A DNA stretch of 59,857 nucleotides, taken from NCBI GenBank assembly GCA_044892505.1, contig CM097882.1:364068144-364128000 (forward strand). Direction: 5' to 3'. The notes under the pieces were generated by a model. The model did not search any database, was not told the DNA's origin, and was given only the letters and a program-made list of their open reading frames with translations. A program made the position numbers and the translations under genes. This document shows positions 1 to 59,857 of the stretch, piece after piece. This stretch comes from Schmidtea nova. Its lineage: Eukaryota. Every line of letters starts with the position of its first letter. Within the stretch, counting starts at the first letter, position 1.

Positions 1-32
1 ACTATAGATCAAAATTTATTTTATAAACAATA

Positions 33-65
33 ACACAATATTTCGGCACAGCCTTTATCAAGTGT
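33..65 (-). ncRNA. Minimal type I hammerhead ribozyme-like motif in a Penelope pseudo-LTR
   Basis: Minus strand reads ACAC-UUGAUAA-A-GGC-UGU-GCC-GAA-AUAU-U-GUGU: 4-bp stem I, core with U3/A8 in place of C3/G8, 3-bp stem II and a palindromic AAUAUU stem III. It lies just 3' of a Penelope ORF in the same orientation. Confidence 0.6.
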
Positions 66-309
66 GTATTTCAATCGTTATATTAACTTAATCCTAAATA
101 GTAACCTTAATTATTTTTTTAATATTTTATAATAATTTTATTGGATGAAAAAAATTTATTTTAATATTTTTGTGCGAATTGAATGTTGATGACGGTTTGT
201 ATTTTTTATGTAAAAAGTCTCGGAAACTAATCTTTGTAATGAATTTTTGAATCCCTCTTTGTTTCTTCTATAGATGGAGTTGTTTTATGTACTTTTTCCC
301 AGTGTTCGT

Positions 310-558
310 TTAATTACTGGTTTTGTTTTTAGTGTGTTCATTAAGTCGGTTGCGAAAAGTTCTATGTGTTTCTCCTATGTAAGTAGCGTCACATTTTTGA
401 CAAGAAAGTTTATATACTATATTTTTGGAAAAGCAAAAGCATCGGGTTGTGGACCGGCAAAGACATTTATGTTTTGAGATGTTGGAAATTGATGGGTTTC
501 GGAGTTGTGATTTTAACGGTGCGGAGGTTATGAACGTTGGATGGATGTGGATAGGCAA
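310..558 (-). pseudogene. GIY-YIG endonuclease segment of the Penelope-like element
   Basis: IVYKLSC-x2-C-x3-YIGET-x-R-x4-R-x2-EH motif. Confidence 0.85.
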
Positions 559-620
559 ATCTGTGTGATTAAAAATGTTGGTGATTTTGTTGGCTGTAGT
601 GTCATTTAGGAAAGGTAATC

Positions 621-1402
621 TTAGATATGTTGTGTGTTTGTTATTGTTATTGTGTTTCTGGCGTTTCCTATTGTGCGTTTATTGGGGTGTGGTTCGTTAA
701 GGAAGTATTTCTTTACAAATTCTTCAGGGTATCCATTTTGGAGGAATCGTATTTTGAAGTTTTCTAATGTTTCTTGTATTTTGTTTGAGTCTGGACAGTT
801 TCTTATGGCTCTTTTTCTTTCTCCTATTAGTAATGCGATTTTGCGTTGAAGTAGAACGTGGCTTTTCCATGGGAGGATATGACCACTATGTAAACTTTTA
901 GAATATAGCTCGGTGTTTGCATTTAGTGTATCTTGGCCTTTTGTGAAACTTACCATGGTATCTAAAAACGGTATTTTACCTTCTGTGTTTGGTGTTTCAA
1001 AAGTGAATTGTATGTTGGTGTTAGTAGAATTTGGGTGTGATAGGATTTGATTGAGAGGGATTGTGGAGACTGTGAAGATGTCTTCGATGTATCTTTTCTA
1101 GAAAAGTATTTTGTCCCCAAAAAAGATATGATCTTAGATTCTATAAAGTTCATGTAGAAAATGGCTAAGATGGGAGAAAGGTTATTACCCATGGCTAATC
1201 CATGAATTTGTTTGAATGGTTTTTCTTTAATTATGACAGTATCTGAATTTATTGCTAATTTTAGAAGTTCTATAAAGTCTTGTTTAGTTACGTCTGTGAG
1301 GTCAGTATTGGCTTTATACAGTTTTAAAGAAAGAAGCTGCGATGTCGAAAATATTATTCTCTCTGTGAAGAGGAATAGATCCGTAAAGATTGGAAACATC
1401 AA
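621..1402 (-). pseudogene. Penelope-type reverse transcriptase segments (broken frame)
   Basis: KQIHGLAMGNNLSPILAIFYM motif; thumb-like region FLQNGYPEEFV in the next ORF. Confidence 0.85.
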
Positions 1403-4400
1403 GAGATCCCCATAAGTACTGTTGTCCTGCGTTTAACGGAAGAGACGTATTTGTAATTTCGGAGACGAATTCTGGGTTTTCTTGAATCAATCTTATAAGA
1501 ACACCAAGGAGTCAGACAAACAGCACCTACTAATTGACTAATTCGAGTTTGAAGTTTTAAAATTATTTATTTCTATTTCATATAATTATTATGGCGTTTT
1601 TTGAGAATTATTCGCTTTAATTAAAATTATCTCCAATTTTAATTTTATGATTTATTTTTAAGTGAATCATTTTCTTTTGTGTACTAATTTACAATTTAAT
1701 ATATTTAACAATTATTCCCTAATTAAATCAATTCAGTGATAATAGACAAATATTAATTTACATTATTTTTAAAAATATTCATTTTTTCACAAGCAAATAA
1801 TAAAATTTATTAATTTAAAAAAATTCTATTGTTTTATTTATTTATTTTTTAAAATTTCTCCATCTTTTCATCTTGAATTTTCACTTAATAAACCAACTTC
1901 ATTTTACAATAATCATTGCATGAAAAGTAAATGGGATATTTTTCCTTGATTAAATTTCAATAAACATATAACGGGGAACATTTGAGATAAATTCTAATTA
2001 GATATCCAATTATGATTTTCAAATATTTTTTATCACGCAATTTTGATAGTTTTAATTATTTTGTATTTAATCATTTTCTACTTTTCATTTTCATATAAAT
2101 TATTGAAATTGTTGTTTCAGATATTTGTCAGAAGTCGTTTATCTTTATGGATGTCTTTTAAAAAAATATTTTAATTTATATTTATTAAAGTGAACAATTC
2201 ATTATTACTATATTCAATAAAAATTGAATTAAAAATTAATAATAAAAAATTTATTTCAATAAAAACTAGTTGATTTTATAATTAGTTTTATTCAATTAAA
2301 ATTTGGTTGAAAATATCAAATATATTTTTTTTAATATTAAATAATTTTTTATTCATTATTATTTTAATTATCTTTTGGTTTCACCTTTGATCTCTGTTTT
2401 TTAATTCAATAATTTTTATATTATTTTTTAATATAATAAATCAAAAAAATTTTTGGTTGTTAAGGTACACGATATTTCAGCACATTTGATAAATGCTGTA
2501 CCGATAGATCGTGTACAAAACAACAAAATTATTTTTGATTTATAGTCCTACTTGAAATTAACATTAAAATTATTAAATGAATTTTTTATTTAAAATTTCA
2601 TATAAAATATACTAAAATAATTTTATTTTTTTAGAGAGTTATTGAATTATAAATTATTTTCAAATATTTTCAATCTATCTGTACAATTAAAGAATTCTTT
2701 TGTTTAAATATTTATTTGAATTTCCATCCACTGACTGTTCATCCCTAAAGATGCATCCAGTTGGCGGTTCATCCAAAATTAATCAAAAACATAATTACAA
2801 ATTCTGTTGAGGAACTGTGATGATATTTTAATAGTTATATTATTGAGATTGGAGCTATTGTTATTATAGATATAAAATTATTCCAAGTATTTCTAACAAT
2901 TGTTGGTTTCGTATAAATATTTTCCTAATTTCCATTCAGTCTACCTTAACATACTTTCGGGGTCAGTACAAAATAGAACAAATTGCAAAATAATAAAAGT
3001 GCAAAAATTAATTAAAATTTATCAAAAATTAAAAATTACTATTGATTGGGGAAATGGATATAGTTGAACGCCAAATCAAAAGACGAATCCAACAATAATA
3101 ATATAAATTTGTAAAAGGCACCACGGAGAAATTTACATTGAAATTAATAAATCGCTCAATGGAAAGTCCTCAACAAAATTAATAAACGAAAGAAAGTGTA
3201 AATTTTTGGAAAATTGTAAATTGTCTTGATTGGAATTAAAACCAAATTATAATTTGTTATGACATTTAAATAAAATTATTCTGTGTTGGGTATTATTGAT
3301 TTTGATATAAATAAAAGGAGTCAGAGTCTGAACCGGTTTATTGTTCAAATAAAATAACCCAACAATACCATCGTTTGTCTAAATTAATGTTTCAATCTAA
3401 AAATATTTTTCTAATGAATGTTTTCTTAATGAAATTTTAACACGTTGGTTTCAGTGACGCCTTAGTGAAAAGGAATGTCGTTAGATATAATTTAATATTT
3501 CAGAGCAATATAAGTAATCCACAATGAACCCTCAATCCTACCATCCCATCATTATACCATATATTTTAAATGAATTTTTATATGTCAATCACTTCTAGAT
3601 TAAAAATATATTATCTGTCAATTTATATTCTCAGCGTATATTAAGGCTTTTTTAGTTAAGAGAGAATATTATTGCAATTATATAAAGGTTATATTTTTAA
3701 ATTTTGCATAAATAATAGAAAACGTGATACGTGATACTTTAGTAATACGCTAATCTTTTAAGGTAATAAACTGATTTTTGATGGTGATAGCAAATTATAA
3801 ACTTTAGAAATGTGAAAAACAAATGCCCGAACAACTTAATTCTGAATACTAAAGAAATCAAGAAACTCACATGGACAAGCATAATGGTGTTGTAAACATT
3901 AGGTTCTCAACTGTGAGGCACATCTTTCAACAATGGAGACGACGTTGTTATTAAGGATCGGTTACAAGCTCGCAATCACAGCGGTTATATATTGCTTCGG
4001 CACTTGCATGGGAAGTCATCGTATGCTTTAAGAATAAAATGACAGAAACACTAAGTTTGTCTTCTGGTGCGGTTTGGCTGATCTTGTTCCACTTATATTG
4101 ATGGTTTAGAAAATAAATCTTGTCAATCTTTAAGTAGTCTTGTCAGTAGTATTGTCAATGATAAGCAGCAGACATTTAACAACTCCAACTGATCCCAGCT
4201 TTGATGTTTTTTAAAGATAGGTTAAGATACTACCATTCGACTTTAAACAGTGAGATGAACAATTACTTAGGTATTTTAAGTGATCGTACACTTTTGGATG
4301 ATACAATATTAAGTTGACTGATGGAACTTTCATAGAGACTACTCAATTATTTATATATTTACAGTATCCGCTTGATTTTCAACAACGAAGTAAGTCTAGC

Positions 4401-7400
4401 AGCAGCATATTGTCCGATATTTTATTTTACTCCAGCGACTTACGATCGTCTTATAACTGAATTTAAAAATCTTATTCTAGTTGCGTTAACGAAAACTATT
4501 CTAGTTGATTTCGTTTCAATAGTTATTAGAGCATTCACTTAAGGATATTTAGTAGGATCTGTAACAGGATATTCTCAATCAGAGTGTTCTAGACATGACC
4601 AAAAAACTTAGTATGGAGTCAAAATTTGAAAGTGACAACGAACTGCCTGAATATTTCAAGGATTATCTGCACTCGCATGACTCGATTTCTGATCTTTCTG
4701 ATTCATTCAATTTAACAGTTGAACAAATGCTAGAGACAATGAGCAAATTTCTCTCTTGAGAACACCTAGAATAGATATTAATGACTCCAATTCAAAGGCT
4801 ACGCATATGGCTCAGTGACATTTTCAATCCTAATCTGTAGTCCATATTAGTTTACTAGTAAAGAGATCACTCAAGCCAAAAAACGACCCGATGAAATAAA
4901 CTTTAAAATTTTATATTTTTTAGGTTTTAATTATGTATAAGTTACTATTTTATACTAATTAAGTGACTACATTCTCCAGATCCTCTTTTAAAGAAAAATG
5001 GCGAATTCTTAGGATTTGTTTAAGGTGGTTTAATAAAAAGAAGTCGGATGAACTAAGTCAGAATTGTAAATGAGATTTGGTAGCGCTGTAAGGCTACAAT
5101 GCTGGATTGCTGTTATTTGCAGGCTAATAGTGTGAATTGGCGCATTGTAATGCGGGCAATGCACGTTTTGTGATTTTTGCTTTAATAACAATATTAAGAT
5201 TGAACTGTTGAATTATTGGATTGAATGAATTACTACTTTTGATAATAGTAATAAAGTTAATAGAAAATAATATAGAAAAAAAAATTATAGTAGTTTTTGT
5301 TTATTTCTTTCTCGGTAACACAAAATTATTTATTTTACATTTAAACATTAAATCAAAATATTTCAAGTCTCCACATTAACTATTAATTTTAATTTTAATT
5401 ATATTAATTTAATTTTTAATTAATAACTTAAGACATAAAGTTGACAACCACCACGGCAAGTTATACATTTGTCTCTTATCTCAATTTCCTGGTTTATTGA
5501 ACGAGATGAGCATAGCACCGTGGGAATTCCACTACTTGCATCCAAAAATTCAAAGCATCAAGTCTGTTCTGTATTATGTTGATGGTCACATTTCTTTCCT
5601 ATGCCAGTTTCCAGGCTTTTGATTATCGTGTTGTTTCAGGAATGAGAAAAAGGTGTCTCATCCGCGTGTTATATTATTATTTACAATATTGTTGAGGTAA
5701 TAAAATAATAAAAAAAATTTAAATTAAAATATATTTATAATTAAATGAAGGAGGGATGTGAAAATCCGGTCAGGGAAAGAATCGATAGTGTGAAAAAATA
5801 AAAAGAAAACAAAGATGCGAGAAGGTGTATAATTATAGGTGAAAAGCACAAAAAAATATGAATTGTGGAAAATCGATAAAAGATTCAAATATTCGAATTA
5901 AAATCTGAAAGGTTGCTCATGGGTGGAACAAGTAACGAGGAATAACATGGTGATAACGCAATTTTCAGAAAAGCCAGGAAGAGTGCGAAAAAGTGTGTAA
6001 GAGTGAAAAAACAAGAAAATGAAACTAATTAAGTAAGTAATTAATTAGCAAGAAGAAAGAAATTCTTAATTGTGTAAACAAGAAGAAAATTTTAGGCTCA
6101 TTATCTTGTCACTATGATTAATGGGAGAAGATCAAGAGATGATAATACATACAGAGAAGCCCGGACGGGCTATTAATTTTTTTTTGTTGGATCACTCTGG
6201 GTGACAGCCGAAGCATGGATGTGGTACTGAGTGTCAGACGAGAGATTGGCTCGGCAATAACCATTGGTCATCCAAATTCGGAGGACTATATAAGGAAAAT
6301 GAAAGTCAGAGCAAATCGGTATTTAGTCTCAGATAGGAATTTTAAGAAGAAATTTGAGAATAGGCAAACGAAGCTTATTGGAAGGATCAAGGATATAAAG
6401 GTGAATATTGATATAGCTTTTTACAGAGCATCAACACCGAGCTGAGAGTCGTTAAACTTATAAAACTTTGGTGAATTATTCTGAGGGGAGTACGATATAA
6501 TTTGTAATTTAGTATACGTTGGACAGTGTATTGTTTTGTTATTTACAATTAAAGGGACACTTGGAGTCAGATGTTACCGACTTAAATTAGTAAAACCCAA
6601 CAAATATTTTGATACTAAATAAGGATGAAAAATATTATTAAAATGTCTACACTTAATAGTATATTTAGACACTACTTTTAAAATATTTCGTCGAATGTCT
6701 ACTGTCCGCGATATTTTAGTGATAGAAATCGTATTAATTAGCCAGCTGGTTTTCACCGCAATCGGGTCAATTGAAATTGTAATAAAGATTTTAAAGTTAA
6801 ACTGTCGGTTTTCGTTATTTTGATTACTTTCCTGGCGCAATTTGTAACATGTAAAGTTTGTTTTTTAAAGTATAGATCAGACATGTCAGAAAAATCGTTC
6901 AAAGTATTTTTTCCTGAAGTTTTGTTAAATGAAATTGAAACTTATGTCGAAAATAATTTTCTAATTGAATACTTATGTTTTTATTTTGGAGTTTATTTAC
7001 GTCAAAGTATCAAATTAGTCAAAAAGTATAGTAAATAAAGACTATTGTTATTGTTTCTAATTTGTAACAAAATTATCATTCAATTCTTGTTGTATTCAAT
7101 GATAAGTAGTATTTATTAATTATGCATGTGTTTATATTTATCTATAAAGTAATTAGTTGATTTTATAAGCACACGAAAACATATTTTTTTTAAAAACATA
7201 TACATCAATCTTTAGAGAACAAACACTCCGATGTGGAACGAGGTAAAAATTATTCTCAATATCCGTCAGGATCGGCGCATAAATAAACAAAATAATTTGC
7301 CTTAGTCAACAGTTTTCAAGAGTATATGTAAAAGTCTCGGACGAGCGAGGCTATTAATTAATTTTGTTATCCGTTGGTCGATGGGGTTGTATGTTGTTAA

Positions 7401-8076
7401 GGAAATATGTAGAGCCCAGCAGAATCTCCGATAAAATCTGTCTTGGGACAGCTGGGGTGAATGTTATTTTATTTTCAAAGTATGTGTGAGAATGCTGAAC
7501 AAAATGTATATATAATAAACTTCAAAAGGACAAAATTATTAATATATACAAATTTTATTAAAATAACAGAGAAGGAAAAAAATCAGTACTCACTGATTTT
7601 TATCATAAGAAAATCTTCGCAATTGTTTTTGACTTCTTTTGAATTTTAACTTTCGATTTTGATCATATGATAATCTTCTTCTCTACTGCTTTTATTAACG
7701 TTCAAATTTCAAATTTTTGTTATTTCGTTAATTTCGTTCTTGCTTGTTAACTTTCGTTTTAGTTTGCAAAATTAAATTTCTTTCGTTATTTCAATTGTTA
7801 ATTTCTACTTGTCTTTCAATCAATTTTTATTGTTCAAATTCCTATAGTAATTGAATTACTATAGGAATTGATTTTTGAATTAAATATTTTATCTTATTAT
7901 TTTATTTAATTTTCATGGCAAATTTGCCAATAAACCAAATCATAAAAATAACATATATAATAAAATGGGATGGAAGGTAATCCTGTGTCTGAAAGGATGC
8001 CCACAATAATAACAGCAATTATAAATCAGTCTTTATAAATTAAATAAATAATGACAATAAGAATAAGAATACAGCC

Positions 8077-10907
8077 TAGAGTTTGCAAAAAAACCGGTGT
8101 TTGCAAACCGCGGTTTTCGGTTTTTCAAATTTGAGAAACCGTGGTTTTCGGTTCGGTTTTCGGTTTCTAAAAAAGTAAAAGGAAATAAAAAGGCATAAGT
8201 ATATTTATTGCTTTTTCAATAATATATTTCTATTTAAAAGTATAATGTATTTCATACAAGAAATATATATAATAAAATCATAGCTGCAACATATAAAATA
8301 GTAATAATGTTGTTTAATAAATAATATAACAATATTCCTATTCTGTCGACAATGCAGATATGAATTTCTAATTCACTTACATTGTTCACAGAGAATATAA
8401 AATAACACAGATAATTAATAATATTTTGTTTATACATTTACTATAATTCAGTAATATTAGTATATGTATGTAATCGTACATTTGTACAACTAATATAAAT
8501 AAAAATTAAAATAAATTAAATAGAAAATTTAATTTAGCTGTTATTGGAATACAATAACCAAAATTATATTGCATTATTGCAGATTTTTGTTATTTAGTTA
8601 ATTAAGAACTATTATTTATTCGATAATGTTTCAAAAATACTAAAGAATTAAGCGAATAATCACTAAGGCGTGATCTTAATTTTCTACTAAAGTTCGAAGA
8701 CGTGGAAAATACCCGCTCCGATTCTGTAGACGTTGGGCGTACTGTTAAAATAGCATCGTATAGTTGTTGAAGAACTGTTGTTCTTTTGCCTGTTTTCTTA
8801 TATATAGCAAATTCATCTTTAAGAGAACTAAATGGCTTTGCAGCTACTTCTTTTGCAGCAGAATTAATAGCAGCATTTATTTCATCTAATAAAGATGTAA
8901 ATGTAATATTCTGATCAGTTGGAGAATTGGTTTCACACAGAAATTCTTCACAATTATCGATTTGGTTTGGATACAGCCTATTCAATAAACGAGTGCCAAA
9001 ACTTAAATTTTCTTTTGTGGGTACAACTTGTTGAAGAAGGCATGACAACAAAGAACTCAATTCCCGATTCTGTCTTGAATTTAAGCGTGTTTTTATATTT
9101 TCTCGTAATTGGGTTATAATTATATATGTATCTCCCGAACAATTCGATTCGATACCATCGAGCTTCTTTAACAGAAATATAATTGCACCTTTTGCTGTTG
9201 TTAGATTAGCATCTTTTCTTCCTAATGCAAGTACAGTTAGTTCTAGTGGCTTCAATATACTACACAACAGCTTAACTACATCAAAGTCTATCAATGAAAT
9301 TAAATTTGTGGCGTTTAAATCATTTAACACTTCCCTTATCGATTCGCTAATTTTTAGAAATTTTTCTAGCATGGGATGGATAGAGTTCCATCTGTGTTGA
9401 ACATCTAATTCTAAATAAAGTTCATGACCTAGCTTATCCATAACGTTTTTTTGCAAAAGATCATTACGGACTGAGGAAAATTTAAAAAAGCGAACGATAG
9501 CTCGTACTTTTTTTAGAGTTTCAGCAATTGAAATTCTCTCTCTAACTTCTACAATGGTATTATCTTCGCTCAAATTAAAATCACAACTATCGCTACTAAA
9601 TTCGTCTTCAGTATTATAATCGTCCTCAGTATAGGATTCTTGATTTTCTTCACTATTTTGATTATCGTCAATTTTGGAATAAAATGTGTCGCACACTGCA
9701 AGGTGAAGACCATGATTCAAGCATAATTGGACTTCTGCTGGACATTCTCTTGCATATTTCACCATGACACTAGCCCCGTCATTGGACGTTGCAACAATGT
9801 CTTGCTCAAACGAAAGATGAAACATTTTTAAATGGTCAGACACAGTTGATAGAATCTTGGCTGCGTTACAAGATCCAAAAATCCTGACTAATCCAAGATT
9901 CATTACTTTTCCTTCTTTATTATGGGCATTGATGTTCATATAACGACGCTGTCGTGAGCTAACCCATTCGTCCAAAGTGATACTAAATTTCTCTCCCTTT
10001 TGTTTTTCTTGGTCAAAAAAGTTTATATACATTTTTTTCTTTTTCTCATATTCAAAATGAATAAGCGTCATTGTCCCATTTTCGCTTTTTGGTAATTGAA
10101 ACCCCTTATCACTAACAGCCTTTCGAATAAAATTAGAATTTGTTATTCCACGAATAGTAAAACCATCTTTTGTGGCCAACTCGTCCACAATCTCACCAAG
10201 TGTTAGCTTTGGAACATAATTGAAAATTGTTTTTTGTATTAACGCACTTGTGCTCGCAACAGCTGTTCTTTTGCAAGAAATTTTGTGGATATTTCGCATG
10301 TGGTTTATCATAGCAGAAGTCGATCCGTTCGAATTAGTTATTTCTACTCCACATTTATTACATTTTGCTTTATTGTCGGATTTGTTTGATGCTGGTATTT
10401 TTATAAAATATTCCCAAACCGTTGATGACATCATTTGAGGGTTTATTTGGCCACTGAAAGTGTTTCAAAAATTTGTTTAGTAATACAAATCTACGTATTA
10501 TCTTAAAAGAATTCTATAAGTACATATTCAAAATTTTAATTACCTACTCACCTATAGTTTTAAAACAATATATAATTATACAATCCAAGAAAGTAAATTA
10601 ATGAATTATAAATTTTAATTTGTAATCAATTTTAAAGTTTTTACAAATTTATTTGACAGCTATAATTTTATAGTGGGCATGGATTCTGACTGGTGGGCAT
10701 GGATTCCGACTTACTATAAAGTATGAAAAATTGCATACAATCAGGCAAAATTAATATTTTGAGAGAATTTTTTTATTTTACGTAGCTTTAAATGAAATAT
10801 TTTTTGAAAACCGAAAGCCGCGGTTTCTGCAGACGGTTTCCGGTTACGGTTTTTTGAGACGAAAATCGCGGTTTCGGTTTCCGGTTAACCGAACCGTGCA
10901 AACTCTA
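8077..10907 (-). mobile_element. Full-length hAT (Ac-like) DNA transposon
   Basis: 11-bp TIR TAGAGTTTGCA/TGCAAACTCTA; perfect 8-bp TSD ATACAGCC (8069-8076 and 10908-10915); subterminal CGGTTT/AAACCG repeats at both ends. Confidence 0.97.
8602..10434 (-). CDS. hAT transposase, 610 aa, with BED zinc finger
   Basis: VWEYF...AKCNKC...STSAMINHMRNIH (BED); SITLDEW, SNDGAS and CLNHGLHL (D, D, CxxH); RWNS; PTSTESERVFS (E and dimerisation domain); uninterrupted ORF. Confidence 0.95.
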   Translation of the reverse strand: MMSSTVWEYFIKIPASNKSDNKAKCNKCGVEITNSNGSTSAMINHMRNIHKISCKRTAVASTSALIQKTIFNYVPKLTLGEIVDELATKDGFTIRGITNSNFIRKAVSDKGFQLPKSENGTMTLIHFEYEKKKKMYINFFDQEKQKGEKFSITLDEWVSSRQRRYMNINAHNKEGKVMNLGLVRIFGSCNAAKILSTVSDHLKMFHLSFEQDIVATSNDGASVMVKYARECPAEVQLCLNHGLHLAVCDTFYSKIDDNQNSEENQESYTEDDYNTEDEFSSDSCDFNLSEDNTIVEVRERISIAETLKKVRAIVRFFKFSSVRNDLLQKNVMDKLGHELYLELDVQHRWNSIHPMLEKFLKISESIREVLNDLNATNLISLIDFDVVKLLCSILKPLELTVLALGRKDANLTTAKGAIIFLLKKLDGIESNCSGDTYIIITQLRENIKTRLNSRQNRELSSLLSCLLQQVVPTKENLSFGTRLLNRLYPNQIDNCEEFLCETNSPTDQNITFTSLLDEINAAINSAAKEVAAKPFSSLKDEFAIYKKTGKRTTVLQQLYDAILTVRPTSTESERVFSTSSNFSRKLRSRLSDYSLNSLVFLKHYRINNSS

Positions 10908-11434
10908 ATACAGCCTTAACAGTATATTTATTATAAGTCTTTTAAGATTGCTAGCTTCATTGTTTACATCAGGACTGACCAATCGAAATTGCTCCATGGT
11001 CCGCACTGACCACCCAAAGATTTCCAAGTGCCACACATAAATGCGATAATTACGTTTATTTACCAATTTATTTTACAGCCAATTTCATACTTATTCATTT
11101 TTTGTAAATAATTTAAATGCAGATGTTCACTAAACATGTTCAACACGTTATAAGCAGAAAACACGGATTGGAAGTTGGTAATAGTGACCTTTCTGGCTCA
11201 AAAACCTCAATGTTTTTTGTGGTATAATATATTACACTAAACACAAAATAAATGCTCAAAATAAACATATTTTGTAAAATTGTGTTGAATTTCGTGGGCA
11301 GCAAAAAATACAATATAACCTGAGGACTACTTGTTGGCCACCCCTGATTTACATAATACTCTTGTATTATAATATTATATTTATATAATATAATAATCCA
11401 AATCCAACAAATATATTTTCAACTTATTTCGTTG

Positions 11435-11476
<42 letters not shown>

Positions 11477-11490
11477 TTGATAGTACATAT

Positions 11491-11775
11491 CAGGGATGGA
11501 CAAACTACGGCCCACGGCCCGCTAAGACCAAGTTAGATTTCTTTTAAAAAATTAAAAAATAAAGTTTCAACAGAGTTTCTTTATTTTTCAAGCAAATATG
11601 TTTAATGTACCTATCAACCTTAAAATAATAAATGGGGGAACATTGTTTTTTCTTCAAAAACCTTCTATTTTATAGCTATTATCAATATTAAGTATTTCAC
11701 TTTTATACTATGTGGCCCCTCAAAATTTTGAAACTATGTATGCGGCCATTGTACTAAAAGGTTTGTCCACTCCTG
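11491..11775. mobile_element. hAT (Charlie/Buster-type) MITE
   Basis: CAGGGATGGACAAAC...GTTTGTCCACTCCTG termini; 8-bp flanks GTACATAT/GTATATAT (7 of 8 match). Confidence 0.8.
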
Positions 11776-11807
11776 GTATATATAATAATCCAAATCCAAC
11801 AAATATA

Positions 11808-11957
11808 NNNNNNNNNNNNNNNNNNNNNNNNNNNNNNNNNNNNNNNNNNNNNNNNNNNNNNNNNNNNNNNNNNNNNNNNNNNNNNNNNNNNNNNNNNNNN
11901 NNNNNNNNNNNNNNNNNNNNNNNNNNNNNNNNNNNNNNNNNNNNNNNNNNNNNNNNN
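11808..11957. other. Assembly gap (N run)
   Basis: Run of N. Confidence 1.
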
Positions 11958-14019
11958 GGGTTTCTCGTTTGATAGTATGCACTAAATAGTGTTAATATTT
12001 TATCTATGAAATTTAATACAAATAAAAGCAACAGTGACTAAACGACAAAGAATAAGGTATATACATTTATTTTGTATAAAAATTCATCTAAAATATCATT
12101 ATAAATAATTTATAACAATTACCAAAAGACACTAATAAATGAAATATTTACACTATCTAATGCAAAGGTCATACTAGCAAATGAAAACCCCTATATAACA
12201 GGAGAATTTTCCAAAAAATTAGATATGATTTTTACATTTTGATTTTTGATTTCATTTCAAATATTTTTCGAAAGAAAAATCTATTTACAAAAACAATATT
12301 CATGAAAGCATTCAACGTTCAGTTTCTATTTTAAAAAGTGTTGAATGACGAGGGTAGACCATTGAGGTATTTACAGTTAACAAATATTATCGAATGGGCA
12401 ATAATAAATACCGGGTCAATATATATCTAGAGAAAGGTAACTATCCCCTCTGCCACAATCTCTAAGTATCGGTCATCTCAGATCAGATCGTTCGTCGGCT
12501 GTGCAAACATCTATAATCTCTCAATGCAAATTAAACCCTCATCATGAACTCTAAATATTTCAAATTATCTGTGCAATCATTATCTAAACACTTCAAATTA
12601 TCTGTATGATCATTCATCTGTCATCATCTGTCAAACCCTTCGACTATGAACAATTCAGACTATCTCATAATTAATCTTGCGAACATTTGATAAAAAACAT
12701 GGATATTATTAATTTAAAATTTTATTTTATTATTATTATGTTGTAATTATTATTTTATGCCTTCAATTTTATTTGGAAATATCAATTTATTTTATGTAAG
12801 TACTCATTCAATTTTATTTGGAAATATCAATTTATTTCAATTGTAATTATTATTTTATGTAAGTACGTATTCAATTTTATTTTGAAATATCAATTAGTTT
12901 GAAAATAATAATTTGCTGGAAATACCAATTACGTATGTTAAACAGAATAGTATATAAGGCAAATGATAAGTTAGTTCAGCCGCCAAAAATTTTCTTTCAA
13001 AATTTGCGCGTTTGGCTCTCTTGAGTACAAATCTTAGAGCCGTTAAACAGATCAATTGATCGATAAACTTTAAATTTGTAAAAGGTTTTAACAACGGTTT
13101 AAGGTGTGAATTGCATGATATAAAACTGATTGTAAATTTTTTAAAGTAAATATATTGTCATTTAATAAATCTTCAAAAAGAATAGTTACTATCTTATTTA
13201 TTTATATAGGAACACCACCCCCAGTTGGGATTTCAAATATAAATATTTGGAACCTCAAAAAAAGTATAATTTACAAAAAAATAATATTTGGAAACTTTAA
13301 TTTTCTTTTTTTAATTTAAACAGCAGCCATTTTTCTAATCTCTATTTATTTGTAAATATTTTTCTAAAATTTACGTTATTCTTATCCATTTCTAAAGCTA
13401 TAAATGATTTTTCATCACTATTTTAATAAAAAATTCTATATCTGCTGCATATTAGAAATATTGTTCTTTTTTATATATATACTAATATAATCCTCCTTCA
13501 AGCATGACGGGAAAAGTTAAAATGATAATAAAAGTAAAGTTAATTTTTTGCTAATTTAATGTTAAAAATTTTTCAAGTAACTTAAAGTTAAATTTTACAT
13601 GTCGAAAATTTCCTTAGATATATAATATATATTATATAGTTTTAAAGATTTTGGACCTCTTGAAGGTTTTGAGACCTTTGAAGGTTTAGAACTCAACATT
13701 AACCTTTGAAGGTTTAGAACTTACCATTAACCTTCGAAGGTATGACCATCATACTTACCTCTCAATTACCTTTCGAATGATATTGATAAATATGCATTAT
13801 AAGGTTTGAAAAGATTTGAAGGTATTCGACCCTTTGAAGGTTTAGTACCCATCTTAGACCTTCGAGAGTATGACCATCACATGCATCTTTTGAAGAACTT
13901 TTGAACGATACCTTCATTTTTACCAAAAGTTCATATTTTACATAAATTCTTACAGTTTATTTATATTTTTGACACATGTACAAATAAATTAATGACGGTT
14001 ATTTAGTACAAATATTTTT

Positions 14020-14020
<1 letters not shown>

Positions 14021-14097
<77 letters not shown>
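14021..14097. repeat. (TTTTCG)n microsatellite, about 13 units
   Basis: Direct reading. Confidence 0.95.
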
Positions 14098-17000
14098 AAT
14101 AAATTTATCAACGCATACACAACCACAGCATCGTTCTTTCTATTGAAAGTTCAGATGAAAATTACAAATAGATAGAACAAGTATTTTTGGAAAGAGGACC
14201 ATCAGATGAAATGTTGTTAAATAATAATTTATCTTTATAGGAAACATTTGTATTGATGATGAAAAAATTGAAAATAATAGTCCAATATCGATGCGAAAAG
14301 AAGCAACAAGAAATGGTTTTATCGAAAGAAGGCAGATCATTGTAAATGTAGTGGTCAAGGGATTACAATATAAAATTCAGGTATAATAATACTCCAGTGA
14401 ACGGCTACTCTAAAGCGCTAGTTAATGCCATAAGAGACACCAAGAATAAAATATAACTCAAATAGTAAATAATAGACAAAGAGTAAAATTGATTTTCGTC
14501 ACTTCTTTTATAAAGTGTTTACATGAAAAAGGTGGTACCAAAAAATTGTGTTGAATAAAAAAATTGATCTATTAATTTAATAAAATGAAAAAATTTTAAT
14601 AGAAAAAGTCAAAAGGGTAAAAGTTGTATTGATAAAATCAATATTTCAAATTGTATTTTATTGATTAGGATGTCACTTTGTTCCTCAATTCTGTCATAAA
14701 TTATAATTTAATATGTCAATTATATATGTTATTACCCATTTATATTTTATTTTATCAAGAAAATCGCATTTATCCATTTGTTTGACACTTTAAAAAGTAA
14801 GTGTCGAAAATTTGTGTAAAATTGGAAACATATTGATTTTTAAACTGAAAAATATGAAATTAACAAATTTACTTTAGTCCAATAGGAAAATTTAATTTTC
14901 TTTTTATTATGTAATAATAATAATAATATTATTATAAGTGTCATTAAATATAATAAATTTTGGAAAAAATTCATTAGTTTTTATACAACTCTTTTTTAAA
15001 GTTTACTGTCTGTTTATGGGTTTCCATGGGAACGTATTTGACAAAAAATTTGTTACAAAAAATATTCATTTTTATATTTAAAATGTATTTGTTATTGCAA
15101 TGAATGACAAAACTCCGATTTGTTTTTTTATGATTGTTTCAAATTTCATAACAAAACTTTTAGATGAATTAGAATATTTATGACACCAACTGGACAGTCA
15201 TTGAGGGTAATTACCTAATAAATAAAATATGCAGTGATCCCATTCTGGGTGAAGTAATATAAATAAATAACTTTTTTGTAGATTGATTTATATATTGGTT
15301 GCTTTGTTTATTTTATTGTTTAAAAAATACGCGTTGATAATTACAGTTATATTTGGTGCTAATATTATCGAAAAGGATGGAAAGCGGCACAGTCAATTCC
15401 ATATTTCATTGAACATTTTGGGGAAGTATCAACTAGTGAGAGTCAGTGTCTGAAGCGGTTTACTCGTTTAAAATCTGGTCACTCAAACTTGAATGACAAT
15501 TCAGATAGGGAGCACTATTGGCGGCTTTAGAAGAGGACAAAGTCTTAGTAACCTGAATCCTAACCAAAAACTTCAAGGTCAACTATTTCACAATTATTCG
15601 GAATTTTGAAAAGATAGGAATTTTGTGAGAAATAACCTTGTGAGTGCTACAAGAATTTGAATAGTCACTGATCTTCAGAGAAATGAAAAAACGCCGTTTT
15701 AAAAAATCTCATCATTGGAGATAAATCTTGGTTAGTTTTCAAAAGTTTCAAAAGAAAGAAGACTAGCATTTCTGTGTGTCAATAACCAAAAAGAATTCAA
15801 ACGTTGTTCATTGAAGGATAGTACTATGATGCATTAATTATTCAACTGGAAATCATTTCTAAAGACTTTTGCTATTCGTAGAATGACAACAATTAGTGTC
15901 AGTAATATCGAATCCCTAAAAAAGATAAATAAAATGTAATTCAATCTCAACAGTGACGTCTATCTATCTCAACTTAACGTAATTATTGTGATAATTAGTT
16001 TTGTTGGTACCATAACTGGATGTTATTTTATGACAACCAAATAATTATTGACTTAACCAATTAATTACCCTCTGCAAGCAACGTTGATGCAGTAACTAAT
16101 GGGCGAAAATACTCGCAAAACGTGAGCGCTGCTACCAGAACTGTAATTGCTTGAGTATTTTATCTGTGTTCACGATCTATCGATAAAAGATTTATGCTCG
16201 ATTTTGATGTATGGTCCTTTTCTTTCGTAACGTTGCTATTCTATTGTGAAATCTCACTTTACATCTATTAATTGTGTCCTGATTTCTAATAGAAACATTA
16301 CGAAAAATACATTTTGCGAGGTACTTTATCATTTAAGTAAATATGCGAATTTAAAGCAATATCATCTTTCCACGACCATTCGTTTCGATATCTCATAGAT
16401 TTTTTAGTAATATAGAAAGATTTCAGACAATACAGGTGAAAGAGAAATGTTGTTGTTATATGTCAATTTTTAGAGAGTTATGTCAATTTTGATTTTTCAG
16501 GGCTCACTGATCCGATATTTGTTTATTATCGACAGAAAAATTATATTATAGTCAGCACATGCTTGGCTGAATTTAAGGGATGCTTAAATCAATTTCTGTT
16601 GCCTTAATTTTGATTTTTGATTTCAGAAAGACTTTGACAGATGTATGAAAAATGAATGTTTCTCGCGTAACCTTGGAAATTTATGGCCTCCGGCAGTACT
16701 TTTATGTGAATTGTTGTGGTGAGCTTTAAATAAATGTATTTCATTTTGTTTTGTTCTTTTTATTTTTTAATTGATTTAATTTTAATTAAATAACTAAACG
16801 TTTTAATGCATGAAACGATGCTCGATAAGTCAAATTATTTGTGAACTTGAAAGTGAAATGATAACCTTATTGATTTTCAAACTCTTTAAGGAAAACATTT
16901 CATATTTCAATCGACACAACAATATAGGAAATTTTAAAAACTCCAAGACTTTTATCATTTGATATTATTCTCACATTCTTTTTGTTTCCTTTTATAAAAT

Positions 17001-17830
17001 CACTGACATGTCATGTATGTTTTTAAATTTTACAAGAAGATTTTACTTTGAACAAAAACTAAGAAATTTCAACTAAAATAAATTTAATTATTATAAAGTC
17101 TTGTGGATCTTTGCTCATGCCATTCTCTCTCATCTGCGAAGAAAATGAGGCCGAGATTGAGGGACGCTTTGACAGCATGGGTTTGGACAGTGAAAGAGAA
17201 TCCACTCTGCACACGTTAGTCCACACTGACTACCTGCATTGTAACAAACTGGGAATGCTACAGTGAGATTACAACTCATAAGATCAAGAAATCAACGCAA
17301 AAAAAATATTAAAAGAAATTTCATTTTAATGCATCTAGTCTGAAATTAATCGAATCGAGAATTTTTCTGATCGAACATTTTCTATTAGACTAAAATATCA
17401 TTACATAGACCACCGGGGTATGGCCGGTGTCAAAAAATAAAAAGCTTGGTGAGCCGAGCAAATCTTCCAAACCGACTTAATATGATGCCGAAGTGGAGAA
17501 GTCTCTCCCAAAATATCATAAGAATTTTGGTAGCAGGGTGTCTCACCTGTTGACTGTCCACGAATGCTGAAAGTGTCAAATTGTGTTTAACAATGTGTTC
17601 AAAAGTTGTCTTGAAAAAATTGTGTTTAAAACAAACTTAGCTTCAAATTATGCTTAAAATGTCTGAAAATGACACTGTTATTTATATCATTTTCAGATCA
17701 TTTTATATTTTTGATGCATTAAAACACACTTTTTGCAATTTTCATGTTTATTTTCATTTAATTTAATTAAAATTCAAAAATTTTATTTTTTAATAAAATA
17801 AATTTTTATTAACGTCTAAAATTTAAGCTA

Positions 17831-18417
17831 TTATTTTAATAAATTTTATTTTTACTAAAATATTATATCTTACCTAAGTTTTAACCATTTTAATTCTAAT
17901 TTTTATTTTTATTTATTTTTACCATATATTTCTATGTTTTTGTATTTATATTAGAAAATTTAAGAAAGATTATTTATAAAACTTTTGAATTTTTTATAAT
18001 TACCTAATTCTTTAAGAGTTTTTTATTGAATTGATTTGTTTGTGTTTTTCTCGTGCTAACTTCGTACATTTTGTTTAGTTTATTTTTACTTTTGGTTTGA
18101 ATTAATTTTAATAGCTATTAATTCTAGTAGCAATTATTTTAATAAATTTTATTTTTACTAAAATATTATATTTTACATAAGTTTTAACCATTTTAATTCT
18201 AATTTTTATTTTTATTTATTTTTACCATATATTTCTATATGTTTTTTGTATTTATATTGGAAAAATTTAGAAAGATTATTTATAAAACTTTTGAATTTTT
18301 TATAATTATCTAATTCTTTAAGAGTTTTTTATTGAATTGCTTTGTTTGTGTTTTTCTCGTGCTAACTTCGTACAATTTGTTTAGTTTATTTTTATTTTTG
18401 TTTGAATTAATTTTTTC
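17831..18417. repeat. Tandem duplication of an AT-rich unit of about 300 bp
   Basis: TTATTTTAATAAATTTTATTTTTACTAAAATATTATA...TTTGAATTAATTTT occurs twice, about 304 bp apart. Confidence 0.85.
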
Positions 18418-19404
18418 GGTAAGTGCCGGTTTTGATACTATTTTGAATTTTTAATACTATTTTGAATTTTTAACACTATTTAGAAATCAATTTAAATTAT
18501 GCAAATAAATAGATGTATATAAGTACATGTCTGTAAATATAATATATTAACATACATTACCGATGGTGCGCTTATCAACATTCTACATCGTTGAACCAAA
18601 CTCCATTTTTCAAGATACCGATCTTTTTTCACTTAAACTAAATGAGCTATACTTGAATGAGATATTTTCTGATGTGGAACGCCAGATTAAATGGCTTGCG
18701 CGGTGCAAGTTGATCAAGAATATGCATCTTTGCCGCCACTGCAATGATGACAAATACTTGCGTTTGGTCCGAAGAACATCCTCGACTGATGGTTTCTACT
18801 GGAAATGCAATGCAACATGCAAACACACGGCCTCGATCCGAGCCGGAAGTGTATTTGACAATATTAATATGACATTTGAGAAAGTCATTAAAGCCATTTA
18901 CAAGTATACAAATGGCGCAAAAGGCTGCATACGCTTTTGAAAATTCTACAGGTTTTGGACGTGAAATGATGTTAATTTTATTTCCTACTGGTTAGTAAAT
19001 AGTTGAATTTATGGATGAATGTAACTATATACAATTTAGTTAATGTATGTTAATATATTATATTTACAGGCGTCTACTTATATACTTATTTCTTATACTT
19101 ATGGCGCAAAAGGCTGCATACGCTTTTGAAAATCTACAGGTTTTGGACGTGAAATGATGTTAATTTTATTTCCTACTTGTTAGTAAATAGTTGAATTTAT
19201 GGATGAATGTAACTATATACAATTTAGTTAATGTATGTTAATATATTATATTTACAGGCATGTACTTATATACTTATTTCTTATACTTATGTACTTATTT
19301 CTAAATAGTATTAAAAATTCAAAATAGTATTAAAAATTCAAAATAGTATTAAAAATTCAAAATAGTATTAAAAATTCAAAATAGTATCAAAACCGGCACT
19401 TACC
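18418..19404 (+). mobile_element. Merlin (IS1595/ISXO2-like) internally deleted DNA transposon
   Basis: TIR GGTAAGTGCCGGTTTTGATACTAT with 21-bp tandem subunits; 8-bp TSD ATTTTTTC; internal tandem duplication of about 189 bp (18912-19290). Confidence 0.85.
18563..18940 (+). pseudogene. N-terminal zinc-finger part of a Merlin transposase (DDE domain missing)
   Basis: CRHC...DGFYWKC-x3-C-x4-SIRAGSVF motif typical of Merlin/ISXO2 N-termini. Confidence 0.75.
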
Positions 19405-20734
19405 ATTTTTTCCTATATGTTGTTGATTATTTTTGTTTACTTGTAGTTTTGCTCAATTATTTGAGTATACTTCATGCATTTTGGATAGATGTTGTGTTTT
19501 ACACCTGATGTCCATAGTAAAAATCAATTTTTGCTCAACAGTGTAAACAAATTTGTACATTATTAATTAATTAGTTAATAAATCTAAATTAGCAATTTCT
19601 ATGAATCCTTGTCGATTTAAAAATATAATATTTGTTTATATATTTTCATTTGTCTCCTGCTTCCAACTTTTACCCGAAAAATATTGCTTTTTTACATTTT
19701 TCATTTTATTAGATAATATTTAGGTTAATTTTGAAAATGTTTTGTATAATCCTAACAACAACAATAATGAAAAATATTTGTCAAATGACTGTTTGTTTTT
19801 TAACAAGTAATAAATGGTAAAGCTTTGTGATACTCAGCGCAAAACCTCAATTGGAGTCTAGTCTCGAGTTTTTAGCTCACATCTATGCTATGCATGTGAC
19901 GCAAAAATTGTTCTTTGTGCCAGGTAAGTATAAAAGAAGTTGGAACAACTTTATTAAATACTATTCCTGGTACACTGTATATCACATAAATTGAAAAACT
20001 CACTTGAAATAATAATATTTCTTTGGCCATAACTTAGAGAAATATTAATGAGAACATTTGAATGTTTCAAGTAATTCTTCATAATCCAAGCGGAACCACT
20101 ACAAGTAAAGATTGTCATTTCTCTAATCCTGACCACAGAAATAGTGTTTTGGGCCAACCGATATCGAAATTTTTTTCAAGTTCTTTTATTTAATATTTTC
20201 TACTGCCAAATCGAAGACATCGTGGCTTTTTGTTGTTTAATTCAACTATGAACAGAACGAGAATTTATTTTTAATCTTTCAGTCTGTTATGAATCTGATA
20301 AAAGCAATAACTTGAGATTTATGTAGTTTGAGCTTGCTCGGAGCTATCGATAAATTTTACAAATTTTTGTTATAGGCCACGCAAAACGTAGACTCTCCAT
20401 CTGCAGAGCAAACAAAATCTTATAGGGTGTAATCATCATTGTAATTTTGTTTCTTCTCAGGAAACGCTTCAGTTAGACGGTTTGCTTTCTGATTCCTTTG
20501 AGTTTATCACCTATTTATTCATTTCTAAAATCTAAAATTCATTTGTTGAAAAGGAAATTTTGGCTATTTTGTACTATTGGAAAGAGACTTTTTAATTGAA
20601 CTAATTAATAAGTGATATAAAAATAAAATTATTAATTATGCTTTCAATTAAATTAAATTTAGAAATTAAAGTCAATAAAATAAAATTTGATTAAATTAGA
20701 AAAAAACAAAAACAACAAAACAAATGAAGTTACC

Positions 20735-20975
20735 GGTTTGACACTTGTTTATCGCCATTCATACAGCCGTGATCTGGCACCGAGTGATTTCTGGTTTTTC
20801 CGACACATCAAGATACATTTACGAGAAACAACGTTTGCAACAAAGGAGGATCTGAAAGCTGTGCAGAATTTTTTTTGTCAAGTGCTCACACGATTTCTTT
20901 AAAAATACCTTTGCTGAATTAGTTTCATGTTGGCAGAAATGTGAGGACTTAATGAAAGTTATGTTGAAAAGTAGT
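20735..20975 (+). pseudogene. mariner transposase C-terminal relic
   Basis: YSRDLAPSDFWFF matches the mariner YSPDLAPSDF motif; degenerate WQKC...YVEK end. Confidence 0.8.
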
Positions 20976-21837
20976 TCCTATATATGTTAGTGTTCTTTCA
21001 TAAAAAACTATGTTAATATAACATTGTTTTCTGTCTTAGGTCAGGTACTTATTGAAAGTGCCACAATTGTACGATTAAATAAGTTATTATACTAATTTTA
21101 ATAAGCAGTGTGTTTTTAGTTTCAATAAAAAAGTGTAAAAGTAGTTCGGAATGGTCAAATTGAGAAAAGCCTACATTCAAATTTACTAAATTTAACTAAA
21201 AAAGATGCCACTACAATCAATAAAATTTGAACTGAATCAATAATCTGAAAATAATCTGCAGTACAAACATAATTATCAATAACCGTCAAATCATATTTTT
21301 GATGCATATAAAGGTATTCAATTCAAAGATAATGAAAGCTGGGAAATTAATAAGGATACAGAACTGATTCAAGTAATGTATTTTTTTGTTTATTGTGTGT
21401 TGTTTGTGTGATGTGATTTTCCCCTCCTTGGATTATATTTTGGGAATAATTGTAATTATAATAAAACTTACAATTAAATTATAATACAAGAAAATTCAAA
21501 ATATAAAAAAAATCAATATCAAGAAATAAAGAATAAACTAGAGAACTGGAAATATCTAAGCAAGAATTAAAAAATGAAATTTATTTTTTTGAATTTAATA
21601 ACCTATGGAAACGATATAAGAAGACGAATTGCTTTTGGAATCGACAAAAATTGAGATGGCCACGATCGTTGACAAAATTTGATTTGGAATGAACGGTGAA
21701 TCAATTGATCTCTAAATTTCAAGTATTCATATTATAGTGAGTAACTTTAACTTTTCGTTTTAATTGAAATACAGTTCAATTGTTAACTTGTATTTTGTTA
21801 ATTATTACATAGAATACATTCTAAAGCGCACAAAAAT

Positions 21838-21889
<52 letters not shown>

Positions 21890-21894
<5 letters not shown>

Positions 21895-24800
21895 GGCAAA
21901 AACTACAAATTGTTTTAATAAAGCGATAACCCCATAGGTAGAAAGCGCGCAAGATTCCATTTTAACGCAAGCATCCTTTAAAAATCCAAACGGTTAAGCG
22001 GAAAACACCAAAAGGTGAAGTGGACTCAAAACACATGAACCAGTAGAGAACGCGCTAGCTGTGAGTCTGGAAGCCCTTACACTGAAACCTCGAGAAAAAT
22101 CAAATGACATCAAAAGAAGAACGTTTGAAAGTTAGAATAGGCAGAAAACCCATTGAAAATACCCATAAAAACGGAATTGTGTTATAAAACCTTCAGTGCA
22201 GGAAAAATTAACAAAATTTTAGAAGAAAATTGTGATTTTATCAAAATATTTCACATTTCCCACAAAAAGAACTAATATTGATCGAAATATCGTAAATTAA
22301 ATCAAATCGAACAAATTTCGATTCAAAAATAAAAATTTTGAATTAAAATAAATTATTTGTGTTTTATAAAAAATTATTACACAAAAAATATGGATTTAAT
22401 TTTCGGAAAATCATTAGAATTAAATTAGAAAAATTAAAAAGAAAATTCTGGAACAATGTTTTGTTTTATTACACTAGTGAAGGTAACGCAAAATCGATGG
22501 TATATATACCGCCATCAAAATGACAATAATCAGAATTTGTGGAAATAAATTTTTTCTTTTAGAATTTTGAGAGAATTTTAGGGAAAATTTTTTCAATAAT
22601 CAGAATTTTGTAGAAGAATTTTTGAGTTTGTCAGAATTTATCGAAGTTGAATCGAATTTGCGAGATTTTCAACTAGAAAGAATTTTATCAGAATTTGCGA
22701 GATTTTGGGAGAAATTTGTGAAATCCTTTTTTAACAAATTCTTGAACTCCAAATTTTCGGAAGCATTGGTAAGCAGCAATTTTTATTTTTGTCCGGCGTG
22801 GGGTCACTGAACCTCATGCCCTCTCAGTTACCCCGTACCTGGTGTTATTTTATTATTGTAAATTTTATGTATTGATGTTATATTTATTTATCAATTTTAA
22901 TCTAAAATATTAAATGAAAGTTAATTTTTTTTTGGTTTCATTATTTAATCATGTTACAAATTCCCAGATCTAACTAAAATTTATTTTAATATTTACTGCA
23001 CAAAAATAAATAATTTTTTTTTGTTTCCGTACCCCCTGAAGCCTGTGTCTGGCCTTGTGCCGATCGGGTGGAAGTAGCCTGAGCGGATCACTGGTTCGAT
23101 TCGTAATCGATCAGCCCATATTTCCGAGTCCAGGTGAATAGCCTAAACATCCATGATCACTTCATCCCAACTGGGAAACAGTGGCTTGGCCAAAGGCAAG
23201 TTGTTATATTAATGATATTTGATTTATAATAAATGTAGTTTATCTGAATTTATAATTTCTGACATATTCATCATTTAAAAATTAATACCACATGTAAACG
23301 TAAAGACGATTTTCTCCAGTAATGTCTTTTCCATTATAAAAATTTAATTGGTGCAAGAATATTTTACTCGTCCTTCGCCTTCACCTTCACAATAATTTTC
23401 TCCTCGTCCAAGATCCAGAATATTAAAAACCAATATTGAAAAGGAAATCGTTCGAACTAATGCTCAAATCCGATGGAATAATAACGAAACCGAAATTAAC
23501 TTTACTCGACGTCAAGAATTATTCTTTGAAAAATTTATAACTTATTTTATTTTTATTTTTTTTCAGTATATAAAACTTTTTAGATTGAATGATTATTTGG
23601 ATTGCGAAATTCGTAGAAAAAATTTCTTATCATGATTTGGATTTCGTTTTTGATCATAAAAATTTGCTTTTTATTATATTACGAAAATTTATAATGAAAA
23701 AAATTGTGAACCAAAAATTTTCCTAAGAATTTGCACATCGAAAACTATATCGAACCCCATAAAAATTAGAAACCGAAAATATTGTTATTATATAAAAGAT
23801 TTTCATTTCAAAAAAAAATTCCAGAGAATTGGTAAATTAAAAATTATATCAAAACCCATAAAAATTTTAAATCGAAAATATCATTATTATATTGAAAATT
23901 TTATCATTTTATAAAATTCAAAAATTTCGAAATTTCATAGGAAAAATTTTACTATTAATATATATATTCTGAAAATATAAAAATTTGAATTTAAAAATGA
24001 ATATTATAAAAATTAGAAATTTTATTATTATATTACTTTCATAAAATTATAAATTTGAAATTTATAAAAAGTATTATAAAAATAATCATTATTATTTTAA
24101 TTCTAAAAATATTTTTTTTTATATATAATTTATATATATAGTATATTATAACTACCCCCACGATATCTCAAAATCATAATGCATCCCTATTTGCAAAAAC
24201 TTACATCCATTGCATTCATTAGCAACACCCATATATAATACCATACAAAAATTCATTCAAATATCAACACACATACTATATCGTTTCACTCAATAGTACC
24301 TAACTGCATCAAAACCCATAAAATACACACCCAAAAATTCATTTGATAACGTGTGTCTGCATCACACATCCAGAAAAACCATACAAAAATTTCATTCACT
24401 TACATCTATCATTCAACCATACCATCTATAAAATTAAATATACTCGGCCAAACTTAGTACAATCAAACAGGCCAATTACATTATAGTTTATTTTACTTTC
24501 CCATTTACAAAAAATTACATAAAAATAATAATTAACAAACGAAAAAGAATAAAAACAAAATAACAATATCTAAAAATTTATTGATCAAAATTGACGGCCT
24601 TCAAAAATCTCCGACAAGGATTTTTCCTGTTTGTAGTTCTTGAAAGGAAGGTTCCAATGGATTCTCTTTAAAAATTCTTTCTAAAATTGTCGTAGATAAA
24701 TTATAATTCTCAAATAATCAAAATTTTACCTTGTCGACAAAGTTGGCAATTTTGCTTCGTAGGAGCTGGAATTCCAGTTTTTTTACCCATTTCGAATAGG

Positions 24801-25490
24801 AGAATTCTTCTCTGACTTCATAGCTGCTGGGGATATCCATCTTTTGTTGGTCTGATCCTTAAAAATCATTATTTAATAAATTTAGTAAAATAATTCAAAA
24901 ACTTACATTTAAAATCGATATAATTTTTGAATTGGATTAATTTGTTTTTAGATTAAAGTAGTAATTTTAAACAAAAGGAAACTTTATTTTTATTATTTCT
25001 AAACTTGATAAGATTACTGTAATAATTAAAGTTTTTCTTAAATTTCAAATGCAGATTAAATTTTTTCTATAAAAATAAAATATTTTATGTATTAACTATC
25101 ATAAATTGCAATATTAGTAAAATTTAAGGTTATGCTAGTGTTTTTGATGTTCGGAATAATTTATCTGGATGCAATAATAAATTTTTAGTTATGTAGAATG
25201 TTTATGTTGAATTTTCGATAAAATTTTGTTGAATGCTTGTAGTTAAATAGTGTGAGAAGGGACAGAAATGGGCATTAAACCTTCTATCGGTAGCCCTTGG
25301 ACCCAGGAGATATTCGGTCAATCATAGTTTCGTATTGACGACGCTCACTGATTGCGAATACCCACCCACTTGTTACAGTACCAACGTTACATAGTGACGG
25401 GTGACAAGATGGTTATTTCAATGTTTTATGTGTTGAGTTGTTGATGAAAGCCATAGCAACGTCAAGGTCATATTGACGATCAACAACCCA

Positions 25491-25494
<4 letters not shown>
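21890..25494. mobile_element. Unclassified insertion of about 3.6 kb flanked by (TA)n
   Basis: Begins TGTTGGG directly after (TA)n and ends AACAACCCACCAA directly before (TA)n; no intact ORF; right end ambiguous. Confidence 0.35.

Positions 25495-25578
<84 letters not shown>
25495..25578. repeat. (TA)n microsatellite
   Basis: Direct reading. Confidence 0.97.
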
Positions 25579-25583
<5 letters not shown>

Positions 25584-26458
25584 GGTTATTAGTGTGAAGT
25601 CGGTAGTTTCTGACTCCGGTGTTCTCTTTCAATTACAAAAAAACAAAACCCAACACAATGACTTTCTTAATTTTTCAAATGATCACAACTCTGTTTATCA
25701 CAAAAAGTTACTCGGGCTCTGCACTCTTTGCGTGAGGGTAGAACACCCAATGGGATATCTCCCTCTCTGGTACGCAAAAGATTAAGTTCAAGTTCTACCT
25801 TTGATTTCCTTTGAGCGTCTCCTCCGAATATTTTCTAACGGTTTGAGATTCACTTTACGCCTAAAATTTATCTACGACCAACTGGCGATTTCTGTACTAT
25901 GCTCTCCGTTTTTATACCATCTTTGTGTTGCCATTCTGTCGGTGTAATTGGATATTATCAAATCCGCTCGGTTGAAATCGGATCTGATTAGCCCTGCTTG
26001 GATCTTTGCCGTTTATGTTTTTCCGGCTCTCCCCGGGGCATTCAATTTAATTCGATAGTTTAATGACCTCACTGATGCCCCGGGTTTCCCACATCGCTCG
26101 GATGTCCTACTAGCTCGGGTTTCCCACATCGCTCGGATGTCCTACTAGCTCGGGTTTCCCATTAACTCGGGTTTCCCATTAGCTCGGGTTTCCCATTAGC
26201 TTGGGCTTCCTATAGAATAATTAATTATTTTAATTACTTTGTATTTTCTAATTATTTCCTTCTGGGGGCCCCTTTTTATTTTTATATACCCATATTCGAA
26301 TTCGTCTCATCGTTTGGCATCCTCCCATACCAGTTTCCCCCTCTCAAACTTTATTTTAATTTAATTTTTAATTAATGTTTGAACATTAATTATTATTTTT
26401 CCAATTTTCTTTTGTATTTTTATTAAATTTATTTTCTGTGATTATAACAACCCCAACA
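25579..26458. mobile_element. Probable solo LTR (880 bp) inserted in (TA)n
   Basis: TGTTGGG...CCCAACA 7-bp inverted termini (TG...CA); TA repeats on both sides; internal minisatellite GGGTTTCCCA... at about 26082-26200. Confidence 0.6.
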
Positions 26459-28019
26459 TATACATATATATATATATTCTAACACAACACGCAACCCAGC
26501 TCTCCCGATACATTTTAAATGAGACTAGGCTGGGTTCAACAGTAATAAAAACATCAATAGTAACCACTCAAGGTTATGGAGTTATTTGTAGTGTAGTATT
26601 GCCAGTTTACCAGTATCCAAATGGTCTAAATTTAACGGTATTTTAGTAAAGTTTTGTATTAAATTTTAAACTTTTAGAAATAATAATAAGGTAAGAAAAT
26701 AAAAAGCATAAGATAAACTTCTTTTCTGTGATATATTATTATTTTTAATTTATTTATTTATTTATATTTGTTAAATTTTGAATCTTTTAAATTATCTGAT
26801 ATCGCGCACTCCATAATTTTTAGTATATCAGAAAAAATCACTGAAAGTAAAACCTTTTTTATATTTTTATTACTTATTTATATTGCCAAATTCAAATTAC
26901 ATTTTTTTAAGAAAATAGATAGCCTAGTTATGTTTACTGGAAAGAACATATTGTGGAATCATTTTATACGTACAAAAAAATGGATATTCAACTGTATGCA
27001 AAGGACGCAAAAAAGAAAAATGGCTCCGTTGGAAACACTGTTTTCAGCATTTTCGTTACAAATCGTTTTTATTCTCGATTTTCAATTTTTACATTGAAAT
27101 AAAAATGATTGACGACTCAGTTCTAGCTGTTTTTCGCTATTGTCGGCACGAGATTGCTTGCAATTTAAAAAGCTTTTCACATAATACGATCTCCATGATT
27201 AGTTTTTATTATTAAATCTTCATTTATCCTTTTAAATGTACTTCTTTATAAAGAACGAATCTCGGAATTTTTAACCAGTCAAAATGACTGCTGTGGTAGT
27301 CCTAGTCTAAACTGTATATAAAGACTAGGCATAAGTTGTATGCATTAATTTAAATTTAAATGAAATTTTACTGAAAGTCAATATTGACAAAAGCACTTTT
27401 TTATTAAATTCTTAACAGCTTTATAAATCATAAACAACTGCATAAACAAAAGATATGAAATATTAATCTATTTGAAATACAAATTCAAAAGGCTCAAAAA
27501 ATTTCTCTGCACTCATAAAAAACTACTGTACATTTTGCACAGTGAAACGATTATTAGAATAAATTAGATTTTTTATTGATATCAAAATGAAGAGAAAGAA
27601 AAATCCTTACACTACTTGAAAGTTTAAACTAAATTTCCTTTATTTTTTCAGACTATCAATCAATATTTTGTTTAAAAATCGTGTTAAATTTAAAACAAAA
27701 TAATGATCTATCATCTGGAAAGAAATGAAGATTTATACATTGAATATATATTTAATTACATTGATTTAAAGAATTTTTAAATAAAATTAACAAAAATAAA
27801 AAACTTCAATTATAATTTGTATACTTTTCATCAGTTTATTTATTCATAAATTCTGTGGAGATAATAAAAAGATTTCACAGTTTCTCGTCATTAGACCAGT
27901 TCACCCAATTATTGAGATTCCTAATATTTGGTTATATTATTAGCTACCACATACGGCATTCTTATTCAACTACTAGATTAGGGAATAATTTTTAAATTAA
28001 TTATAGAAAATATCTGATA

Positions 28020-29060
28020 TTTTGGGTTATTGGATTTTTGGTGAAATATAAATTAACCAATTAATTTTCTGACTCCAAGCGTGCTTTATTTGACCCACAA
28101 AAACAATTTTCAAATAATATAAACCTTTATTGATTATCACAAATGGCTACACAAATTACAATGACACGACCAATTCAATATCACCACAGATGATCATACA
28201 GTGCTTGTTACGACACTTTGTAAAGAATTGCACTAATGTATAATACCTAAAATTTAATGATCACTTACTACTGACTTAGATTCAATAATTGGCAAATTGA
28301 TCTGGTTTTTATCTTACTTTGAGTTAATTAATTTACTTGATAAGCTTCGGCGATTGTTTATTCTGTTAGTCCTTGTTTTGCTACATTTAACTTAATCTTC
28401 TCTAATTTTCCTTTGATTACGTTTTCCAATAATTAAACTCTATTATGACTAAGCAAATTTCTTTATCAATTTTCTTTATTACAATTCTTGTTTTCCAATT
28501 TATTTAATTTTCTTCAATTTGCTATCTCTCTTTTCTATTCAAATTTAATTTCTCTTTAATCTAATTTCTTCAAAATTTTAATTTCTCAAATTTTTAAATT
28601 CTAATTCATCTGTTCTGGTTTCTCCCTTTTATAGTTTATGCCTCTCTAAGTACTTAAGAATATTTTTACCATTTCTTTGCCTCCAGCATACTCCTTACTT
28701 TCTTCATAGCTCCTGCATTATCTCTGACAGCTGTCCGGATATGTCATTCTTTTCGTTTTGTTGTTCCGACTTTTCTTCCGCGTTCTTGTTATTTCTGAAA
28801 AGCTGTCAAAATATGAATCTTTCTCTTGTTTTTGCTTTCAATTTTGAAATTTTTTCCCCTTTTGTACTTGTCTTACTTTTACTTTATTGTTTGATTTCTT
28901 TAATTTTGCAAAAATCTTCTCATTTTTTAATTTTTTACTCTCGTTCCTTTTTCTTCGAATTCCATAACATCACACTGTTCACTCTAAAAATTTCCCCCTA
29001 ATCATTTTATTAATTTATGGTATTATTTAATCTTATTATTTAGGTATCCCCAACAGATGA
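28020..29060. repeat. Old repeat family with a diverged inverted copy at about 32080-32780
   Basis: Shared blocks such as TCTGACTCCAAGCGTGCTTTATTTGA, AAACCTTTATTGATTATCAC and TTATTATTTAGGTATCC occur in inverted orientation; no intact ORF. Confidence 0.55.
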
Positions 29061-29217
29061 GACATTTGATAAGGTTAGTTGAATTAAATTGTGAGGATTG
29101 TTTCTAAAAATAATTCACTTTAAAATGTTGATAAATTTAGAGCAAGCATAAGATGATGTTTCTCCATCAATTATTTAAAACGGTTTTACACATGCAGGAT
29201 TTAATCTTGTTGTAAAT

Positions 29218-30122
29218 CAGTGATTCTCATCCACGATGCCGCGGCACTTTTGCGTGCCGCGAAATTTTAGTGTATATTTGTGTTATATTATTAAATAATT
29301 ATTTTTTAAAACAATTTAATTATAATATAGAACGCGTTGCAAAAAAATGATAAAATAATTTGAAATTCCATTATATATTTAAATATATGTTTAAATAAAT
29401 ATGTTTAATAAATATGTTTAATAAAAATGTTTAAATTTTAAACATATCGGCTTTACAATATTTTAAATTCAAACTTGAATAAATCTTATTTACTGGTAAT
29501 ATTAAATTCGCTTTTTTTAATAATGTTTCGTCAATATTATTTTTATTTATAAGAACCCTTTGAAATGGAGAAATGGTCAAAAAAGGAAAGCTTAATGATG
29601 ATAATACTGATAATGAAAACCTTAGCGACCAAGAGAATGAGCCTATTCCCAGTACAAGTAAAGATACTTCTTAAGTTTTATCTTGCGTTCTTGAATTAAA
29701 AAATGAAATGAAAATATTTTTTGAACAAGATAAAAATGATCATTTTGTTCATACGTTGGAAGATAAAATATGATGTGCTAAACTAGATTATTTATCTGAC
29801 ATTTTTGTTATTTTTAATAACATGACAGTGACATTATTATTTTTACGACCAAATCTAGACGAAATCATCAAAATACACCGAGCTCAAATTTTGCATTGAA
29901 TGTATTCTTATAATTAATTTGTAATTAATCACTCAATAAACATTCTGTTGCCTTTGTAGTACATATTATTTTATTTAAATTTAAAATTATTATCATAAAC
30001 TATTTTATACAGTGTATTATAGGTAAGTAAAATTCTTTTAAACTTATCTTATAGTTACTGTGCCGCCAAATTTTGAAATTGTTAAAAGCGTGCCGCTACA
30101 AAATAAAGGTTGAGAATCACTG
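29218..30122. mobile_element. Non-autonomous hAT (Charlie/Buster-type) element, 905 bp
   Basis: TIR CAGTGATTCTCA/TGAGAATCACTG; perfect 8-bp TSD TTGTAAAT (29210-29217 and 30123-30130). Confidence 0.9.
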
Positions 30123-30572
30123 TTGTAAATGATGCAGAAAGAATTATCATTGAGCTTGATAGTTAACCTAATAATTTATGAGTTGGGCTAAATTCGATGA
30201 TTATGATTGCAGATGATAACAAATAATAAAATTACTGAATTAATAAATGATTAATATTTGATTTTTTTTATTAATTTAGATAAATAAAAACATAAATCTA
30301 ATCAAGTCGGTTTTAAGTTAGACAAATTAATTTAAATATTAATATATAATTATTATCAATAATTCTCATAATGACTATAGATCAAAATTTTTTTTATAAA
30401 CAATAACACAATATATCATTAACACAATATATCATCGAATTTAGCCCAACTCATAAATTATTAGGTTAACTATCAAGCTCAATGATAATTCTTTCTGCAT
30501 CATTTACAACAGTGATTCTCAACCTTTATTTTGTAGCGGCACGCTTTTAACAATTTCAAAATTTGGCGGCAC
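30060..30572. repeat. 142-bp inverted repeat pair (30060-30201 and 30431-30572)
   Basis: The arms read as exact reverse complements and include the hAT right end plus flanking DNA. Confidence 0.9.
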
Positions 30573-30648
30573 GCAATATTTTTAGCATTAACTTAAGAAT
30601 TAGCGCATGAATTTAATAGAACTTGTAAGAAGAATTTGTCAGACACTT

Positions 30649-32000
30649 CAGTCCCACAAAAAAAGTCGTGAACAGTTAAGTTTATTCATAATTTCTTCAC
30701 AAACTTCATAACAACCCGAATAAAGTGAAAGGCATTTACAATTTGAAACATCATAATTTACAAAATTTCCAGAGGGTTCCAATAATCAATTCAATATGAC
30801 ATTGGACCACTGCCTTGCCTGATACACTCCTGTAGGCGTTTCATCATTGACAGTGCCAGATTTTTAAAGAAAATGTTAGGTAACTGATGAAACCAAGTAT
30901 TGAGTATTGCTGCTTTTAAGTCAATTAGGTTATCAAATTTGTATTTTCCAATTTGGTATTTCAGCAGGGACCACGCATTTTCAATGGGGTTAAGGTCTGT
31001 TGACTGAGGGGGCCAATCCAGCACAGTCCATCGTTATTTAGGGATCCATTCCTTTACTATTTTGTTGCGGTGGCATGGTGCACCATCATCCTGTAGAACT
31101 CAATCTTTATTATTACTAAACGTCTTTCTAACGGAACTGCGTACTTCATTGTTCAGAACCTTTAAATACCACTGGTATTTGCATCTTTCGTCATTGTACA
31201 AGAACCGAACTTTTCCCGGCCTAGAAGCAGTGAAGCTTCCACATAACATAATAGAGGATGGATGTTTGAGTGTAGGGACTACAAACTTTAATTTATCATC
31301 CTTCTTTCGACACTCACGTTGGCATCTTGAATTATTTACCACATATATTCTTGTTTCATCAGTGAACAGCACTTTTTTCCAAAATTCTGAAGGCTCATTT
31401 ACATACTTCTTTGCAAACTTTAATCTCATTTGTCTATGGCTTTTTGTTAACAGTGGCTTCTTGAGCGGTAATGAGGATCTAAATTACATTCTAGATAAAT
31501 AATTCCTGATAGTTTGATTACTGATGTTTATATTCATGTGATACTCACAGGTAACGGCCGGATTCTTAGCAATTTCTAATGCTAAGTGTTGTTGAACTCT
31601 GTTTGAAAGTATCTCCTTTCGACCACAAGTTAAATATTTGTTAGACAAATCATTCGTTGTTTTGTACTGCTTTACCACTTTCGAAATTACTCCAACAGAA
31701 ATATTGAGATTGCTTGCAATTTTTCGATAACTTTCCCCAGTTTTCAATTTATTGATGATTAAAAATCGAATTCTTTTATCCAAGACACTGTTTTGAGCCA
31801 TATGTATTTTTAAAACATGCGTAAAAATAAATGGAGTTTAAACAAAATAATGATTTCATTGATGTGAAATAAATGAACCAACATTAAATCCATAATATTG
31901 GAATTATATTAACATTTTCTCCTTGAGTGCACTAACAACAGATATTTAGACTTTTACATAAAGAAAACAATAAGTGTTCACGACTTTTTTTGGGTGTCTG
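30649..32000 (-). mobile_element. Tc1-like transposon, degenerate
   Basis: Imperfect TIRs of about 26 bp, CAG...CAAAAAAAGTCGTGAACA; TA at the right end only. Confidence 0.88.
30791..31801 (-). pseudogene. Tc1 DD34E transposase pseudogene
   Basis: HTH (GESYRKIASNLNIS), VLFTDET, LQDDGAPCH and WPPQSTDLNPIENAW; frameshifts and an in-frame stop. Confidence 0.9.
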
Positions 32001-33033
32001 TACAATAATATTAAAAAGAAGACAAAATAAATTCATGAAGACAATAAACTCAATTTTTGAATTTAAGGAAGCTCTTCTTTAATTAAAGAAATTTGGGCAG
32101 TTGCCATTTGAAAAGGATGTTGAGGATACCTAAATAATAAATTAAATATCATCACAAATAAATAAAATTATTGGGGAGGGAATGGACAGGGTAAATGATG
32201 TGATGTTTTCAAATACGGAGAAGGAGGAAGGAAAAGTAAAAATTGAGAAATGAGATGTCAGCGAAACAAAAGAAATCGAACAAATAGCTAGAAAAGGTCA
32301 TTCCTAATTAAGAAGTACACAAAGGCAAAAGTAATTTCGAAATTTAAAAACAAAAATTATCTCTTGACAGCTTGTCAGAGATATCAGGATTGCAGGAGAA
32401 AAAGTCAGAATAACAAAAAAAGGAACCATGAAATATCTCGACAACTGTCAGAGATAATGTAGGAGCTAGGAGAAAATAATAAAGTATGCTGAGGTCAAAA
32501 ATGGGGAAAACAAAATTTATCTCAATAGTAAGACAATGACGAGCTATAAAAGAGAAAGCCACAATAGTTGAATCATAAATTTATAATAGTATAATTGCCT
32601 ATTTGAGTGTTGAATTGATCGTGTTATTATAATTCATGTAATAAACTGTGATAATCAATAAAGGTTTATATGGTCAGAAATTTGTTATTTCGATGATCAA
32701 ATAAAGCACGCTTTGGAGTCAGAGATTAAATTGGTATCTTTTAAATTTCACCAACAACCCGATAACCCAACAAGGACTTGGATCTATTTGATCGAACAAT
32801 GAATATTGAAAGTAAAATAAAGGATGCGATGATCAACAAATAAAAATGGTAGTTTCAAATTAATGATCATTTTTCAAATAAATAAAAGATGTTATTAGTT
32901 TATTTTTTAGTTTTAAACCAAAGTAATAATGTAATAAGTATAAAAATTTCAACACAAGGTGGTTTTAATAAAAGAAATTATTATACAATTATAAATCTCC
33001 ATATTTCAATCATTTTTTCACTATTTAGTATTA

Positions 33034-33166
33034 NNNNNNNNNNNNNNNNNNNNNNNNNNNNNNNNNNNNNNNNNNNNNNNNNNNNNNNNNNNNNNNNNNN
33101 NNNNNNNNNNNNNNNNNNNNNNNNNNNNNNNNNNNNNNNNNNNNNNNNNNNNNNNNNNNNNNNNNN
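33034..33166. other. Assembly gap (N run)
   Basis: Run of N. Confidence 1.
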
Positions 33167-33460
33167 TTTCTGACTCTGGGGTACCTTGATAAAATAACGA
33201 ATACAGTTCACTCAATTTATATTTTACATTATTAGTTACACAATTTATTTTTTAGTAAATTATAGTTAAATAAATGATTTTTAAAAAAGAAATATGGTTT
33301 GAAAATAAAATTGAAACGTTTTTATATGATAAAAAAATAGTAAATAAATATAATGAAACACATAAGAATCATTTTATAAAAAATTTAATTTTTATTTAGT
33401 AATCTTTTACCTATTTTGAATGAAATCGAAAAGTTGATTTGGAATATTTTCATATAAACC

Positions 33461-33657
33461 TTTTATTATTTATATCAATAATTCCCATAACGGATGACTA
33501 TAGATCAAAATTTCTTTAAACAAGTACACAATATTTCGGCACGGCCTTTATCAAGTGTGTATTTGATAAAGGCTGTGCCGAAATATTGTGTACTTGTTTA
33601 AAGAAACTTTGATCTATAGTCATACCATTATGGGAATTATTGATATTAATAATAAAA
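33461..33657. repeat. Fold-back palindrome of about 197 bp made of two inverted Penelope pLTR copies, each with a hammerhead-like motif
   Basis: Arms of about 94 bp around an 8-nt loop (33555-33562); same family as 1-70 and about 30371-30417; motif at 33526-33558 (-) and 33559-33591 (+). Confidence 0.85.
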
Positions 33658-34596
33658 AAAGATCAAAGGTGAAAAAAAGATAATTATGATACTTTTATTA
33701 TAATCAATAATTACTTTTCTCCGAAATTTCTCTTTATTTTTGATAAAGTGAGTTTTTTACTATGGCATATGAATGAGTACAAATTATTAAATTGGAATTA
33801 AAAGATTCACAACCTTTTCTGAAATTAGGACATTTCAGAACAAAGCAATATTTAAGTGCGGCCATTTGGCAAGATGCGACCAATTTCTTTTTATTGTGCG
33901 GCCATTACCATTGTGATTAAAATATTAAAAAAATATTTTGTTACATTTTGTTTTCAGAAAATATTTATAGTAACAGATACCCGGTGAGAATTTAAAAAAC
34001 AAATTAAGAATCAGTAATACCCAACTGGAGTATCATTTGCTGGGATTATGGGTGGGTTCTAAATAATTAAAATAAATAGTTAATTATTAATTAAACGACT
34101 ATTGATGAGTACGTATACTAGGGATTCCACGCCCATAACCATACATAACATGACTACTACACGCGTATGCCCTTGCCTATTCCCTACTAGTCAAGTTGGT
34201 ACTGCATACGGTGGTGGAAAAATGATGGGCAGGTGAGCTTTGTTGCCAAAACTACTCCCCATTTATCTTCCCTCGGGTCCTTGCTGCCGATAGAAGGTCT
34301 TACGCAATTACATTCTATGGATGTTCGTCTCCCAATGAATTTTACACTATTTATCCTCATGAGTTATCACACGCTTTCCCCAATTGCCCTTTCCTTAACT
34401 GATCTACAAGGTAATTAATCAGTCTCTACGTAGAAACGGTCGGTCTGAGAAAAATACTGATGAGATTTTCGATTTCTAGGATTTAATTGAGTTATTTATT
34501 TTATTTAGTGAAGTCATACGATGAGAGACAAAATTTACACCAAAATACTTTTATTAAAATAATAAAAACAGGTTGTTATTTTACATCGATGTTTTC

Positions 34597-35181
34597 CTAC
34601 GCAAACTCCAGACTAATCTCCTGAATCAACTCCGCTTCGGTTAAGGAGTTCAAGTGGTGGATTTGCTCGTCCAGGCGCTTCGCAAATTCTCGGCGACGAC
34701 GACGCTGTCGCGATCCCATTCGTTGTTTTCGAAGCTGTTTGGTGAGTACAGGTACTGACGCCATTGTTCTCGATGGATCACTGAGAAAAGTAGGCAAGTC
34801 GGCTGTTACCAAAGTGGGGGCCATGATGATACCCTCTTCCGTCCCGCAAGCGACATCTTGATGAGTACTTTGTGTCCAGCGCTGAGCCGTGATCGGCCGG
34901 ATTAGCGCTCGTAATTCGGAGTCGATATAACTTCTTGTTACTGCATTTAGGCAATTTCGTAGTTCTCTCTGGACGGCATCTAGTTCCAATTTAGTTGCGG
35001 CCAGTGCTTCCTGCATTCGCTCAAGTTTTTTCGATTGGTCCTTCATTTGTTCGGGCGAGAACCACTTCGCTCTCAATTCATCATTGGCGACCGTGAGTCG
35101 CTTGATCTGCCGCTGCTGGTCCCTCAACTTCCTCTCTTGGATTTGTCCCATAATTTTCTTAGAATTTTCTGAAGTCGGCAT
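34597..35181 (-). CDS. LTR-embedded 194-aa protein: coiled coil plus Arg-rich motif
   Basis: ATG with CAG 5 nt upstream; AATAAA at 34550-34555; RKQRMGSRQRRRRRE; its last 42 nt recur at 59816-59857. Confidence 0.65.
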   Translation of the reverse strand: MPTSENSKKIMGQIQERKLRDQQRQIKRLTVANDELRAKWFSPEQMKDQSKKLERMQEALAATKLELDAVQRELRNCLNAVTRSYIDSELRALIRPITAQRWTQSTHQDVACGTEEGIIMAPTLVTADLPTFLSDPSRTMASVPVLTKQLRKQRMGSRQRRRRREFAKRLDEQIHHLNSLTEAELIQEISLEFA

Positions 35182-35509
35182 GTTGTCTGAATATTATAAC
35201 GATAAATTCGCTGGAGGACCTATCAACAATGTTATTTTATTTAGTCGACTATTTACTATTATTAAACGAGATGCATACTAATGTTTTTAATTATTGAGTT
35301 CTTTGCAAAATTATTTAACTATCTGATTATTGAAGGCTCAAAAGATTTAGTGAACTAATTTGATATTAGAAAATGGATTTCCTAATGACTATAACAACTA
35401 CAACACTGGATATTAATAAAGCTACAATACAACACTATTAACAAAATGAGACACTTCAGATTTCTCTAAAACATTTATTAAATTCAAAAACAGGTGGCCC
35501 TCGATTCAA

Positions 35510-35977
35510 CTATTCATCTTCGGTCATTTTTCCTCGATACGAAAATATCGATCTGATTTGCAAATTTGTGTTGATATTGGACGAGGCCTGCTGAAAACGG
35601 ATCCTCTCAGCTTCCCGAAGGGGTCGTATTGCTGTATGGAACTTGAACCCCAATTCCTTGAATGTAGAGGCTGGAATGAACCCCCAATATATTACACATC
35701 TCGGGAATCCTCGTTTATCTAGCATCAGAACGAACCAGGCGGCGTGCCATGATTCGAATTCCTCGTCTGGAATGATTGGCCAACTAGCACATCCCCGGTA
35801 CCATACGTGATGCCGTGGATGGTCCCATACTGTAAATGGACATGCGGTTTCAAGTTCTCGGCGCCATGCCCACATTTTTTGATGGATTTGTTGTAAAATC
35901 TCAAAAGGAGCCGGCTTTAACGGGCTAATTCGAGCTCGTTCTCGTCGCTTTTTGATGGTGAATCTGTGCTTAGTCAT
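35510..35977 (-). CDS. 155-aa Trp-rich protein of unknown function (probably within the LTR)
   Basis: ATG with TAG 4 nt upstream; AATAAA at 35474-35479; shares the 3' motif ACCTGTTTTT with the neighbouring ORF. Confidence 0.6.
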   Translation of the reverse strand: MTKHRFTIKKRRERARISPLKPAPFEILQQIHQKMWAWRRELETACPFTVWDHPRHHVWYRGCASWPIIPDEEFESWHAAWFVLMLDKRGFPRCVIYWGFIPASTFKELGFKFHTAIRPLREAERIRFQQASSNINTNLQIRSIFSYRGKMTEDE

Positions 35978-37513
35978 GATACTAGAACAATACTGAATTT
36001 TATAATAGTTAACAATTTAAATCAATTATTAAGTATAGTAGATGTTATCTCTCATCGTGATGCCTTTACTATTTGCCTTCCCCTTAGACCTTAGCTGAAA
36101 CCCAAAAAACTGTTGTTCACTACGGTATACATTACTCTCGTGTCTGCTTAGATCTATCTATTTATGATCGATAATATAGTCGGAAATTGGTGATTTGTCT
36201 GCGTGGGTATTGAAACACTGATACCTCAAAACGGAAACTCTCTCACGTCATGTATCTCCTAGCTTATTCGAAAAACGCTCTTTTGTATCAATTGCGGTCG
36301 ACCTAATTTTTAGAAGGTTTATTAGATGTTTATTTAGCAACTGTGCTGTGGTGAGGGTGAAAAATTGGGCCTCCTCACAGTCGAAAAATTCTTTCCTATC
36401 CTGCATCGTTAGATTTTATCTGAAAAATCGCCTCCTCGATAGCTAAGATGATTGAAATTAATTCCCCGGATTTGTTGGGTGTCCCATGTGCAAATCTCGA
36501 CCACTACCGATAGAATCATATTTGGTTATTTATTACTTTACCGTGTGTGGAGCCCTCGAGCACCACGCCACGGACTGACACCTTGGGAACCTAGAGCTCC
36601 CAACGGCGCAAAATTAATATATCAATATTTTTTACAATTAATCATAACAAGATTTAAATAATCAAAAATTTAATGATAACAAAAACATGCATAGTAAAAT
36701 CAATAAATCAAATTTTACCAAGTAATTCCACACAATTGATCTGATTAAGTTCGGTAGTAATACAATAGTCTGAATTAGTTTGGGGTCAAAATCGCAATCT
36801 AACAATGTCTGAATTTTTTGTCTCAACAAAAGTCTAAGTTGTACAAAGTCTAAATTTTAGTCTAAACTCTAGTCAAAAGTCTGATTTTATGAAAAATCTG
36901 ATCAGTATTTATACTGATCAGTCGTGTCTAGACCGACCAATCAAGTTCGGCCAGTTTCATGGTGGTTTTTAATTATTGTTTTTGATTCTAATTAATTTTT
37001 ATTTTTTAGATTGTATTCTTCCTTGGAGGTCCGGGTTTCCAAAAACAATTATTCAATAACAAGTACTTTTATTTGGTTTTAATTATTATTATTTGTATTT
37101 TATTTTGTTTTTAGATGTCTCCTGGGCCCGTTAATATCTAGAAATTCATTTATTTTTATTTATAGCTTGTACTTAGTTTATCTATATTTTAACTATATTA
37201 CTCCTTTCTTTTAACAAATAAATATTCCCCTTTTTACCTTATTTTTCTCTTTTTTGTTTTAATTAATCTACTTTTATTTCACTTTTCCCTCTATTTGGCT
37301 GGCCCAACATCACTCGGGGACCCCTAAAATTGCGTCCCGCAATTAATTATACATTTACACCTATATCATCATACATAAAAATTACGCAGATAAATGTCAA
37401 TTTACATATACACAAAGAATCACATAAGGTGATAGATTTTATACGTAAGCACAAAGTCATATTATTGTTAAATGTAAGTGGATCATATATACAGTGAATG
37501 TAATTTATCAGTT

Positions 37514-38086
37514 TTACACAAGCTCTTTGATTTCATGATTGGTATTGGATTGGATTGGGGTTCTTTCGCTGATTGTTCGTAGTTCGTAGAGGCTTTGGAT
37601 TCGGTTGAGATGTTTTCTCATTCGTTTTTGGGTTCTGATATCTGGTATTGTTGTTCGATTCAAGATGACTTGTTTTTGTTTTAGGATCTTTACTCGGTAG
37701 GATGTTATGAGGATTGTGATCGCGATAATGGTCACGCTGAGTGCAAGGATTATTATAATTGCGATGATCCATTTTTCTTGATATTCTATCTCTGCTTGGG
37801 CTAAGCTTTTTATGGGTTCTCGACCTTCTTTTAGGGTTTTTCTGATTGTTTTCAATTTGATTCGATGTTCATATAGGACCTGTTGAAATTTTTCGTCGTT
37901 TGGGTTGTCTAATGTTATCTGTTGAAGTTGGGTGATTTCTTGTGTTGCTTCGCTGATTAGTTTATCTAGCTCTTGATAGGTTTTCTCGGGTAGGGCTCGT
38001 AGCTCCTTCTCTGTGAGTTGAAGATCTTCTCTTTGTAGGGTGATTGTTATTAGGTATAAGAATATCGGTATTCTGAGCTTTTTCAT
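37514..38086 (-). CDS. 190-aa predicted type I membrane protein
   Basis: Signal-like N-terminus MKKLRIPIFLYLITITL; heptad-rich ectodomain; TM WIIAIIIILALSVTIIAITILITSY; basic cytoplasmic tail. Confidence 0.75.
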   Translation of the reverse strand: MKKLRIPIFLYLITITLQREDLQLTEKELRALPEKTYQELDKLISEATQEITQLQQITLDNPNDEKFQQVLYEHRIKLKTIRKTLKEGREPIKSLAQAEIEYQEKWIIAIIIILALSVTIIAITILITSYRVKILKQKQVILNRTTIPDIRTQKRMRKHLNRIQSLYELRTISERTPIQSNTNHEIKELV

Positions 38087-38168
38087 ACTGTTTTCTTTAT
38101 AGATAGGTCAATACAATTTGACACTACATTTCATATAATTATTTACAAAAATATATTTTCCGCTTTAT

Positions 38169-39230
38169 TTACACAATCGTCTCATTTGGTTCGTAGAAAC
38201 CTTCGTCCTGAGGCTCTACTTGGTTCGTGGGGAGTGGTATCCAAACAACCCTGCTCCTCCACATTTCGACTTCATCTCGATACATGTGAGATATCTGGAT
38301 CTCCTCGTCCAGCAAATATTCTAGGTAATTTGCTTGTTCTGTTAATGTTTCTATTTGCTTCTCTAATTCGATTACTTTTGTCTTTTGTTCGACTTCTTTC
38401 TTCATTTTTGTTACGGCTGCCGTTATACTTGCTTCTTTGGGTATTACTGATACTGTTACTCGTTTCTGTTTCAATTCTTCGTTTTCTTTCATCAAATTCG
38501 TTAAATTTTCCTCATAACTTTGTTTCTCTTCCTTTAATCTTTCTCTGGTTCTTTTTAGCTCTATTTTCTTCTGGGTAATCACTCCTTGATAACCATTTAT
38601 ATCTCTCTTCATCTCTTCTTCTTTCTGATTCCATATTCCGGTGAGCATAATTTTCAGTTGTTCTTGATTAGCTAGTTCTTCTCCCATTCTTTGAACTTGA
38701 TAGGTTAGTCCTTTAATTTTCTTTGCTTGTTCGCGGATAAATTGCTGTCTTTTTGTATTCCATCTTTTATTCAACACTTCTTGGTGTATTTTCTGTTCTA
38801 ACTCGTCTTTTAATTCGTCGATCTCTTTATATAATTTCCAGTCATCACTATAAGCTGTCCTTTCTATTATTTCTCTAGCTTTTTCGTAAGATTCTTTTGC
38901 TTCTTTCTTCCAGTATCTTGCTTGTTCTGTAATCGAATACATCTTGTGTTCAGCTTCCATCTGCTGTCTGTCTCTTTCCTCTCGTCGCTCTTTCATCATT
39001 CTCTGGTAATATTCCTTTTGTTGTTGTAGCATTTTGTATACTTCTTCTATTTTTTCTCGACTTCTTTGACTTGATCTTTCCGCTTCTTTTAATAATTCGG
39101 CTTGTCTCTCTACCTCCTCCTGCTTTCTATAATATGCATTGACCCATATTTCAATCTGTTCTAGATGATCGCTAATCGCTTCTGCTTGATGCATCGTAAT
39201 TTCCTGTAAGCATACTTCGATATTTCCCAT
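38169..39230 (-). CDS. 353-aa long coiled-coil protein
   Basis: E/K/Q/R-rich heptads throughout; the stop codon overlaps AATAAA (38164-38169). Confidence 0.8.
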   Translation of the reverse strand: MGNIEVCLQEITMHQAEAISDHLEQIEIWVNAYYRKQEEVERQAELLKEAERSSQRSREKIEEVYKMLQQQKEYYQRMMKERREERDRQQMEAEHKMYSITEQARYWKKEAKESYEKAREIIERTAYSDDWKLYKEIDELKDELEQKIHQEVLNKRWNTKRQQFIREQAKKIKGLTYQVQRMGEELANQEQLKIMLTGIWNQKEEEMKRDINGYQGVITQKKIELKRTRERLKEEKQSYEENLTNLMKENEELKQKRVTVSVIPKEASITAAVTKMKKEVEQKTKVIELEKQIETLTEQANYLEYLLDEEIQISHMYRDEVEMWRSRVVWIPLPTNQVEPQDEGFYEPNETIV

Positions 39231-39359
39231 TGCTATAATTACAGAAAATTTTTTTTTTTTTTTTTTTTTTTTAATCGGTTTATATATCAGTTATTTTTGT
39301 TTATATAATAATTTTTGGGTATTTAACTGTACATATTATTTACATGATCACTTCTCTTG

Positions 39360-40742
39360 TTACGTCAACCATCCTTTTCTATCCGCTTTCTCGTTCCTTT
39401 CCATTTCTATATATAAGGTGTCTGCATATAATCGTTCCCATAGGTTTTCTTTCGTTATAAACATCGGTTCTCCCGCTGCTAATCCACATTCTGTGGTTGG
39501 TTTCTCGCTCGTACTCGCATGTTTCTCTGTCTCAAAGAATTTTTCTACTGGTTTTGTTACACTTCTGATTCTTACAATGACTCCTACTTTCAAGGGCCAT
39601 TCTACTAGGTCGTCGTATTCTCCTTTACATAGCGAGAAAAATATTTACACATGTGTTCCCCGTCCTCTTCCGTCTCCATTTGGGTATAGCTTCAATCTCA
39701 CTTTAGCTCCGTTTCTCCATAAATAAAATGGTGGGCTTATTACTGCTGTTTTCGTCATGTTTCGGGCCTCTGTTAATTTGTCTCTAAAATCTGTCACTTT
39801 CCACACATATGGTGCTATTGGTAGCTTTTCCTCGGTATCCTGTGTGAGTTTGTTGTACTGGATTTTCATTCCTTTAGCCAATTCTTCAATAGCTTTTATC
39901 TTTTTCTCCATTTTTTCTCGTGTTAGTTCGAATTGCTCTCTGGTTTCCAACAGTAGGCTTACCATTATCTTGTGTGACTCTATTTCTCTTTCTAATTTTT
40001 TGATCGTTTGTTCGGTTTCTTTTGTTGCTTCGTTTGTCATTTCCGCATGCTTTAGCAATGCTTCCTCCAGATGTTGTTTCATGGTTTTTTGCGTTCTTTT
40101 CTCCATACATCCCTGTTTATTATAAGGGCATTCCCTTGGTTTCTCCGTGCACACTTTCCAATGTTCTTGTAATTTTACTTCTACCGTTATCTCGCATTCG
40201 TTTGAACATATTCCTACATATTGTCTACATACTTTCTCCTCTTTTACATTCAGGTGTTCTTCTTCGATCTTTCTCCTCGTTTCTCGAGTTCCACAATATT
40301 CGCATAGACTTTCCTCTTCTTTACATTCATCTTTGTGCTGCTCTTTATTCTTTATAGTTATTTTTTGTTGGCATTTGTTACATTCAGTTCTCTTCTCTTC
40401 GCAGTTCTCCAGATGGTTCTCGAGATCGCGTATTTGTCCTTGCCATATACATGGTTGATTAATACATTCGGTTTTCGTGTTCATGATTTCTCTCTGAGTT
40501 GCTCTATCTGGTCTGGTTTCTTCGAATTTTATTTGTCCTTCTTTGCATTCTGGACATTCTGGTGGTCTCTTCATACTTAACTCGTGTATGCATTTGGTAC
40601 ATACTCTGCATCCGCATAGGGTTTGTCTTGGTTTCAATATTATGTTTTTACAATTTACACAAGTGAGTCTCTGACTCCATTTCCTGTTCTCGGCTCTCAA
40701 AATTTCGATTCTCCGCTCTTCGGCTTTTCCTTCTGTATTCAT
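39360..40742 (-). CDS. TRAF-family protein (RING, TRAF zinc fingers, coiled coil, MATH), 460 codons with one in-frame TAA at 39645-39647
   Basis: CVNC...CGCRVC RING; CNKC/CEYC/CPYNKQGC fingers; the MATH domain YVWKVTDF...SPPFY...LYPNGDGRGRGTHV*IFFSLCKGEYDDLVEWP continues in frame into ORF 39360-39593. Confidence 0.9.
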
Positions 40743-40833
40743 TCTACAAAGATATATACACTTGATTTGTTATCTATTTTTTGATTTTTCTTGTTTTTTG
40801 TTTTACATATTTACAATTTTTCGCTTTATTTAT

Positions 40834-41190
40834 CTACGGCTCGTTTGTTGAATCTGGTTCTGGGTCATTTTCTGATCTGTTTATTGCCCAATTTGTCCAT
40901 CCATCCTCTGCTTCTTCTGTCTCTCCCATTGTTAAACGGTCTATCTCTATTGCTTGTCTCTGATTTATGTCGCTCATCACTTGATTCTCTCTGGTAAGTT
41001 GCGTTATCAATCTCTGTTGCTCCTCGATTCTGTGGAGTTGTTCAAAACTATTATTATAACTTTCGGATAACAAATTCTGTTTCTCAATTAACTGATTTTG
41101 TAGTGAGTTGATTGTTCGTATTAACATGTCACACTGGGCTTTCCATCGCATAGCCATAGTAGTTTCTGCTATTTCTTCCTGTTCGTTCAT
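40834..41190 (-). CDS. 118-aa coiled-coil protein of unknown function
   Basis: ATG with TAG 3 nt upstream; Q/E/L heptads; AATAAA at 40825-40830. Confidence 0.65.
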   Translation of the reverse strand: MNEQEEIAETTMAMRWKAQCDMLIRTINSLQNQLIEKQNLLSESYNNSFEQLHRIEEQQRLITQLTRENQVMSDINQRQAIEIDRLTMGETEEAEDGWTNWAINRSENDPEPDSTNEP

Positions 41191-41315
41191 TTTCTAAATT
41201 ATATACATTAATCGTTTTCTCGATTTCTCTTTTTATTTTTTTATAATATCGATACCCATACTATTACGGTAATGCATTGTTATTTACACTATTATTTACA
41301 GTCATATCCCGCCTC

Positions 41316-43262
41316 CTATATCACCATCACTGTCTTTCCTTCGTACCGCTCTTCATCTTCTATTTGTCTCCAAAATTCTTTACCTTTCGTCCTCCTTTGA
41401 AATTCTTTCTGTACTTCTTCCGGTAATTCTATTCTGTAGTTCATAATTTTTATATCTGGCCAATGTGTTATTGGTTTCTTGTTGAGTACATCGTATATCC
41501 ATATTATTAATAACACTGTTATTACTGGAATAGTTGCTGCTAGTATTCCTAGGCCAATTAGTTCTCTAACTTGTTTGTTTACGTCCATCTTCGTAATTTC
41601 ACTCTGGTTAATCATTGGTCCGTATTGTCCCTTTAGTTTATTTAGTAGTTGTTCTCGTTCTTGTTGTTTTCTTTTAACTTCTTTAATTACTTCTTCCGGC
41701 GTCCATCTTGCGTAAGGGTCTATTACTACTTGTTCTGCGTCCATTTGTTTCGTTGTCTGACTTAATTCTTTAAATTCGAGTTTTCTCACTTTCCCTTTGG
41801 ACGTTCAGTTTACCGGTGTGTAGTACGTTTCGCATCTTTCCTGCTGATTTCCCAATATGTCCGTCTTTTCTACCGCACATATCTCGTATTCTCTATTAAA
41901 TTTCAGATTTTTGATACTCATTTCTTCTTTTCCTTTTACGGTTTCGCAGTATCGTGGCTGTCTTTCTTTTTGTTCCTGAACTACTGCCCAACATATTTCT
42001 AACGTTTTATTGTCTATTCTCCATAGTATAAGAGTTGCTGTAGTATTCTTTTCGGTTTTTATTTGTATTTCTTGGTTTTTCCGTTGTCCATTAGGTTTAA
42101 AGGTAGTGGTATACCTCGCTTTTCCTTTGTTCCGTTGTCTTCTACTTTTTCGCGTTGTCTTTCCAACTCTTGTTCTGGTGGGTGTTTTATATAATTTGCA
42201 TTCCAATTCATTTACTGTTATTTTGTCGCTTTTCCTAATCAGGCATATTTCGTACGTTTGATTGCTTTCTAATCCTTCTATCTGTATTGTGGTTGTTCCT
42301 CTGTTTGTTCGACATTGCGGCGGTGTATTCTGGTTTGTTTTCCTTTCCTGCTTCTTCCAGCATACGCCTTTGACGTCCGGTTCTATTCCGGTTAACTCTA
42401 ACATTATAGTTGTTCTCCGTTTGGTGCGTATATTTCTTCTTCTTCTTCTTATGAACTTTATTGCTTCCCCAGGTTGAAATGTTTTACAAATTGTCGTTCC
42501 TTTCTTGTGTCTTTCTTTTTCTAGTAAACATAGTTCATACGTCCTGTCTGCTTTTACTTTTGATATCTTGGTTACTTTATTTGTTTTCCTTTTCCGACTC
42601 GTCTTTATTTCGCTTATGCCAATTTCTTCGTTGTTTCTGGCCCAACACTTTGGGTTGGTATTTTGGGTGTCGTTCATCTCTGTTACTGCCATTGTGTCAA
42701 TGTCTATCCCTTCTTCTAACCGTTTTAACATTGTTAATATGAGTGCTAGACATAGTAATTCTGTTTGATAGGTCACTCTTTCGGTTTCATTTGTGGTTAC
42801 TCTTACTTCGGGCTTGTCTATGGTAATTCGTATAGTTGGCGTTGTTCGTCTGTCTATTGTCTGGGGTTTTTTGTTTTTTGTTCCTTGGGTCTCCGTTTTT
42901 CCACACTTTCCTACGACGTAGTCTCCTTTGGCTGACTGCTGTACTGTTATGGTTACTTTGGGTGTTAGGTAATTTGCACATGCAATTGTGTTGTGTGATC
43001 TTGGATTCTTTTGTTTTCTGATGGTGCATATTTTGTACCAAGTATCTAGCTCTAAGTCATCGATCTCTATGATTTCTTGTTCGTATTCTGAAATCCTGCA
43101 ATCCATTGGACTATTTTGTCCCGAGATTTTGTCCTTTTTCGACCAACATACTCGTTCGATTCCTTTTGCGTTTCTAATTTGTATTGTCGCTCTTTCTTCA
43201 CATATCATTCCTTGAGTTGGACTAATTAAGGTCATGACTATCGTTAGTAATAATAGTTCTGG
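41316..43262 (-). CDS. Predicted surface protein: signal peptide, 3-4 Cys-containing FN3-like repeats, coiled coil and TM (in-frame TGA at 41805-41807)
   Basis: PELLLLTIVMTLISPTQG signal-like segment; repeats of CW...C...I-x-I-x-x-L-x-x-(N/D)-x-x-YEIC...C-x-x-Y-x-TP; RTKR dibasic site; the frame continues into ORF 41316-41789 with TM LIGLGILAATIPVITVLLIIWIY. Confidence 0.7.
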
Positions 43263-46200
43263 TTAAAAGAATGGGTTTATTGTTTGTTTGTAGCCTGTTC
43301 TTTTTGCTTCGTTTTTATTTTTATAGTTGTTGTGTCTTTGTTTCCCAAATTCGTTTTTCTTATCATTTTTCTCTGTGTTCCTTCCTTTCTCTTCACTGTC
43401 CTCTTTATCTGATAACTCATGATCCTCTGGATTTTCTCGAGTACTATCGTCGTCGCTTCCTGTATTGTCGCCTCCCCTTTGGTCGTTGAAAATGTCGTCC
43501 TCGACATTAATTGCTTCTATCATTTTTTCATACGTTATGGTTGTGAGTATACTTGCTTCATATTCTTGTGTTTCTGCCTGCTTAGGTATTTCCTTATCGG
43601 TTAATTTACAATCTAGAATCTCTTTCTTGGCTTTTATCCAATTATTAAGGTACGTTTTCATTAGTTCTTTCCATTTGTCCGTACGTTCTGTTTCCTTTGG
43701 GTTGTTTGTGAATCGTAAATCTTTTCTTCTCATGAAGATGTCTATTATCTTTGGCCATTTGTTTATTATTAATGCACACTTTATATACAAATTTTTGCCT
43801 TGTTCCATGAACTCGTTGATCCGGAATGCTGGTTCATTGGTGTTTGGGTTCGTCCAATTGAGTATTGCTTCGGTTAGTTCAACGTTATGCATCATGGAAT
43901 GTACGCTAGCTTTTTTAACTGTCCTTGTAAGATATTCTATTTCCTCCTGATTTGTGATTGTTTTTATAAAATTTATCACCTCCCAATTGTGCGTTAACAA
44001 CGCTACGTCTAGTATTGAGCTGTCTTTGTTAGTTCTCCCCATGAGTCCTGCACCTGCTTCGTACAGTTCCTGTAACACTCGGGTTTTTGTGTTCGCTCTT
44101 GCTGCGAATATCATGAGGGTATCCCCCTTTTTATCTTTCATGTTCATGTCACTTCCGCAATCTTGCATCAACCGTGCAATTTCGACTACCCTCCTATCTT
44201 TTCCTGCTCGTAAGGCTCTATGTATTGGCAATACCCCATTCTTTGTTAATAAGAAAGTCACTGGCATTTCTCTTTTTATGATCATCATATCGTTTTCATT
44301 GTATGTTCCTTCCGCGTATGCGTGTATCTTTTCCACAATTGCTCCGAGTATCTCCAGTGTATGTTTAGAATTTTCGAATTCTGGTAATAGTTCTTTTGCT
44401 TTGTCCTGTATCGCATCCAACCTTTCTTGATATGGTACCTCTGCGCTGAAAAGTGGTGTAAATTTCCTTTTGCTTTCTCTTTCCTTTCGACATAGGAATT
44501 GTTTGCATTTCTCGGGGTGGTTTAGTATGTCTACTAGTTTGTCATACTCTTCCTCCACCGTTTTGTATTTATCTTGAAAATTGGATATATCTTTGTAAGT
44601 TATCGTCTTGGTTAGCGATTTTGCACACCATTCCCTAATTTTTCTGAATAATGCTTCTTTTTCACTTTCGAATTTACACTCCTCTTTGTTTTTGGAAATT
44701 ATGATATTTCTTCTGTCTAATAACGTTAACAGTGCTTTCTGGTCACAAACGAATTTTAATAGGAATTGTAATAACGCGTTTTGTCCTTCACTGTATACCT
44801 CGTTTATATTTAACACCCATGTATCATTTTCAGATCTTTTCCATTTTATTAGCTTGCGTATTGTTTTGCAGTTACCGATTTTTATTGCTTCCTTTATTAT
44901 ATCACCCTTGATCAGTTCGTCTATTTCCCAAGTGGCCTTCTCGATTATTTGTTTGAGCATTATCTGATTTGAGCTCCATATTACGTGATTCAAGACTGTT
45001 TTGTTTTCTCTATCGCGTTCCGTCCAGTTGAAATCGGCATTTATCAAAAGATCTATTATTGCTTTATCCGATTTGTAGATGGCTGCTACCATTAATGGTG
45101 TTTCTTGTTCGCTATTCCCAAAACCAAGGTGTTGGTTTGTTTCCTTTGCGATTTTTAGAAATTCTTTTACTCTCTCTACTTCTCCCCATTTTATGGCGTT
45201 ATGTAATGCTGGTTGTCCTCCTATGTCTTCTAGTGAAAGTATTTCTGGAATTTTTTCCATTAGTTCTGAAATGACTGGTTTTGTTGGTAGTCCCCTTGCG
45301 TAATCACTAATTATCGACTGAATATCCCTTAATATATCGTCTCTGACATGCCATCTTCCCATTATTTCTCTGGCTTTTAGTACGATTTCCTTGTTTCTTT
45401 TTTTCTGTTGCTTGTTTTCTGCTTCGATAATTTCATTGGTTGCTCTGAGCATATTCATTCTGGCTGTCTGGGATCTGGTTATTATTCGTTCTTCTGGCGC
45501 TGTGGTTATTGTTTTAGGTACTTTCTTACATCTGCATGTATTAACGTATATTGGTCGTATCAATGGTCGATTAACAAGTTTTACCTTCACATTGTTTTCC
45601 TTTTTGTATATAACTTCGTAAGGGCCTTTTCCTGGTCTTTGTAGTTTTTTAACGGTTCCTGGTATTATTTCTGGGGTTTCTATCATTACCCAATCTCCTG
45701 GTTTAAGATCATTTGTTTTAACGTTTTTCTTTTGATCGTGTAGGTCCTTGTAACTTTCTTGATAAAACTTTATGTTTAGTTCTGCTGTCTTCCATATCTC
45801 TTGCATTCGTTCTTTGAATTTGGTGACGTAATCATCTTCCTCCATATATTGAGACAAAGGTGGTTGATATTCAAGATCTATTGGCATATTGCATTCCCTT
45901 CCATACATTAATTGAAATGGACTCAATTTTGTTGCTGCGTGTATCGACATTCGGTATGCCATTAGACATAGCTTTATGTACTCATCCCAATCTGTTTGGT
46001 GTTTGCTTACATAATTGGATAACATTCGAATCAATGTGCCGTTAAATCTTTCCGTTTGTCCATTAGTTTGCGGATGATATGGTGACGTTCGTAATTTGGC
46101 TATTCTGAAGTAGTTTGTTACCTCGTCTAATATTTCGCTCATAAAATTTGTCCCTTGATCTGTCAGTATTTGTTTCGGGGTTCCATATCGGCAACATATT

Positions 46201-49200
46201 TCCTCTACTAAACTTCTTGCTACGATCTTTGCTTTTTGATCCGGCATCGCAAATGCCTCAGGGAATTTAGTCAAATAATCCGTTATTACCAATATATATT
46301 GATTCCCGTTTAAACTTTCTGGCAATGGTCCTATTACATCCATCGCAATGGTAGTCATTGGTTCCGCTGGTATTGGCATGGGTTTTAAGGGATTTTTCCA
46401 TTTCTTCCCACTATCCTTTCTTGTGGCACAAGTTAAACAGTTCTTTATCCATTCCTTTACGTCCTCGTTCATTGTTGGCCAATAATATTTTTGTCTCATG
46501 CGATCTAATGTTTTCTTATCGGACATATGTCCTCCCAACTTTCCGTCGTGGTATTGAGTTATTATCTCTTTTCGTCTATTGCCTGGCAGACACATTAATC
46601 GTTTTTCTCCATCTTGTATTAACAACCATCCTTTTTCTATTGTGTATCGATGTTGGTATTTCCTCATGTGTTCTTTTAACTCCGCATTGTCTTTGAATAC
46701 ATCCATATTTCGTGAGCTTAGGAATTCTATGATGGGTCTTAGTTCTTTATCCTCTTGCTGATCTTTCTTTAACTCACTGAAATCCAAATCCTCTGCTATC
46801 ACTATGCATATTCTTTGCACTTCTGGGTCTGTTAGTTCTGGAAACGTTAATCTTGACATGCAATCTGCGTTGGCATTCGCTTTTCCTGATTTGAATTTTA
46901 TATCTGGTGAATATTCTTGTAATTGCATCGCCCATCTCATTAACCTGCTGGATGTTTCCTTATGTTGTCCTAGCCATACAAGTGGTTGATGGTCTGTGGT
47001 TATGCATATAATGTGTCCCCATAATAGATATTTGAAGTGTTTTATTGCTAATATTATTGCCAATGCTTCTCTTTCCGTTACTGAATAATTCTTCTCGTGT
47101 TTCTTGAATGTTCTGCTATAATATCCGATTACTCGCTCTTTACCTTCGTCATCATATTGTCCTAATACTGCTCCTGCTGCATATCCACTTGCGTCGGTTG
47201 CGAGTAAAAATGGCTTTTTGAAATCCGGGTGAACCAATATTGGTGCAGTTATTAGCTTATCTCTCAATGTTTCAAAGGCTGTTTGTTGTTCGCTTCCCCA
47301 TATGAACGATACGTCTTTCTTTACTAGCTCCTGGATTGGTTTTGCAATTCCTGCGTAATCCTTTATGAACTTTCTATAGTAACCGCATAATCCGAGAAAT
47401 TCTTGGATCTGCGTTATAGTCTTTGGTATTGGACATTCTTTTACTTTATCAATGTTTCTGGGATCCGGTTCCTTTCCTTTTGCGGACACAATATGTCCTA
47501 AAAATGTCACTTTCTCTTTTGCCCAATCGCATTTCGATGGTTTGAGCTTGAGTTTCCATTGTCTCAATCTCACAAATACATCTCTGATATCTTGGATGTG
47601 TTGTTCAAATGTGCTTGAGTAGATTAGTAGGTCATCAATGTAAACCATGCATTGTTTTATGCCGTGGGTAACGAAATTCATACATCTTTGAAATGATGCT
47701 GGCGCATTGGTTAGTCCGAATGGCATTTTCCTAAACTGGTACAAGTCTCTTCCGATAGTGAAAGCAGTTTTCTCTTTGTCTTCCTCCTTCATTTTAATTT
47801 GCCAGTATCCGCTTTTCAAATCCAATGATGTAAAATATGCCGCTCCTTGTAATGTCAATAACATCTCGTTGATGTCCGGTAATGGGTATGTATCCCTTTT
47901 TGTAACTGCATTTAATCTCCGAAAATCAATACAAAATCGTTGTGTTCCGTCTTTCTTTTTCACCATTACGACTGGGAATTGCCATGGTGAGCAGCTGGGT
48001 TCAATTACTTCTGCGTCTAGCATTTTCTGTACCTCTGCTTCTGCTACTGATTTTTGCGCTTCAGCTAACTTGTATGGTCTTAACGCAATCGGCGTTTCGT
48101 CTGTTAGTGGAATCGTATGTAGTGTGACGTCGCATGTCCCTAGATCTAAATCGGATGCTGCGAATATGTCTTTATATTCTATCAGTAATCTTTCTAGCTG
48201 TTTCTTTTGATCCTCATTCAATAGTTGGCTATCAATGTTCCAAGTGGGTTCTTCCTCTTTTACTCCTTCTTTTATTGGTATTTCGATATCTATCATTGGA
48301 GTTAGTTTACCCAATCTTTCATTTTCATAAATTATTTTATCCTCTTCATCGAAATTTACTACATTTATTGGGATTTCTCCGTTGTCATTCGCACTCACTA
48401 ATCCCCTTGCCATTGGCAACGACTTTCTCTTTTCAAATCTTTTACTGGGTTCAAAGATCATGTCACCTTCTATTGTGGGATCTATTTTTACGAAGCATAT
48501 TTTCTCTCTCCGTGCTGGTACGATTATTTGTTTCGAACTTGTTACTTTTGCTTCTATTGCGCATATCTGTCCTGTCCTATCCTTTAATCTCATTGTTCCG
48601 AGATCAATAACTATTTCTTTAAATAATGCTGGCATCAGATCCGTGCCTATAATGCATGGTACGCTTAGTGCTGGTATTACTGCTACGAACGTTTCGATTT
48701 CTGTGTTTTGATGTTTTATATTCACCCACCATCTTCCTGCAACTTCTACTACTTCTTTACTGCATGCTATTACATGAACGTTGGTTCTCTCAATATCCCG
48801 TCTTTGTTCTTGTGGTATCCATTTTATATCTATTGCTGAGATATTTGCTCCTGTATCAATCATCGCTTCAATTTCCCTTCCGTTAATTTCGATTGTTGTA
48901 GTTAATACTGGACCGGTGTTTGATGACATTACTGCAATTGTATGTGAGTCTCCTTGCGGATCTACGCTTCTGCACCGTCTTGTTCTATAGTCTTCTGGTA
49001 TCATAGGATATATGTTTGTCATCGGCATCATTTGCATTGTATTTTGTCTCATCCCTGGTGTTGGTTCTTGGTACATGGTTGGTGGGGGTGCGTAACACTT
49101 CCACATTTCGGCTGGATTCTTTTCGACGTACTGTGGTACTTGATTTTTAAATACTTGACCTCCTTCGTTATCATCATCATCGTCGTCACTGGAATCGTCT

Positions 49201-52200
49201 TGGGTTCTGTACCCTTTCATTCTTTCCCATAGTCCTTTTCTCTCTTTCTTTAGTTGTTGTCTTGCTTGCTCGTTATTCATTATCTTTTTAAATTTTCGTC
49301 CCACTTCTTCATCGGTTCCTTTCATTTTTGCCAGTATTTTTAGGAGTCTTTTTATTCGGTGAATATCTTTTGAATGACCGTGTAATACCATTGTTTTAGC
49401 CAAAAATGGTAAGAATCCTACCACCAATTTCCAATTTACTTTCTTTTCTCGTTTATAGATGTCAAAACAGGCTAACATTTGCGTTATTATTACCCGTATT
49501 ATTTGTATAATTAGTATAACACCAAGTATACCTGCCATCATTTGTCCAAATATTAAAAATCTTCCCCACATCGCTTTCATCATGTTTTCCGTTGCCTTCT
49601 TAAAGTGGGCTGGTGACAATAATAATTCGTAATTTGGTCCACCTTGGTAATTTGTTCCTCCTGTTATTGTTACAATACTGGATAACACCGCTTCCCTTCT
49701 TGCTGGAAATAGTATGTTTTGTCTTGCTGCTTCTAAATCCTTTGCGCTATAGAATCCCATATTACTTACATCCACGTCTTTAAATTTTCGTCCTTTTGAT
49801 AGTTGCATCAATTCAAATTCCCTTGGTGCTGGTACCTCTGTTCTTGACGGAAACATAACCCAATTCCCGTCTGGTTTTTGGTATAGTGGTCCATATGCGT
49901 TGCTGCAATTGAAAGGGTTTGGTTCGAAGTTTACTGGATTTATGATTCTTGTCACTGGTTGCACATATCTTACTTTCCCTTTATATTCGATTTCTAGTTC
50001 GTTAGTACACTGACCTGGTTGTAGTTTTGTCATTGTCGCTACTTTCGCGTTTGTCTTTTTACATATGTATACGTACATGACCTCTCCGACTACCCTTCCA
50101 AAATGACCTTCTCTTAATGGTAATAGTGGCATTGCACTATCCGGGTTTGTGATTGCTACTGCTAGTTTTGTCTTTAATATTTCCCTATTTAATATACAAT
50201 CGTTATTTATTAAATCGTAATACACTTTTTGTAGTGACGCTTGTCCTCTATGGAATAGAAAATCCATTTTATTGTTCATGTAAAGGTGTAATTTAACATC
50301 GTTCGTGTGCACTTTGCGTTTCGCACTAGGTACTTCTTGTTTTGATACAAAAATGCCGGGGTAGTTGGTTTCCAACATGGCTACTCCGCATTTCAAGGCT
50401 GTTTTTCCTTTTACAAACCTCATTCCGATATCTGCATCTGAGGTAATTAGTACCGTTGGTGTATTTCTCATTTTAATTTGTTTTTCTTGTGTTCGGGTTT
50501 CAATCTTTTTCTCTCCCCGTACTGTGTCTTGAAGTATTTTTCCTCTTGCTGCCTCGTCTTCTTCTTCCTCTTGGAAGGTTTTCCCTTGTATCTCATCGAA
50601 TTCTGCTTCCTTTAGTAGTTGTAGTTGACATTCCTTTCCTCGTATCTGGTATGTTAGGGTTGACATACCCGTCTGACAAGTGTTTGACTCGATTTTGCAC
50701 ATTGGTAGGGTTTTCATTTCTCCCGTTGTTGGATCGAAGAATGTCTCGTACGTTTTTAATTCCACTGTATAAGTATCTATTACTACTAGGTTGGTTGCTG
50801 CTACTCCGAATATTGGATATGTTGCTCCTTGGCAATACCCTTCTCCTCCAGTAATAGCTCCTGCTACATAATATGTTTGTTGCAATATCACTCCCGTTTT
50901 TCCTCTTATCTTTACTCTATCTCTAGTCTCTACTTCTCCATGTTTGAATAATTTTTCACAGTCTTCTCCTTGCAGCATTACCGACTCTCTTTCCGTTCCT
51001 GGCATCACGATTGCTGAATAATGGCGGTGCCCACAATAAAAAGCAAATCTGGTTTTATAAACTTTGCATTCCCTGACCATTGTTCTTATCAGTTCCGCTT
51101 CCTGATATACGTGGTATAATTGCCTCTTTTTTAACGTTTTTAGTTCCGTTGGGGTTGCGTTTTTACATTGTTCTATCCCTCGTAATGAGTATTTTTCACC
51201 TAATGCCATTTGATCGCAATCGAATACTTCGAATGCTGTTGCGCCGTCAGTACTAATCATCCATATTAGCATCATCATAATGATGGAACTCAGGTTTAGT
51301 GTCGATTTTCCGTTTCCTGTTCCCGACTTTTCCTTTTCCAATTCTCCCAATATCTCTTCGAATTTCTTTTTCATATTTTCGGCTTGGTTTTTCTTTTGGT
51401 TTGTTTTTGTGAATATTTCCCATCCTCCTTTACTGATGATGTACGGTTCTATTTCCTTCTCTATAATTTTGGCTGTATTCTTTATATGTCTTTCAAGTGC
51501 TGTGGGTTTCAGTCGACCTCTACTCAGTGTCAGCAGATTGTAAATGGTGTATGCCATAGCTATTAAATATTTGTTATCCGTCTCTGCTCCTTCCGTTAAC
51601 TTCTTTATCAACATCGTGGTTCCTTGCCAATCTAGGTGGTTTGACCTTGTCTTTTCTTTTATTAGTTCTGGTAGGATTGGTGCGATGGCGCTATGCAGTG
51701 ATTTCGCCCTTTCGCTTATTTCGTTTATTCTCCACCATTTCTTTAATTCCGGATCGATTATTGCCAGTATTTCCATTAACATCTTTGATATCCATTCTTC
51801 GCCTTGGTATGTTTGTGTTGTTTCTTTTTCTTTCGTTTCGGCTATTTTATTTAGTTTCTTTAGACACAAATCCCATTGATTCCGTCTTTTTTCCTCTCTT
51901 GATTTTATAACTACATTTGCTGGATCCATCTTGGGTCTACCCCTAGGTCGTTTATCCATTGTCGTGCCCGTTTCTACTAATCTTGTTTCTCGTCCAGTTT
52001 TTTCTGTGACGTCTCTTGGTTCATTGGCTCTTTCTTCTAACCATCTTTCCATTTCTTGTGTGAATTGTACATTTTCTACATTTGCCCTCCTTGCTTCCTC
52101 TTCTGCTATTTCATTTACTTCTTCTATGATTATTTCTTGTTCGACTTCATCTTCGGTGTTGGTTACCGGTATTGCTGTTGGTAATTCTTGAATTCTTTCG

Positions 52201-53246
52201 AAAATATTATCATCTTTTTCTTTTGTTAGCTCTATTAGCTCCTCTAACATATCATCGCTATCTGTAAAAATTTCGTCTACATCGTATGGTTCTGGTGGTG
52301 TTCTTTCTCTTGTCTCTCTTGGTGTTGTTCTAGCTTGTTCTGAGCTTGTTCCTGGAGTCATTACCGATTTCATTGGGCTCGGCGTACTCATACTTCCTTT
52401 TGGTTTCTTTTCCTCTTTCAATTTCAATGGTTGACCTGCTATTGCTGCCACTGTCAATGTATTTGCGATATCTAATTGCGCTGGCGTTATTCCAATTTCC
52501 AAGCTGTTATCTAATGATCGTCCTTGGTGTTGTAAATGGAATGGTGGTTCATATCTCAATTTCTTTTTAATGTCTCGAACTTTCTCCGCTATTCCTACCC
52601 AAAACTCTTCCTTTTCTTGGTTCGGATATACTATTCTTAGGTGTACTTTCTGTGGCGATTCCTGCGAGAATTCCTGGTTTCTCCATTTTTTAATTACGTG
52701 ATCCAATTGTTCTGGACACCACTCGTTAACTCTTTTGTATTCGGCGATTGCTTTTGCTACTTTACGCAAGCATGTTATGTCTTCTCCATTAACTACGAAA
52801 AAATCTGCGAGACCTTTTACTAATTTTCTCTTTCCGTGCGCATTGGTTTTTAATATTTCGACAAATTCTTCCGTTTTTTGTTTCTCTCTTTCCAACCACA
52901 TGGTTGCCGTTTCTGGTCCGTCTAAATCTGCTGGCATGGCTTTTCTTGTTACCATACAGACTCTTCCGGTTTCCGGTTTGTGATCGTCTTCTATGCCTAT
53001 TTCATATTCTTCTTCGTATTCGCCTGCTTTTGGTTCCCAACATTTTCCTCGTTCGTTCCATTGTTTTTCTACAGGTGTTCGTAATCGTCTGTTGAGATTG
53101 AGTTCTTCTAATACATTTTCCCATTCTGGCCAAATCCGCCAATTTCGATAGATGTCTACTATTTGTTGTAATTTGTGCACAACTTCTTTTTGTCGTTCTC
53201 GTTCTCTTTTCTCATCTTTAGCAGTTTCTCTTGGTGTATCGTCCAT
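43263..53246 (-). CDS. pol: 3327-aa polyprotein: UBL, AT-hook, Bcl-2-like, envelope glycoprotein, protease, RT, RNase H, integrase, ankyrin repeats
   Basis: AMIDTGA (PR, about 48850); LDLKSGYWQI, FGLTNAPASFQR and YIDD (RT, YIDD at 47631-47642); TDAS/TDH/NADCMSR (RH); HHCC, MDVIGP, TDQG, TERFN and GPY (IN). Confidence 0.97.
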   Translation of the reverse strand: MDDTPRETAKDEKRERERQKEVVHKLQQIVDIYRNWRIWPEWENVLEELNLNRRLRTPVEKQWNERGKCWEPKAGEYEEEYEIGIEDDHKPETGRVCMVTRKAMPADLDGPETATMWLEREKQKTEEFVEILKTNAHGKRKLVKGLADFFVVNGEDITCLRKVAKAIAEYKRVNEWCPEQLDHVIKKWRNQEFSQESPQKVHLRIVYPNQEKEEFWVGIAEKVRDIKKKLRYEPPFHLQHQGRSLDNSLEIGITPAQLDIANTLTVAAIAGQPLKLKEEKKPKGSMSTPSPMKSVMTPGTSSEQARTTPRETRERTPPEPYDVDEIFTDSDDMLEELIELTKEKDDNIFERIQELPTAIPVTNTEDEVEQEIIIEEVNEIAEEEARRANVENVQFTQEMERWLEERANEPRDVTEKTGRETRLVETGTTMDKRPRGRPKMDPANVVIKSREEKRRNQWDLCLKKLNKIAETKEKETTQTYQGEEWISKMLMEILAIIDPELKKWWRINEISERAKSLHSAIAPILPELIKEKTRSNHLDWQGTTMLIKKLTEGAETDNKYLIAMAYTIYNLLTLSRGRLKPTALERHIKNTAKIIEKEIEPYIISKGGWEIFTKTNQKKNQAENMKKKFEEILGELEKEKSGTGNGKSTLNLSSIIMMMLIWMISTDGATAFEVFDCDQMALGEKYSLRGIEQCKNATPTELKTLKKRQLYHVYQEAELIRTMVRECKVYKTRFAFYCGHRHYSAIVMPGTERESVMLQGEDCEKLFKHGEVETRDRVKIRGKTGVILQQTYYVAGAITGGEGYCQGATYPIFGVAATNLVVIDTYTVELKTYETFFDPTTGEMKTLPMCKIESNTCQTGMSTLTYQIRGKECQLQLLKEAEFDEIQGKTFQEEEEDEAARGKILQDTVRGEKKIETRTQEKQIKMRNTPTVLITSDADIGMRFVKGKTALKCGVAMLETNYPGIFVSKQEVPSAKRKVHTNDVKLHLYMNNKMDFLFHRGQASLQKVYYDLINNDCILNREILKTKLAVAITNPDSAMPLLPLREGHFGRVVGEVMYVYICKKTNAKVATMTKLQPGQCTNELEIEYKGKVRYVQPVTRIINPVNFEPNPFNCSNAYGPLYQKPDGNWVMFPSRTEVPAPREFELMQLSKGRKFKDVDVSNMGFYSAKDLEAARQNILFPARREAVLSSIVTITGGTNYQGGPNYELLLSPAHFKKATENMMKAMWGRFLIFGQMMAGILGVILIIQIIRVIITQMLACFDIYKREKKVNWKLVVGFLPFLAKTMVLHGHSKDIHRIKRLLKILAKMKGTDEEVGRKFKKIMNNEQARQQLKKERKGLWERMKGYRTQDDSSDDDDDDNEGGQVFKNQVPQYVEKNPAEMWKCYAPPPTMYQEPTPGMRQNTMQMMPMTNIYPMIPEDYRTRRCRSVDPQGDSHTIAVMSSNTGPVLTTTIEINGREIEAMIDTGANISAIDIKWIPQEQRRDIERTNVHVIACSKEVVEVAGRWWVNIKHQNTEIETFVAVIPALSVPCIIGTDLMPALFKEIVIDLGTMRLKDRTGQICAIEAKVTSSKQIIVPARREKICFVKIDPTIEGDMIFEPSKRFEKRKSLPMARGLVSANDNGEIPINVVNFDEEDKIIYENERLGKLTPMIDIEIPIKEGVKEEEPTWNIDSQLLNEDQKKQLERLLIEYKDIFAASDLDLGTCDVTLHTIPLTDETPIALRPYKLAEAQKSVAEAEVQKMLDAEVIEPSCSPWQFPVVMVKKKDGTQRFCIDFRRLNAVTKRDTYPLPDINEMLLTLQGAAYFTSLDLKSGYWQIKMKEEDKEKTAFTIGRDLYQFRKMPFGLTNAPASFQRCMNFVTHGIKQCMVYIDDLLIYSSTFEQHIQDIRDVFVRLRQWKLKLKPSKCDWAKEKVTFLGHIVSAKGKEPDPRNIDKVKECPIPKTITQIQEFLGLCGYYRKFIKDYAGIAKPIQELVKKDVSFIWGSEQQTAFETLRDKLITAPILVHPDFKKPFLLATDASGYAAGAVLGQYDDEGKERVIGYYSRTFKKHEKNYSVTEREALAIILAIKHFKYLLWGHIICITTDHQPLVWLGQHKETSSRLMRWAMQLQEYSPDIKFKSGKANANADCMSRLTFPELTDPEVQRICIVIAEDLDFSELKKDQQEDKELRPIIEFLSSRNMDVFKDNAELKEHMRKYQHRYTIEKGWLLIQDGEKRLMCLPGNRRKEIITQYHDGKLGGHMSDKKTLDRMRQKYYWPTMNEDVKEWIKNCLTCATRKDSGKKWKNPLKPMPIPAEPMTTIAMDVIGPLPESLNGNQYILVITDYLTKFPEAFAMPDQKAKIVARSLVEEICCRYGTPKQILTDQGTNFMSEILDEVTNYFRIAKLRTSPYHPQTNGQTERFNGTLIRMLSNYVSKHQTDWDEYIKLCLMAYRMSIHAATKLSPFQLMYGRECNMPIDLEYQPPLSQYMEEDDYVTKFKERMQEIWKTAELNIKFYQESYKDLHDQKKNVKTNDLKPGDWVMIETPEIIPGTVKKLQRPGKGPYEVIYKKENNVKVKLVNRPLIRPIYVNTCRCKKVPKTITTAPEERIITRSQTARMNMLRATNEIIEAENKQQKKRNKEIVLKAREIMGRWHVRDDILRDIQSIISDYARGLPTKPVISELMEKIPEILSLEDIGGQPALHNAIKWGEVERVKEFLKIAKETNQHLGFGNSEQETPLMVAAIYKSDKAIIDLLINADFNWTERDRENKTVLNHVIWSSNQIMLKQIIEKATWEIDELIKGDIIKEAIKIGNCKTIRKLIKWKRSENDTWVLNINEVYSEGQNALLQFLLKFVCDQKALLTLLDRRNIIISKNKEECKFESEKEALFRKIREWCAKSLTKTITYKDISNFQDKYKTVEEEYDKLVDILNHPEKCKQFLCRKERESKRKFTPLFSAEVPYQERLDAIQDKAKELLPEFENSKHTLEILGAIVEKIHAYAEGTYNENDMMIIKREMPVTFLLTKNGVLPIHRALRAGKDRRVVEIARLMQDCGSDMNMKDKKGDTLMIFAARANTKTRVLQELYEAGAGLMGRTNKDSSILDVALLTHNWEVINFIKTITNQEEIEYLTRTVKKASVHSMMHNVELTEAILNWTNPNTNEPAFRINEFMEQGKNLYIKCALIINKWPKIIDIFMRRKDLRFTNNPKETERTDKWKELMKTYLNNWIKAKKEILDCKLTDKEIPKQAETQEYEASILTTITYEKMIEAINVEDDIFNDQRGGDNTGSDDDSTRENPEDHELSDKEDSEEKGRNTEKNDKKNEFGKQRHNNYKNKNEAKRTGYKQTINPFF
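43970..45225 (-). other. Two ankyrin-repeat clusters C-terminal to the integrase
   Basis: GQPALHNAIKWG, ETPLMVAA, NKTVLNHVI; GVLPIHRAL, DKKGDTLMIFAAR, DSSILDVAL. Confidence 0.88.
49380..51300 (-). other. env: Envelope domain: chuvirus/Monjiviricetes-like (class III, gB-like) glycoprotein
   Basis: Internal signal SSIIMMMLIWMISTDGATA; FDCD...YSL...C; CK...CGHRHYS; GYCQG; CG...ETNYPGIF; YMNNKMDF; GEVMYVYIC; CTNELEI...VQPVTRII; TM FGQMMAGILGVILIIQII. Confidence 0.85.
51400..51800 (-). other. Bcl-2-like domain
   Basis: BH2-like IEPYIISKGGWEIF (GGWEIF at 51411-51428) closing a helical segment of about 130 aa. Confidence 0.7.
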
Positions 53247-53264
53247 TCTGATAACGTGGATGGT

Positions 53265-56200
53265 TTAGTGATTATCCCATATCCCAATTTTATATAGCCG
53301 TCTTTCATCGTGATCCCATAATACATGTTCATTATATTTCATGATTATGTCATCTTCCCATTCTTCTTCTGGTTCTCTTTGTAATAGTGTCTCGTTGATG
53401 ACATTTACTAGTTCTTTTATGGTACAATCTGCTACCACTTCAATTTCCTTGGTATCCTCATTAGGCAGTTCCACTGAAATTTTTAGATCTGTTATTTTTC
53501 CTTGTCTAAACATTGCTTTTCCCATTTTGGCAATTACTTTTCCGTATGAGATTTGTGACCATCTCGTGTGACTTGTGTCACGTATGCACTCGATACATCG
53601 TTTCAACTTCTCGTATTCGCTTCTCATTAACTCCTTTCTATGTTTTTTGATTTGTGGGATGATTTGCTCTATCATGGAATTTAGATTTCCTCGTAAGATT
53701 CGTTTTTTCTCATATTCTAACCGTGGTTTTATCTTCTTCTCGAAACACGTATTCGCTTCCTTTGCTACTTCTTGTAGGTTCTCTTCTCTCTTATCATCGT
53801 ATATCGATAATGTTGTCACCTCTCCTGGCCATATGCCTGTTTCTATCAAATGCGTCCTTTTCTTCACTAGTCCATTCTGTGAATAGAGGAATTTGTTCTT
53901 ATACGAACTCCCTAATCTGTCTTCTACCCATTGATAAATATCCTCCGTGAGTGGAGTTTTGATCCAAATCCTTGGCAAACATGTTTTTATCTGTATTAAG
54001 ATTATATATTCATGGAGTGGTTCTTTTAATAATTTTCCTACGTATTGGCTTAGTGTTTCTACTTCCCGGCCTGGTAACCACTCTTTATAGTTCATTTGTA
54101 ATATCGCTCTCATGAATTTCCGATAGTGTTTCTTGTCAATGAATTCCTCATTGTATATTACTTCTAGCGCATTATCTAGTAATTTCTCGATCTCGTCCTC
54201 TTTTACTTGAATAGTTTCTGGTGTCTTTACTACTTCTATCTTTTTGTCTTCAATTTCCGGTTCGTTTAGCATATCTCCGGCTAGACTACTGACGTCACTA
54301 TCCTCTTCGTCATCTGAAAAATTCTTTGCCTGGCCTCTCAACATGTTAATGTGTTTTATTTGGTTGATTTCACTTGGTGTATCTTCCGTTGGTCTTGTTT
54401 CACTTTTAATAGCTTTTTGTGTTGATTCACTCTTGTCGTCTACTACCTCGACCTTTCTCATTTTTCGTTCTAACTCGTCTATTTCTCCCAGCCGTCTTCG
54501 TATCATTTTCCCTTTAAATATTCGACTGATTCGTGTTTCGTGACGCACTGGCGGTGGAATTCCTTCTGGTTCTATTTCTTTGATTACCATCACATTTCTT
54601 TTTGTCTCTACTACTCCCATGTTTTCCCATATATCCGTTAGTTTCAATTTTACTTCTGGTGCACCTTCTATTTTTAGGAATGCTTCTCTGGGCAGTTTCG
54701 TTACTCCTGGAGCCATTTCATTCACTTTGTTGAACAATATTCCTACTTCTTCTTTTATGTTATATTGGAATCGAAACACGTGCTTGTTTGGCAAAATTAC
54801 CATCATTCCTCTTTTCCCGAGTTTCCATTTCTCTTCTTGGTTCCCTTCTTTTTCTACCTCCTTCTCTGTTTCTTTCTCTGCTTCTTCGCTTCCTGGTACT
54901 ATTTCTTTTCGACTTTCGTTATTGGTTGGATTCAGGTTTGTTGGATTTATTTCTGGCACAGTCTCTTTCTCGTGGGTATTTGTTTGATTGGTTGCTCTCA
55001 TCATATTAATTCTTAGAGGTTGTCGTTCTCTTTCTTGCTGTTTTTGTTCCTCTTCTCTTTGTATTCTTGCCCATTCCTGAGCATGTCGTGCTTGACTTTC
55101 CCGATTCAATCGTTTGTTTTCGCTTTCTATTTTTCTCATCATGTTGATTTGTTGTTGACCTGTTTGCGGATTTCCTCTGTTTGTATTGTTTATCTGCTCC
55201 GTCAATCTTTGAACCTCTTGCATTAAATGTATTTCTTTAGGGGTGTTTTTATTTTGGTTATTATTATTATTATTTTGCTGGTTTCCGTATTCCGGTCGGT
55301 TTCCATTATTTGGCTGATTCCCATAATTCGGTTGGTTTCCACCAGTTGGTTGGTTTCCAATATTCTGCCAGTTTCCTCGTTGATTGCTTCTTTGTCCGCA
55401 CTTTCTTGATAGGTGTCCAGGTCGTCCACAATTAAAACAGGTTATTGTGTAACATCTGCTCTCTGAATGTCCTTTTACTCCACATTTTCCACAATTCAAG
55501 TTCTGATAACATTCTTGTTGCCAATGTCCCAATTTCCCACATGTTTTGCATTGTTTCGTTGGTCCTTGGGGGTTGTAATTGCTTTGATTTCCGAAATTTG
55601 ATACTTTATTCCCTTCATTCCTTCGTTGCGGTGGTGGTCGGTTTAATTGTTGTGAATTTGGAATGTGGTTATTCAGGTTCACTTCTTGTTCGTTTTGTGC
55701 TGTATCCATAGCTAAATAGATTCTACCATCATTTCCTATCATGTGTAGTTCAAATCTATTAGCTGTTTCTAGTGCTTGGTCAATAGTTTTACACCCTTGA
55801 CATCCAACTTGCGCTCTTATGTCGGGTCTTCTTAATCCTCCCACAAAGATAGCTGCCATTAACTCCTCATTTATTGGGCTGTCTTGATTAAAGATCAACT
55901 TTGCTAACTTTTTCAATTCGCTTGCATATACCGCATTCGATTCATTTATCTTTTGTTTCCTCATTGAGAATTCCGTGAATGCCTCATTCAATACTTTATT
56001 TATTCCGAAGGTTTGTTGGAAAAAGTCCTTTATCGCTGACCAACTTGTAGGTGGATTAATTCCATTTTTTGCTTCCAAATATAGATCTAATGCGCTATCT
56101 TTTAAATATAGCTGAATTCTGCTTACAGTTGTTTCTGGTTTCCACTTGCATACTTCCACGAATATGCCAAATTCCTTTAAGAAAGTTTCCAATTTACTCG

Positions 56201-56750
56201 CATCTCCATTAAACGGTTCTCCGGAAAATTTGTCTTTTATTTCTTCTCTGGGTTCGCTCATTTCGATTCCGCTGTCTGTAGTTATTTTACTTTCGTTTCC
56301 TCTTGTTTCTAGTTCACTGTTATGTTCGTCACTCGAATTTATGTCGATCTCAGTTTCCTTTGCTGATTCGTTGTCCGATGCTTTACTATCGTTATCGGTA
56401 TCGTCACTTTCTGTTTCTTGTTCTACTTCGTCTTCTATTTCTTCTATATAATCGTTGTTGGTTTTGTCGACTTCTATTTCACTTATTGGGTTTCTCTCGG
56501 GTTCTGCTTGATTTTCTTTGTTGCTTGAACTGTTGCTTGTTACTGATAATTTATCGTTTTCGATAATCGATTTCTGTATTATTATCTTCCTCGCTTTACT
56601 TCCTTTTAGGCCTTTCTGCTTATTATTCTTGGTAGCTTTATTCTTTTCTGCTGGTTTTATTACCACACTATTTGGGTCCTCTTTGTTGATTTTACTGTCG
56701 ACTTTCTTCTCTGCTGGTTTTATTATGACACTCTTTTCTCCTTTTCTCAA
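53265..56750 (-). CDS. gag: Extended Gag, 1161 aa: acidic N-terminus, capsid, 3 CCHC knuckles, Q/N-rich tract, two ubiquitin-like domains
   Basis: Capsid about 55740-56230 (PFNGD...YLKDSAL...QKINES...FVGGL); CKTCGKLGHWQQEC, CGKCGVKGHSESRC and CFNCGRPGHLSRKC (55398-55550). The listed start is TTG; the first ATG is M164 at 56261. Confidence 0.93.
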   Translation of the reverse strand: MRKGEKSVIIKPAEKKVDSKINKEDPNSVVIKPAEKNKATKNNKQKGLKGSKARKIIIQKSIIENDKLSVTSNSSSNKENQAEPERNPISEIEVDKTNNDYIEEIEDEVEQETESDDTDNDSKASDNESAKETEIDINSSDEHNSELETRGNESKITTDSGIEMSEPREEIKDKFSGEPFNGDASKLETFLKEFGIFVEVCKWKPETTVSRIQLYLKDSALDLYLEAKNGINPPTSWSAIKDFFQQTFGINKVLNEAFTEFSMRKQKINESNAVYASELKKLAKLIFNQDSPINEELMAAIFVGGLRRPDIRAQVGCQGCKTIDQALETANRFELHMIGNDGRIYLAMDTAQNEQEVNLNNHIPNSQQLNRPPPQRRNEGNKVSNFGNQSNYNPQGPTKQCKTCGKLGHWQQECYQNLNCGKCGVKGHSESRCYTITCFNCGRPGHLSRKCGQRSNQRGNWQNIGNQPTGGNQPNYGNQPNNGNRPEYGNQQNNNNNNQNKNTPKEIHLMQEVQRLTEQINNTNRGNPQTGQQQINMMRKIESENKRLNRESQARHAQEWARIQREEEQKQQERERQPLRINMMRATNQTNTHEKETVPEINPTNLNPTNNESRKEIVPGSEEAEKETEKEVEKEGNQEEKWKLGKRGMMVILPNKHVFRFQYNIKEEVGILFNKVNEMAPGVTKLPREAFLKIEGAPEVKLKLTDIWENMGVVETKRNVMVIKEIEPEGIPPPVRHETRISRIFKGKMIRRRLGEIDELERKMRKVEVVDDKSESTQKAIKSETRPTEDTPSEINQIKHINMLRGQAKNFSDDEEDSDVSSLAGDMLNEPEIEDKKIEVVKTPETIQVKEDEIEKLLDNALEVIYNEEFIDKKHYRKFMRAILQMNYKEWLPGREVETLSQYVGKLLKEPLHEYIILIQIKTCLPRIWIKTPLTEDIYQWVEDRLGSSYKNKFLYSQNGLVKKRTHLIETGIWPGEVTTLSIYDDKREENLQEVAKEANTCFEKKIKPRLEYEKKRILRGNLNSMIEQIIPQIKKHRKELMRSEYEKLKRCIECIRDTSHTRWSQISYGKVIAKMGKAMFRQGKITDLKISVELPNEDTKEIEVVADCTIKELVNVINETLLQREPEEEWEDDIIMKYNEHVLWDHDERRLYKIGIWDNH

Positions 56751-57299
56751 CGGGATTACTTTTGTATACTCAATTTTCCTGTCTTATCGTATTCCGATTC
56801 TTTTCTTCCTTGGTTGCTTGGTTTGGTTTGATTGATTTATCTAAAATACAAATGTCACTTCAACGATACTCTATTGTTATCGTTGCGCTTTTATTCCCTT
56901 TTTACGGGACTTCTCATTACTGGGTTTCTATTATTTTTCCCCATTCCCAGATTCCCCTTTATTTAAGTCTATTTAAATTATCTATATACTAGTCACAATT
57001 ATCTATTTAGTCATAACAATTATCTATCGATTATTAAAATACATCCATTATTTTTCCCGCGGTCTCCCAATTTATTTGTCGTTCGAACGCTCTAATTCCC
57101 TGAGTCATTTGACTCGATTATTATTTTATCATCTCTTTATCTTTCTCTCTGCTAGCCTCTAATTATTAATTCTGCCGGTCTTTCCGGTCAGCTCCTATTT
57201 CTCAATTCTATTTGCATGCATTATTTTAGGTCGCATAATCCGCTTTACTCGCATTTCTCAATTATTGGTGCGCACTATTCTCATTATCGTCGACGATCA

Positions 57300-57525
57300 C
57301 AACTCTGGGCCTATATTCCCTCTGTTGTTATTTCTTATCCCTTGCAACCCTGGGCCTATATTCCCTCCGTTGCTATCTTCCTTTAATTTTAAATAATTGC
57401 AACCCTGGGCCTATATTCCCTCCGTTGGTGCTCAACAACTGTAACCCTGGGCTTATATTCCCTCCGTTACTATCTTCCTTTAATGTTAACTAATTGCAAC
57501 CCTGGGCCTATATTCCCTCCGTTGC
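57300..57525. repeat. Leader array A: 5 copies of AACCCTGGGCCTATATTCCCTCCGTTG
   Basis: Copies near 57301, 57346, 57401, 57443 and 57498. Confidence 0.92.
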
Positions 57526-57571
57526 TATATATCCGGATATCCCTATTGGCTCCTTTGGCCTCTAATCAATA

Positions 57572-57737
57572 TCAATTATCTCAAATGGCTCTTATGGCCT
57601 CAAATTCATATCTCAACTATCTCAAATGGCTCTATTGGCCTTAAATTCATATCTCAATTATCTCAAATGGCTCTATTGGCCTTAAATTCATATTTCAATT
57701 ATCTCAAATGGCTCTATTGGCCTTAAATCATATCTCT
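57572..57737. repeat. Leader array B: 4 x 41-bp tandem repeat
   Basis: Unit TCAATTATCTCAAATGGCTCTATTGGCCTTAAATTCATATC; three copies carry CCAAT on the minus strand. Confidence 0.92.
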
Positions 57738-57780
57738 CAATAACGCCTAGCTAGGTCATTCAATATGGCTCTTTGGCCTC

Positions 57781-57963
57781 AACCCTTTGTTTCAAGGGAC
57801 AAACCGCTGATAACCCTTTGTTTCAAGGGACAAATTCTAATAACCCTTTGTTTCAAGGGACAACCAGCTGATAACCCTTTGTTTCAAGGGACAAATTCTA
57901 ATAACCCTTTGTTTCAAGGGACAACCCGCTGATAACCCTTTGTTTCAAGGGACAAATTCTAAT
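57781..57963. repeat. Leader array C: 6 hairpin units AACCCTTTGTTTCAAGGGACAA with alternating 8-9 nt linkers
   Basis: Copies at 57781, 57812, 57842, 57873, 57903 and 57934; CCCTT/AAGGG stem. Confidence 0.95.
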
Positions 57964-58440
57964 AAATTTTCCTTAACCGGTTAATCGTAATTCTTAACTT
58001 CGCTAGCGACTACAATTTCTCAGCTGAGTTCTCTCAATTTCATGCGAGCTGATTATGCACCTCTTATTTTTCTCTATAATTCCTCGATTCTTTGTTTTAT
58101 TACTAATTCTTTCGCTGATCAGTCATAATTCAATTTTTATTATTTTCTCTGCGCGCATCTTACCTCATCAGGGTTTTCCCTATTTCTCTCCCCAACCAAA
58201 ATATACAAAAAGATCGCGTTGGTCTACTAATGCGGGATGTGGTGATCAATCACATCACAAAAGCTTTCCAACATTTGCGATTGGCCCCTTTCTATATACC
58301 CCGAGTGGGTTGATCAACTGGTACCTCCCAATGGGTGCTTAACGGACTACTTGACAGTAGCTCAAAAATTAATTAACATTGTTGATTGCTCCCCTGACTT
58401 TGTCATTCGATACAATATATTAACACACTCTAAATATTTA

Positions 58441-58902
58441 TTATAAATAAACTACAATTTTATCAGTTACAGAGAAATTGCACATGGGGCACTCATCACA
58501 CTTATTCGCACAGTTTTTACAGAATCGAAAATGTCCGCATGGTAGAAACATTATTTGGATTTCACTGTCTTCGCATATGTAACATTGTTTATATTGTTTT
58601 GCTGCCTCGACCCCTTGCGACATCCATCGGTTATATGTTAGACTTAACTGCTGTTCTATATGTCGGCATCTGATATTCAACTCGGCATCCTCTAATCGTG
58701 CTTTGTACCATTTATATCGCGTATTTATATCGAGTTTATTTACTTTCTCTATGATTTTTATTAACTCAGTTGTTTCCTCCGTTTGTGTCGTAGGTTCCTC
58801 ATATTCGGATGCTCTTATTCGGGTTATTTTTTCGCAGACTGTCTCAAATGTATCGTTCTCGGTGTTGAAAAATTCCTCGATTTCTTTCAGTTTTTCCTCC
58901 AT
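58441..58902 (-). CDS. 153-aa protein with a C-terminal IAP/MDM2-type RING finger (no BIR domain seen)
   Basis: CYIC...IMFLPCGHFRFCKNCANKCDECPMC; the stop codon overlaps AATAAA (58437-58442). Confidence 0.88.
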   Translation of the reverse strand: MEEKLKEIEEFFNTENDTFETVCEKITRIRASEYEEPTTQTEETTELIKIIEKVNKLDINTRYKWYKARLEDAELNIRCRHIEQQLSLTYNRWMSQGVEAAKQYKQCYICEDSEIQIMFLPCGHFRFCKNCANKCDECPMCNFSVTDKIVVYL

Positions 58903-59232
58903 TTCCTAGATAATTTATTTAAACACTGTGTTAATATTATTGGAAAAGTAGTACTGTGTTTCGTTTTCGACAGTTTATAGCCTCCCCCCGTGTTTCGATA
59001 AATTGTCGTCCCGACCTGTTATTTATAAATGCATTTATTTAATTTATCTATTTCATTGTGTTGTTGTTTTTATTTACTCAGTTTGTTTAATTCTCAGTTT
59101 ATAACTATCTATTTCCACGTAGCTCGCTTTCGTCTCGATTACTTATTCGGTTACTATTTTTCTCACGAAATTCTGATTTTTAAAACTTTCTGTTGTCGTT
59201 GGGTTCACATTTTCCGCATAAAAACAAAGTTG

Positions 59233-59250
59233 ATCCCAGCTGAGCCCCCA
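59233..59250 (-). promoter_or_regulatory. Primer-binding site, tRNA-Pro type
   Basis: TGGGGGCTCAGCTGGGAT matches the vertebrate tRNA-Pro PBS TGGGGGCTCGTCCGGGAT at 15 of 18 positions; 6 nt from the LTR end. Confidence 0.8.
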
Positions 59251-59256
59251 AATTTA

Positions 59257-59857
59257 TGCTGGGATTATGGGTGGGTTCTAAATAATTAAAATAAATAGTT
59301 AATTATTAATTAAACGACTATTGATGAGTACGTATACTAGGGATTCCACGCCCATAACCATACATAACATGACTACTACACGCGTATGCCCTTGCCTATT
59401 CCCTACTAGTCAAGTTGGTACTGCATACGGTGGTGGAAAAATGATGGGCAGGTGAGCTTTGTTGCCAAAACTACTCCCCATTTATCTTCCCTCGGGTCCT
59501 TGCTGCCGATAGAAGGTCTTACGCAATTACATTCTATGGATGTTCGTCTCCCAATGAATTTTACACTATTTATCCTCATGAGTTATCACACGCTTTCCCC
59601 AATTGCCCTTTCCTTAACTGATCTACAAGGTAATTAATCAGTCTCTACGTAGAAACGGTCGGTCTGAGAAAAATACTGATGAGATTTTCGATTTCTAGGA
59701 TTTAATTGAGTTATTTATTTTATTTAGTGAAGTCATACGATGAGAGACAAAATTTACACCAAAATACTTTTATTAAAATAATAAAAACAGGTTGTTATTT
59801 TACATCGATGTTTTCCTACGCAAACTCCAGACTAATCTCCTGAATCAACTCCGCTTC
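59257..59857 (-). repeat. 5' LTR (truncated by the window end)
   Basis: Identical by eye to 34038-34638; ends ...CAGCA next to the PBS. Confidence 0.95.

What the first reader, a model, noticed from the sequence alone, without database searches (positions are those of the whole stretch)
34038..59857. Young retrovirus-like giant Ty3/gypsy element of about 28 kb with a virus-style gene kit
Seen: LTR starts 25,219 bp apart, no difference spotted in 601 bp, a PBS, complete Gag and Pol motifs, an envelope domain, a second surface protein and at least 6 separate accessory ORFs. If the LTR ends at 37341, the element is about 28.5 kb. Known (from recall): giant Burro gypsy elements with Bcl-2-like and ankyrin cargo were described in Schmidtea. 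I do not recall an env or TRAF in them. Inference: this is a complex, possibly infectious endogenous virus lineage that pairs entry machinery with cell-death and ubiquitin modulators.
Basis: partly seen in the sequence, partly recalled or inferred. Interest (0 to 1): 0.95.

Follow-up and report, generated by a model that had tools for sequence, protein, structure and literature searches.

The report
Giant Burro-type gypsy provirus copy
This is a real, recently inserted copy of a giant retrovirus-like "gypsy" element that carries an envelope gene and captured host signalling genes. Its kind (planarian Burro elements, flatworm gag-env-pol errantiviruses) is already published, and this copy has four premature stop codons.

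Summary
A minus-strand LTR element fills 34038-59857. The two visible LTR pieces are identical over 601 bp and start 25,219 bp apart. It has a tRNA-type primer site, a gag with three zinc knuckles, Ty3-like PR-RT-RNaseH-IN, and an envelope domain in frame between gag and pol. The envelope is a class III fusogen (herpes gB / chuvirus G type) with its own signal-like segment and membrane anchor. Cargo comprises an IAP-type RING protein, a full TRAF homologue followed by a pure A24 tract, two ankyrin blocks, a four-FN3 membrane-protein module, and coiled-coil and small membrane ORFs.

The architecture is published. Burro/GYPSM1 giant gypsy elements of planarians have in-frame env, MATH-TRAF, RING and ankyrin, and were proposed to be proviruses. 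Platyhelminth GAG-ENV-POL errantiviruses have gB-type Env.

The copy is not intact. It has four in-frame stops and no frameshift. One stop lies inside the TRAF MATH domain. Three lie within a 5,152-codon one-frame gag-env-pol chain, a reading frame that three metagenomic relatives keep uninterrupted.

LTR length, element size (25.8-28.5 kb), target-site duplication and host species could not be established. Verdict: new member of a known kind, modest interest.

The parts
34038..37341 (-). 3' LTR. The outer end (34038, ...CA) is certain and 34038-34638 is proven repeat. The inner end is provisional, with candidates at 37341, 37309 and 37281.
   Evidence: Identity to 59257-59857. The composition of 34639-37340 matches the proven LTR piece and differs from the coding part. 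Candidate starts are listed.
59257..59857 (-). 5' LTR, last 601 bp only; it runs off the window.
   Evidence: 601/601 identity to 34038-34638.
59232..59250 (-). Primer-binding-site-like 19-mer beginning TGG, 6 nt inside the 5' LTR.
   Evidence: Read directly. The cognate tRNA was not identified, and there is no tRNA gene in the window.
58441..58902 (-). Upstream accessory ORF, 153 aa, with a C-terminal IAP-type RING and no BIR.
   Evidence: Pfam zf-C3HC4_3, 5.5e-12. The closest solved structures are the XIAP/cIAP RINGs, 1.7e-11.
57343..57965 (.). Three tandem-repeat arrays in the leader between the RING ORF and gag (units of 97, 41 and 31/61 nt).
   Evidence: Tandem repeats are drawn in the published Burro map.
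41316..56783 (-). ORF1 chain: one reading frame of 5,152 codons (gag - unknown region - env - PR - RT - RNase H - IN - ankyrin - FN3 x4 - membrane anchor). It is interrupted by three in-frame stops and no frameshift. The longest open stretch is 3,333 codons.
   Evidence: Relatives keep gag-env-pol as one uninterrupted ORF.
55398..56261 (-). Gag core: first ATG, capsid-like region and three CCHC zinc knuckles.
   Evidence: Pfam Retrotrans_gag (sub-threshold, 19.3 bits) and zf-CCHC. Three knuckles by pattern. Retroviral nucleocapsid hits in PDB.
49473..51302 (-). Envelope: signal-like hydrophobic segment, ectodomain of about 565 aa with 14 Cys, and membrane anchor. Class III fusogen.
   Evidence: PF24664, 1.2e-71. 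Hydropathy and Cys count. Foldseek against PDB: the 50 hits listed are 49 herpes gB and one baculovirus GP64, best 4.7e-7. Foldseek against BFVD: chuvirus, xinmovirus and nyavirus glycoproteins down to 8.5e-24. The model itself is of low confidence.
48627..48899 (-). Aspartic protease.
   Evidence: Pfam RVP, 6.5e-8. The DTG motif was read.
46911..47963 (-). Reverse transcriptase and RNase H, Ty3 type.
   Evidence: Pfam RVT_1, 8.7e-37, and RT_RNaseH, 2e-38. YIDD motif. Ty3 RT structures 4ol8/7q5b at 1e-83.
46014..46586 (-). Integrase (H2C2 zinc finger and DD35E core).
   Evidence: Pfam Integrase_H2C2, 3.5e-22, and rve, 1e-9. Motifs checked.
43920..45206 (-). Two ankyrin-repeat blocks downstream of integrase.
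   Evidence: Pfam Ank_2, 1.1e-14. Second block by PDB ankyrin hits, 3.8e-15.
41808..43235 (-). Four tandem fibronectin-type-III modules (18 Cys), preceded by a signal-like hydrophobic run.
   Evidence: Module alignment. AF2 module model, pLDDT 77. All 50 listed Foldseek PDB hits are FN3 domains, TM 0.46-0.60. The only library relative is an FN3-repeat protein.
41493..41561 (-). Membrane-spanning segment downstream of the FN3 modules, in the same frame.
   Evidence: Hydropathy 2.65. Sequence read.
40834..41190 (-). 118-aa coiled-coil-like ORF, in a different frame, with no family match.
39360..40742 (-). TRAF homologue (RING, TRAF zinc fingers, MATH/TRAF-C). It is intronless and broken by one in-frame stop.
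   Evidence: Pfam zf-TRAF and MATH, split over two adjacent same-frame stretches. TRAF6/5/2 RING-zinc-finger and TRAF2 TRAF-C structures at 3.5e-11 to 1e-9.
39249..39272 (-). Pure A24 tract about 90 nt after the TRAF stop. It is the only A-run of 11 or more in the element.
38169..39230 (-). 353-aa Glu/Lys-rich coiled-coil ORF with no family match.
37514..38086 (-). 190-aa ORF with a signal-like N-terminus and one strong membrane segment (small type I membrane protein).
   Evidence: Hydropathy 3.16. Sequence read.
34597..35977 (-). Two ORFs (194 and 155 aa) in GC-rich islands inside the presumed LTR. Their coding status is doubtful.
   Evidence: There are no family matches. The first ORF overlaps the proven LTR piece by 42 nt.

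Best explanation
This is a recently integrated copy of a Burro-type giant Ty3/gypsy endogenous retrovirus, that is, the flatworm GAG-ENV-POL errantivirus lineage. It sits on the minus strand and is coding-defective.

Shown:
- LTR-PBS-leader, then one very long reading frame in the order gag, envelope, PR-RT-RNaseH-IN, ankyrin, FN3 module.
- One upstream accessory gene (RING) and several downstream ones (TRAF, coiled-coil, small membrane protein).

Inferred mechanism:
1. Transcription starts in the 5' LTR and a tRNA primes reverse transcription.
2. ORF1 is made as a polytopic polyprotein.
3. An internal signal-like segment takes the class III envelope ectodomain into the ER while gag stays cytosolic.
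4. The envelope anchor returns the chain to the cytosol, so Pol hangs from the envelope tail until the protease frees it.
5. A second signal/anchor pair would display the FN3 module.
6. The RING E3, the TRAF homologue and the ankyrin blocks are captured host-type modules that would act on ubiquitin and TRAF signalling.
7. The TRAF gene looks like a retro-captured, polyadenylated host mRNA.

This particular copy carries four nonsense interruptions and no frameshift. These were probably inherited from a defective template that was copied with proteins supplied by other copies.
For: - Anatomy.
- Ty3-type RT.
- Env family, topology and fold.
- Same gene order and same-frame gag-env-pol in seven metagenomic relatives at 26-49% identity.
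- Uninterrupted ORF1 of 2,693-3,700 aa in three relatives.
- Hydrophobic pair 553-590 aa apart flanking the env ectodomain in all, and a second pair near the C-end of ORF1.
- MATH domain split by one stop.
- Signal-like run of the FN3 module straddles the preceding stop, and its anchor lies beyond the next stop.
- No read-through motif or structure after any of the four stops (3 TAA, 1 TGA).
- LTR identity 601/601.
- A24 after TRAF.
- Published Burro description matches in env position, three knuckles, RING, MATH-TRAF, ankyrin, leader tandem repeats and giant ORF1 of 4,873-5,140 aa.
Against: - No Burro sequence could be compared directly, and the host species is unknown. Exact products are not on record and nothing above 45% identity exists in the protein collection.
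- BIR, Bcl-2 and dUTPase, reported in Burro, are not detectable here, and a ubiquitin-like domain is detectable only weakly.
- TRAF sits downstream of pol, unlike both published arrangements.
- Total length is at most about 28.5 kb, below the published '>30 kb'.
- Three of the four stops could be genuine gene ends. Each is followed within 20 codons by an ATG.
- Four nonsense changes alongside identical LTR pieces is only marginally compatible with decay after insertion.
- The polytopic processing scheme is inference from hydropathy only.
- The env model is of low confidence (pLDDT 48.7).
Confidence: 0.75

Rival explanations
1. The copy is intact and potentially still a working, possibly infectious provirus. 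On this view the in-frame stops are designed: a gag terminator with occasional read-through, as in gammaretroviruses, and true ends of separate accessory genes.
For: - All catalytic motifs are intact and there is a 3,333-codon open stretch.
- An ATG follows each stop within 20 codons.
- The LTR pieces are identical.
- Two relatives also show in-frame stops without frameshifts.
Against: - One stop cuts a MATH domain in two.
- There is no read-through context or downstream structure, and three of the four stops are TAA.
- Three relatives have no stop anywhere between gag and the end of pol.
- The signal-like run of the FN3 module is incomplete when counted from its first ATG.
Confidence: 0.12
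2. The locus is an assembly chimera or a pile of nested insertions, not one element.
For: - Giant repeats are hard to assemble.
- An N run lies about 870 bp from the element's end.
- Only part of one LTR is visible.
Against: - There are no N runs inside the element.
- Base composition is uniform over all internal ORFs.
- A single frame runs for 15.5 kb.
- No internal LTR-like or inverted repeats occur apart from the leader arrays.
- No second RT, IN or transposase is present.
- The gene order is colinear with relatives.
Confidence: 0.04
3. It is a separate lineage that only resembles Burro: a cargo-rich GAG-ENV-POL errantivirus from another flatworm group or another phylum that became giant independently.
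For: - The cargo set and positions differ from the published Burro-1 and Girardia elements.
- GAG-ENV-POL elements are reported to be polyphyletic.
- The nearest relatives found are only 26-49% identical and much smaller.
Against: - It has three CCHC knuckles, leader tandem repeats, RING, MATH-TRAF, ankyrin and an ORF1 chain of about 5,000 codons, exactly as described for Burro.
- The flank is more than 70% A+T, as in Schmidtea.
Confidence: 0.2

Closest known systems
Burro-1 to -4 / GYPSM1 giant gypsy elements of Schmidtea mediterranea and the Burro-like element of Girardia (Dugesia) tigrina (Jurka 2007; Grohme et al. 2018; Arkhipova and Yushenova 2019, PMC6431247)
   Same: - Giant LTR element of Ty3/gypsy type.
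- ORF1 of about 5,000 codons starting with gag and three CCHC knuckles.
- Env in frame between gag and PR.
- RING, MATH-TRAF and ankyrin cargo.
- Leader tandem repeats and accessory ORFs.
- AT-rich host genome.
   Different: - TRAF is a separate downstream gene here. It lies inside ORF1 in Burro-1 and upstream in Girardia.
- No BIR, Bcl-2 or dUTPase is detectable.
- An FN3 x4 membrane module and a small membrane ORF are present, which the review does not mention.
- Total length is at most 28.5 kb.
- Direct sequence comparison was not possible.
Platyhelminth GAG-ENV-POL errantiviruses with HSV/gB-type Env (eLife 2026, PMC13524379)
   Same: Ty3/gypsy Pol, GAG-ENV-POL order and a class III gB-type envelope.
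   Different: That survey does not describe giant size or host-gene cargo. Whether it includes this family could not be checked, because its supplements are not held.
Metagenomic relatives found here (L001-L007; ENA ERZ25039515, JGI 3300013315, Ga0209893, Ga0316208)
   Same: - Gag, env (PF24664), PR, RT, RH and IN all in one frame.
- A hydrophobic pair flanking the env ectodomain.
- About 180-220 conserved residues after IN.
- Identity of 26-49%.
   Different: - ORF1 is only 2,693-3,700 aa.
- No RING, TRAF or FN3 homologues were found on these (partial) contigs.
- Three of them (L001, L004, L005) carry a downstream ORF with a weak, near-threshold RNase_T-type exonuclease match instead.
Glycoproteins of chuviruses, xinmoviruses and nyaviruses (Pfam Monjiviricetes_fusion), and herpesvirus gB / baculovirus GP64
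   Same: Same Pfam family (242 bits). They are the best structural matches and share the signal-ectodomain-anchor layout.
   Different: Only 15-19% identity to the viral proteins. Here the protein is embedded in a retroelement polyprotein rather than being a free gene.
Host-gene capture by retroviruses and LTR elements through read-through or template switching on polyadenylated mRNA (established knowledge: acutely transforming retroviruses, maize Bs1)
   Same: An intronless host-type gene (TRAF) followed by a short 3' UTR and a pure poly(A) tract inside the element.
   Different: - No donor host gene has been identified.
- The composition of the TRAF gene is already that of the element.
- No canonical AATAAA lies just upstream of the tract.

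Membership tests
Ty3/gypsy (Metaviridae) LTR retroelement | Pol order PR-RT-RNaseH-IN with a Ty3-like RT | tested here: met
   Pfam domain order. Ty3 RT structures are the best hit at 1e-83, far ahead of retroviral RTs at about 1e-30.
Ty3/gypsy (Metaviridae) LTR retroelement | Two LTRs ending TG...CA, with a PBS next to the 5' LTR and a polypurine tract next to the 3' LTR | tested here: inconclusive
   The outer LTR end (CA) and the PBS-like site are seen. The inner LTR start and PPT are not fixed; there are three candidates. The 5' LTR is truncated.
Burro family (planarian giant gypsy) | Giant size: interior up to 25 kb and total above 30 kb | tested here: inconclusive
   The interior is about 21.9 kb if the LTR is 3.3 kb. 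Total length is 25.8-28.5 kb. This is giant, but below the published maximum.
Burro family (planarian giant gypsy) | ORF1 of about 4,900-5,100 aa beginning with gag and 2-3 CCHC knuckles | tested here: met
   A 5,152-codon one-frame chain with three knuckles. In this copy it is interrupted three times.
Burro family (planarian giant gypsy) | Env in frame between gag and protease | tested here: met
   PF24664 lies at aa 924-1265 of the giant ORF and PR at 1450.
Burro family (planarian giant gypsy) | Cargo domains RING/AIR1, MATH_TRAF_C and ankyrin | tested here: met
Burro family (planarian giant gypsy) | Cargo domains BIR, BCL2-like, dUTPase-like and SUMO/ubiquitin-like | tested here: not met
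   None was found at Pfam E of 1 or below, or in PDB searches of the relevant pieces. There is only a weak ubiquitin-like hit (E 0.089). These domains vary between Burro members, so the failure lowers the membership claim but does not exclude it.
Burro family (planarian giant gypsy) | Sequence similarity to the Burro/GYPSM1 reference entries, and a dugesiid host | not testable with these tools
   No Burro sequence or planarian genome is reachable. The Grohme et al. paper and the relevant supplements are not held.
GAG-ENV-POL errantiviruses with gB-type Env | Env of class III fold placed between gag and pol | tested here: met
   The structural model is of low confidence, but the Pfam match is strong.
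Class III viral fusion glycoproteins | Signal peptide, large Cys-rich ectodomain and single C-terminal anchor | tested here: met
   Hydrophobic segments at aa ~650 and ~1240 of the giant ORF, with 14 Cys between them. Eight Cys are invariant among six homologues.
Class III viral fusion glycoproteins | Trimeric fusogen with internal fusion loops, and fusion activity | not tested
   No multimer model and no assay.
TRAF family | N-terminal RING, TRAF zinc fingers and C-terminal MATH/TRAF-C | tested here: met
   The reading frame is interrupted once.
IAP family | At least one BIR domain | tested here: not met
   The 153-aa ORF has only the IAP-type RING. It is not an IAP.

The most novel reading that the evidence does not exclude
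Beyond the published picture, two things may be true of Burro-type elements.
1. They may be actively collecting host genes by retro-capture of polyadenylated mRNAs. The TRAF homologue with an intact A24 tract would be a fresh example. TRAF sits at three different places in three described elements.
2. Their ORF1 may be a polytopic polyprotein that threads two different surface modules through the ER membrane with host signal peptidase, in the manner of RNA-virus structural polyproteins. The two modules are a class III fusogen and a four-FN3 adhesin-like protein.
Probability: 0.3. Interest if true: 0.6.

Novelty: new member of a known kind. Interest (0 to 1): 0.35.

Why it matters
The element shows how far an LTR retroelement can grow towards a complex virus: an entry protein, a second surface module and host-signalling cargo sit in one reading frame of more than 5,000 codons. 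That picture is already in the literature for planarian Burro elements, so this finding is mainly a well-preserved additional example. Three details added here are modest but testable leads on how such elements express an internal envelope and acquire cargo. They are the class III fold of env with a conserved internal signal/anchor pair, the FN3 membrane module, and the poly(A) tract behind the TRAF gene.

Tried and rejected
- Exact-product look-ups for two ORFs: not on record.
- Homologue searches: the env region within the whole giant ORF, and the 650 aa before env, found nothing. The exhaustive search with the FN3 ORF gave one weak hit.
- PDB sequence searches of the orphan regions found nothing. 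A profile of the env alignment against PDB found nothing.
- Pfam and NCBIfam at lenient thresholds found no BIR, Bcl-2, dUTPase or SUMO.
- Rfam and tRNA scans of the window were empty.
- IMG/VR scan for env relatives found none.
- Profile comparison of the FN3 modules with the C-terminal modules of relatives showed no similarity.
- Attempts to identify the family or species through the literature failed. Grohme et al. 2018 is not held, the BURRO1 probe/primer table is not held, and the eLife supplements are not held.
- The inner LTR boundary could not be fixed from the window alone.
- Programmed read-through was considered and not supported.
- An alternative genetic code was considered and rejected, because 3,333 codons are free of all three stop codons.
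- Slip to report: while reasoning about the gag / giant-ORF junction I recalled the C-terminal sequence of ubiquitin from memory. I replaced it with a Pfam test of the two pieces apart, which gave only a weak ubiquitin-like hit.

Full report
**1. Observation**

The window contains one long direct repeat. Positions 34038-34638 and 59257-59857 are identical at 601 of 601 positions, and the identity ends exactly at the left edge of both copies. The second copy runs off the window, so only 601 bp of the LTR pair is visible. No target-site duplication can be read.

The stretch between the copies differs sharply from the flank. GC is 35-41% against 21-31%, and the plus strand is strongly T-rich (AT skew -0.3 to -0.47). 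The genes are therefore on the minus strand.

In that orientation the 5' LTR ends in CA at 59257. Six bases later comes a 19-nt TGG-initiated primer-binding-like site at 59232-59250. No tRNA gene or Rfam family is present in the window.

**2. Gene content**

Minus-strand ORFs and Pfam give the following order.

- A 153-aa ORF whose C-terminal RING is closest to the XIAP/cIAP RINGs. It has no BIR.
- A 1.6-kb leader with three tandem-repeat arrays.
- Gag, with a weak capsid match and three CCHC knuckles.
- About 1,360 residues with no detectable family.
- An envelope domain, Pfam Monjiviricetes_fusion, 242 bits against a cut-off of 27.
- Protease, then RT (YIDD), RNase H, and integrase (HHCC, DD35E).
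- Two ankyrin blocks.
- A Cys-rich stretch made of four tandem modules of about 95 aa each.
- A membrane-spanning segment.

Downstream, in the same or other frames, lie four more ORFs.

- A 118-aa coiled-coil ORF.
- A complete TRAF homologue: RING and zinc fingers like TRAF6/5/2, zf-TRAF, and MATH/TRAF-C.
- A 353-aa coiled-coil ORF.
- A 190-aa ORF with a signal-like start and one strong membrane segment.

RT-RNase H matches the solved Ty3 enzyme at 1e-83, against about 1e-30 for retroviral RTs. That places the element in Ty3/gypsy.

**3. Envelope**

The env region has the layout of a type I glycoprotein.

- A hydrophobic signal-like segment lies near residue 650 of the giant ORF.
- An ectodomain of about 565 residues follows, with 14 cysteines.
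- A strong anchor lies near residue 1240.
- A tail of about 190 residues runs into the protease.

An AlphaFold model built on six sequences is poor overall (pLDDT 48.7), with one confident beta-rich block. Even so, Foldseek gave 62 PDB matches at E of 0.001 or below. The 50 that are listed are 49 herpesvirus gB entries and one baculovirus GP64. The best matches among viral models are chuvirus, xinmovirus and nyavirus glycoproteins, down to 8.5e-24.

Together with the strong Pfam hit, this makes env a class III fusogen. That agrees with the 'HSV/gB-type' Env reported for platyhelminth GAG-ENV-POL elements.

**4. The second surface protein**

The four modules share invariant Cys, Trp and Tyr positions. 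A module model reaches pLDDT 77. All 50 listed PDB matches are fibronectin type III domains, with TM 0.46-0.60.

The only relative in 1.8 billion representative proteins is a bacterial FN3/Ig-repeat protein, at E 3.9e-4.

A signal-like hydrophobic run precedes the modules and a membrane anchor follows them.

**5. State of the copy**

Gag, the giant ORF, the FN3 stretch and the anchor stretch all lie in one reading frame. Each is separated from the next by a single stop, giving 5,152 codons with three in-frame stops and no frameshift.

The TRAF gene is likewise split. The Pfam MATH match is divided between two adjacent same-frame stretches, which is a certain interruption.

For the other three stops the evidence is indirect.

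- The signal-like run of the FN3 module begins right after a stop and is too short when counted from the first ATG.
- Its anchor lies beyond the next stop.
- The end of gag gives a weak, truncated ubiquitin-like hit.

None of the four stops (three TAA, one TGA) has a known read-through context or unusual downstream structure.

The relatives give the most direct evidence. Seven metagenomic loci share the arrangement. Five of them can be checked along the gag-env-pol frame.

- Three have a completely uninterrupted gag-env-pol ORF of 2,693-3,700 aa.
- Two have one and three in-frame stops respectively, again without frameshifts.

I therefore read this copy as carrying four nonsense interruptions: one in TRAF and three in ORF1.

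Decay after insertion fits poorly with zero differences in 601 bp of LTR pair. The stops were more likely present in the template RNA.

One more oddity: the gag frame is open for 174 codons upstream of its first ATG. This is unexplained.

**6. How it probably works (inference)**

In the window and in the three relatives with an uninterrupted ORF1, a hydrophobic pair 553-590 residues apart flanks the env ectodomain. A second pair lies near the C-terminal end of ORF1.

This suggests a polytopic polyprotein.

- Gag and the unknown region stay cytosolic.
- The internal signal inserts env into the ER.
- The anchor returns the chain to the cytosol.
- Pol is then tethered to the envelope tail until the protease acts.
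- A second signal/anchor pair displays the C-terminal module.

The RING E3, the TRAF homologue and the ankyrin blocks would act on host ubiquitin and TRAF signalling.

The TRAF gene is intronless. About 90 nt after its stop comes a pure A24 tract, the only A-run of 11 or more in the element. This looks like the tail of a captured host mRNA. Two points weaken that reading: the gene's base composition is already that of the element, and no canonical poly(A) signal lies just upstream of the tract.

**7. Comparison with what is known**

Arkhipova and Yushenova 2019 (PMC6431247) summarise Burro (Grohme et al. 2018) and its earlier description as GYPSM1 (Jurka 2007). Their account covers:

- LTR elements above 30 kb;
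- an ORF1 of 4,873 aa (5,140 aa in Girardia tigrina) that begins with gag and three (or two) CCHC knuckles;
- AIR1/RING, Smc, MATH_TRAF_C, BIR, ankyrin, BCL2-like, SUMO-like and dUTPase-like motifs;
- tandem repeats and accessory ORFs;
- an env in frame between gag and pol, with hits to mononegavirus glycoproteins;
- the explicit proposals that these are integrated proviruses and that they tinker with apoptosis and ubiquitination.

BURRO1 is expressed in planarian intestine and is held down by PIWI (PMC8532177).

Differences here are:

- the position of TRAF (downstream of pol);
- no detectable BIR, Bcl-2 or dUTPase;
- the FN3 module;
- a total length of at most 28.5 kb.

Direct comparison with Burro sequences and identification of the host were not possible.

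**8. LTR length and size**

The inner end of the 3' LTR cannot be proven from the window.

- Composition changes from coding-like to LTR-like between about 37,600 and 37,200.
- The stretch 34639-37340 has the composition of the proven LTR piece.
- TG sites at 37341, 37309 and 37281 are all plausible starts. The site at 37281 has the best purine run before it.

The element is thus at least 25,820 bp and probably about 28.5 kb.

Two ORFs of 155 and 194 aa lie in GC-rich islands inside this stretch. They have no family match and uncertain status.

**9. Chimera check**

- There are no N runs inside the element.
- Composition is uniform over all internal ORFs.
- One frame runs for 15.5 kb.
- There are no internal long repeats apart from the leader arrays.
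- No second set of replication genes is present.
- The gene order is colinear with relatives.

A chimera or nested insertion is unlikely.

**10. Verdict**

The element is real and well preserved, but it is a member of a published kind and this copy is defective. Novelty: new member of a known kind. Interest is about 0.35, resting on the class III env topology, the FN3 module and the poly(A)-tailed TRAF cargo as leads.

Slip to report: in my reasoning I recalled ubiquitin's C-terminal sequence from memory. I used none of it and replaced it with the Pfam test.

Noticed in passing
window 8602-10434 (-): An intact 610-aa hAT-type transposase ORF (BED zinc finger plus hAT dimerisation domain) in the flank.
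   Followed up: partly
window 31062-31801: Short ORFs with a Tc1/mariner-type (Sleeping Beauty-like) HTH domain, probably a decayed DNA transposon.
   Followed up: partly
window 17826-19392: Tandem repeats of 306 bp and 188 bp. They are bracketed by two arrays of the same 19-nt unit in opposite orientation (18430-18485 and 19299-19392), around a 125-aa ORF. This may be a foldback or TIR-type element.
   Followed up: no
window 33494-33623: A 61-nt inverted repeat, 97% complementary with an 8-nt loop, about 400 bp from the element's end. An N run (33034-33166) lies just beyond it and was left untouched.
   Followed up: no
window 39249-39272 (-): A pure A24 tract directly after the TRAF gene's short 3' region and 19 nt before the next ORF's ATG. 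It looks like the tail of a captured mRNA.
   Followed up: partly
window 56262-56783 (-): The gag reading frame stays open for 174 codons upstream of its first ATG. That is too long to be chance in this A-rich sequence, and how gag starts is unexplained.
   Followed up: no
window 34597-35977 (-): Two ORFs (194 and 155 aa) sit in GC-rich islands (47-50% GC) inside the presumed 3.3-kb LTR. The first overlaps the proven LTR piece.
   Followed up: partly
L001 7920-9260; L004 12169-13473; L005 10617-12107: Three metagenomic relatives carry a downstream ORF with a weak RNase_T-type (DEDD) exonuclease match. Only the L005 match passes the Pfam cut-off. This cargo is absent from the window's element.
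   Followed up: partly
L003 320-8050; L006 262-4257: Two relatives show the same decay pattern as the window: in-frame stops (three and one) and no frameshift. This hints at a substitution-biased mutation process in this lineage.
   Followed up: partly
L004, L005, L007 (C-terminal 300-400 aa of ORF1): A second pair of hydrophobic segments lies near the end of ORF1 in relatives, at the position of the window's FN3-plus-anchor module. No detectable sequence similarity to that module was found.
   Followed up: partly

Follow-up and report, generated by a model that had tools for sequence, protein, structure and literature searches.

The seven accessory open reading frames (ORFs) of a giant retrotransposon of Schmidtea nova are each preceded by a YAG. 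These YAGs are likely alternative 3' splice acceptors, joined in cis to one leader exon of the long terminal repeat (LTR). The host spliceosome would join the short, ATG-free leader of the LTR transcript to each YAG, so that every accessory ORF would come first on an mRNA of its own. The unspliced RNA would be the genome. An earlier note had proposed a separate mRNA for each cistron, made either by alternative cis-splicing as in complex retroviruses or by host spliced-leader (SL) trans-splicing. Cis-splicing is the better of these two options because two exact GT-AG deletions in other copies join to the LTR leader. The proposal is supported for the accessory ORFs, whose AGs behave as acceptors, but not for Pol.

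The element and its polyprotein

The window is the whole analysed stretch of 59,857 nucleotides. It contains the following parts of the element:

34038..59857, minus strand: Burro-type giant Ty3/gypsy LTR element of about 28.5 kb; the 5' LTR runs 2,672 bases beyond the window
34038..37309, minus strand: 3' LTR of 3,272 bp, containing TATA box, leader, splice donor and two ORFs
59257..59857, minus strand: in-window part of the 5' LTR end, identical to 34038-34638
59233..59250, minus strand: primer-binding-site-like 18-mer directly inside the 5' LTR
57300..57965, unstranded: tandem repeat block between the RING ORF and Gag
41316..56783, minus strand: polyprotein frame Gag-Env-PR-RT-RH-IN-ankyrin-tail with 5,155 codons, of which 4,981 are counted from the first ATG (56261)
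56841..56852, minus strand: T-rich acceptor-like site 579 nt upstream of the first Gag ATG; predicted to be the acceptor for the polyprotein mRNA

The LTR pair shares 3265 of 3272 aligned bases, and the target duplication is 4 bp (AATG). The 18-mer, which we take to match a Pro-type tRNA, has a near-identical counterpart after the LTR of a diverged sister family. Pfam domains comprise Gag, fusion glycoprotein, PR, RT, RNase H, IN and ankyrin. The element agrees with Burro elements in size (28.5 kb, within about 25-30 kb), in multi-kb LTRs (3,272 bp), in the extra ankyrin, RING and TRAF/MATH domains (Pfam) and in a single polyprotein of about 5,000 amino acids with Env in frame between Gag and PR-RT-RH-IN. 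BIR, BCL2-like or dUTPase-like motifs, reported for some Burro/GYPSM1 members (PMC6431247), had no Pfam match in the element; BIR was found in a sister family. A bacterial promoter scan and a tRNA scan of the DNA gave nothing informative.

Three in-frame stops (53265, 43263 and 41805) interrupt the polyprotein in the studied copy. They are private to it: the codon is a sense codon in 14/14 sister stretches at 53265-53267, in 12/12 at 43263-43265 and in 30/30 at 41805-41807, counts that represent fewer independent elements because the stretches overlap. The ATGs at 53246, 43235 and 41744 are therefore internal to one polyprotein, and gag-env-pol-ankyrin is one open frame in sister copies. The earlier note had counted 53246, the Env-Pol ATG of the studied copy, and 43235 as gene starts; both are internal methionines behind copy-private stops, and the AG preceding 43235 is missing from 10/10 sister stretches. 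Judged by the reading frame, Env and Pol are made within one polyprotein, without acceptors of their own. A separate pol mRNA of the foamy virus type, also suggested before, was rejected: in sister copies Gag, Env and Pol share one frame, Pol has no start and acceptor apart from Gag, and the codon at the gag/env boundary is sense (14/14). This corrects an annotation trap in which copy-private stops yield false 'separate' pol and tail genes.

Gag has no adjoining acceptor, its nearest YAG being 10 nt from the ATG at 56261, and this counts against the full model. Gag may start at 56261 or at a non-ATG codon within the 174 open codons before it. The T-rich site further upstream may serve instead. 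Its AG is present in 36/38 stretches, the interval to the Gag ATG is free of ATG in 26/30 loci, and the sister family has a similar acceptor-like site ahead of Gag. A Gag start supplied by the terminal ATG of a spliced leader was considered; the acceptor at 56840 shares the Gag frame. In its simple form this start was rejected, since a stop follows 18 codons on in 45/45 stretches.

Predicted acceptors before the accessory ORFs

The seven accessory ORFs, with the predicted acceptors of the first five, are:

58441..58908, minus strand: RING-finger ORF, 153 aa; predicted acceptor TCTAG 3 nt upstream (58905)
40834..41198, minus strand: 118-aa ORF; predicted acceptor TTTAG 3 nt upstream (41193), in 29/29 stretches
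39360..40748, minus strand: TRAF-type ORF (zinc fingers, MATH); predicted acceptor TGTAG 1 nt upstream (40743)
38169..39237, minus strand: 353-aa ORF; predicted acceptor TATAG 2 nt upstream (39232), in 29/29 stretches
37514..38092, minus strand: 190-aa ORF that includes a hydrophobic stretch; predicted acceptor AACAG 1 nt upstream (38087), in 10/10 stretches
35510..35977, minus strand: LTR ORF 1, 155 aa, no Pfam match; pN/pS 0.10 against nine sisters
34597..35181, minus strand: LTR ORF 2, 194 aa, no Pfam match; pN/pS 0.18 against ten sisters

Values of pN/pS were 0.10-0.23 across all seven (0.15 for the 190-aa ORF), so by sequence comparison the accessory ORFs are under purifying selection. 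Five of them had no convincing Pfam match. The TRAF-type ORF is interrupted in the studied copy by a stop at 39645, and a protein search with it returned seven distant TRAF-like proteins and no close element.

The earlier note had quoted a YAG 1-5 nt before the ATG in nine of nine cases. All nine contexts exist, and the count needed correction. On its minus strand the element carries 11 ORFs that start with ATG and reach at least 118 aa; the two left out before do not fit (Gag at 56261, YAG at 10 nt; 41744, at 12 nt). Three of the 11 (53246, 43235 and 41744) are not independent genes. A YAG within 5 nt thus precedes 7/8 true starts, namely all seven accessory ORFs and not Gag. The background is about 15% (79/539 other sense-strand ATGs and 23/150 in-frame internal ATGs). 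The enrichment over a shuffled background was confirmed, with P 4e-6 for 7/8 after shuffling 60 nt upstream and 8e-5 in a spacer-based binomial test. The sister family, with 26-38% amino acid identity in four shared ORFs, has a YAG within 6 nt at 8/10 starts and within 5 nt at 7/10 (shuffle P 1e-5). Its homologues of the RING ORF (about 27% identity), the 118-aa ORF (38%) and the 353-aa ORF (30%) have a YAG directly before the ATG, a CAG 2 nt upstream and a TTTCAG 1 nt upstream, respectively.

Conservation of the AG across copies stood for six accessory acceptors. It is kept at 58902 in 9/9 sister stretches, at 41190, 40742 and 39230 in 29/29 each and at 38086 in 10/10; at 35181 a CAG is present in 10/11, the eleventh being a spliced copy. 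For the TRAF-type ORF, 89 exact genomic matches have AG and none has another base for the A. Conservation failed at 43235 and for the near AG of 35977, which is found 4 nt upstream in 2/9 only, one of the two being the element's own 5' LTR. A TTCAG/TTTAG lies 15 nt upstream of 35977 in 7/7 unspliced sister LTRs compared. The family is young, and conservation among close copies alone is thus weak evidence.

Several acceptors have a weak pyrimidine tract (AAAGAAAACAG at 38087), a point against the splicing model. It is quite improbable that the internal AGs are unused in splicing, being start-codon context or leftovers of gene capture, with the LTR deletions described below as microhomology accidents. 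The A-rich strand, the AG microhomology at both deletion junctions and two of the nine originally listed sites, which are accidents of the studied copy, fit this explanation. It conflicts with the enrichment in two families with about 30% identical proteins and with the AG-to-ATG distance, which varies between 0 and 6 nt where a fixed start context would hold it constant.

The LTR leader and spliced-looking DNA copies

Support for cis-joined acceptors comes from the LTR, where the following sites were located, together with one candidate outside it:

36906..36913, minus strand: TATA box, predicted promoter; same position in 10/10 sister 3' LTRs
36719..36901, minus strand: ATG-free leader, predicted common first exon with a predicted 5' end
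36713..36718, minus strand: predicted major 5' splice donor, GTAAAA here and GTATTT in the corresponding position of other LTR variants
35982..35994, minus strand: two LTR ORF 1 acceptors, TTCAG (35992) and YAG (35981), lying 15 and 4 nt before the ATG
35187..35191, minus strand: LTR ORF 2 acceptor TTCAG; right-hand deletion break in both LTRs of copy G000:C1:499.3 Mb
58158..58163, minus strand: candidate second donor-like site, GAG/GTAAGA, in 8/9 sister stretches

The TATA box would fire at the predicted place. The leader lacks ATG in 8/9 LTRs, versus three to five ATGs in an equal length of the sequence after it, and sister family leaders are ATG-free in 4/4. LTRs of the GTAAAA-donor variant are unspliced in 20/20. 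Two other copies carry exact GT-AG deletions of about 0.8 and 1.55 kb in both of their LTRs. These join the leader, ending about 190 nt after the TATA box, to acceptors homologous to 35981 and 35186, and the breaks of both copies fall exactly at the equivalent donor. In copy G000:C2:349.65 Mb, the near LTR ORF 1 acceptor is the right-hand break and the leader is joined at AG/AATC-ATG in both LTRs; in unspliced sisters the interval is a GT-AG stretch of 798-801 nt (GTATTT...TTTTAG; 801 in L234, 798 in L235). In copy G000:C1:499.3 Mb, with an LTR of 1,748 bp and an intact target duplication TTTC, both LTRs have the leader joined at AG/ACAAC-ATG; the interval in sisters is GTATTT...TTCAG with 1544-1562 nt. 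One donor after a non-coding leader is thus joined, in DNA, to more than one acceptor.

The 89 LTRs matching a first donor pattern comprised 85 unspliced, two spliced and two with an altered donor base, and the 69 matching a second pattern comprised 67 and two spliced; both searches were blind to the RING exon, which starts with G. The deletions of the two copies were the sole donor-starting ones among these 89 and 69 LTRs. By inspection, none of five other internal deletions in other copies fitted GT-AG. The junctions have microhomologies of 2 nt (AG) and 4 nt (TTAG), and template switching could explain either copy taken alone. Accidents of this kind are harder to reconcile with two independent deletions that both run from the equivalent GT to an AG at most 5 nt from an ATG, and with the lack of donor-to-acceptor ends in the other five. 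Both deletions are as expected from reverse transcription of a cis-spliced RNA and probably arose in this way.

The same leader would serve all five internal acceptors as well as the one that precedes Gag. DNA copies with the leader joined to an internal acceptor were not found, in searches of which one could not detect leaders ending in AG. A splice to an internal acceptor takes out the primer site and cannot be copied back into DNA; this restricts the record to acceptors upstream of that site and would explain why all joins found are LTR-internal. For the five internal acceptors to be used, up to 20 kb and several upstream acceptors would have to be skipped under some regulation, and this counts against the model. 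No spliced copies from the second donor-like site at 58158..58163 were found, and none in the sister family with its three predicted LTR donors. Matches to the latter were 17 that proved to be tandem duplications in the four inspected, six point changes and two chance matches. A separate search gave 56 matches, most of which belong to an unrelated ORF (five inspected) and were dropped. Among the matches listed for four DNA-like runs of unrecorded kind, there was no acceptor joint, nor either of the two known joins.

The lack of a leader-to-internal join in DNA also suits an operon-like internal ORF array resolved mainly by host SL trans-splicing, with cis-splicing only in the LTR. This is unlikely. 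Short spacers of about 60-160 nt between the 3' accessory ORFs are in its favour, as are SL trans-splicing and operons in flatworms including S. mediterranea, acceptors often shared by cis- and trans-splicing (PMC12582326), and the Cer1 mRNA of Caenorhabditis elegans, made with and without SL1 (PMC3315495). Yet the RNA itself carries a working cis donor further upstream, and flatworm SLs end in ATG (PMC12582326), which would be in frame at only 10/21 sites (p 0.12 versus one third). An operon would also require 3' cleavage before each acceptor. The earlier note had seen an own AATAAA for many ORFs; this did not exceed chance, with 9 observed versus 6.6 in dinucleotide shuffles (p about 0.2), 13 versus 13.6 in the sister family, and presence in 6/8 spacers, not above shuffles. 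A Pumilio-type 8-mer is enriched, unlike AATAAA.

Even less probable is an own internal promoter for each internal ORF, with a short local intron ending at the AG. The spacer motif TGTAAATA presumably also fits a forkhead DNA site, which counts for such promoters. In two more distant families (3,401- and 3,393-aa polyproteins), visual inspection of the 400-nt spacer before the single accessory ORF showed a TATA-like box and, after it, a GT...TTTTAG interval. The spacers of the studied element are much shorter than 400 nt, and the 200 nt upstream of 4/5 internal acceptors lack a donor-like site. Joining to the common LTR leader remains the preferred reading.

Comparison with known systems

Known features of Burro elements are their large size and a cargo related to apoptosis and ubiquitin. 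If true, a common leader with many acceptors answers how their extra genes are expressed, and this design arose outside Retroviridae. Exact junction coordinates are now given for the predicted splices, and the spliced LTR copies make transposon splicing readable from DNA alone. More tentatively, a gypsy-branch element may have independently evolved a full complex-retrovirus programme: one LTR leader, eight acceptors of which two lie in the LTR and make each solo LTR a spliced two-gene unit, and spacer Pumilio elements that tie accessory output (RING, TRAF; IAP-like in the sister family) to stem-cell or germline control of the host. Literature on Burro splicing was not found; Grohme et al. 2018 and its supplements were outside the coverage and may bear on novelty.

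Complex retroviruses of the HIV type have a major 5' donor and many 3' acceptors. The element would resemble them in one non-coding leader, acceptors adjoining accessory start codons and an unspliced RNA as the proposed genome. It differs as a Ty3/gypsy-type element with Env within the polyprotein, with the donor in the LTR upstream of the primer site, two acceptors and genes in the LTR and no Rev-like export factor identified in the element. Foamy viruses have a separate spliced pol mRNA, and no specific likeness to them is left once the copy-private stop is accounted for.

Burro/GYPSM1 elements of dugesiid planarians share a length of about 30 kb, multi-kb LTRs, accessory ORFs, tandem repeats, a single polyprotein of some 5,000 aa whose Gag and Pol parts flank an in-frame fusion protein resembling that of mononegaviruses, and ankyrin, RING and TRAF/MATH domains (PMC6431247). 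In S. mediterranea, BURRO1 RNA is abundant after PIWI knockdown (PMC8532177). Unlike in that account, TRAF/MATH is here a separate ORF downstream of the polyprotein and two ORFs lie inside the LTR; the review section on these elements does not cover accessory-ORF expression and leaves splicing unmentioned (PMC6431247). Cer1 of C. elegans is likewise gypsy-type; it makes an 8-kb gag-pol RNA that stays unspliced and another RNA that is spliced at host consensus sites. Unlike the studied element, it has one spliced product, partly SL1 trans-spliced, and the cited part of its account describes no accessory-gene array (PMC3315495). Introns inside the LTR are also found in maize LTR retrotransposons, where the spliced LTR transcripts are described as non-coding RNAs (bioRxiv 10.64898/2026.05.08.723830); here, the LTR splices would lead to two ORFs under purifying selection.

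Reading frames and true starts

The minus-strand ORFs belong to one LTR retrotransposon:

34038 to beyond the window end, minus strand: LTR retrotransposon, a single element of about 28.5 kb
34038-37309, minus strand: 3' LTR

The 5' LTR reaches 2,672 bases beyond the window and is identical to the 3' LTR at 3265/3272 aligned bases. The target duplication is 4 bp. Pfam detected Gag, a Monjiviricetes-type fusion protein, protease, RT, RNase H, integrase and ankyrin repeats, with RING and TRAF/MATH in separate ORFs. The element matches the published description of Burro/GYPSM1 of planarians (PMC6431247), and at least 89 close copies are present in the genome. Outside it lie a hAT-type transposase (8602-10434, Pfam), intact at 610 aa and carrying a BED finger, and a 142-bp perfect inverted repeat pair (30060-30572 and 31100-31801) with, by impression only, Tc1/mariner transposase-like fragments.

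Gag, Env-Pol, a 476-aa ORF and a 142-aa ORF share one frame, separated by single stops. These three stops are sense codons in 14/14, 12/12 and 30/30 sister stretches, respectively, which overlap and thus represent fewer independent elements; genuine ORF ends are stops in every stretch tested. The frame has 5,155 codons, close to the reported Burro polyproteins of 4,873 and 5,140 aa. Since the separating stops are sense codons in sisters, the ATGs at 53246 and 43235 are, judged by these alignments, internal methionines of the polyprotein. The AG before 43235 is private to this copy (0/10 sisters). The likeness to the separate pol mRNA of foamy viruses, proposed in the earlier note, falls because Gag and Env-Pol share this frame in sister stretches. 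The TRAF ORF is likewise interrupted by a private stop (39645; sense in 32/32). The polyprotein tail (41316-43235) contains repeated cysteine/tryptophan-spaced units, fibronectin-type-III-like by impression but without a Pfam match, followed by a hydrophobic stretch.

Eight true starts are left: Gag and seven accessory ORFs, two inside the LTR and five internal. All seven accessory ORFs have pN/pS of 0.10-0.23 against 9-10 sisters each, in comparisons that all include the window copy.

Acceptor-like motifs at the starts

The earlier note reported a YAG 1-5 nt before the ATG of 9/9 ORFs. The nine contexts are correct as quoted, but the element has 11 ATG-started ORFs on this strand, and neither Gag (56261) nor the ORF at 41744 has a YAG nearby. 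Corrected to true starts, a YAG lies within 5 nt upstream at 7/8, compared with 79/539 other ATGs, and the enrichment withstood the shuffled background (P 4e-6; spacer binomial 8e-5).

An abundant relative, found by a BIR search, forms a sister family (L158-L172, e.g., G000:C1:350785689 onward) of about 25 kb. Besides a protease-ankyrin ORF it carries 8-9 accessory ORFs, BIR among them. Its RING, 211-aa, TRAF and 515-aa ORFs share 26-38% identity with those of the window element. Neither a Gag nor an RT ORF was noticed in these stretches, and the family is likely non-autonomous. At 10 starts, hand-picked from four copies, the YAG lies 0, 6, 2, 1, 5, 1, 3, 3, 17 and 15 nt upstream, that is, within 5 nt at 7/10 and within 6 nt, a limit chosen after data inspection, at 8/10 (P 1e-5). 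For TRAF, the ATG common to the copies was used; some copies have an earlier in-frame ATG without AG. In two families that are more distant, TTTTAG precedes the single accessory ORF by 6 and 3 nt, and CAG precedes Gag by 8 and 6 nt. The acceptor-like YAG pattern at accessory ORFs is real.

Probably spliced LTRs and the predicted leader

36906-36913: TATA box of the LTR
36718: predicted donor of the window LTR variant, about 190 nt downstream of the TATA box

Two of 10 sister 3' LTRs compared are shorter than the others. In the copy at 499.3 Mb of G000:C1, a leader (the predicted common first exon) ending in TTGAG is fused directly to ACAAC-ATG, the acceptor of the 194-aa LTR ORF (35186 in the window element). 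Its sisters have GTATTT after the leader and TTCAG before that exon, separated by 1544-1562 nt. In the copy at 349.65 Mb of G000:C2, a different leader variant ending in ATTAG is fused to AATC-ATG, the earlier note's site at 35977. Here, sisters L234 and L235 have a GTATTT...TTTTAG interval of 801 and 798 nt; other sisters carry GG at this acceptor. Among LTRs matching the donor patterns, 2/89, 2/69 and 0/20 are joined. Both LTRs of each spliced element carry its join, and the target duplication is intact in the C1 element, the one examined. Under established retroelement replication, copying an RNA whose LTR-derived end had been spliced would leave the same deletion in both LTRs, and we infer this origin for the two deletions. 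A single join taken alone could be a template switch, as 2 and 4 nt of microhomology are shared at the joins; with two joins, each running from the equivalent GT to an AG next to an ATG, this is unlikely. In a control set of five internal deletions inspected against the window, none fits GT-AG, and most have longer microhomology.

The leader variants differ strongly in sequence, yet 8/9 lack ATG, compared with 3-5 ATG in an equal length after the leader. Sister-family leaders, whose donors are predicted only, have none in 4/4 versus 5-7 in the following sequence. Leader and early intron (36719-36901 and sister LTRs) occur in several barely alignable variants, each ending in its own GT donor, while the remaining LTR is alike. 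A 24-nt inverted repeat spans 36898-36921, with the TATA box as its loop and inner stem.

On genomic RNA, Gag would come after three ORFs, which makes it likely that Gag-Pol also requires a spliced message. A T-rich candidate acceptor at 56840 has its AG kept in 36/38 stretches; the 579 nt after it are ATG-free in 26/30 loci. Before Gag, 174 open ATG-less codons (56261-56783), basic and then acidic, follow a shared stop and are open in most sister copies. The Gag start may be the ATG at 56261 or a non-ATG codon within them.

Putative internal acceptors and known systems

59233-59250: putative primer site

The exact GT-AG deletions support the proposed cis-splicing at the two LTR acceptors; by analogy, the five internal acceptors would be spliced too. 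No DNA joins to internal acceptors were found among genomic copies, as expected if such splices delete the primer site. A search with three predicted donors found no spliced copies in the sister family. Spliced-leader (SL) trans-splicing at the acceptors is possible, since the same acceptor often serves cis and trans reactions in flatworms (PMC12582326). As the main route, it is disfavoured by the SL's terminal ATG, which would be in frame at only 10/21 sites, and by spacers without AATAAA enrichment; the AATAAA that the earlier note sees at many ORFs is not above chance. Local promoters with short introns before internal ORFs would fit, by eye, the spacers of the two distant families (L102:1690-2088, L113:1639-2056), in which the accessory ORF is preceded by a TATA-like box with a short GT...TTTTAG interval; at 4/5 internal acceptors of the window element, however, a nearby donor is missing. 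The distant families also have a conserved 32-nt GT...TTTAG interval about 70 nt upstream of the Gag ATG.

Spacers with the TGTAHATA survey, minus strand:
41316-41193
40834-40743
39360-39232
38169-38087
37514-37330

TGTAHATA occurs 9 times in 8 spacers versus 0.8 in shuffles, and 11 times in sense versus 2 in antisense across the element. In the sister family, the spacers hold 7 versus 0.8, and 6 kb of coding sequence contains none. The 8-mer is the Pumilio element; its commonest form, TGTAAATA, also fits a forkhead site or the CFIm UGUA motif.

No description of Burro accessory-gene splicing was found in literature outside the original Burro publication; the main text of PMC8532177 has no occurrence of 'splic', and PMC11410931 mentions Burro once. 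Spliced RNAs are known for Cer1 (PMC3315495), and LTR-internal introns for maize elements (10.64898/2026.05.08.723830). The proposed way of working resembles that of a complex retrovirus, but the element is a gypsy-type Burro relative.

Follow-up and report, generated by a model that had tools for sequence, protein, structure and literature searches.

A TRAF gene of Schmidtea nova that lies between long terminal repeats (LTRs) and is interrupted by a stop codon within its MATH domain raises the question of whether such genes are residents of a mobile element, and of what the stop means for the encoded protein. The analysis covered a window of 59,857 nucleotides, the whole stretch of contig CM097882.1 under study. 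The planarian TRAF family is expanded, as a first-pass annotation of this DNA had stated: 99 MATH/TRAF transcripts with 121 domains are described in PMC6109357 and 282 MATH/TRAF contigs in PMC7586133, and these transcripts (99-282) are treated as host genes in the available text of both sources. Within that text, the string 'transpos' is absent from PMC7586133, and PMC6109357 discusses transposons and MATH/TRAF apart.

A TRAF reading frame within a giant LTR element

The TRAF gene occupies 39360-40742 on the minus strand, from an ATG at 40742 to a terminal TAA at 39360-39362, and forms a single 460-codon frame without an intron, interrupted by one TAA only, at codon 366 (39645-39647). Domain searches were run with an X placed at this internal stop. 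The complete layout of RING, zinc finger, coiled coil and MATH reported by the first-pass annotation was confirmed, as was the intronless structure, and the coordinates are exact except for the coiled coil, a helical, heptad-like stretch placed by eye at approximately residues 236-305. MATH_2 matches residues 312-447 across the stop (Pfam, E 9e-20), and the best solved matches of the MATH region are TRAF5, TRAF3 and TRAF2 (E 7e-22 to 2e-20). A zf-TRAF match at residues 170-224 (Pfam, E 8e-5) lies under the curated cut-off, and the RING (residues 28-66) has no Pfam match at E<=0.01; residues 22-151 resemble the RING/zinc-finger regions of solved TRAF6, TRAF5 and TRAF2 (phmmer, E 5e-11 to 4e-9). 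The fourth RING ligand is Cys and not His, a feature found in 15 of 18 other members of the same clade versus 7 of 95 rows outside it. Trimerisation, receptor-peptide binding and E3 activity are predicted for the intact element TRAF from its family.

The frame sits between two LTR copies on the minus strand that are identical at 601 of 601 comparable bases, in agreement with the proposal that the gene is borne by a retroelement. The 3' LTR (34038-37309, minus, 3272 nt) has an observed end at 34038 and a start at 37309 inferred from TGTTGGG...CCCAGCA termini, whereas the 5' LTR is partial (59257-59857, minus, corresponding to 34038-34638) and runs off the window. The two copies are spaced 25,219 nt apart, and with an inferred LTR of 3.27 kb the element would total about 28.5 kb. 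A candidate primer-binding site, which we take to be tRNA-Pro-like, starts with TGG 6 nt inside the LTR end (59233-59250, minus). The 3' LTR itself holds ORFs at 35977-35510 (155 aa) and 35181-34597 (194 aa) on the minus strand, each behind a YAG, with a higher GC content, codon usage different from that of the element and no Pfam match. DNA flanking the element is low in GC, which, like the type of element, would fit a triclad host.

Closest to the 5' LTR is an ORF of 153 aa with an IAP-type C-terminal RING (58441-58902, minus; Pfam zf-C3HC4_3, E 6e-12; XIAP/cIAP RING, E 2e-11), beside which a BIR domain was looked for and not found. Tandem arrays with units of 97, 41 and 31/61 nt (57346-57965) separate this ORF from gag, and the 31-nt unit contains a small inverted repeat. 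The gag ORF (53265-56783, minus) encodes Retrotrans_gag, three CCHC knuckles and putative ubiquitin-like repeats, has its first ATG only at codon 175, and ends in a TAA in frame with the next ORF. The gag frame is open for 174 codons ahead of that ATG (56262-56843) with element-like codon usage, and position 56843 offers a strong acceptor-like site that shares the gag frame but is cut off from it by a TAA at 56784. The putative ubiquitin-like domain matches Ubiquitin_4 at E 0.07, with ubiquitin-like chains among its top weak fold matches (E 0.6 or worse). Directly after the gag stop a strand is predicted in a ubiquitin-like model with a pLDDT of 46, and the domain may, as a weak suggestion of this model, be split by the stop.

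A polyprotein of 3333 codons follows (43263-53264, minus), with its own YAG and ATG at 53246 and again a TAA in frame with the next ORF. It opens with a putative Bcl-2-like region (51351-51851) and a fusion glycoprotein of the Monjiviricetes type, continues with protease, RT, RNase H and integrase, and then has ankyrin repeats (Ank_2, E 1e-11). The glycoprotein (Pfam Monjiviricetes_fusion, E 3e-69) is in frame, between gag and pol and upstream of the protease. The Bcl-2-like region has no match at the sequence level; all 35 of the Foldseek rows listed for it are Bcl-2-family (prob 0.75-0.98, E 0.09-0.4), from a model with a pLDDT of 47. A Gypsy-order pol (protease, RT, RNase H, integrase) and a CCHC-knuckle gag are both present. 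Downstream lie a signal-like segment with FN3-like repeats (41805-43262, minus; Fn3_ELFN, a weak match at E 0.6), ending in a TGA, and in frame behind it an ORF with a transmembrane segment and tail (41316-41804, minus), which is followed by two copies of TGTAAATA. TRAF is the second of four accessory ORFs behind the transmembrane ORF; the others, all on the minus strand, are a helical ORF of 118 aa with no credible family (40834-41190), a coiled-coil-like ORF of 353 aa (38169-39230), whose own stop overlaps TGTAAATA, and an ORF of 190 aa with hydrophobic segments (37514-38086), neither of the last two having a Pfam match.

With stops counted as X, the main frame comprises 5,155 positions. It is interrupted, with no frameshift over 15.5 kb, by stops at 53265, 43263, 41805 and perhaps 56784 (minus), and the relatives P0014-P0017 are uninterrupted at these points, reading from gag or env through pol to the signal, ectodomain and transmembrane segment. 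P0014-P0017 are Burro-type env-in-pol polyproteins with a C-terminal module of this kind; P0017 carries a Flavobacteriaceae MAG label and is most likely eukaryotic contamination. No sequence named Burro1-4 was among the protein-set matches. As the TAA at 53265 after gag, either a lesion or a variant, splits the gag-pol frame, there is no single continuous gag-env-pol ORF1, and the element was filed as Burro-like and not as Burro1-4. Both 53265 and 43263 are followed within 6-9 codons by a YAG and an ATG, and these two stops may be true gene ends. Three or four stops alongside undiverged LTRs and an unshifted frame are a poor fit to neutral post-insertion decay (P 0.008-0.15 by assumption), a misfit that weakens if 53265 and 43263 are gene ends, if the lesions were inherited from a trans-mobilised parent, or if repeats were collapsed.

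Other mobile sequences occur elsewhere in the window. The segments 21891-25493 and 25580-26460 have TGTTGGG...CCCACCA/CCCCAACA termini, are set in (AT)n tracts, and are likely to be solo LTRs of related families targeting AT microsatellites; their similarity to the LTR of the TRAF element is marginal (score 31 versus a maximum of 30 in 100 shuffles). An intact-looking hAT transposase ORF with a zf-BED and a dimerisation domain lies at 8602-10464 (minus, 610 aa from the first Met). Frameshifted remains of mobile elements were recognised by eye at 310-1432, 18551-18940 and 31100-31837, presumably Penelope-like RT/GIY-YIG, Merlin/IS1595-like and Tc1/mariner-like, respectively. Runs of N mark assembly gaps at 11808-11957 and 33034-33166, the second 0.9 kb from the 3' LTR end.

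Signals around the accessory genes

A YAG stands 1-5 nt ahead of the first ATG in nine of eleven element ORFs, TRAF included, the exceptions being gag and the transmembrane ORF, compared with 23 of 177 internal in-frame ATGs (p 2e-6, a post hoc value since this pattern, like the 3' motif described below, was spotted by eye and tested later) and 5 of 61 non-coding ATGs. The count omits three of the 14 sense frames, which overlap other ORFs; with these included, the pattern is present in 9 of the 13 that have an ATG. At the TRAF gene, a T-rich tract and YAG that form a candidate splice acceptor (40744-40760, minus) end 1 nt before the ATG. Behind the gene, TGTAAATA at 39337-39344 (minus) lies 18 nt past the first base of the full-length TRAF stop. 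All seven copies of this motif are on the sense strand and inside 38147-41300; the antisense strand has none. Its degenerate form TGTAHATA is found 18-24 nt past the stop in all five of five downstream accessory ORFs, and behind five of the eight terminal stops tested versus 0.11 expected, likewise a post hoc comparison. We take the TGTAAATA/TGTAHATA motif to be a Pumilio element or a CFIm site.

The spacers of the cassette measure 82-129 nt. One of them holds a run of 24 A (39249-39272, sense on the minus strand) 88 nt past the TRAF end, which is the sole run of 8 or more A within the element and may be a poly(A) relic or a product of slippage; the remaining spacers are likewise A-rich between TGTAAATA and the next acceptor. 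The simplest reading of this arrangement is that it would yield subgenomic mRNAs, cis- or trans-spliced, each short at its 3' end. TRAF would be made as a separate protein from such an RNA, spliced in cis or trans to the acceptor 1 nt before its ATG, and the statistics of the sequence suggest that its mRNA would have a short 3' end marked by TGTAAATA, as for the cassette neighbours. The same grammar of acceptor and 3' motif suggests an expression route for the many small genes of a 25-kb element. A spliced leader ending in AUG was rejected as the source of the FN3 ORF start, since on inspection its AUG would lie in another frame. A GT..AG segment of 57 nt (41757-41813, minus) preserves the frame and includes the TGA that separates the FN3-like ORF from the transmembrane ORF. 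If it were either spliced out or retained, membrane and secreted forms could result, which is only suggestive given that segments of this type span 6.6% of random codons.

Codon usage indicates how long TRAF has been part of this unit. The TRAF codon index is 0.68 before the internal stop and 0.70 after it, the same as that of gag (0.675), which points to long residence in the element and not to a fresh capture; the neighbouring hAT transposase scores 0.56 and the LTR ORFs 0.41-0.50. The phylogenetic tree of TRAFs that the first-pass annotation had called for, based on 113 of 150 homolog matches chosen by length (330-620 aa), groups the element TRAF with its five nearest relatives, P0038, P0049, P0064, P0167 and P0182 (UFBoot 98). 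P0038 is the best full-length relative, with an intact MATH domain and 36% identity. The other four are without MATH, end at differing points and have deletions in the RING or zinc fingers, giving them the look of decayed copies. P0167 starts with a piece of a Burro-like polyprotein N-terminus (E 3e-11), and P0046, a complete TRAF of another clade, starts with an integrase C-terminus (E 1e-6 to the element and 9e-12 to P0014). TRAFs of two or more lineages are thus physically joined to elements of this kind, with the caveat that either protein may be a rearranged copy. Close sibling copies were found neither in the 90% protein set and the 50% set (HMMER) nor in bacterial/archaeal genome contigs, the best matches reaching 36% over the full length and 40-44% over part; other TRAF matches in the 90% set are distant (23-27%).

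It is highly improbable that TRAF is a recent one-off capture of a processed mRNA, a passenger pseudogene of this single copy. The absence of introns and the 24-A run 88 nt downstream would suit such an origin, but the codons are fully adapted to the element, the layout of acceptor and 3' motif is that of the cassette neighbours, related TRAFs are fused to Burro-like sequence, and MATH cargo is described for Burro elements in PMC6431247. A one-off capture was also the outcome that the first-pass annotation had named as fatal to its proposal, and it is countered by the adapted codons and by the fused TRAFs P0046 and P0167, which show that capture was not a single event. The proposal itself, that the planarian TRAF expansion consists in part of copies carried by retroelements, is upheld as far as carriage by this element and the two further fused TRAFs extend.

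The in-frame stop within the MATH domain

The internal TAA lies at approximately position 51 of 136 in the MATH profile, in a column occupied by one residue in 110 of the 113 aligned homologs (two gaps, one other), and the earlier statement that it falls on a conserved Ser position thus holds. Because approximately 60% of the MATH profile is lost, the stop does not merely trim a tail: the 365-aa product retains only about 50 of the 136 profile positions and does not count as a MATH protein, whereas the read-through gene does. The remainder of the domain is open, again as reported, for 94 codons, a length reached in 0.065% of 20000 shuffles. The pre-stop and post-stop halves each match MATH alone (E 1e-9 and 2e-7), and the post-stop half retains the GEYDD..WP, KPT.E..LAAG.P.F and DTLYI blocks. 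Its mean identity to intact clade members is 0.30, and the same value is obtained for the intact nearest relative P0038. At 0.75, the ratio of post-stop to pre-stop identity is the smallest among 17, the rest spanning 0.80-1.06, which leaves room for some relaxation after the stop.

The reading preferred here, with a probability of roughly 0.6, is that TRAF is a long-resident accessory gene in which a nonsense lesion arose recently, within this copy or within its lineage. It is favoured by a post-stop half that is open, codon-adapted, MATH-like and as conserved as that of intact P0038, by the cassette 3' motif at +18 behind the full-length end, by the intactness of P0038 itself, by the decayed look of the four MATH-less clade members, and by the further in-frame stops of this copy at points where P0014-P0017 read on; it sits less easily with the low identity ratio, with the several stops in an element whose LTRs do not differ, and with the fact that the stop itself makes a copy of TGTAAATA (39642-39649), like the real stop of the ORF at 39230-38169. 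Only 7 of 3118 possible nonsense changes would create this motif, in a test that is post hoc.

That the stop is bypassed was judged very unlikely. Programmed readthrough or RNA recoding, applying to the other in-frame stops alike, would give a low, regulated supply of full-length TRAF, and would account for several in-frame stops without a frameshift in a young copy, for the strong conservation beyond the stop, and for the low-confidence strand predicted just past the gag stop. However, the context is UAA-A (+4 = A), and UAA is the most faithful stop codon according to PMC5829715. No 3' structure was detected after the TRAF stop (z -0.45) or after four other in-frame stops (z -0.20 to +0.67), and an Rfam search of the whole element gave zero matches. 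The context and the lack of structure tell against readthrough as the first-pass annotation had offered it. Skipping of the stop by an intron was rejected: the sole in-frame candidate, of 84 nt, would delete the MATH core, and in-frame candidate introns like it are found at 20% of random codons. A variant genetic code was likewise rejected, as TAA also terminates ordinary ORFs and turns up only a few times among some 5,600 codons.

It is improbable that the stop is an artefact of sequencing or assembly, or that repeat copies were collapsed into a mosaic, in which case the identical LTRs might be collapsed as well. Long-read errors are mostly indels, and there is neither an N nor a frameshift in the 15.5-kb frame or the TRAF frame. 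On the other side, the scaffold has N gaps at the two positions given above, the 24-A run is near TRAF, and Burro elements are known to be hard to assemble (PMC11410931).

The stop might alternatively be a useful truncation that has been fixed in an active sub-family, the MATH-less TRAF entering host TRAF trimers by way of its coiled coil and blocking or rerouting them, or acting as a receptor-independent ligase. We consider this unlikely. In its favour, the stop generates TGTAAATA just as a true cassette stop does, and TGTA is once more found at +18; the identical LTRs indicate a young copy; four of the five nearest relatives are also without MATH; and the identity ratio is the lowest of the set. 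However, the MATH-less relatives break elsewhere and carry RING or zinc-finger deletions, the 3' motif is present behind the full-length end too, and the post-stop half has the openness, adapted codons and P0038-like conservation noted above.

Known inhibitors and truncations of TRAFs bear on the same point. TRIP, which consists of a RING plus a coiled coil, inhibits TRAF2 (PMC2196258), and duck TRAF3-S inhibits through hetero-oligomers (PMC5863512); these coiled-coil inhibitors are precedents that make decoy action of a truncated TRAF possible. Duck TRAF3-S, however, retains TRAF-C, and in the classical dominant negative, TRAF2[241-501], it is the N-terminus that is missing while the TRAF domain is kept (PMC2196258). 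Since TRAF2[241-501] is the opposite fragment and TRAF3 is described as losing activity when truncated C-terminally (PMC6158389), a null is the default expectation. The speculative suggestion that a MATH-truncated form could act as a dominant negative thus gains precedents in TRIP and duck TRAF3-S and loses the best-known one, in which the truncation is the opposite.

A nonsense lesion at codon 366, in this copy or its immediate parent lineage, would leave a 365-aa protein with RING, zinc fingers, coiled coil and a MATH stub that could not fold or bind receptors. TRAF-C is an eight-stranded sandwich that binds receptors (PMC3697994), and the product would not be recruited in the normal way. 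It is most likely null, with intact copies elsewhere expected to complement it. The stop is probably ordinary damage, and would be relevant only if fixed in the family. Going by its family, the intact gene, a long-standing accessory of this env-bearing giant LTR element of Burro-like type, would encode a trimeric adaptor resembling TRAF2/3/5 that also serves as a RING ubiquitin ligase, and TRAF, the IAP-type RING and the Bcl-2-like domain might together bias host death and innate-immune signalling towards survival of the carrier cell.

A broader reading combines these elements. The Burro-like lineage would be a complex-retrovirus-like or operon-like unit with gag, pol and six or more accessory genes, each with its own acceptor and a shared UGUAAAUA 3' signal; complete TRAFs would have been captured repeatedly, in at least two lineages, such that elements encode a substantial share of the TRAF expansion in planarians; and in one sub-family, a stop doubling as a 3' signal would have fixed a MATH-less RING/coiled-coil decoy. 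Taken as a whole, this combination is rather unlikely.

Comparison with Burro elements and animal TRAFs

MATH_TRAF_C cargo in planarian Burro elements is already published (PMC6431247), and TRAF carriage by an element is therefore not new. In the literature searched, with most subscription papers outside its scope, no paper was found that ties the TRAF expansion to Burro or that describes a complete Burro TRAF or a cassette of acceptors and 3' motifs. The full-length, stand-alone TRAF in a 3' cassette, together with the split main frame, is new relative to that literature, and the operon-like cassette around TRAF is the less familiar part. With a young Burro-like element that carries a complete, codon-adapted TRAF, and with two further fused TRAFs, whether planarian TRAF transcripts lie between LTRs is now a question testable in assemblies already at hand. 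If many of them do, results on planarian TRAFs from RNAi and expression studies need re-reading, and Burro cargo would span three death-signalling arms (TRAF, IAP RING and Bcl-2-like).

The closest described systems are Burro1-4/GYPSM1 of Schmidtea mediterranea, which according to the text available of PMC6431247 are Gypsy-like, about 25-30 kb in length and bounded by long LTRs. The element resembles them in size and long LTRs, in a gag with three CCHC knuckles, in a fusion-glycoprotein env in frame ahead of protease-RT-RNase H-integrase, and in its ankyrin repeats, tandem repeats, IAP-related RING and TRAF/MATH cargo; their ubiquitin-like and BCL2-like motifs may have counterparts here in the weak matches given above. 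It differs in that their MATH_TRAF_C lies inside a continuous ORF1 of 4,873 aa, whereas here a separate ORF reading from RING to MATH lies downstream of pol; in the splitting of gag, pol and the FN3/transmembrane module by in-frame stops; and in the BIR, which was not found in the element. The Burro-like element of Dugesia (Girardia) tigrina in the same source has MATH_TRAF_C in a separate accessory ORF, as here, and its main frame of 5,140 aa is close to the 5,155 positions counted here. However, its accessory ORF lies upstream and its gag has two knuckles, as opposed to downstream and three; the available text is silent on whether that ORF encodes a full TRAF.

Compared with animal TRAF2/3/5 (PDB 4gjh, 1kzz, 1ca4) and planarian TRAF-like proteins, the element TRAF shares the order of RING, zinc fingers, coiled coil and MATH, but has an all-Cys RING, A-rich codons, a composition rich in K/E/R/T, altered residues in the region of the receptor-binding loop, a stop within MATH and only 36% identity to its best full-length relative. 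A functional parallel is offered by B-IAP of Burro1 (Lee et al. Dev Cell 2026, as cited in the available part of PMC13465017), a host-derived anti-apoptotic cargo that is reported to protect stem cells. Like B-IAP, TRAF is a captured death-signalling gene, and the element also has an IAP-type RING ORF; unlike these sequence-derived assignments, B-IAP has a BIR plus a RING, and its function has been demonstrated.

Follow-up and report, generated by a model that had tools for sequence, protein, structure and literature searches.

Three stop codons in the giant polyprotein frame of a Burro-like Gypsy element of Schmidtea nova are most likely private nonsense substitutions of a single copy

Burro elements (GYPSM1; Burro1-4) are giant Gypsy-like LTR elements of planarians with lengths of more than 30 kb (PMC6431247). 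In the Burro section of that paper, ORF1 is described as one polyprotein of 4,873 aa, or of 5,140 aa in the element of Dugesia tigrina, with env located in frame between gag and pol and with ankyrin and MATH/TRAF cargo. The same section places a Ubi/SUMO-like motif in the part of ORF1 that matches the region of the first stop codon described below, lists BCL2-like, dUTPase-like and BIR motifs, and mentions decayed, stop-bearing copies in a related species. Expansions of Burro and Gypsy elements in planarian genomes are also described in PMC11410931. Moreover, PSCNV (planarian secretory cell nidovirus) is described in PMC6211748 as an RNA nidovirus with one ORF of 13,556 aa, which includes ankyrin and fibronectin type II modules.

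The DNA analysed here, referred to as the window, is a stretch of 59,857 nucleotides from Schmidtea nova (contig CM097882.1). A Gypsy LTR element of 28,491 nt lies on its minus strand and extends past the window edge, and its LTRs and target duplication were located from the genome beyond the window. Relatives of this 28.5-kb element number in the hundreds in the genome (1.25 Gb, AT-rich, with three contigs of very large size), which was searched for sibling copies. The 3′ LTR (34038..37309, minus strand) has a length of 3,272 nt with TG...CA termini, and a 4-nt target-site duplication is present at the element flanks; two ORFs inside this LTR (35510-36016 and 34597-35193) are without Pfam match. 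Within the window, the 5′ LTR is represented by its last 601 nt (59257..59857, minus strand), which are identical to the 3′ LTR, and the 5′ LTR continues to the window-equivalent position 62528. Read at full length past the window edge, the LTR pair showed 7 mismatches in 3,272 nt (0.21%). Among 27 sibling LTR pairs examined, the duplication was 4 nt long in 18 and 6 nt long in one, and it was not located in eight. The 5′ untranslated region contains tandem repeat arrays (57300..57965, minus strand). No masked letters are present in the element, the only runs of N in the window being at 11808-11957 and 33034-33166.

Translation of the minus strand from 56750 to 41316 gave a single frame, 5,145 codons long, which is interrupted by three stops and ended by a TAG (41316..41318), the stop-to-stop segments of 1172, 3333, 485 and 162 aa adjoining in this single frame. 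An earlier note, made from the sequence alone, had reported a 5,145-codon frame with three in-frame stops and no frameshift, and the translation agrees with it, also for the peptides flanking the stops. The length of the frame is far beyond chance. Stop 1 is a TAA at codon 1162 (53265..53267), stop 2 a TAA at codon 4496 (43263..43265), directly before a second signal-like segment, and stop 3 a TGA at codon 4982 (41805..41807), between the fourth of four C-terminal repeats and the stalk (all minus strand). The next ATG or GTG past the stops is found after 7, 10 and 6 codons, respectively, and the next ATG after 7, 10 and 21 codons. An ATG or GTG lies within 7 codons for 23% and within 10 codons for 32% of the codons, and the joint chance was about 3% (hand calculation). 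Start-like codons near stops are common in ORF1, and those found here are moot because the siblings are without the three stops.

The complete ORF1 frame (41316..56783, minus strand; roughly 5,140 codons, uninterrupted in many siblings) opens at 56783, upstream of 56750, with the first ATG at 56261. The TTG at 56750 is without special support as a start codon. Ahead of the first ATG lie 174 open codons (56262..56783, minus strand), in which no ATG was found in 33 aligned siblings; pN/pS for codons 1-163 was 0.24. Across copies, ORF1 is under purifying selection, with pN/pS between 0.03 (Env) and 0.31 (FN3 region) in 10 of 10 segments.

The three junctions, used as queries in DNA searches, drew 352, 268 and 384 candidates; at each of them the 40 best were scored, with 30 reported. 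With the own locus left out, sense codons were present at each junction in 29 of 29 sibling matches (best 40 scored of 268-384 candidates), and the terminal stop was present in all 30 reported matches (best 40 scored of the candidate list). From the same match lists, and thus not independently, 39 sibling copies were taken as 10-kb stretches, two of which were unaligned at each junction. In the 37 aligned copies all three codons are free of stops, and the terminal TAG position is a stop in 37 of 37. At the three sites the sibling codons are one base off the studied copy in 36-37 of 37 cases; as they contain no N, masked letters were rejected as the source of the sense codons. When the genome was searched at the protein level, open frames of 5,134-5,162 codons were listed for 30 of 85 close siblings (hand count). 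Additionally, a sister family (60-90% aa identity) was represented by eight rows with 5,649-5,736 open codons (hand count), and in this family junction 1 was open in 4/4, junction 2 in 7/7 and junction 3 in 7/7 comparisons. As judged from these comparisons, the single uninterrupted polyprotein proposed in the earlier note is the state of the family, the siblings being open across all three junctions, and the stops belong to the studied copy alone. A small stop-bearing subfamily may exist among the poorer matches, beyond the best 40 of the 268-384 candidates per junction.

The order of Pfam domains in ORF1 is Gag with CCHC knuckles, fusion glycoprotein, protease, reverse transcriptase, RNase H, integrase and ankyrin repeats; all positions given here are on the minus strand. 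In Gag (55398..56108) the Retrotrans_gag match (E 1.3e-3) was below the cut-off, and the CCHC knuckles were matched with E 2.8e-7. Env (49452..51293) is a Monjiviricetes-type fusion glycoprotein (PF24664, E 3e-69) located upstream of the protease, with a hydrophobic signal-like segment at codons 1820-1833 and a predicted transmembrane helix at codons 2396-2432. Pol (46071..48899) comprises aspartyl protease, reverse transcriptase, RNase H and integrase in Gypsy order. The best-scoring stretch of ankyrin repeats is at 44967..45206, with further stretches down to about 43900. These are followed by the second signal-like segment (43221-43259, codons 4498-4510), by four homologous beta-rich repeats (41808..43205, that is 42951-43205, 42465-42719, 42171-42419 and 41808-42083), and by a predicted C-terminal transmembrane helix (41481..41570, codons 5061-5090) with a short tail. 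An additional hydrophobic stretch at codons 4664-4676 could complicate a topology with two signals. A Bcl-2 Pfam score of E 0.12 was obtained at the expected place in ORF1. For ubiquitin-like, dUTPase and BIR domains no Pfam match was obtained in the segments scanned (the Burro paper used HHpred), and sequence searches for the ubiquitin-like domain which the earlier note had placed across stop 1 gave no Pfam or PDB match.

The four C-terminal repeats have invariant Trp, Tyr and Cys residues. A single-sequence model of 585 aa reached a pLDDT of 40, with repeat 1 as its sole usable part; this part matched FN3 domains with a best Z of 7.3 (rmsd 2.4, 71 aligned), and the top 50 rows were nearly all FN3. 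The model of repeat 3 (pLDDT 81.5, six strands called) gave a best Foldseek E of 0.015 and TM values of 0.61-0.63 to FN3 domains and monobodies, and the Pfam fn3 score of the repeat region was E 0.075. The repeats are likely FN3-like by these models, every score being below the firm threshold. The FN3 domains named in the earlier note accordingly find their best, sub-threshold matches in fibronectin type III, and the signal-peptide core which it had placed after stop 2 coincides with the hydrophobic signal-like segment predicted at codons 4498-4510. No homologues of the FN3 region were found among longer proteins; among representatives there was one weak match (E 4e-4), to a protein that combines Ig and fn3 domains. 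At E 0.001, comparison with a viral structure library was without a match. Literature searches for FN3 in Burro-type elements gave no paper, and the Burro section of PMC6431247 does not list it, although the supplements of Grohme 2018 may annotate more domains.

The siblings carry stops of their own, 46 at 45 distinct codons. In order to judge how unusual three private stops are, 34 of the 39 siblings were used for statistics, five being left out due to low coverage or divergence above 5%; an LTR pair was available for 31 of the 34. Six of the 34 are unbroken, 11 have stops without a frameshift, four have at least three stops, and one has three stops and no frameshift. In the 31 siblings with LTR pairs, the number of stops increased with the divergence of the LTRs (Spearman 0.51, p 0.003), as did that of frameshifts (0.63), and the mean number of stops over three LTR age classes was 0.6, 1.2 and 2.0. 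Copies at 0.2-0.6% LTR divergence, the class of the studied copy, have a mean of 2.0 stops, with at least three stops in 3 of 10. The view of the earlier note that LTR identity argues against decay could therefore not be maintained, as a copy with 7 differences in 3,272 LTR positions falls into an age class that averages 2.0 stops.

From the LTR divergence of the studied copy 0.9 stops were expected (Poisson probability of at least three stops 0.06), and from its private non-synonymous load 2.0 stops (probability 0.33). Its private substitutions (0.35-0.41%) exceed half of its LTR divergence (0.11%), which is explained in part by unsampled ancestors. Similarly, 36 stops were counted in the 31 siblings vs about 24 predicted from LTR age, an approximately 1.5-fold excess, and therefore simple post-insertion decay does not explain all stops. 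Since one stop is common to two independent insertions, some stops probably originate in the copying process or from defective templates. APOBEC- or ADAR-like hypermutation was rejected, with 2.1 G>A vs 2.0 C>T and 1.1 A>G vs 1.4 T>C changes per 1,000, and the origin of the sibling stops from eight change classes also counts against it.

With high confidence, the frame is regarded as ORF1 of a Burro-like giant Gypsy element, in which the stops, present only in this copy, are most likely neutral nonsense substitutions that disable Env and Pol. Translation in the studied copy would end after Gag, without Env or Pol being made, and the copy could spread only with proteins of other copies. The stops would have arisen post-insertion or in the last rounds of copying, in which case defective RNA may have been carried by the proteins of other copies, as suggested by the stop that two independent insertions have in common. 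Among the three options offered in the earlier note, that of copy-specific nonsense changes is thus retained, that of readthrough fails on the sense codons of the siblings, and that of stops tolerated by splicing is not needed.

The best surviving alternative, although an improbable one, is that the assembly is wrong at this locus, the stops being base-call or consensus errors. Their restriction to one locus would be expected for such errors, and no contig in the four public runs that contain the stretch (one study, no RNA run being listed) bridges stop 1 at 100%, which is weak evidence, as the runs possibly derive from other individuals. Errors would not, however, make the stops of the siblings scale with LTR divergence. 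Moreover, 810 of 1,200 singleton changes are transitions (two-thirds), as in real mutations, and 44% of the private changes are synonymous vs 26% expected at random. Long-read errors are mostly indels, yet the studied copy combines 57 private substitutions in ORF1 with no frameshift in this frame.

Outside ORF1, accessory ORFs are located on the minus strand at both sides. Upstream, an ORF at 58441..58905 encodes a C3HC4 RING finger (PF13920, E 5.6e-12). Downstream, a TRAF-like ORF with RING-like, zf-TRAF and MATH domains (39360..40769) has its family end at 39360-39362 in 33/34 siblings, and the end stops of three further ORFs are likewise common to the siblings examined (40834-41193, 33/34; 38169-39290, 33/33; 37514-38107, 33/33). 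In four accessory ORFs an AG is found 1-3 nt ahead of the ATG, as if these ORFs were reached by splicing. This arrangement, together with the position of stop 2 next to a signal-like segment and 10 codons ahead of an ATG, would fit a functional multi-ORF variant, in which the stops are tolerated and the downstream parts are made from spliced or internally initiated RNAs. Such a reading is considered very unlikely: a replicating variant would leave shared stops, whereas these occur in no other insertion among the 37 aligned siblings, the ATG after stop 2 falls inside the hydrophobic core, and stop 3 severs the ectodomain from its membrane anchor.

Programmed readthrough at the three codons, by which Gag : Env-Pol : FN3 ratios would be set, would account for three stops in frame without a frameshift and for purifying selection downstream of each stop, and a single-ORF retroelement needs some means of making more Gag than Pol. 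The signal of downstream selection, however, derives from stop-free copies. In agreement with the earlier note, no CARYYA context is present at any of the three stops, and in the next 100 nt the downstream fold was not unusual (z of pseudoknot-free folding 0.02, 0.08 and -0.08), so that no stable structure was found there either. Two of the three stops are TAA, the least leaky stop codon, and a fourth private stop (39645-39647, minus strand; 0/34 siblings) is located in a different gene, the TRAF-like ORF. With sense codons at all three sites in the sibling alignment that the earlier note had set as a check, stops in 0/37 aligned siblings and stops in 0/18 sister-family comparisons, programmed recoding is refuted and is given practically no weight.

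Private nonsense substitutions remain the preferred explanation for the studied copy, and the intact family would accordingly make a stop-free Gag-Env-Pol-ankyrin-FN3 precursor, which would be cut after translation by the element protease and probably also by the host signal peptidase at the two internal signal-like segments. It seems somewhat more probable than its opposite that this 5,140-residue precursor threads the membrane twice, in the manner of a flavivirus polyprotein, yields a second, FN3-like surface protein behind the integrase, and starts upstream of the first ATG. The predicted topology consists of Gag, a signal with Env and its anchor, cytosolic Pol with ankyrins, and a second signal followed by the four FN3-like repeats and a further anchor. 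Translation of the N-terminal extension may start at a non-AUG codon or via a spliced leader, upstream of the first ATG. If this is true, the retroelement gains a second surface protein, which could act as an adhesin, as a receptor-binding partner of Env or as a cytokine-receptor-like decoy.

With respect to known systems, a stop in frame between gag and the genes that follow it resembles the readthrough arrangement of gammaretroviruses of the MuLV type. The stop of MuLV-type gag-pol is a fixed trait of its family, as is the signal downstream of it, whereas here all siblings tested lack the stop and no signal was found. PSCNV, by description only, is similar in being planarian-associated and in having a giant single ORF with ankyrin and fibronectin-type modules; it differs in being an RNA nidovirus with fibronectin type II, the modules of the element being predicted as type III. 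The closest likeness is that to Burro, where the comparison is based on described features (size, ORF, domain order). The element agrees with the Burro account in its size of about 28.5 kb, its long LTRs, an ORF1 of about 5,140 codons at the family level and its high copy number. It also agrees in the CCHC Gag, the mononegavirus-type env between gag and pol, the PR-RT-RH-IN order, the ankyrins and the TRAF/MATH and RING cargo. The flagged stops thus most likely reflect ordinary decay of a single copy, the element itself being of a known kind, and since the giant single ORF has already been published for Burro (PMC6431247), the flagged feature itself is of little significance. A caution to be taken from it is that, for an ORF with a length of 15 kb, near-identical LTRs are no guarantee of an intact frame. 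The differences from Burro are that TRAF/MATH is encoded here by a separate ORF downstream of ORF1, instead of inside ORF1 as in Burro or upstream as in D. tigrina, and that the Burro section makes no mention of an FN3/transmembrane C-terminus or of an ATG-less 5′ extension. The remaining value of this locus lies in the latter two features, of which the FN3-like membrane module closes the polyprotein and the ATG-less extension forms its N-terminal part, both being conserved.

Upstream of its first ATG, the ORF1 frame of the Burro-like giant Gypsy element remains open for 174 codons (56262-56783 (-)), and an ATG within this stretch was found in none of the aligned siblings, i.e. the other genomic copies of the element. 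Because of this missing ATG, the length variants among siblings that stay in frame (63 nt) and a pN/pS of 0.24 for the stretch, translation of ORF1 likely starts at a non-AUG codon or by way of a spliced leader. In four accessory ORFs outside the ORF1 frame an AG is located 1-3 nt upstream of the ATG (positions 58902, 41190, 40742 and 39230 (-)). These acceptor-like dinucleotides may point to expression of the ORFs by splicing. In the TRAF-like accessory ORF the frame of the family continues past 39645 as far as 39360 (-); the window copy carries its fourth premature stop here (39645-39647 (-)), which was present in 0 of 34 siblings.

A premature stop at ORF1 codon 3116 is common to two sibling copies (L171-L173 and L201-L203), which differ from each other at 74 positions over 21,784 nt and represent independent insertions with different flanks, each with its own 4-nt duplication. 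The shared stop is as expected if a defective RNA had been mobilised in trans; alternatively, it may have arisen in the two insertions by convergence.

The end of the ORF1 polyprotein (41481-43259 (-)) comprises a signal-like segment followed by four FN3-like repeats and a predicted transmembrane helix. Between the repeats, codons 4664-4676 form an additional hydrophobic stretch, and a basic cluster of furin-like type lies at codons 4768-4775. Two LTR-internal ORFs of 198 codons (34597-35193 (-)) and 168 codons (35510-36016 (-)) had no Pfam match. A candidate primer-binding site, which we take to resemble the tRNA-Pro type, lies a few bases past the 5' LTR (59237-59252 (-)). Elsewhere, the window contains a hAT-family transposase ORF with a BED finger (8602-10464 (-)) and two MITE-like long inverted repeats, one with 142-nt perfect arms (30060-30572) and one near-palindrome (33461-33657).

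In the sister family (L240-L250), open frames reach 5,649-5,736 codons, and amino acid identity amounts to about 63% in the FN3 region and 87-90% around the first ORF1 stop of the window copy (53265-53267 (-)).

Follow-up and report, generated by a model that had tools for sequence, protein, structure and literature searches.

An FN3-like repeat gene carried by a Burro-like giant Ty3/gypsy element of Schmidtea nova

Which protein is encoded at nucleotides 41316-43262 of a 59,857-nt stretch of the Schmidtea nova genome, and does it assist the envelope glycoprotein of the element in which it lies? The stretch, hereafter the window, covers positions 364,068,144 to 364,128,000 of contig CM097882.1 (GCA_044892505.1). 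A preliminary description made from its sequence had proposed a single surface protein here, with a signal-like segment, Cys-paired FN3-like repeats, furin-like sites, a stalk and a transmembrane (TM) segment, acting as an attachment partner of a class III fusogen or as a decoy receptor. The span turned out to consist of two open reading frames (ORFs) on the minus strand that occupy one frame and are split by a TGA at 41805-41807, and the proposed membrane protein joins the two across this stop codon. ORF A holds the signal-like segment, four FN3-like repeats and basic linkers, and the TGA follows directly after repeat 4. The stalk and the TM do exist, but in ORF B beyond the TGA, which keeps the anchor out of the open frame of the ectodomain. 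The features of the span, in transcription order, are as follows.

43209..43256, minus strand: signal-like h-region and c-region, with a single -3/-1 site after Gly18 (between TQG and M)
41805..43262, minus strand: ORF A, 485 codons from stop to stop, first ATG 43235, no TM
42957..43208, minus strand: repeat 1, FN3-like in the model, with two Cys pairs and strands B-G, strand A being short or absent
42726..42758, minus strand: internal hydrophobic stretch LLCLALILTML (11 residues), then KR
42471..42719, minus strand: repeat 2, the most divergent by repeat comparison, without one Cys of the first pair
42414..42449, minus strand: polybasic linker RRRRRNIRTKRR, with the canonical furin-type motif R-X-[K/R]-R
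42174..42413, minus strand: repeat 3, FN3-like by a structural match (Z 6.9), with fn3 at E 0.16
42132..42152, minus strand: second basic linker, RKSRRQR, with the minimal R-X-X-R only
41811..42086, minus strand: repeat 4, homologous to repeat 3 (z 16)
41805..41807, minus strand: in-frame TGA between the FN3 ORF and the stalk/TM ORF, from the reading frame
41316..41804, minus strand: ORF B, 162 codons from stop to stop, ATG 41744

The claim of repeats with paired cysteines held for all four copies, with one Cys missing from repeat 2. The motif Y-x-[IL]-C-x3-4-K-x8-14-C occurs four times in ORF A, as does CW, and seven columns are invariant across the repeats; both Cys pairs are found in three of them, while repeat 2 keeps the second pair and one further Cys. 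All six repeat pairs scored above shuffled sequences (z 3.6-17.1), the observed score being reached in 0/2000 shuffles for four pairs and in 1/2000 and 9/2000 for the remaining two. Cys, Trp and Tyr are kept across the repeats despite almost no DNA similarity. Judged by pattern, no repeat other than repeat 4 has a full strand A and the strand-B Trp. A fifth repeat in the linker between repeats 1 and 2 was suggested by a pairwise z of 3.9 and was discarded, its score against the four-repeat profile (1.8 bits) being below that of shuffles, and the same profile found no fifth repeat elsewhere in the window.

Structure prediction agreed with the FN3-like assignment made earlier. Modeled by AlphaFold2 with the four repeats as alignment, repeat 1 is predicted to form a six-stranded sandwich (pLDDT 81, pTM 0.69). 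FN3 domains or FN3 scaffolds account for 44 of the 46 matches listed by Foldseek for this model (best E 3.2e-3). Among the matches listed by VIA, FN3-containing proteins fill 50 of 50 places (Z 8.6-7.2, rmsd mostly 2-3 Å); a VIA Z of 7-8 may reflect a common arrangement, but the list here is uniform, and Z has fallen no lower than 7.2 by rank 50. Repeat 3 also matched FN3 in a single-sequence model made independently (Z 6.9), and the only sequence match among 1.84 billion representatives was a distant FN3-repeat protein of bacterial type (E 3.9e-4), whose FN3 repeats match repeat 3. Language-model features (Atlas; fn3 score 0.89) and a poor single-sequence fold of the whole ORF A (pLDDT 41) served only as leads. 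The cut-off of Pfam fn3 (PF00041) was not reached, the best value being E 0.16 for repeat 3, one of the four repeats, and the whole ORF A gave at best Fn3_ELFN at E 0.7. The repeat profile retrieved tenascin at no better than E 1.4-2, neither sequence nor structure searches reached a solved FN3 at E<=0.001, and no ORF A homologue was found among 4,315 near-length candidates or in PDB sequences.

Like the family of PF00041 (fibronectin, Dscam, LAR, NCAM, class II cytokine receptors), the repeats have the beta-sandwich topology and the pattern of an E-F loop Leu and a strand-F Tyr. They differ from it in two cross-strand Cys pairs, in modules parted by basic linkers and in a score below the Pfam cut-off; in its model, repeat 1 also lacks most of strand A, as its alignments begin at about FN3 residue 14-20. 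The Cys pairs lie on neighboring strands C/C' and F/G in the strand list of the repeat-1 model, a predicted placement that fits disulfides. We regard the FN3-like nature of the repeats as supported, by predicted models for repeats 1 and 3 and by homology for repeats 2 and 4. The four would be anciently duplicated, disulfide-pinned FN3 modules, by prediction for repeat 1 and by homology for repeats 2-4.

Both basic motifs described earlier are present, and of the two only RRRRRNIRTKRR has the full furin-type consensus. In an ORF as rich in K/R as this, the motifs alone are of modest significance (shuffle P 0.014-0.03); Arg is enriched in the linkers, with 22/135 residues vs 20/332 in the repeats (P=0.001). 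The hydrophobic stretch LLCLALILTML is likewise in place; its supposed TM-like character did not survive, because 11 residues are too short and the best 19-mer scores +8.0 kcal/mol vs -1.9 for the TM of ORF B. A second cleavable signal was considered for the same stretch and dropped, there being no -3/-1 site. An apparent short DNA likeness links this region and the first signal region. ORF A further has 5 N-glycosylation sequons and a codon bias of 0.40 bits/codon, vs 0.38 for gag.

The gene is carried by a giant LTR element on the minus strand, with an estimated length of ~28.5 kb. Its parts outside the span are as follows.

59257..59857, minus strand: visible part of the 5' LTR, then a primer-binding-site-like sequence
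58441..58902, minus strand: RING-finger accessory ORF in the 5' leader (PF13920, E 5.5e-12)
53265..56783, minus strand: gag, with retrotrans_gag and two CCHC knuckles, in the frame common to pol, A and B
43263..53264, minus strand: env-pol ORF of 3,333 codons, from Pfam and a reading of hydrophobic segments
43259..43271, minus strand: splice-acceptor-like site, with the pol stop 43263-43265 lying in its pyrimidine tract
39360..40769, minus strand: TRAF-like accessory gene, its MATH domain interrupted by an in-frame stop at 39645-39647
37514..38086, minus strand: accessory membrane ORF with an N-terminal hydrophobic segment, charged ectodomain, strong TM and basic tail
34038..37309, minus strand: 3' LTR, ~3.27 kb, outer end from the direct repeat, inner end estimated

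The order of transcription is RING ORF, gag, env-pol ORF with ankyrin, ORF A, ORF B and further accessory ORFs. The direct repeat pair 34038-34638 / 59257-59857 is identical at 601/601 visible nucleotides, the 5' copy being cut by the window end, and the inner end of the 3' LTR (37309) was set by a TG start after a purine-rich motif. The 3,333-codon ORF encodes a weak BCL2-like region (E 0.092) upstream of env, an internal signal, a class III env, a TM, PR, RT, RNase H, IN and ankyrin. The class III fusogen noticed in the preliminary description is of the gB/chuvirus type (PF24664, E 3e-69) and lies upstream of PR. LTRs together with the order PR-RT-RH-IN place the element in Ty3/gypsy (Metaviridae-like). 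The accessory ORF at 37514-38086 is another extra surface candidate beside ORF A; a paralogy of ORF B to it was weak (9/1000 shuffles), likely TM composition, and was rejected.

Most features of the planarian Burro/GYPSM1 elements, as reviewed in PMC6431247, recur here, and we assign the element as a Burro-like Ty3/gypsy element with a gB-type env. These are the size of ~28.5 kb, a CCHC gag, env in frame between a BCL2-like region (here only a weak match) and the protease, the ankyrin, TRAF/MATH and RING cargo, accessory ORFs and AT-rich host DNA. Knockdown of piwi raises Burro RNA in the animals (PMC8532177). Published Burro ORF1s are single polyproteins of 4,873 and 5,140 aa (PMC6431247), whereas an uninterrupted ORF1 of ~4,900-5,100 aa is lacking here: gag, env-pol, A and B form a single frame of 5,156 codons in which three stops occur. 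In this copy pol precedes TRAF, no BIR domain was found in the 11 ORFs and the 3 ORFs of two Pfam scans, which covered a part of the short ORFs in an element whose 5' LTR is cut off, and the FN3-repeat and TM ORFs after pol are absent from the domain list of that review (PMC6431247). ORF order and env type also resemble the Platyhelminthes group of GAG-ENV-POL errantiviruses with HSV/gB-type env (PMC13524379); among the six Schmidtea rows given there, our env is by eye nearest to Smed_errantivirus_5 and identical to none. That study annotated gag, env and pol only, and its main text uses the words "fibronectin" and "burro" 0 times (PMC13524379). A search with the pol ORF returned only 7 generic gypsy polyproteins, the ankyrin tail had no match and no Burro protein was retrieved; as the family seems absent from the searched sets, empty searches say nothing on conservation.

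The copy is partly damaged, with three stops in the long frame and a fourth inside the TRAF MATH domain, whose halves on both sides of 39645-39647 match PF22486/PF21355 in register; the latter stop tells that the copy carries lesions. Several other observations concern the element and its surroundings. A GGACG(A)CA(A/T)TTT...GGGG motif, resembling the gypsy 3'-end/polypurine region, has three copies on the minus strand at 59011, 43500 and 37337, and the copy at 43500, just before ORF A, may mark an older 3' end, with the accessory block added later. The Pumilio-element-like motif TGTA[ACT]ATA occurs 10 times on the minus strand of 37300-41320 vs 0.39 expected (at most 4 in 1000 local shuffles), mostly just past accessory ORF ends, and only once in 41320-56783; the clustering suggests a shared post-transcriptional control of the accessory block. 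Two minus-strand ORFs, 34597-35181 (194 aa) and 35510-35977 (155 aa), lie inside the LTR as delimited here and match no Pfam family below E 0.45. Three tandem-repeat arrays with a spacing of about 30/61, 41 and 97 nt are found in the 5' leader at 57343-57965. The gag C-terminus (53217-53546, minus strand) possibly includes a ubiquitin-like domain with its last strand perhaps past the gag stop; a domain spanning the gag/pol stop, seen by eye, was not adopted, as Pfam gave only E 0.09 and not across the stop. The flanking host DNA contains a hAT transposase ORF with a BED finger (8602-10434, minus strand), a broken Tc1/mariner transposase (31100-31837, minus strand) and several MITE-like inverted repeats, e.g., 30060-30572.

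How could the product of ORF A reach the cell surface? The signal-like segment was correctly recognized as far as its h-region goes (codons 3-13, 43224-43256), but it has no Met in front of it: the first in-frame ATG is codon 10 (43235), inside the h-region. As the h-region starts before this ATG, initiation at 43235 yields no signal peptide, and secretion needs splicing, read-through or an uninterrupted polyprotein. To judge from the Cys pairs, the single -3/-1 site of the signal-peptidase rule, the sequons and the basic linkers, ORF A likely encodes a secretory-pathway protein. The acceptor-like site at 43259 is one of only two among 491 YAG sites in 41316-56783 with at least 6 T and at least 8 pyrimidines in 11 nt. 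An acceptor-like site is found at most 30 nt upstream of 4/10 ORF starts, against 3.2% for random windows (P=2e-4; the threshold was picked once the list had been inspected). Splicing to 43259 would bring in no in-frame Met from any of the 13 donor-like sites of the LTR copy and leader, and would do so from 4 of 10 putative donor-like sites inside gag-pol. Acceptor-like sites on the minus strand lie at 58906, 56841, 53248, 43259, 41194, 40744, 39233, 35982 and 35187, with one good donor-like site at 58163; their position before most ORF starts suggests a set of subgenomic mRNAs. As to read-through, the env-like ORF of SIRE1 follows pol after a single stop and is expressed by stop suppression (cited in PMC2829016). 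SIRE1 is a plant copia element. No read-through signal was detected here, and RNA structure was absent downstream of the four stops (z -0.12 to +0.62).

Were A and B once a single gene? ORF B encodes a charged stalk, a TM (41493-41561) and a 58-residue tail, without a Pfam family or a usable Atlas match. The three junctions of the long frame are short, in the same frame and stop-free, with a joint chance of about 0.0013, vs 1/5 of the downstream junctions in frame. No frameshift occurs over the 15.5 kb, and signal and TM segments alternate coherently along the whole frame. The 60 nt past the TGA look coding (C 15%, T 15%, vs C 7-13%, T 23-38% in spacers), no strong acceptor precedes the ORF B ATG, and no 3'-UTR-like motif follows ORF A, unlike the downstream ORFs. 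At least three post-insertion nonsense changes have a probability of about 8% given the identical 601-nt LTRs, a figure that does not bound changes inherited from a defective parent copy. In favor of an A-B precursor are the single frame, the coding-like 60 nt, the TRAF lesion and the lengths of Burro ORF1s; against it is the position of two stops, the TGA immediately behind repeat 4 and the pol stop within a strong acceptor-like site, as if the gene boundaries had been designed. The identical LTRs, which leave little room for three or more nonsense changes since insertion, and the absence of an accompanying frameshift also speak against it, and no relative for a comparison of fusion or conservation was found in the databases searched. 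We place an original A-B precursor somewhat ahead of two separate genes.

The reading that we find most likely, and hold tentatively, is an accessory precursor of type I from which convertases release FN3 modules that act on host cells. ORF A would thus be an accessory extracellular gene of the Burro-like element, and in the element lineage A and B most likely made one precursor in the order signal, four FN3 modules, stalk, TM and tail. Entry into the ER would use 43209-43256, which would act as an internal signal where the polyprotein ends, like the one of env itself, or come into use after splicing. Disulfides would then form, convertases would cut the basic linkers down to single modules, with the N-terminal modules shed, and the last one or two would stay anchored through ORF B. 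The modules would most likely bind a host surface, matrix or signaling protein and modulate the host, which is the weakest step of the scheme. In the present copy the TGA uncouples the anchor, and the product may be soluble, made by low-level read-through, or absent. Three points lead us to favor host modulation: the other cargo concerns apoptosis and ubiquitin signaling, most of the ectodomain would be lost on cleavage of the linkers, and the close relatives of this class of env work alone. The case for a host role of the modules is the neighboring TRAF, RING, ankyrin and BCL2-like cargo, which a decoy or host modulator may suit at least as well as an attachment protein. Poxviruses offer an analogy, as they secrete FN3-domain cytokine-receptor decoys and thus have soluble FN3 beside ankyrin, BCL2-like and RING modulators. 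The likeness to ORF A is in layout only, with no sequence or structure match shown. In general terms ORF A may be compared to an accessory protein of a virus, displayed at the surface or secreted, that is built on a host-type FN3 scaffold.

A possible alternative, to which we give less credence, is that A and B are separate genes, A giving secreted, convertase-processed soluble FN3 modules from a spliced subgenomic mRNA entering at 43259 and B an independent small membrane protein. As this concerns gene structure and the function could match that of the shed precursor, our confidences in the two are not additive. The stop directly past repeat 4, the acceptor-like sites near ORF starts (with their post hoc threshold), an ATG of its own in ORF B, the young insertion and the general rule that downstream ORFs of LTR elements typically come from spliced messages (PMC5408684) speak for it. 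The 13 donor-like sites of LTR and leader that supply no in-frame Met, the same-frame A/B junction without spacer and the missing 3'-UTR-like motif after A argue the other way. More doubtful is a relic: the ancestral gene would have been functional, and this copy with its four stops would be mobilized in trans without making a secreted product; initiation at ATG 43235 would give at most a basic fragment that lacks the signal and stays in the cytosol. The stop in the TRAF MATH domain, the lack of a Met before the h-region, of read-through structure and of a compatible leader donor, and the decaying Burro copies with stops reported from Dugesia japonica (PMC6431247) are in line with a relic. It is at odds with a frame free of frameshifts over 15.5 kb, the codon bias that ORF A shares with the element and the Cys/Trp/Tyr kept across diverged repeats, and a defective copy here would leave function in sister copies untouched.

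The role put forward in the preliminary description, a virion attachment or receptor-binding partner of the gB-type fusogen, with the linkers as maturation sites or heparan-sulfate-binding patches, is possible and in our view unlikely; nothing in the analysis linked the ORF A protein directly to the fusogen. ORF A has its frame and element in common with env, A and B joined would have a type I layout, and the FN3 fold serves as a scaffold for binding. The gB of herpesviruses depends on gD/gH/gL, and how gB-type errantiviruses enter cells is given as unknown (PMC13524379). A two-glycoprotein entry system had been called unusual for an LTR element, yet nematode belpaoviruses (Atlas/Cer) encode phlebovirus-like Gn plus Gc, i.e., two envelope glycoproteins in one LTR-element polyprotein (PMC9094657). 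Their class II fusogen was captured as a viral module, whereas here a class III fusogen is accompanied by a separate host-like FN3 array after pol, and a two-glycoprotein LTR element with a gB-type env was not found in the literature surveyed. Against the partner role, ORF A as encoded has no anchor, cleavage at the furin-type linkers would remove most of the ectodomain, and no match at E<=0.001 was found in a viral structure library. The env also falls in a chuvirus/Monjiviricetes-type family; relatives of that family, such as rhabdovirus G and baculovirus GP64, carry out both binding and fusion unaided. In an extended version of the same idea, which we find improbable, Burro-like elements would be endogenous viruses of a complex kind, with a second envelope precursor at the end of their 5,000-residue frame; the captured, furin-matured FN3 array would serve receptor binding or triggering for the gB-type fusogen, and a leaky stop would switch between an anchored form and a soluble decoy. 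If true, ORF A would be the first case in a retrotransposon of an entry protein accessory to a class III fusogen, and would identify the partner still missing from gB-errantivirus entry. The anchored two-glycoprotein reading stands unproven, and one stop codon contradicts it as encoded.

The FN3-repeat accessory gene is real and apparently undescribed, in a giant retroelement of a type already known. The literature surveyed, including PMC13524379, PMC5408684, PMC12440569, PMC3315495 and PMC9094657, gave no account of LTR elements with FN3 cargo; Grohme 2018 and Lee 2026 lie outside that survey and may annotate these ORFs. The weight of the finding is limited, as it comes from a single, partly damaged copy for which no relatives were found. 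Being invisible to Pfam, such an array would be missed in annotation, and its small, doubly disulfide-pinned modules cut from one precursor would be a natural counterpart of engineered monobodies. For gB-type errantiviruses, whose entry is stated to be unknown (PMC13524379), ORF A is a concrete candidate. The intracellular cargo of this type of element (IAP-like, BCL2-like, TRAF, ankyrin) has drawn attention because Burro1 is reported to protect planarian stem cells (PMC13465017); an extracellular FN3 array would add to that toolkit a part that works outside the cell, as is seen in large DNA viruses.
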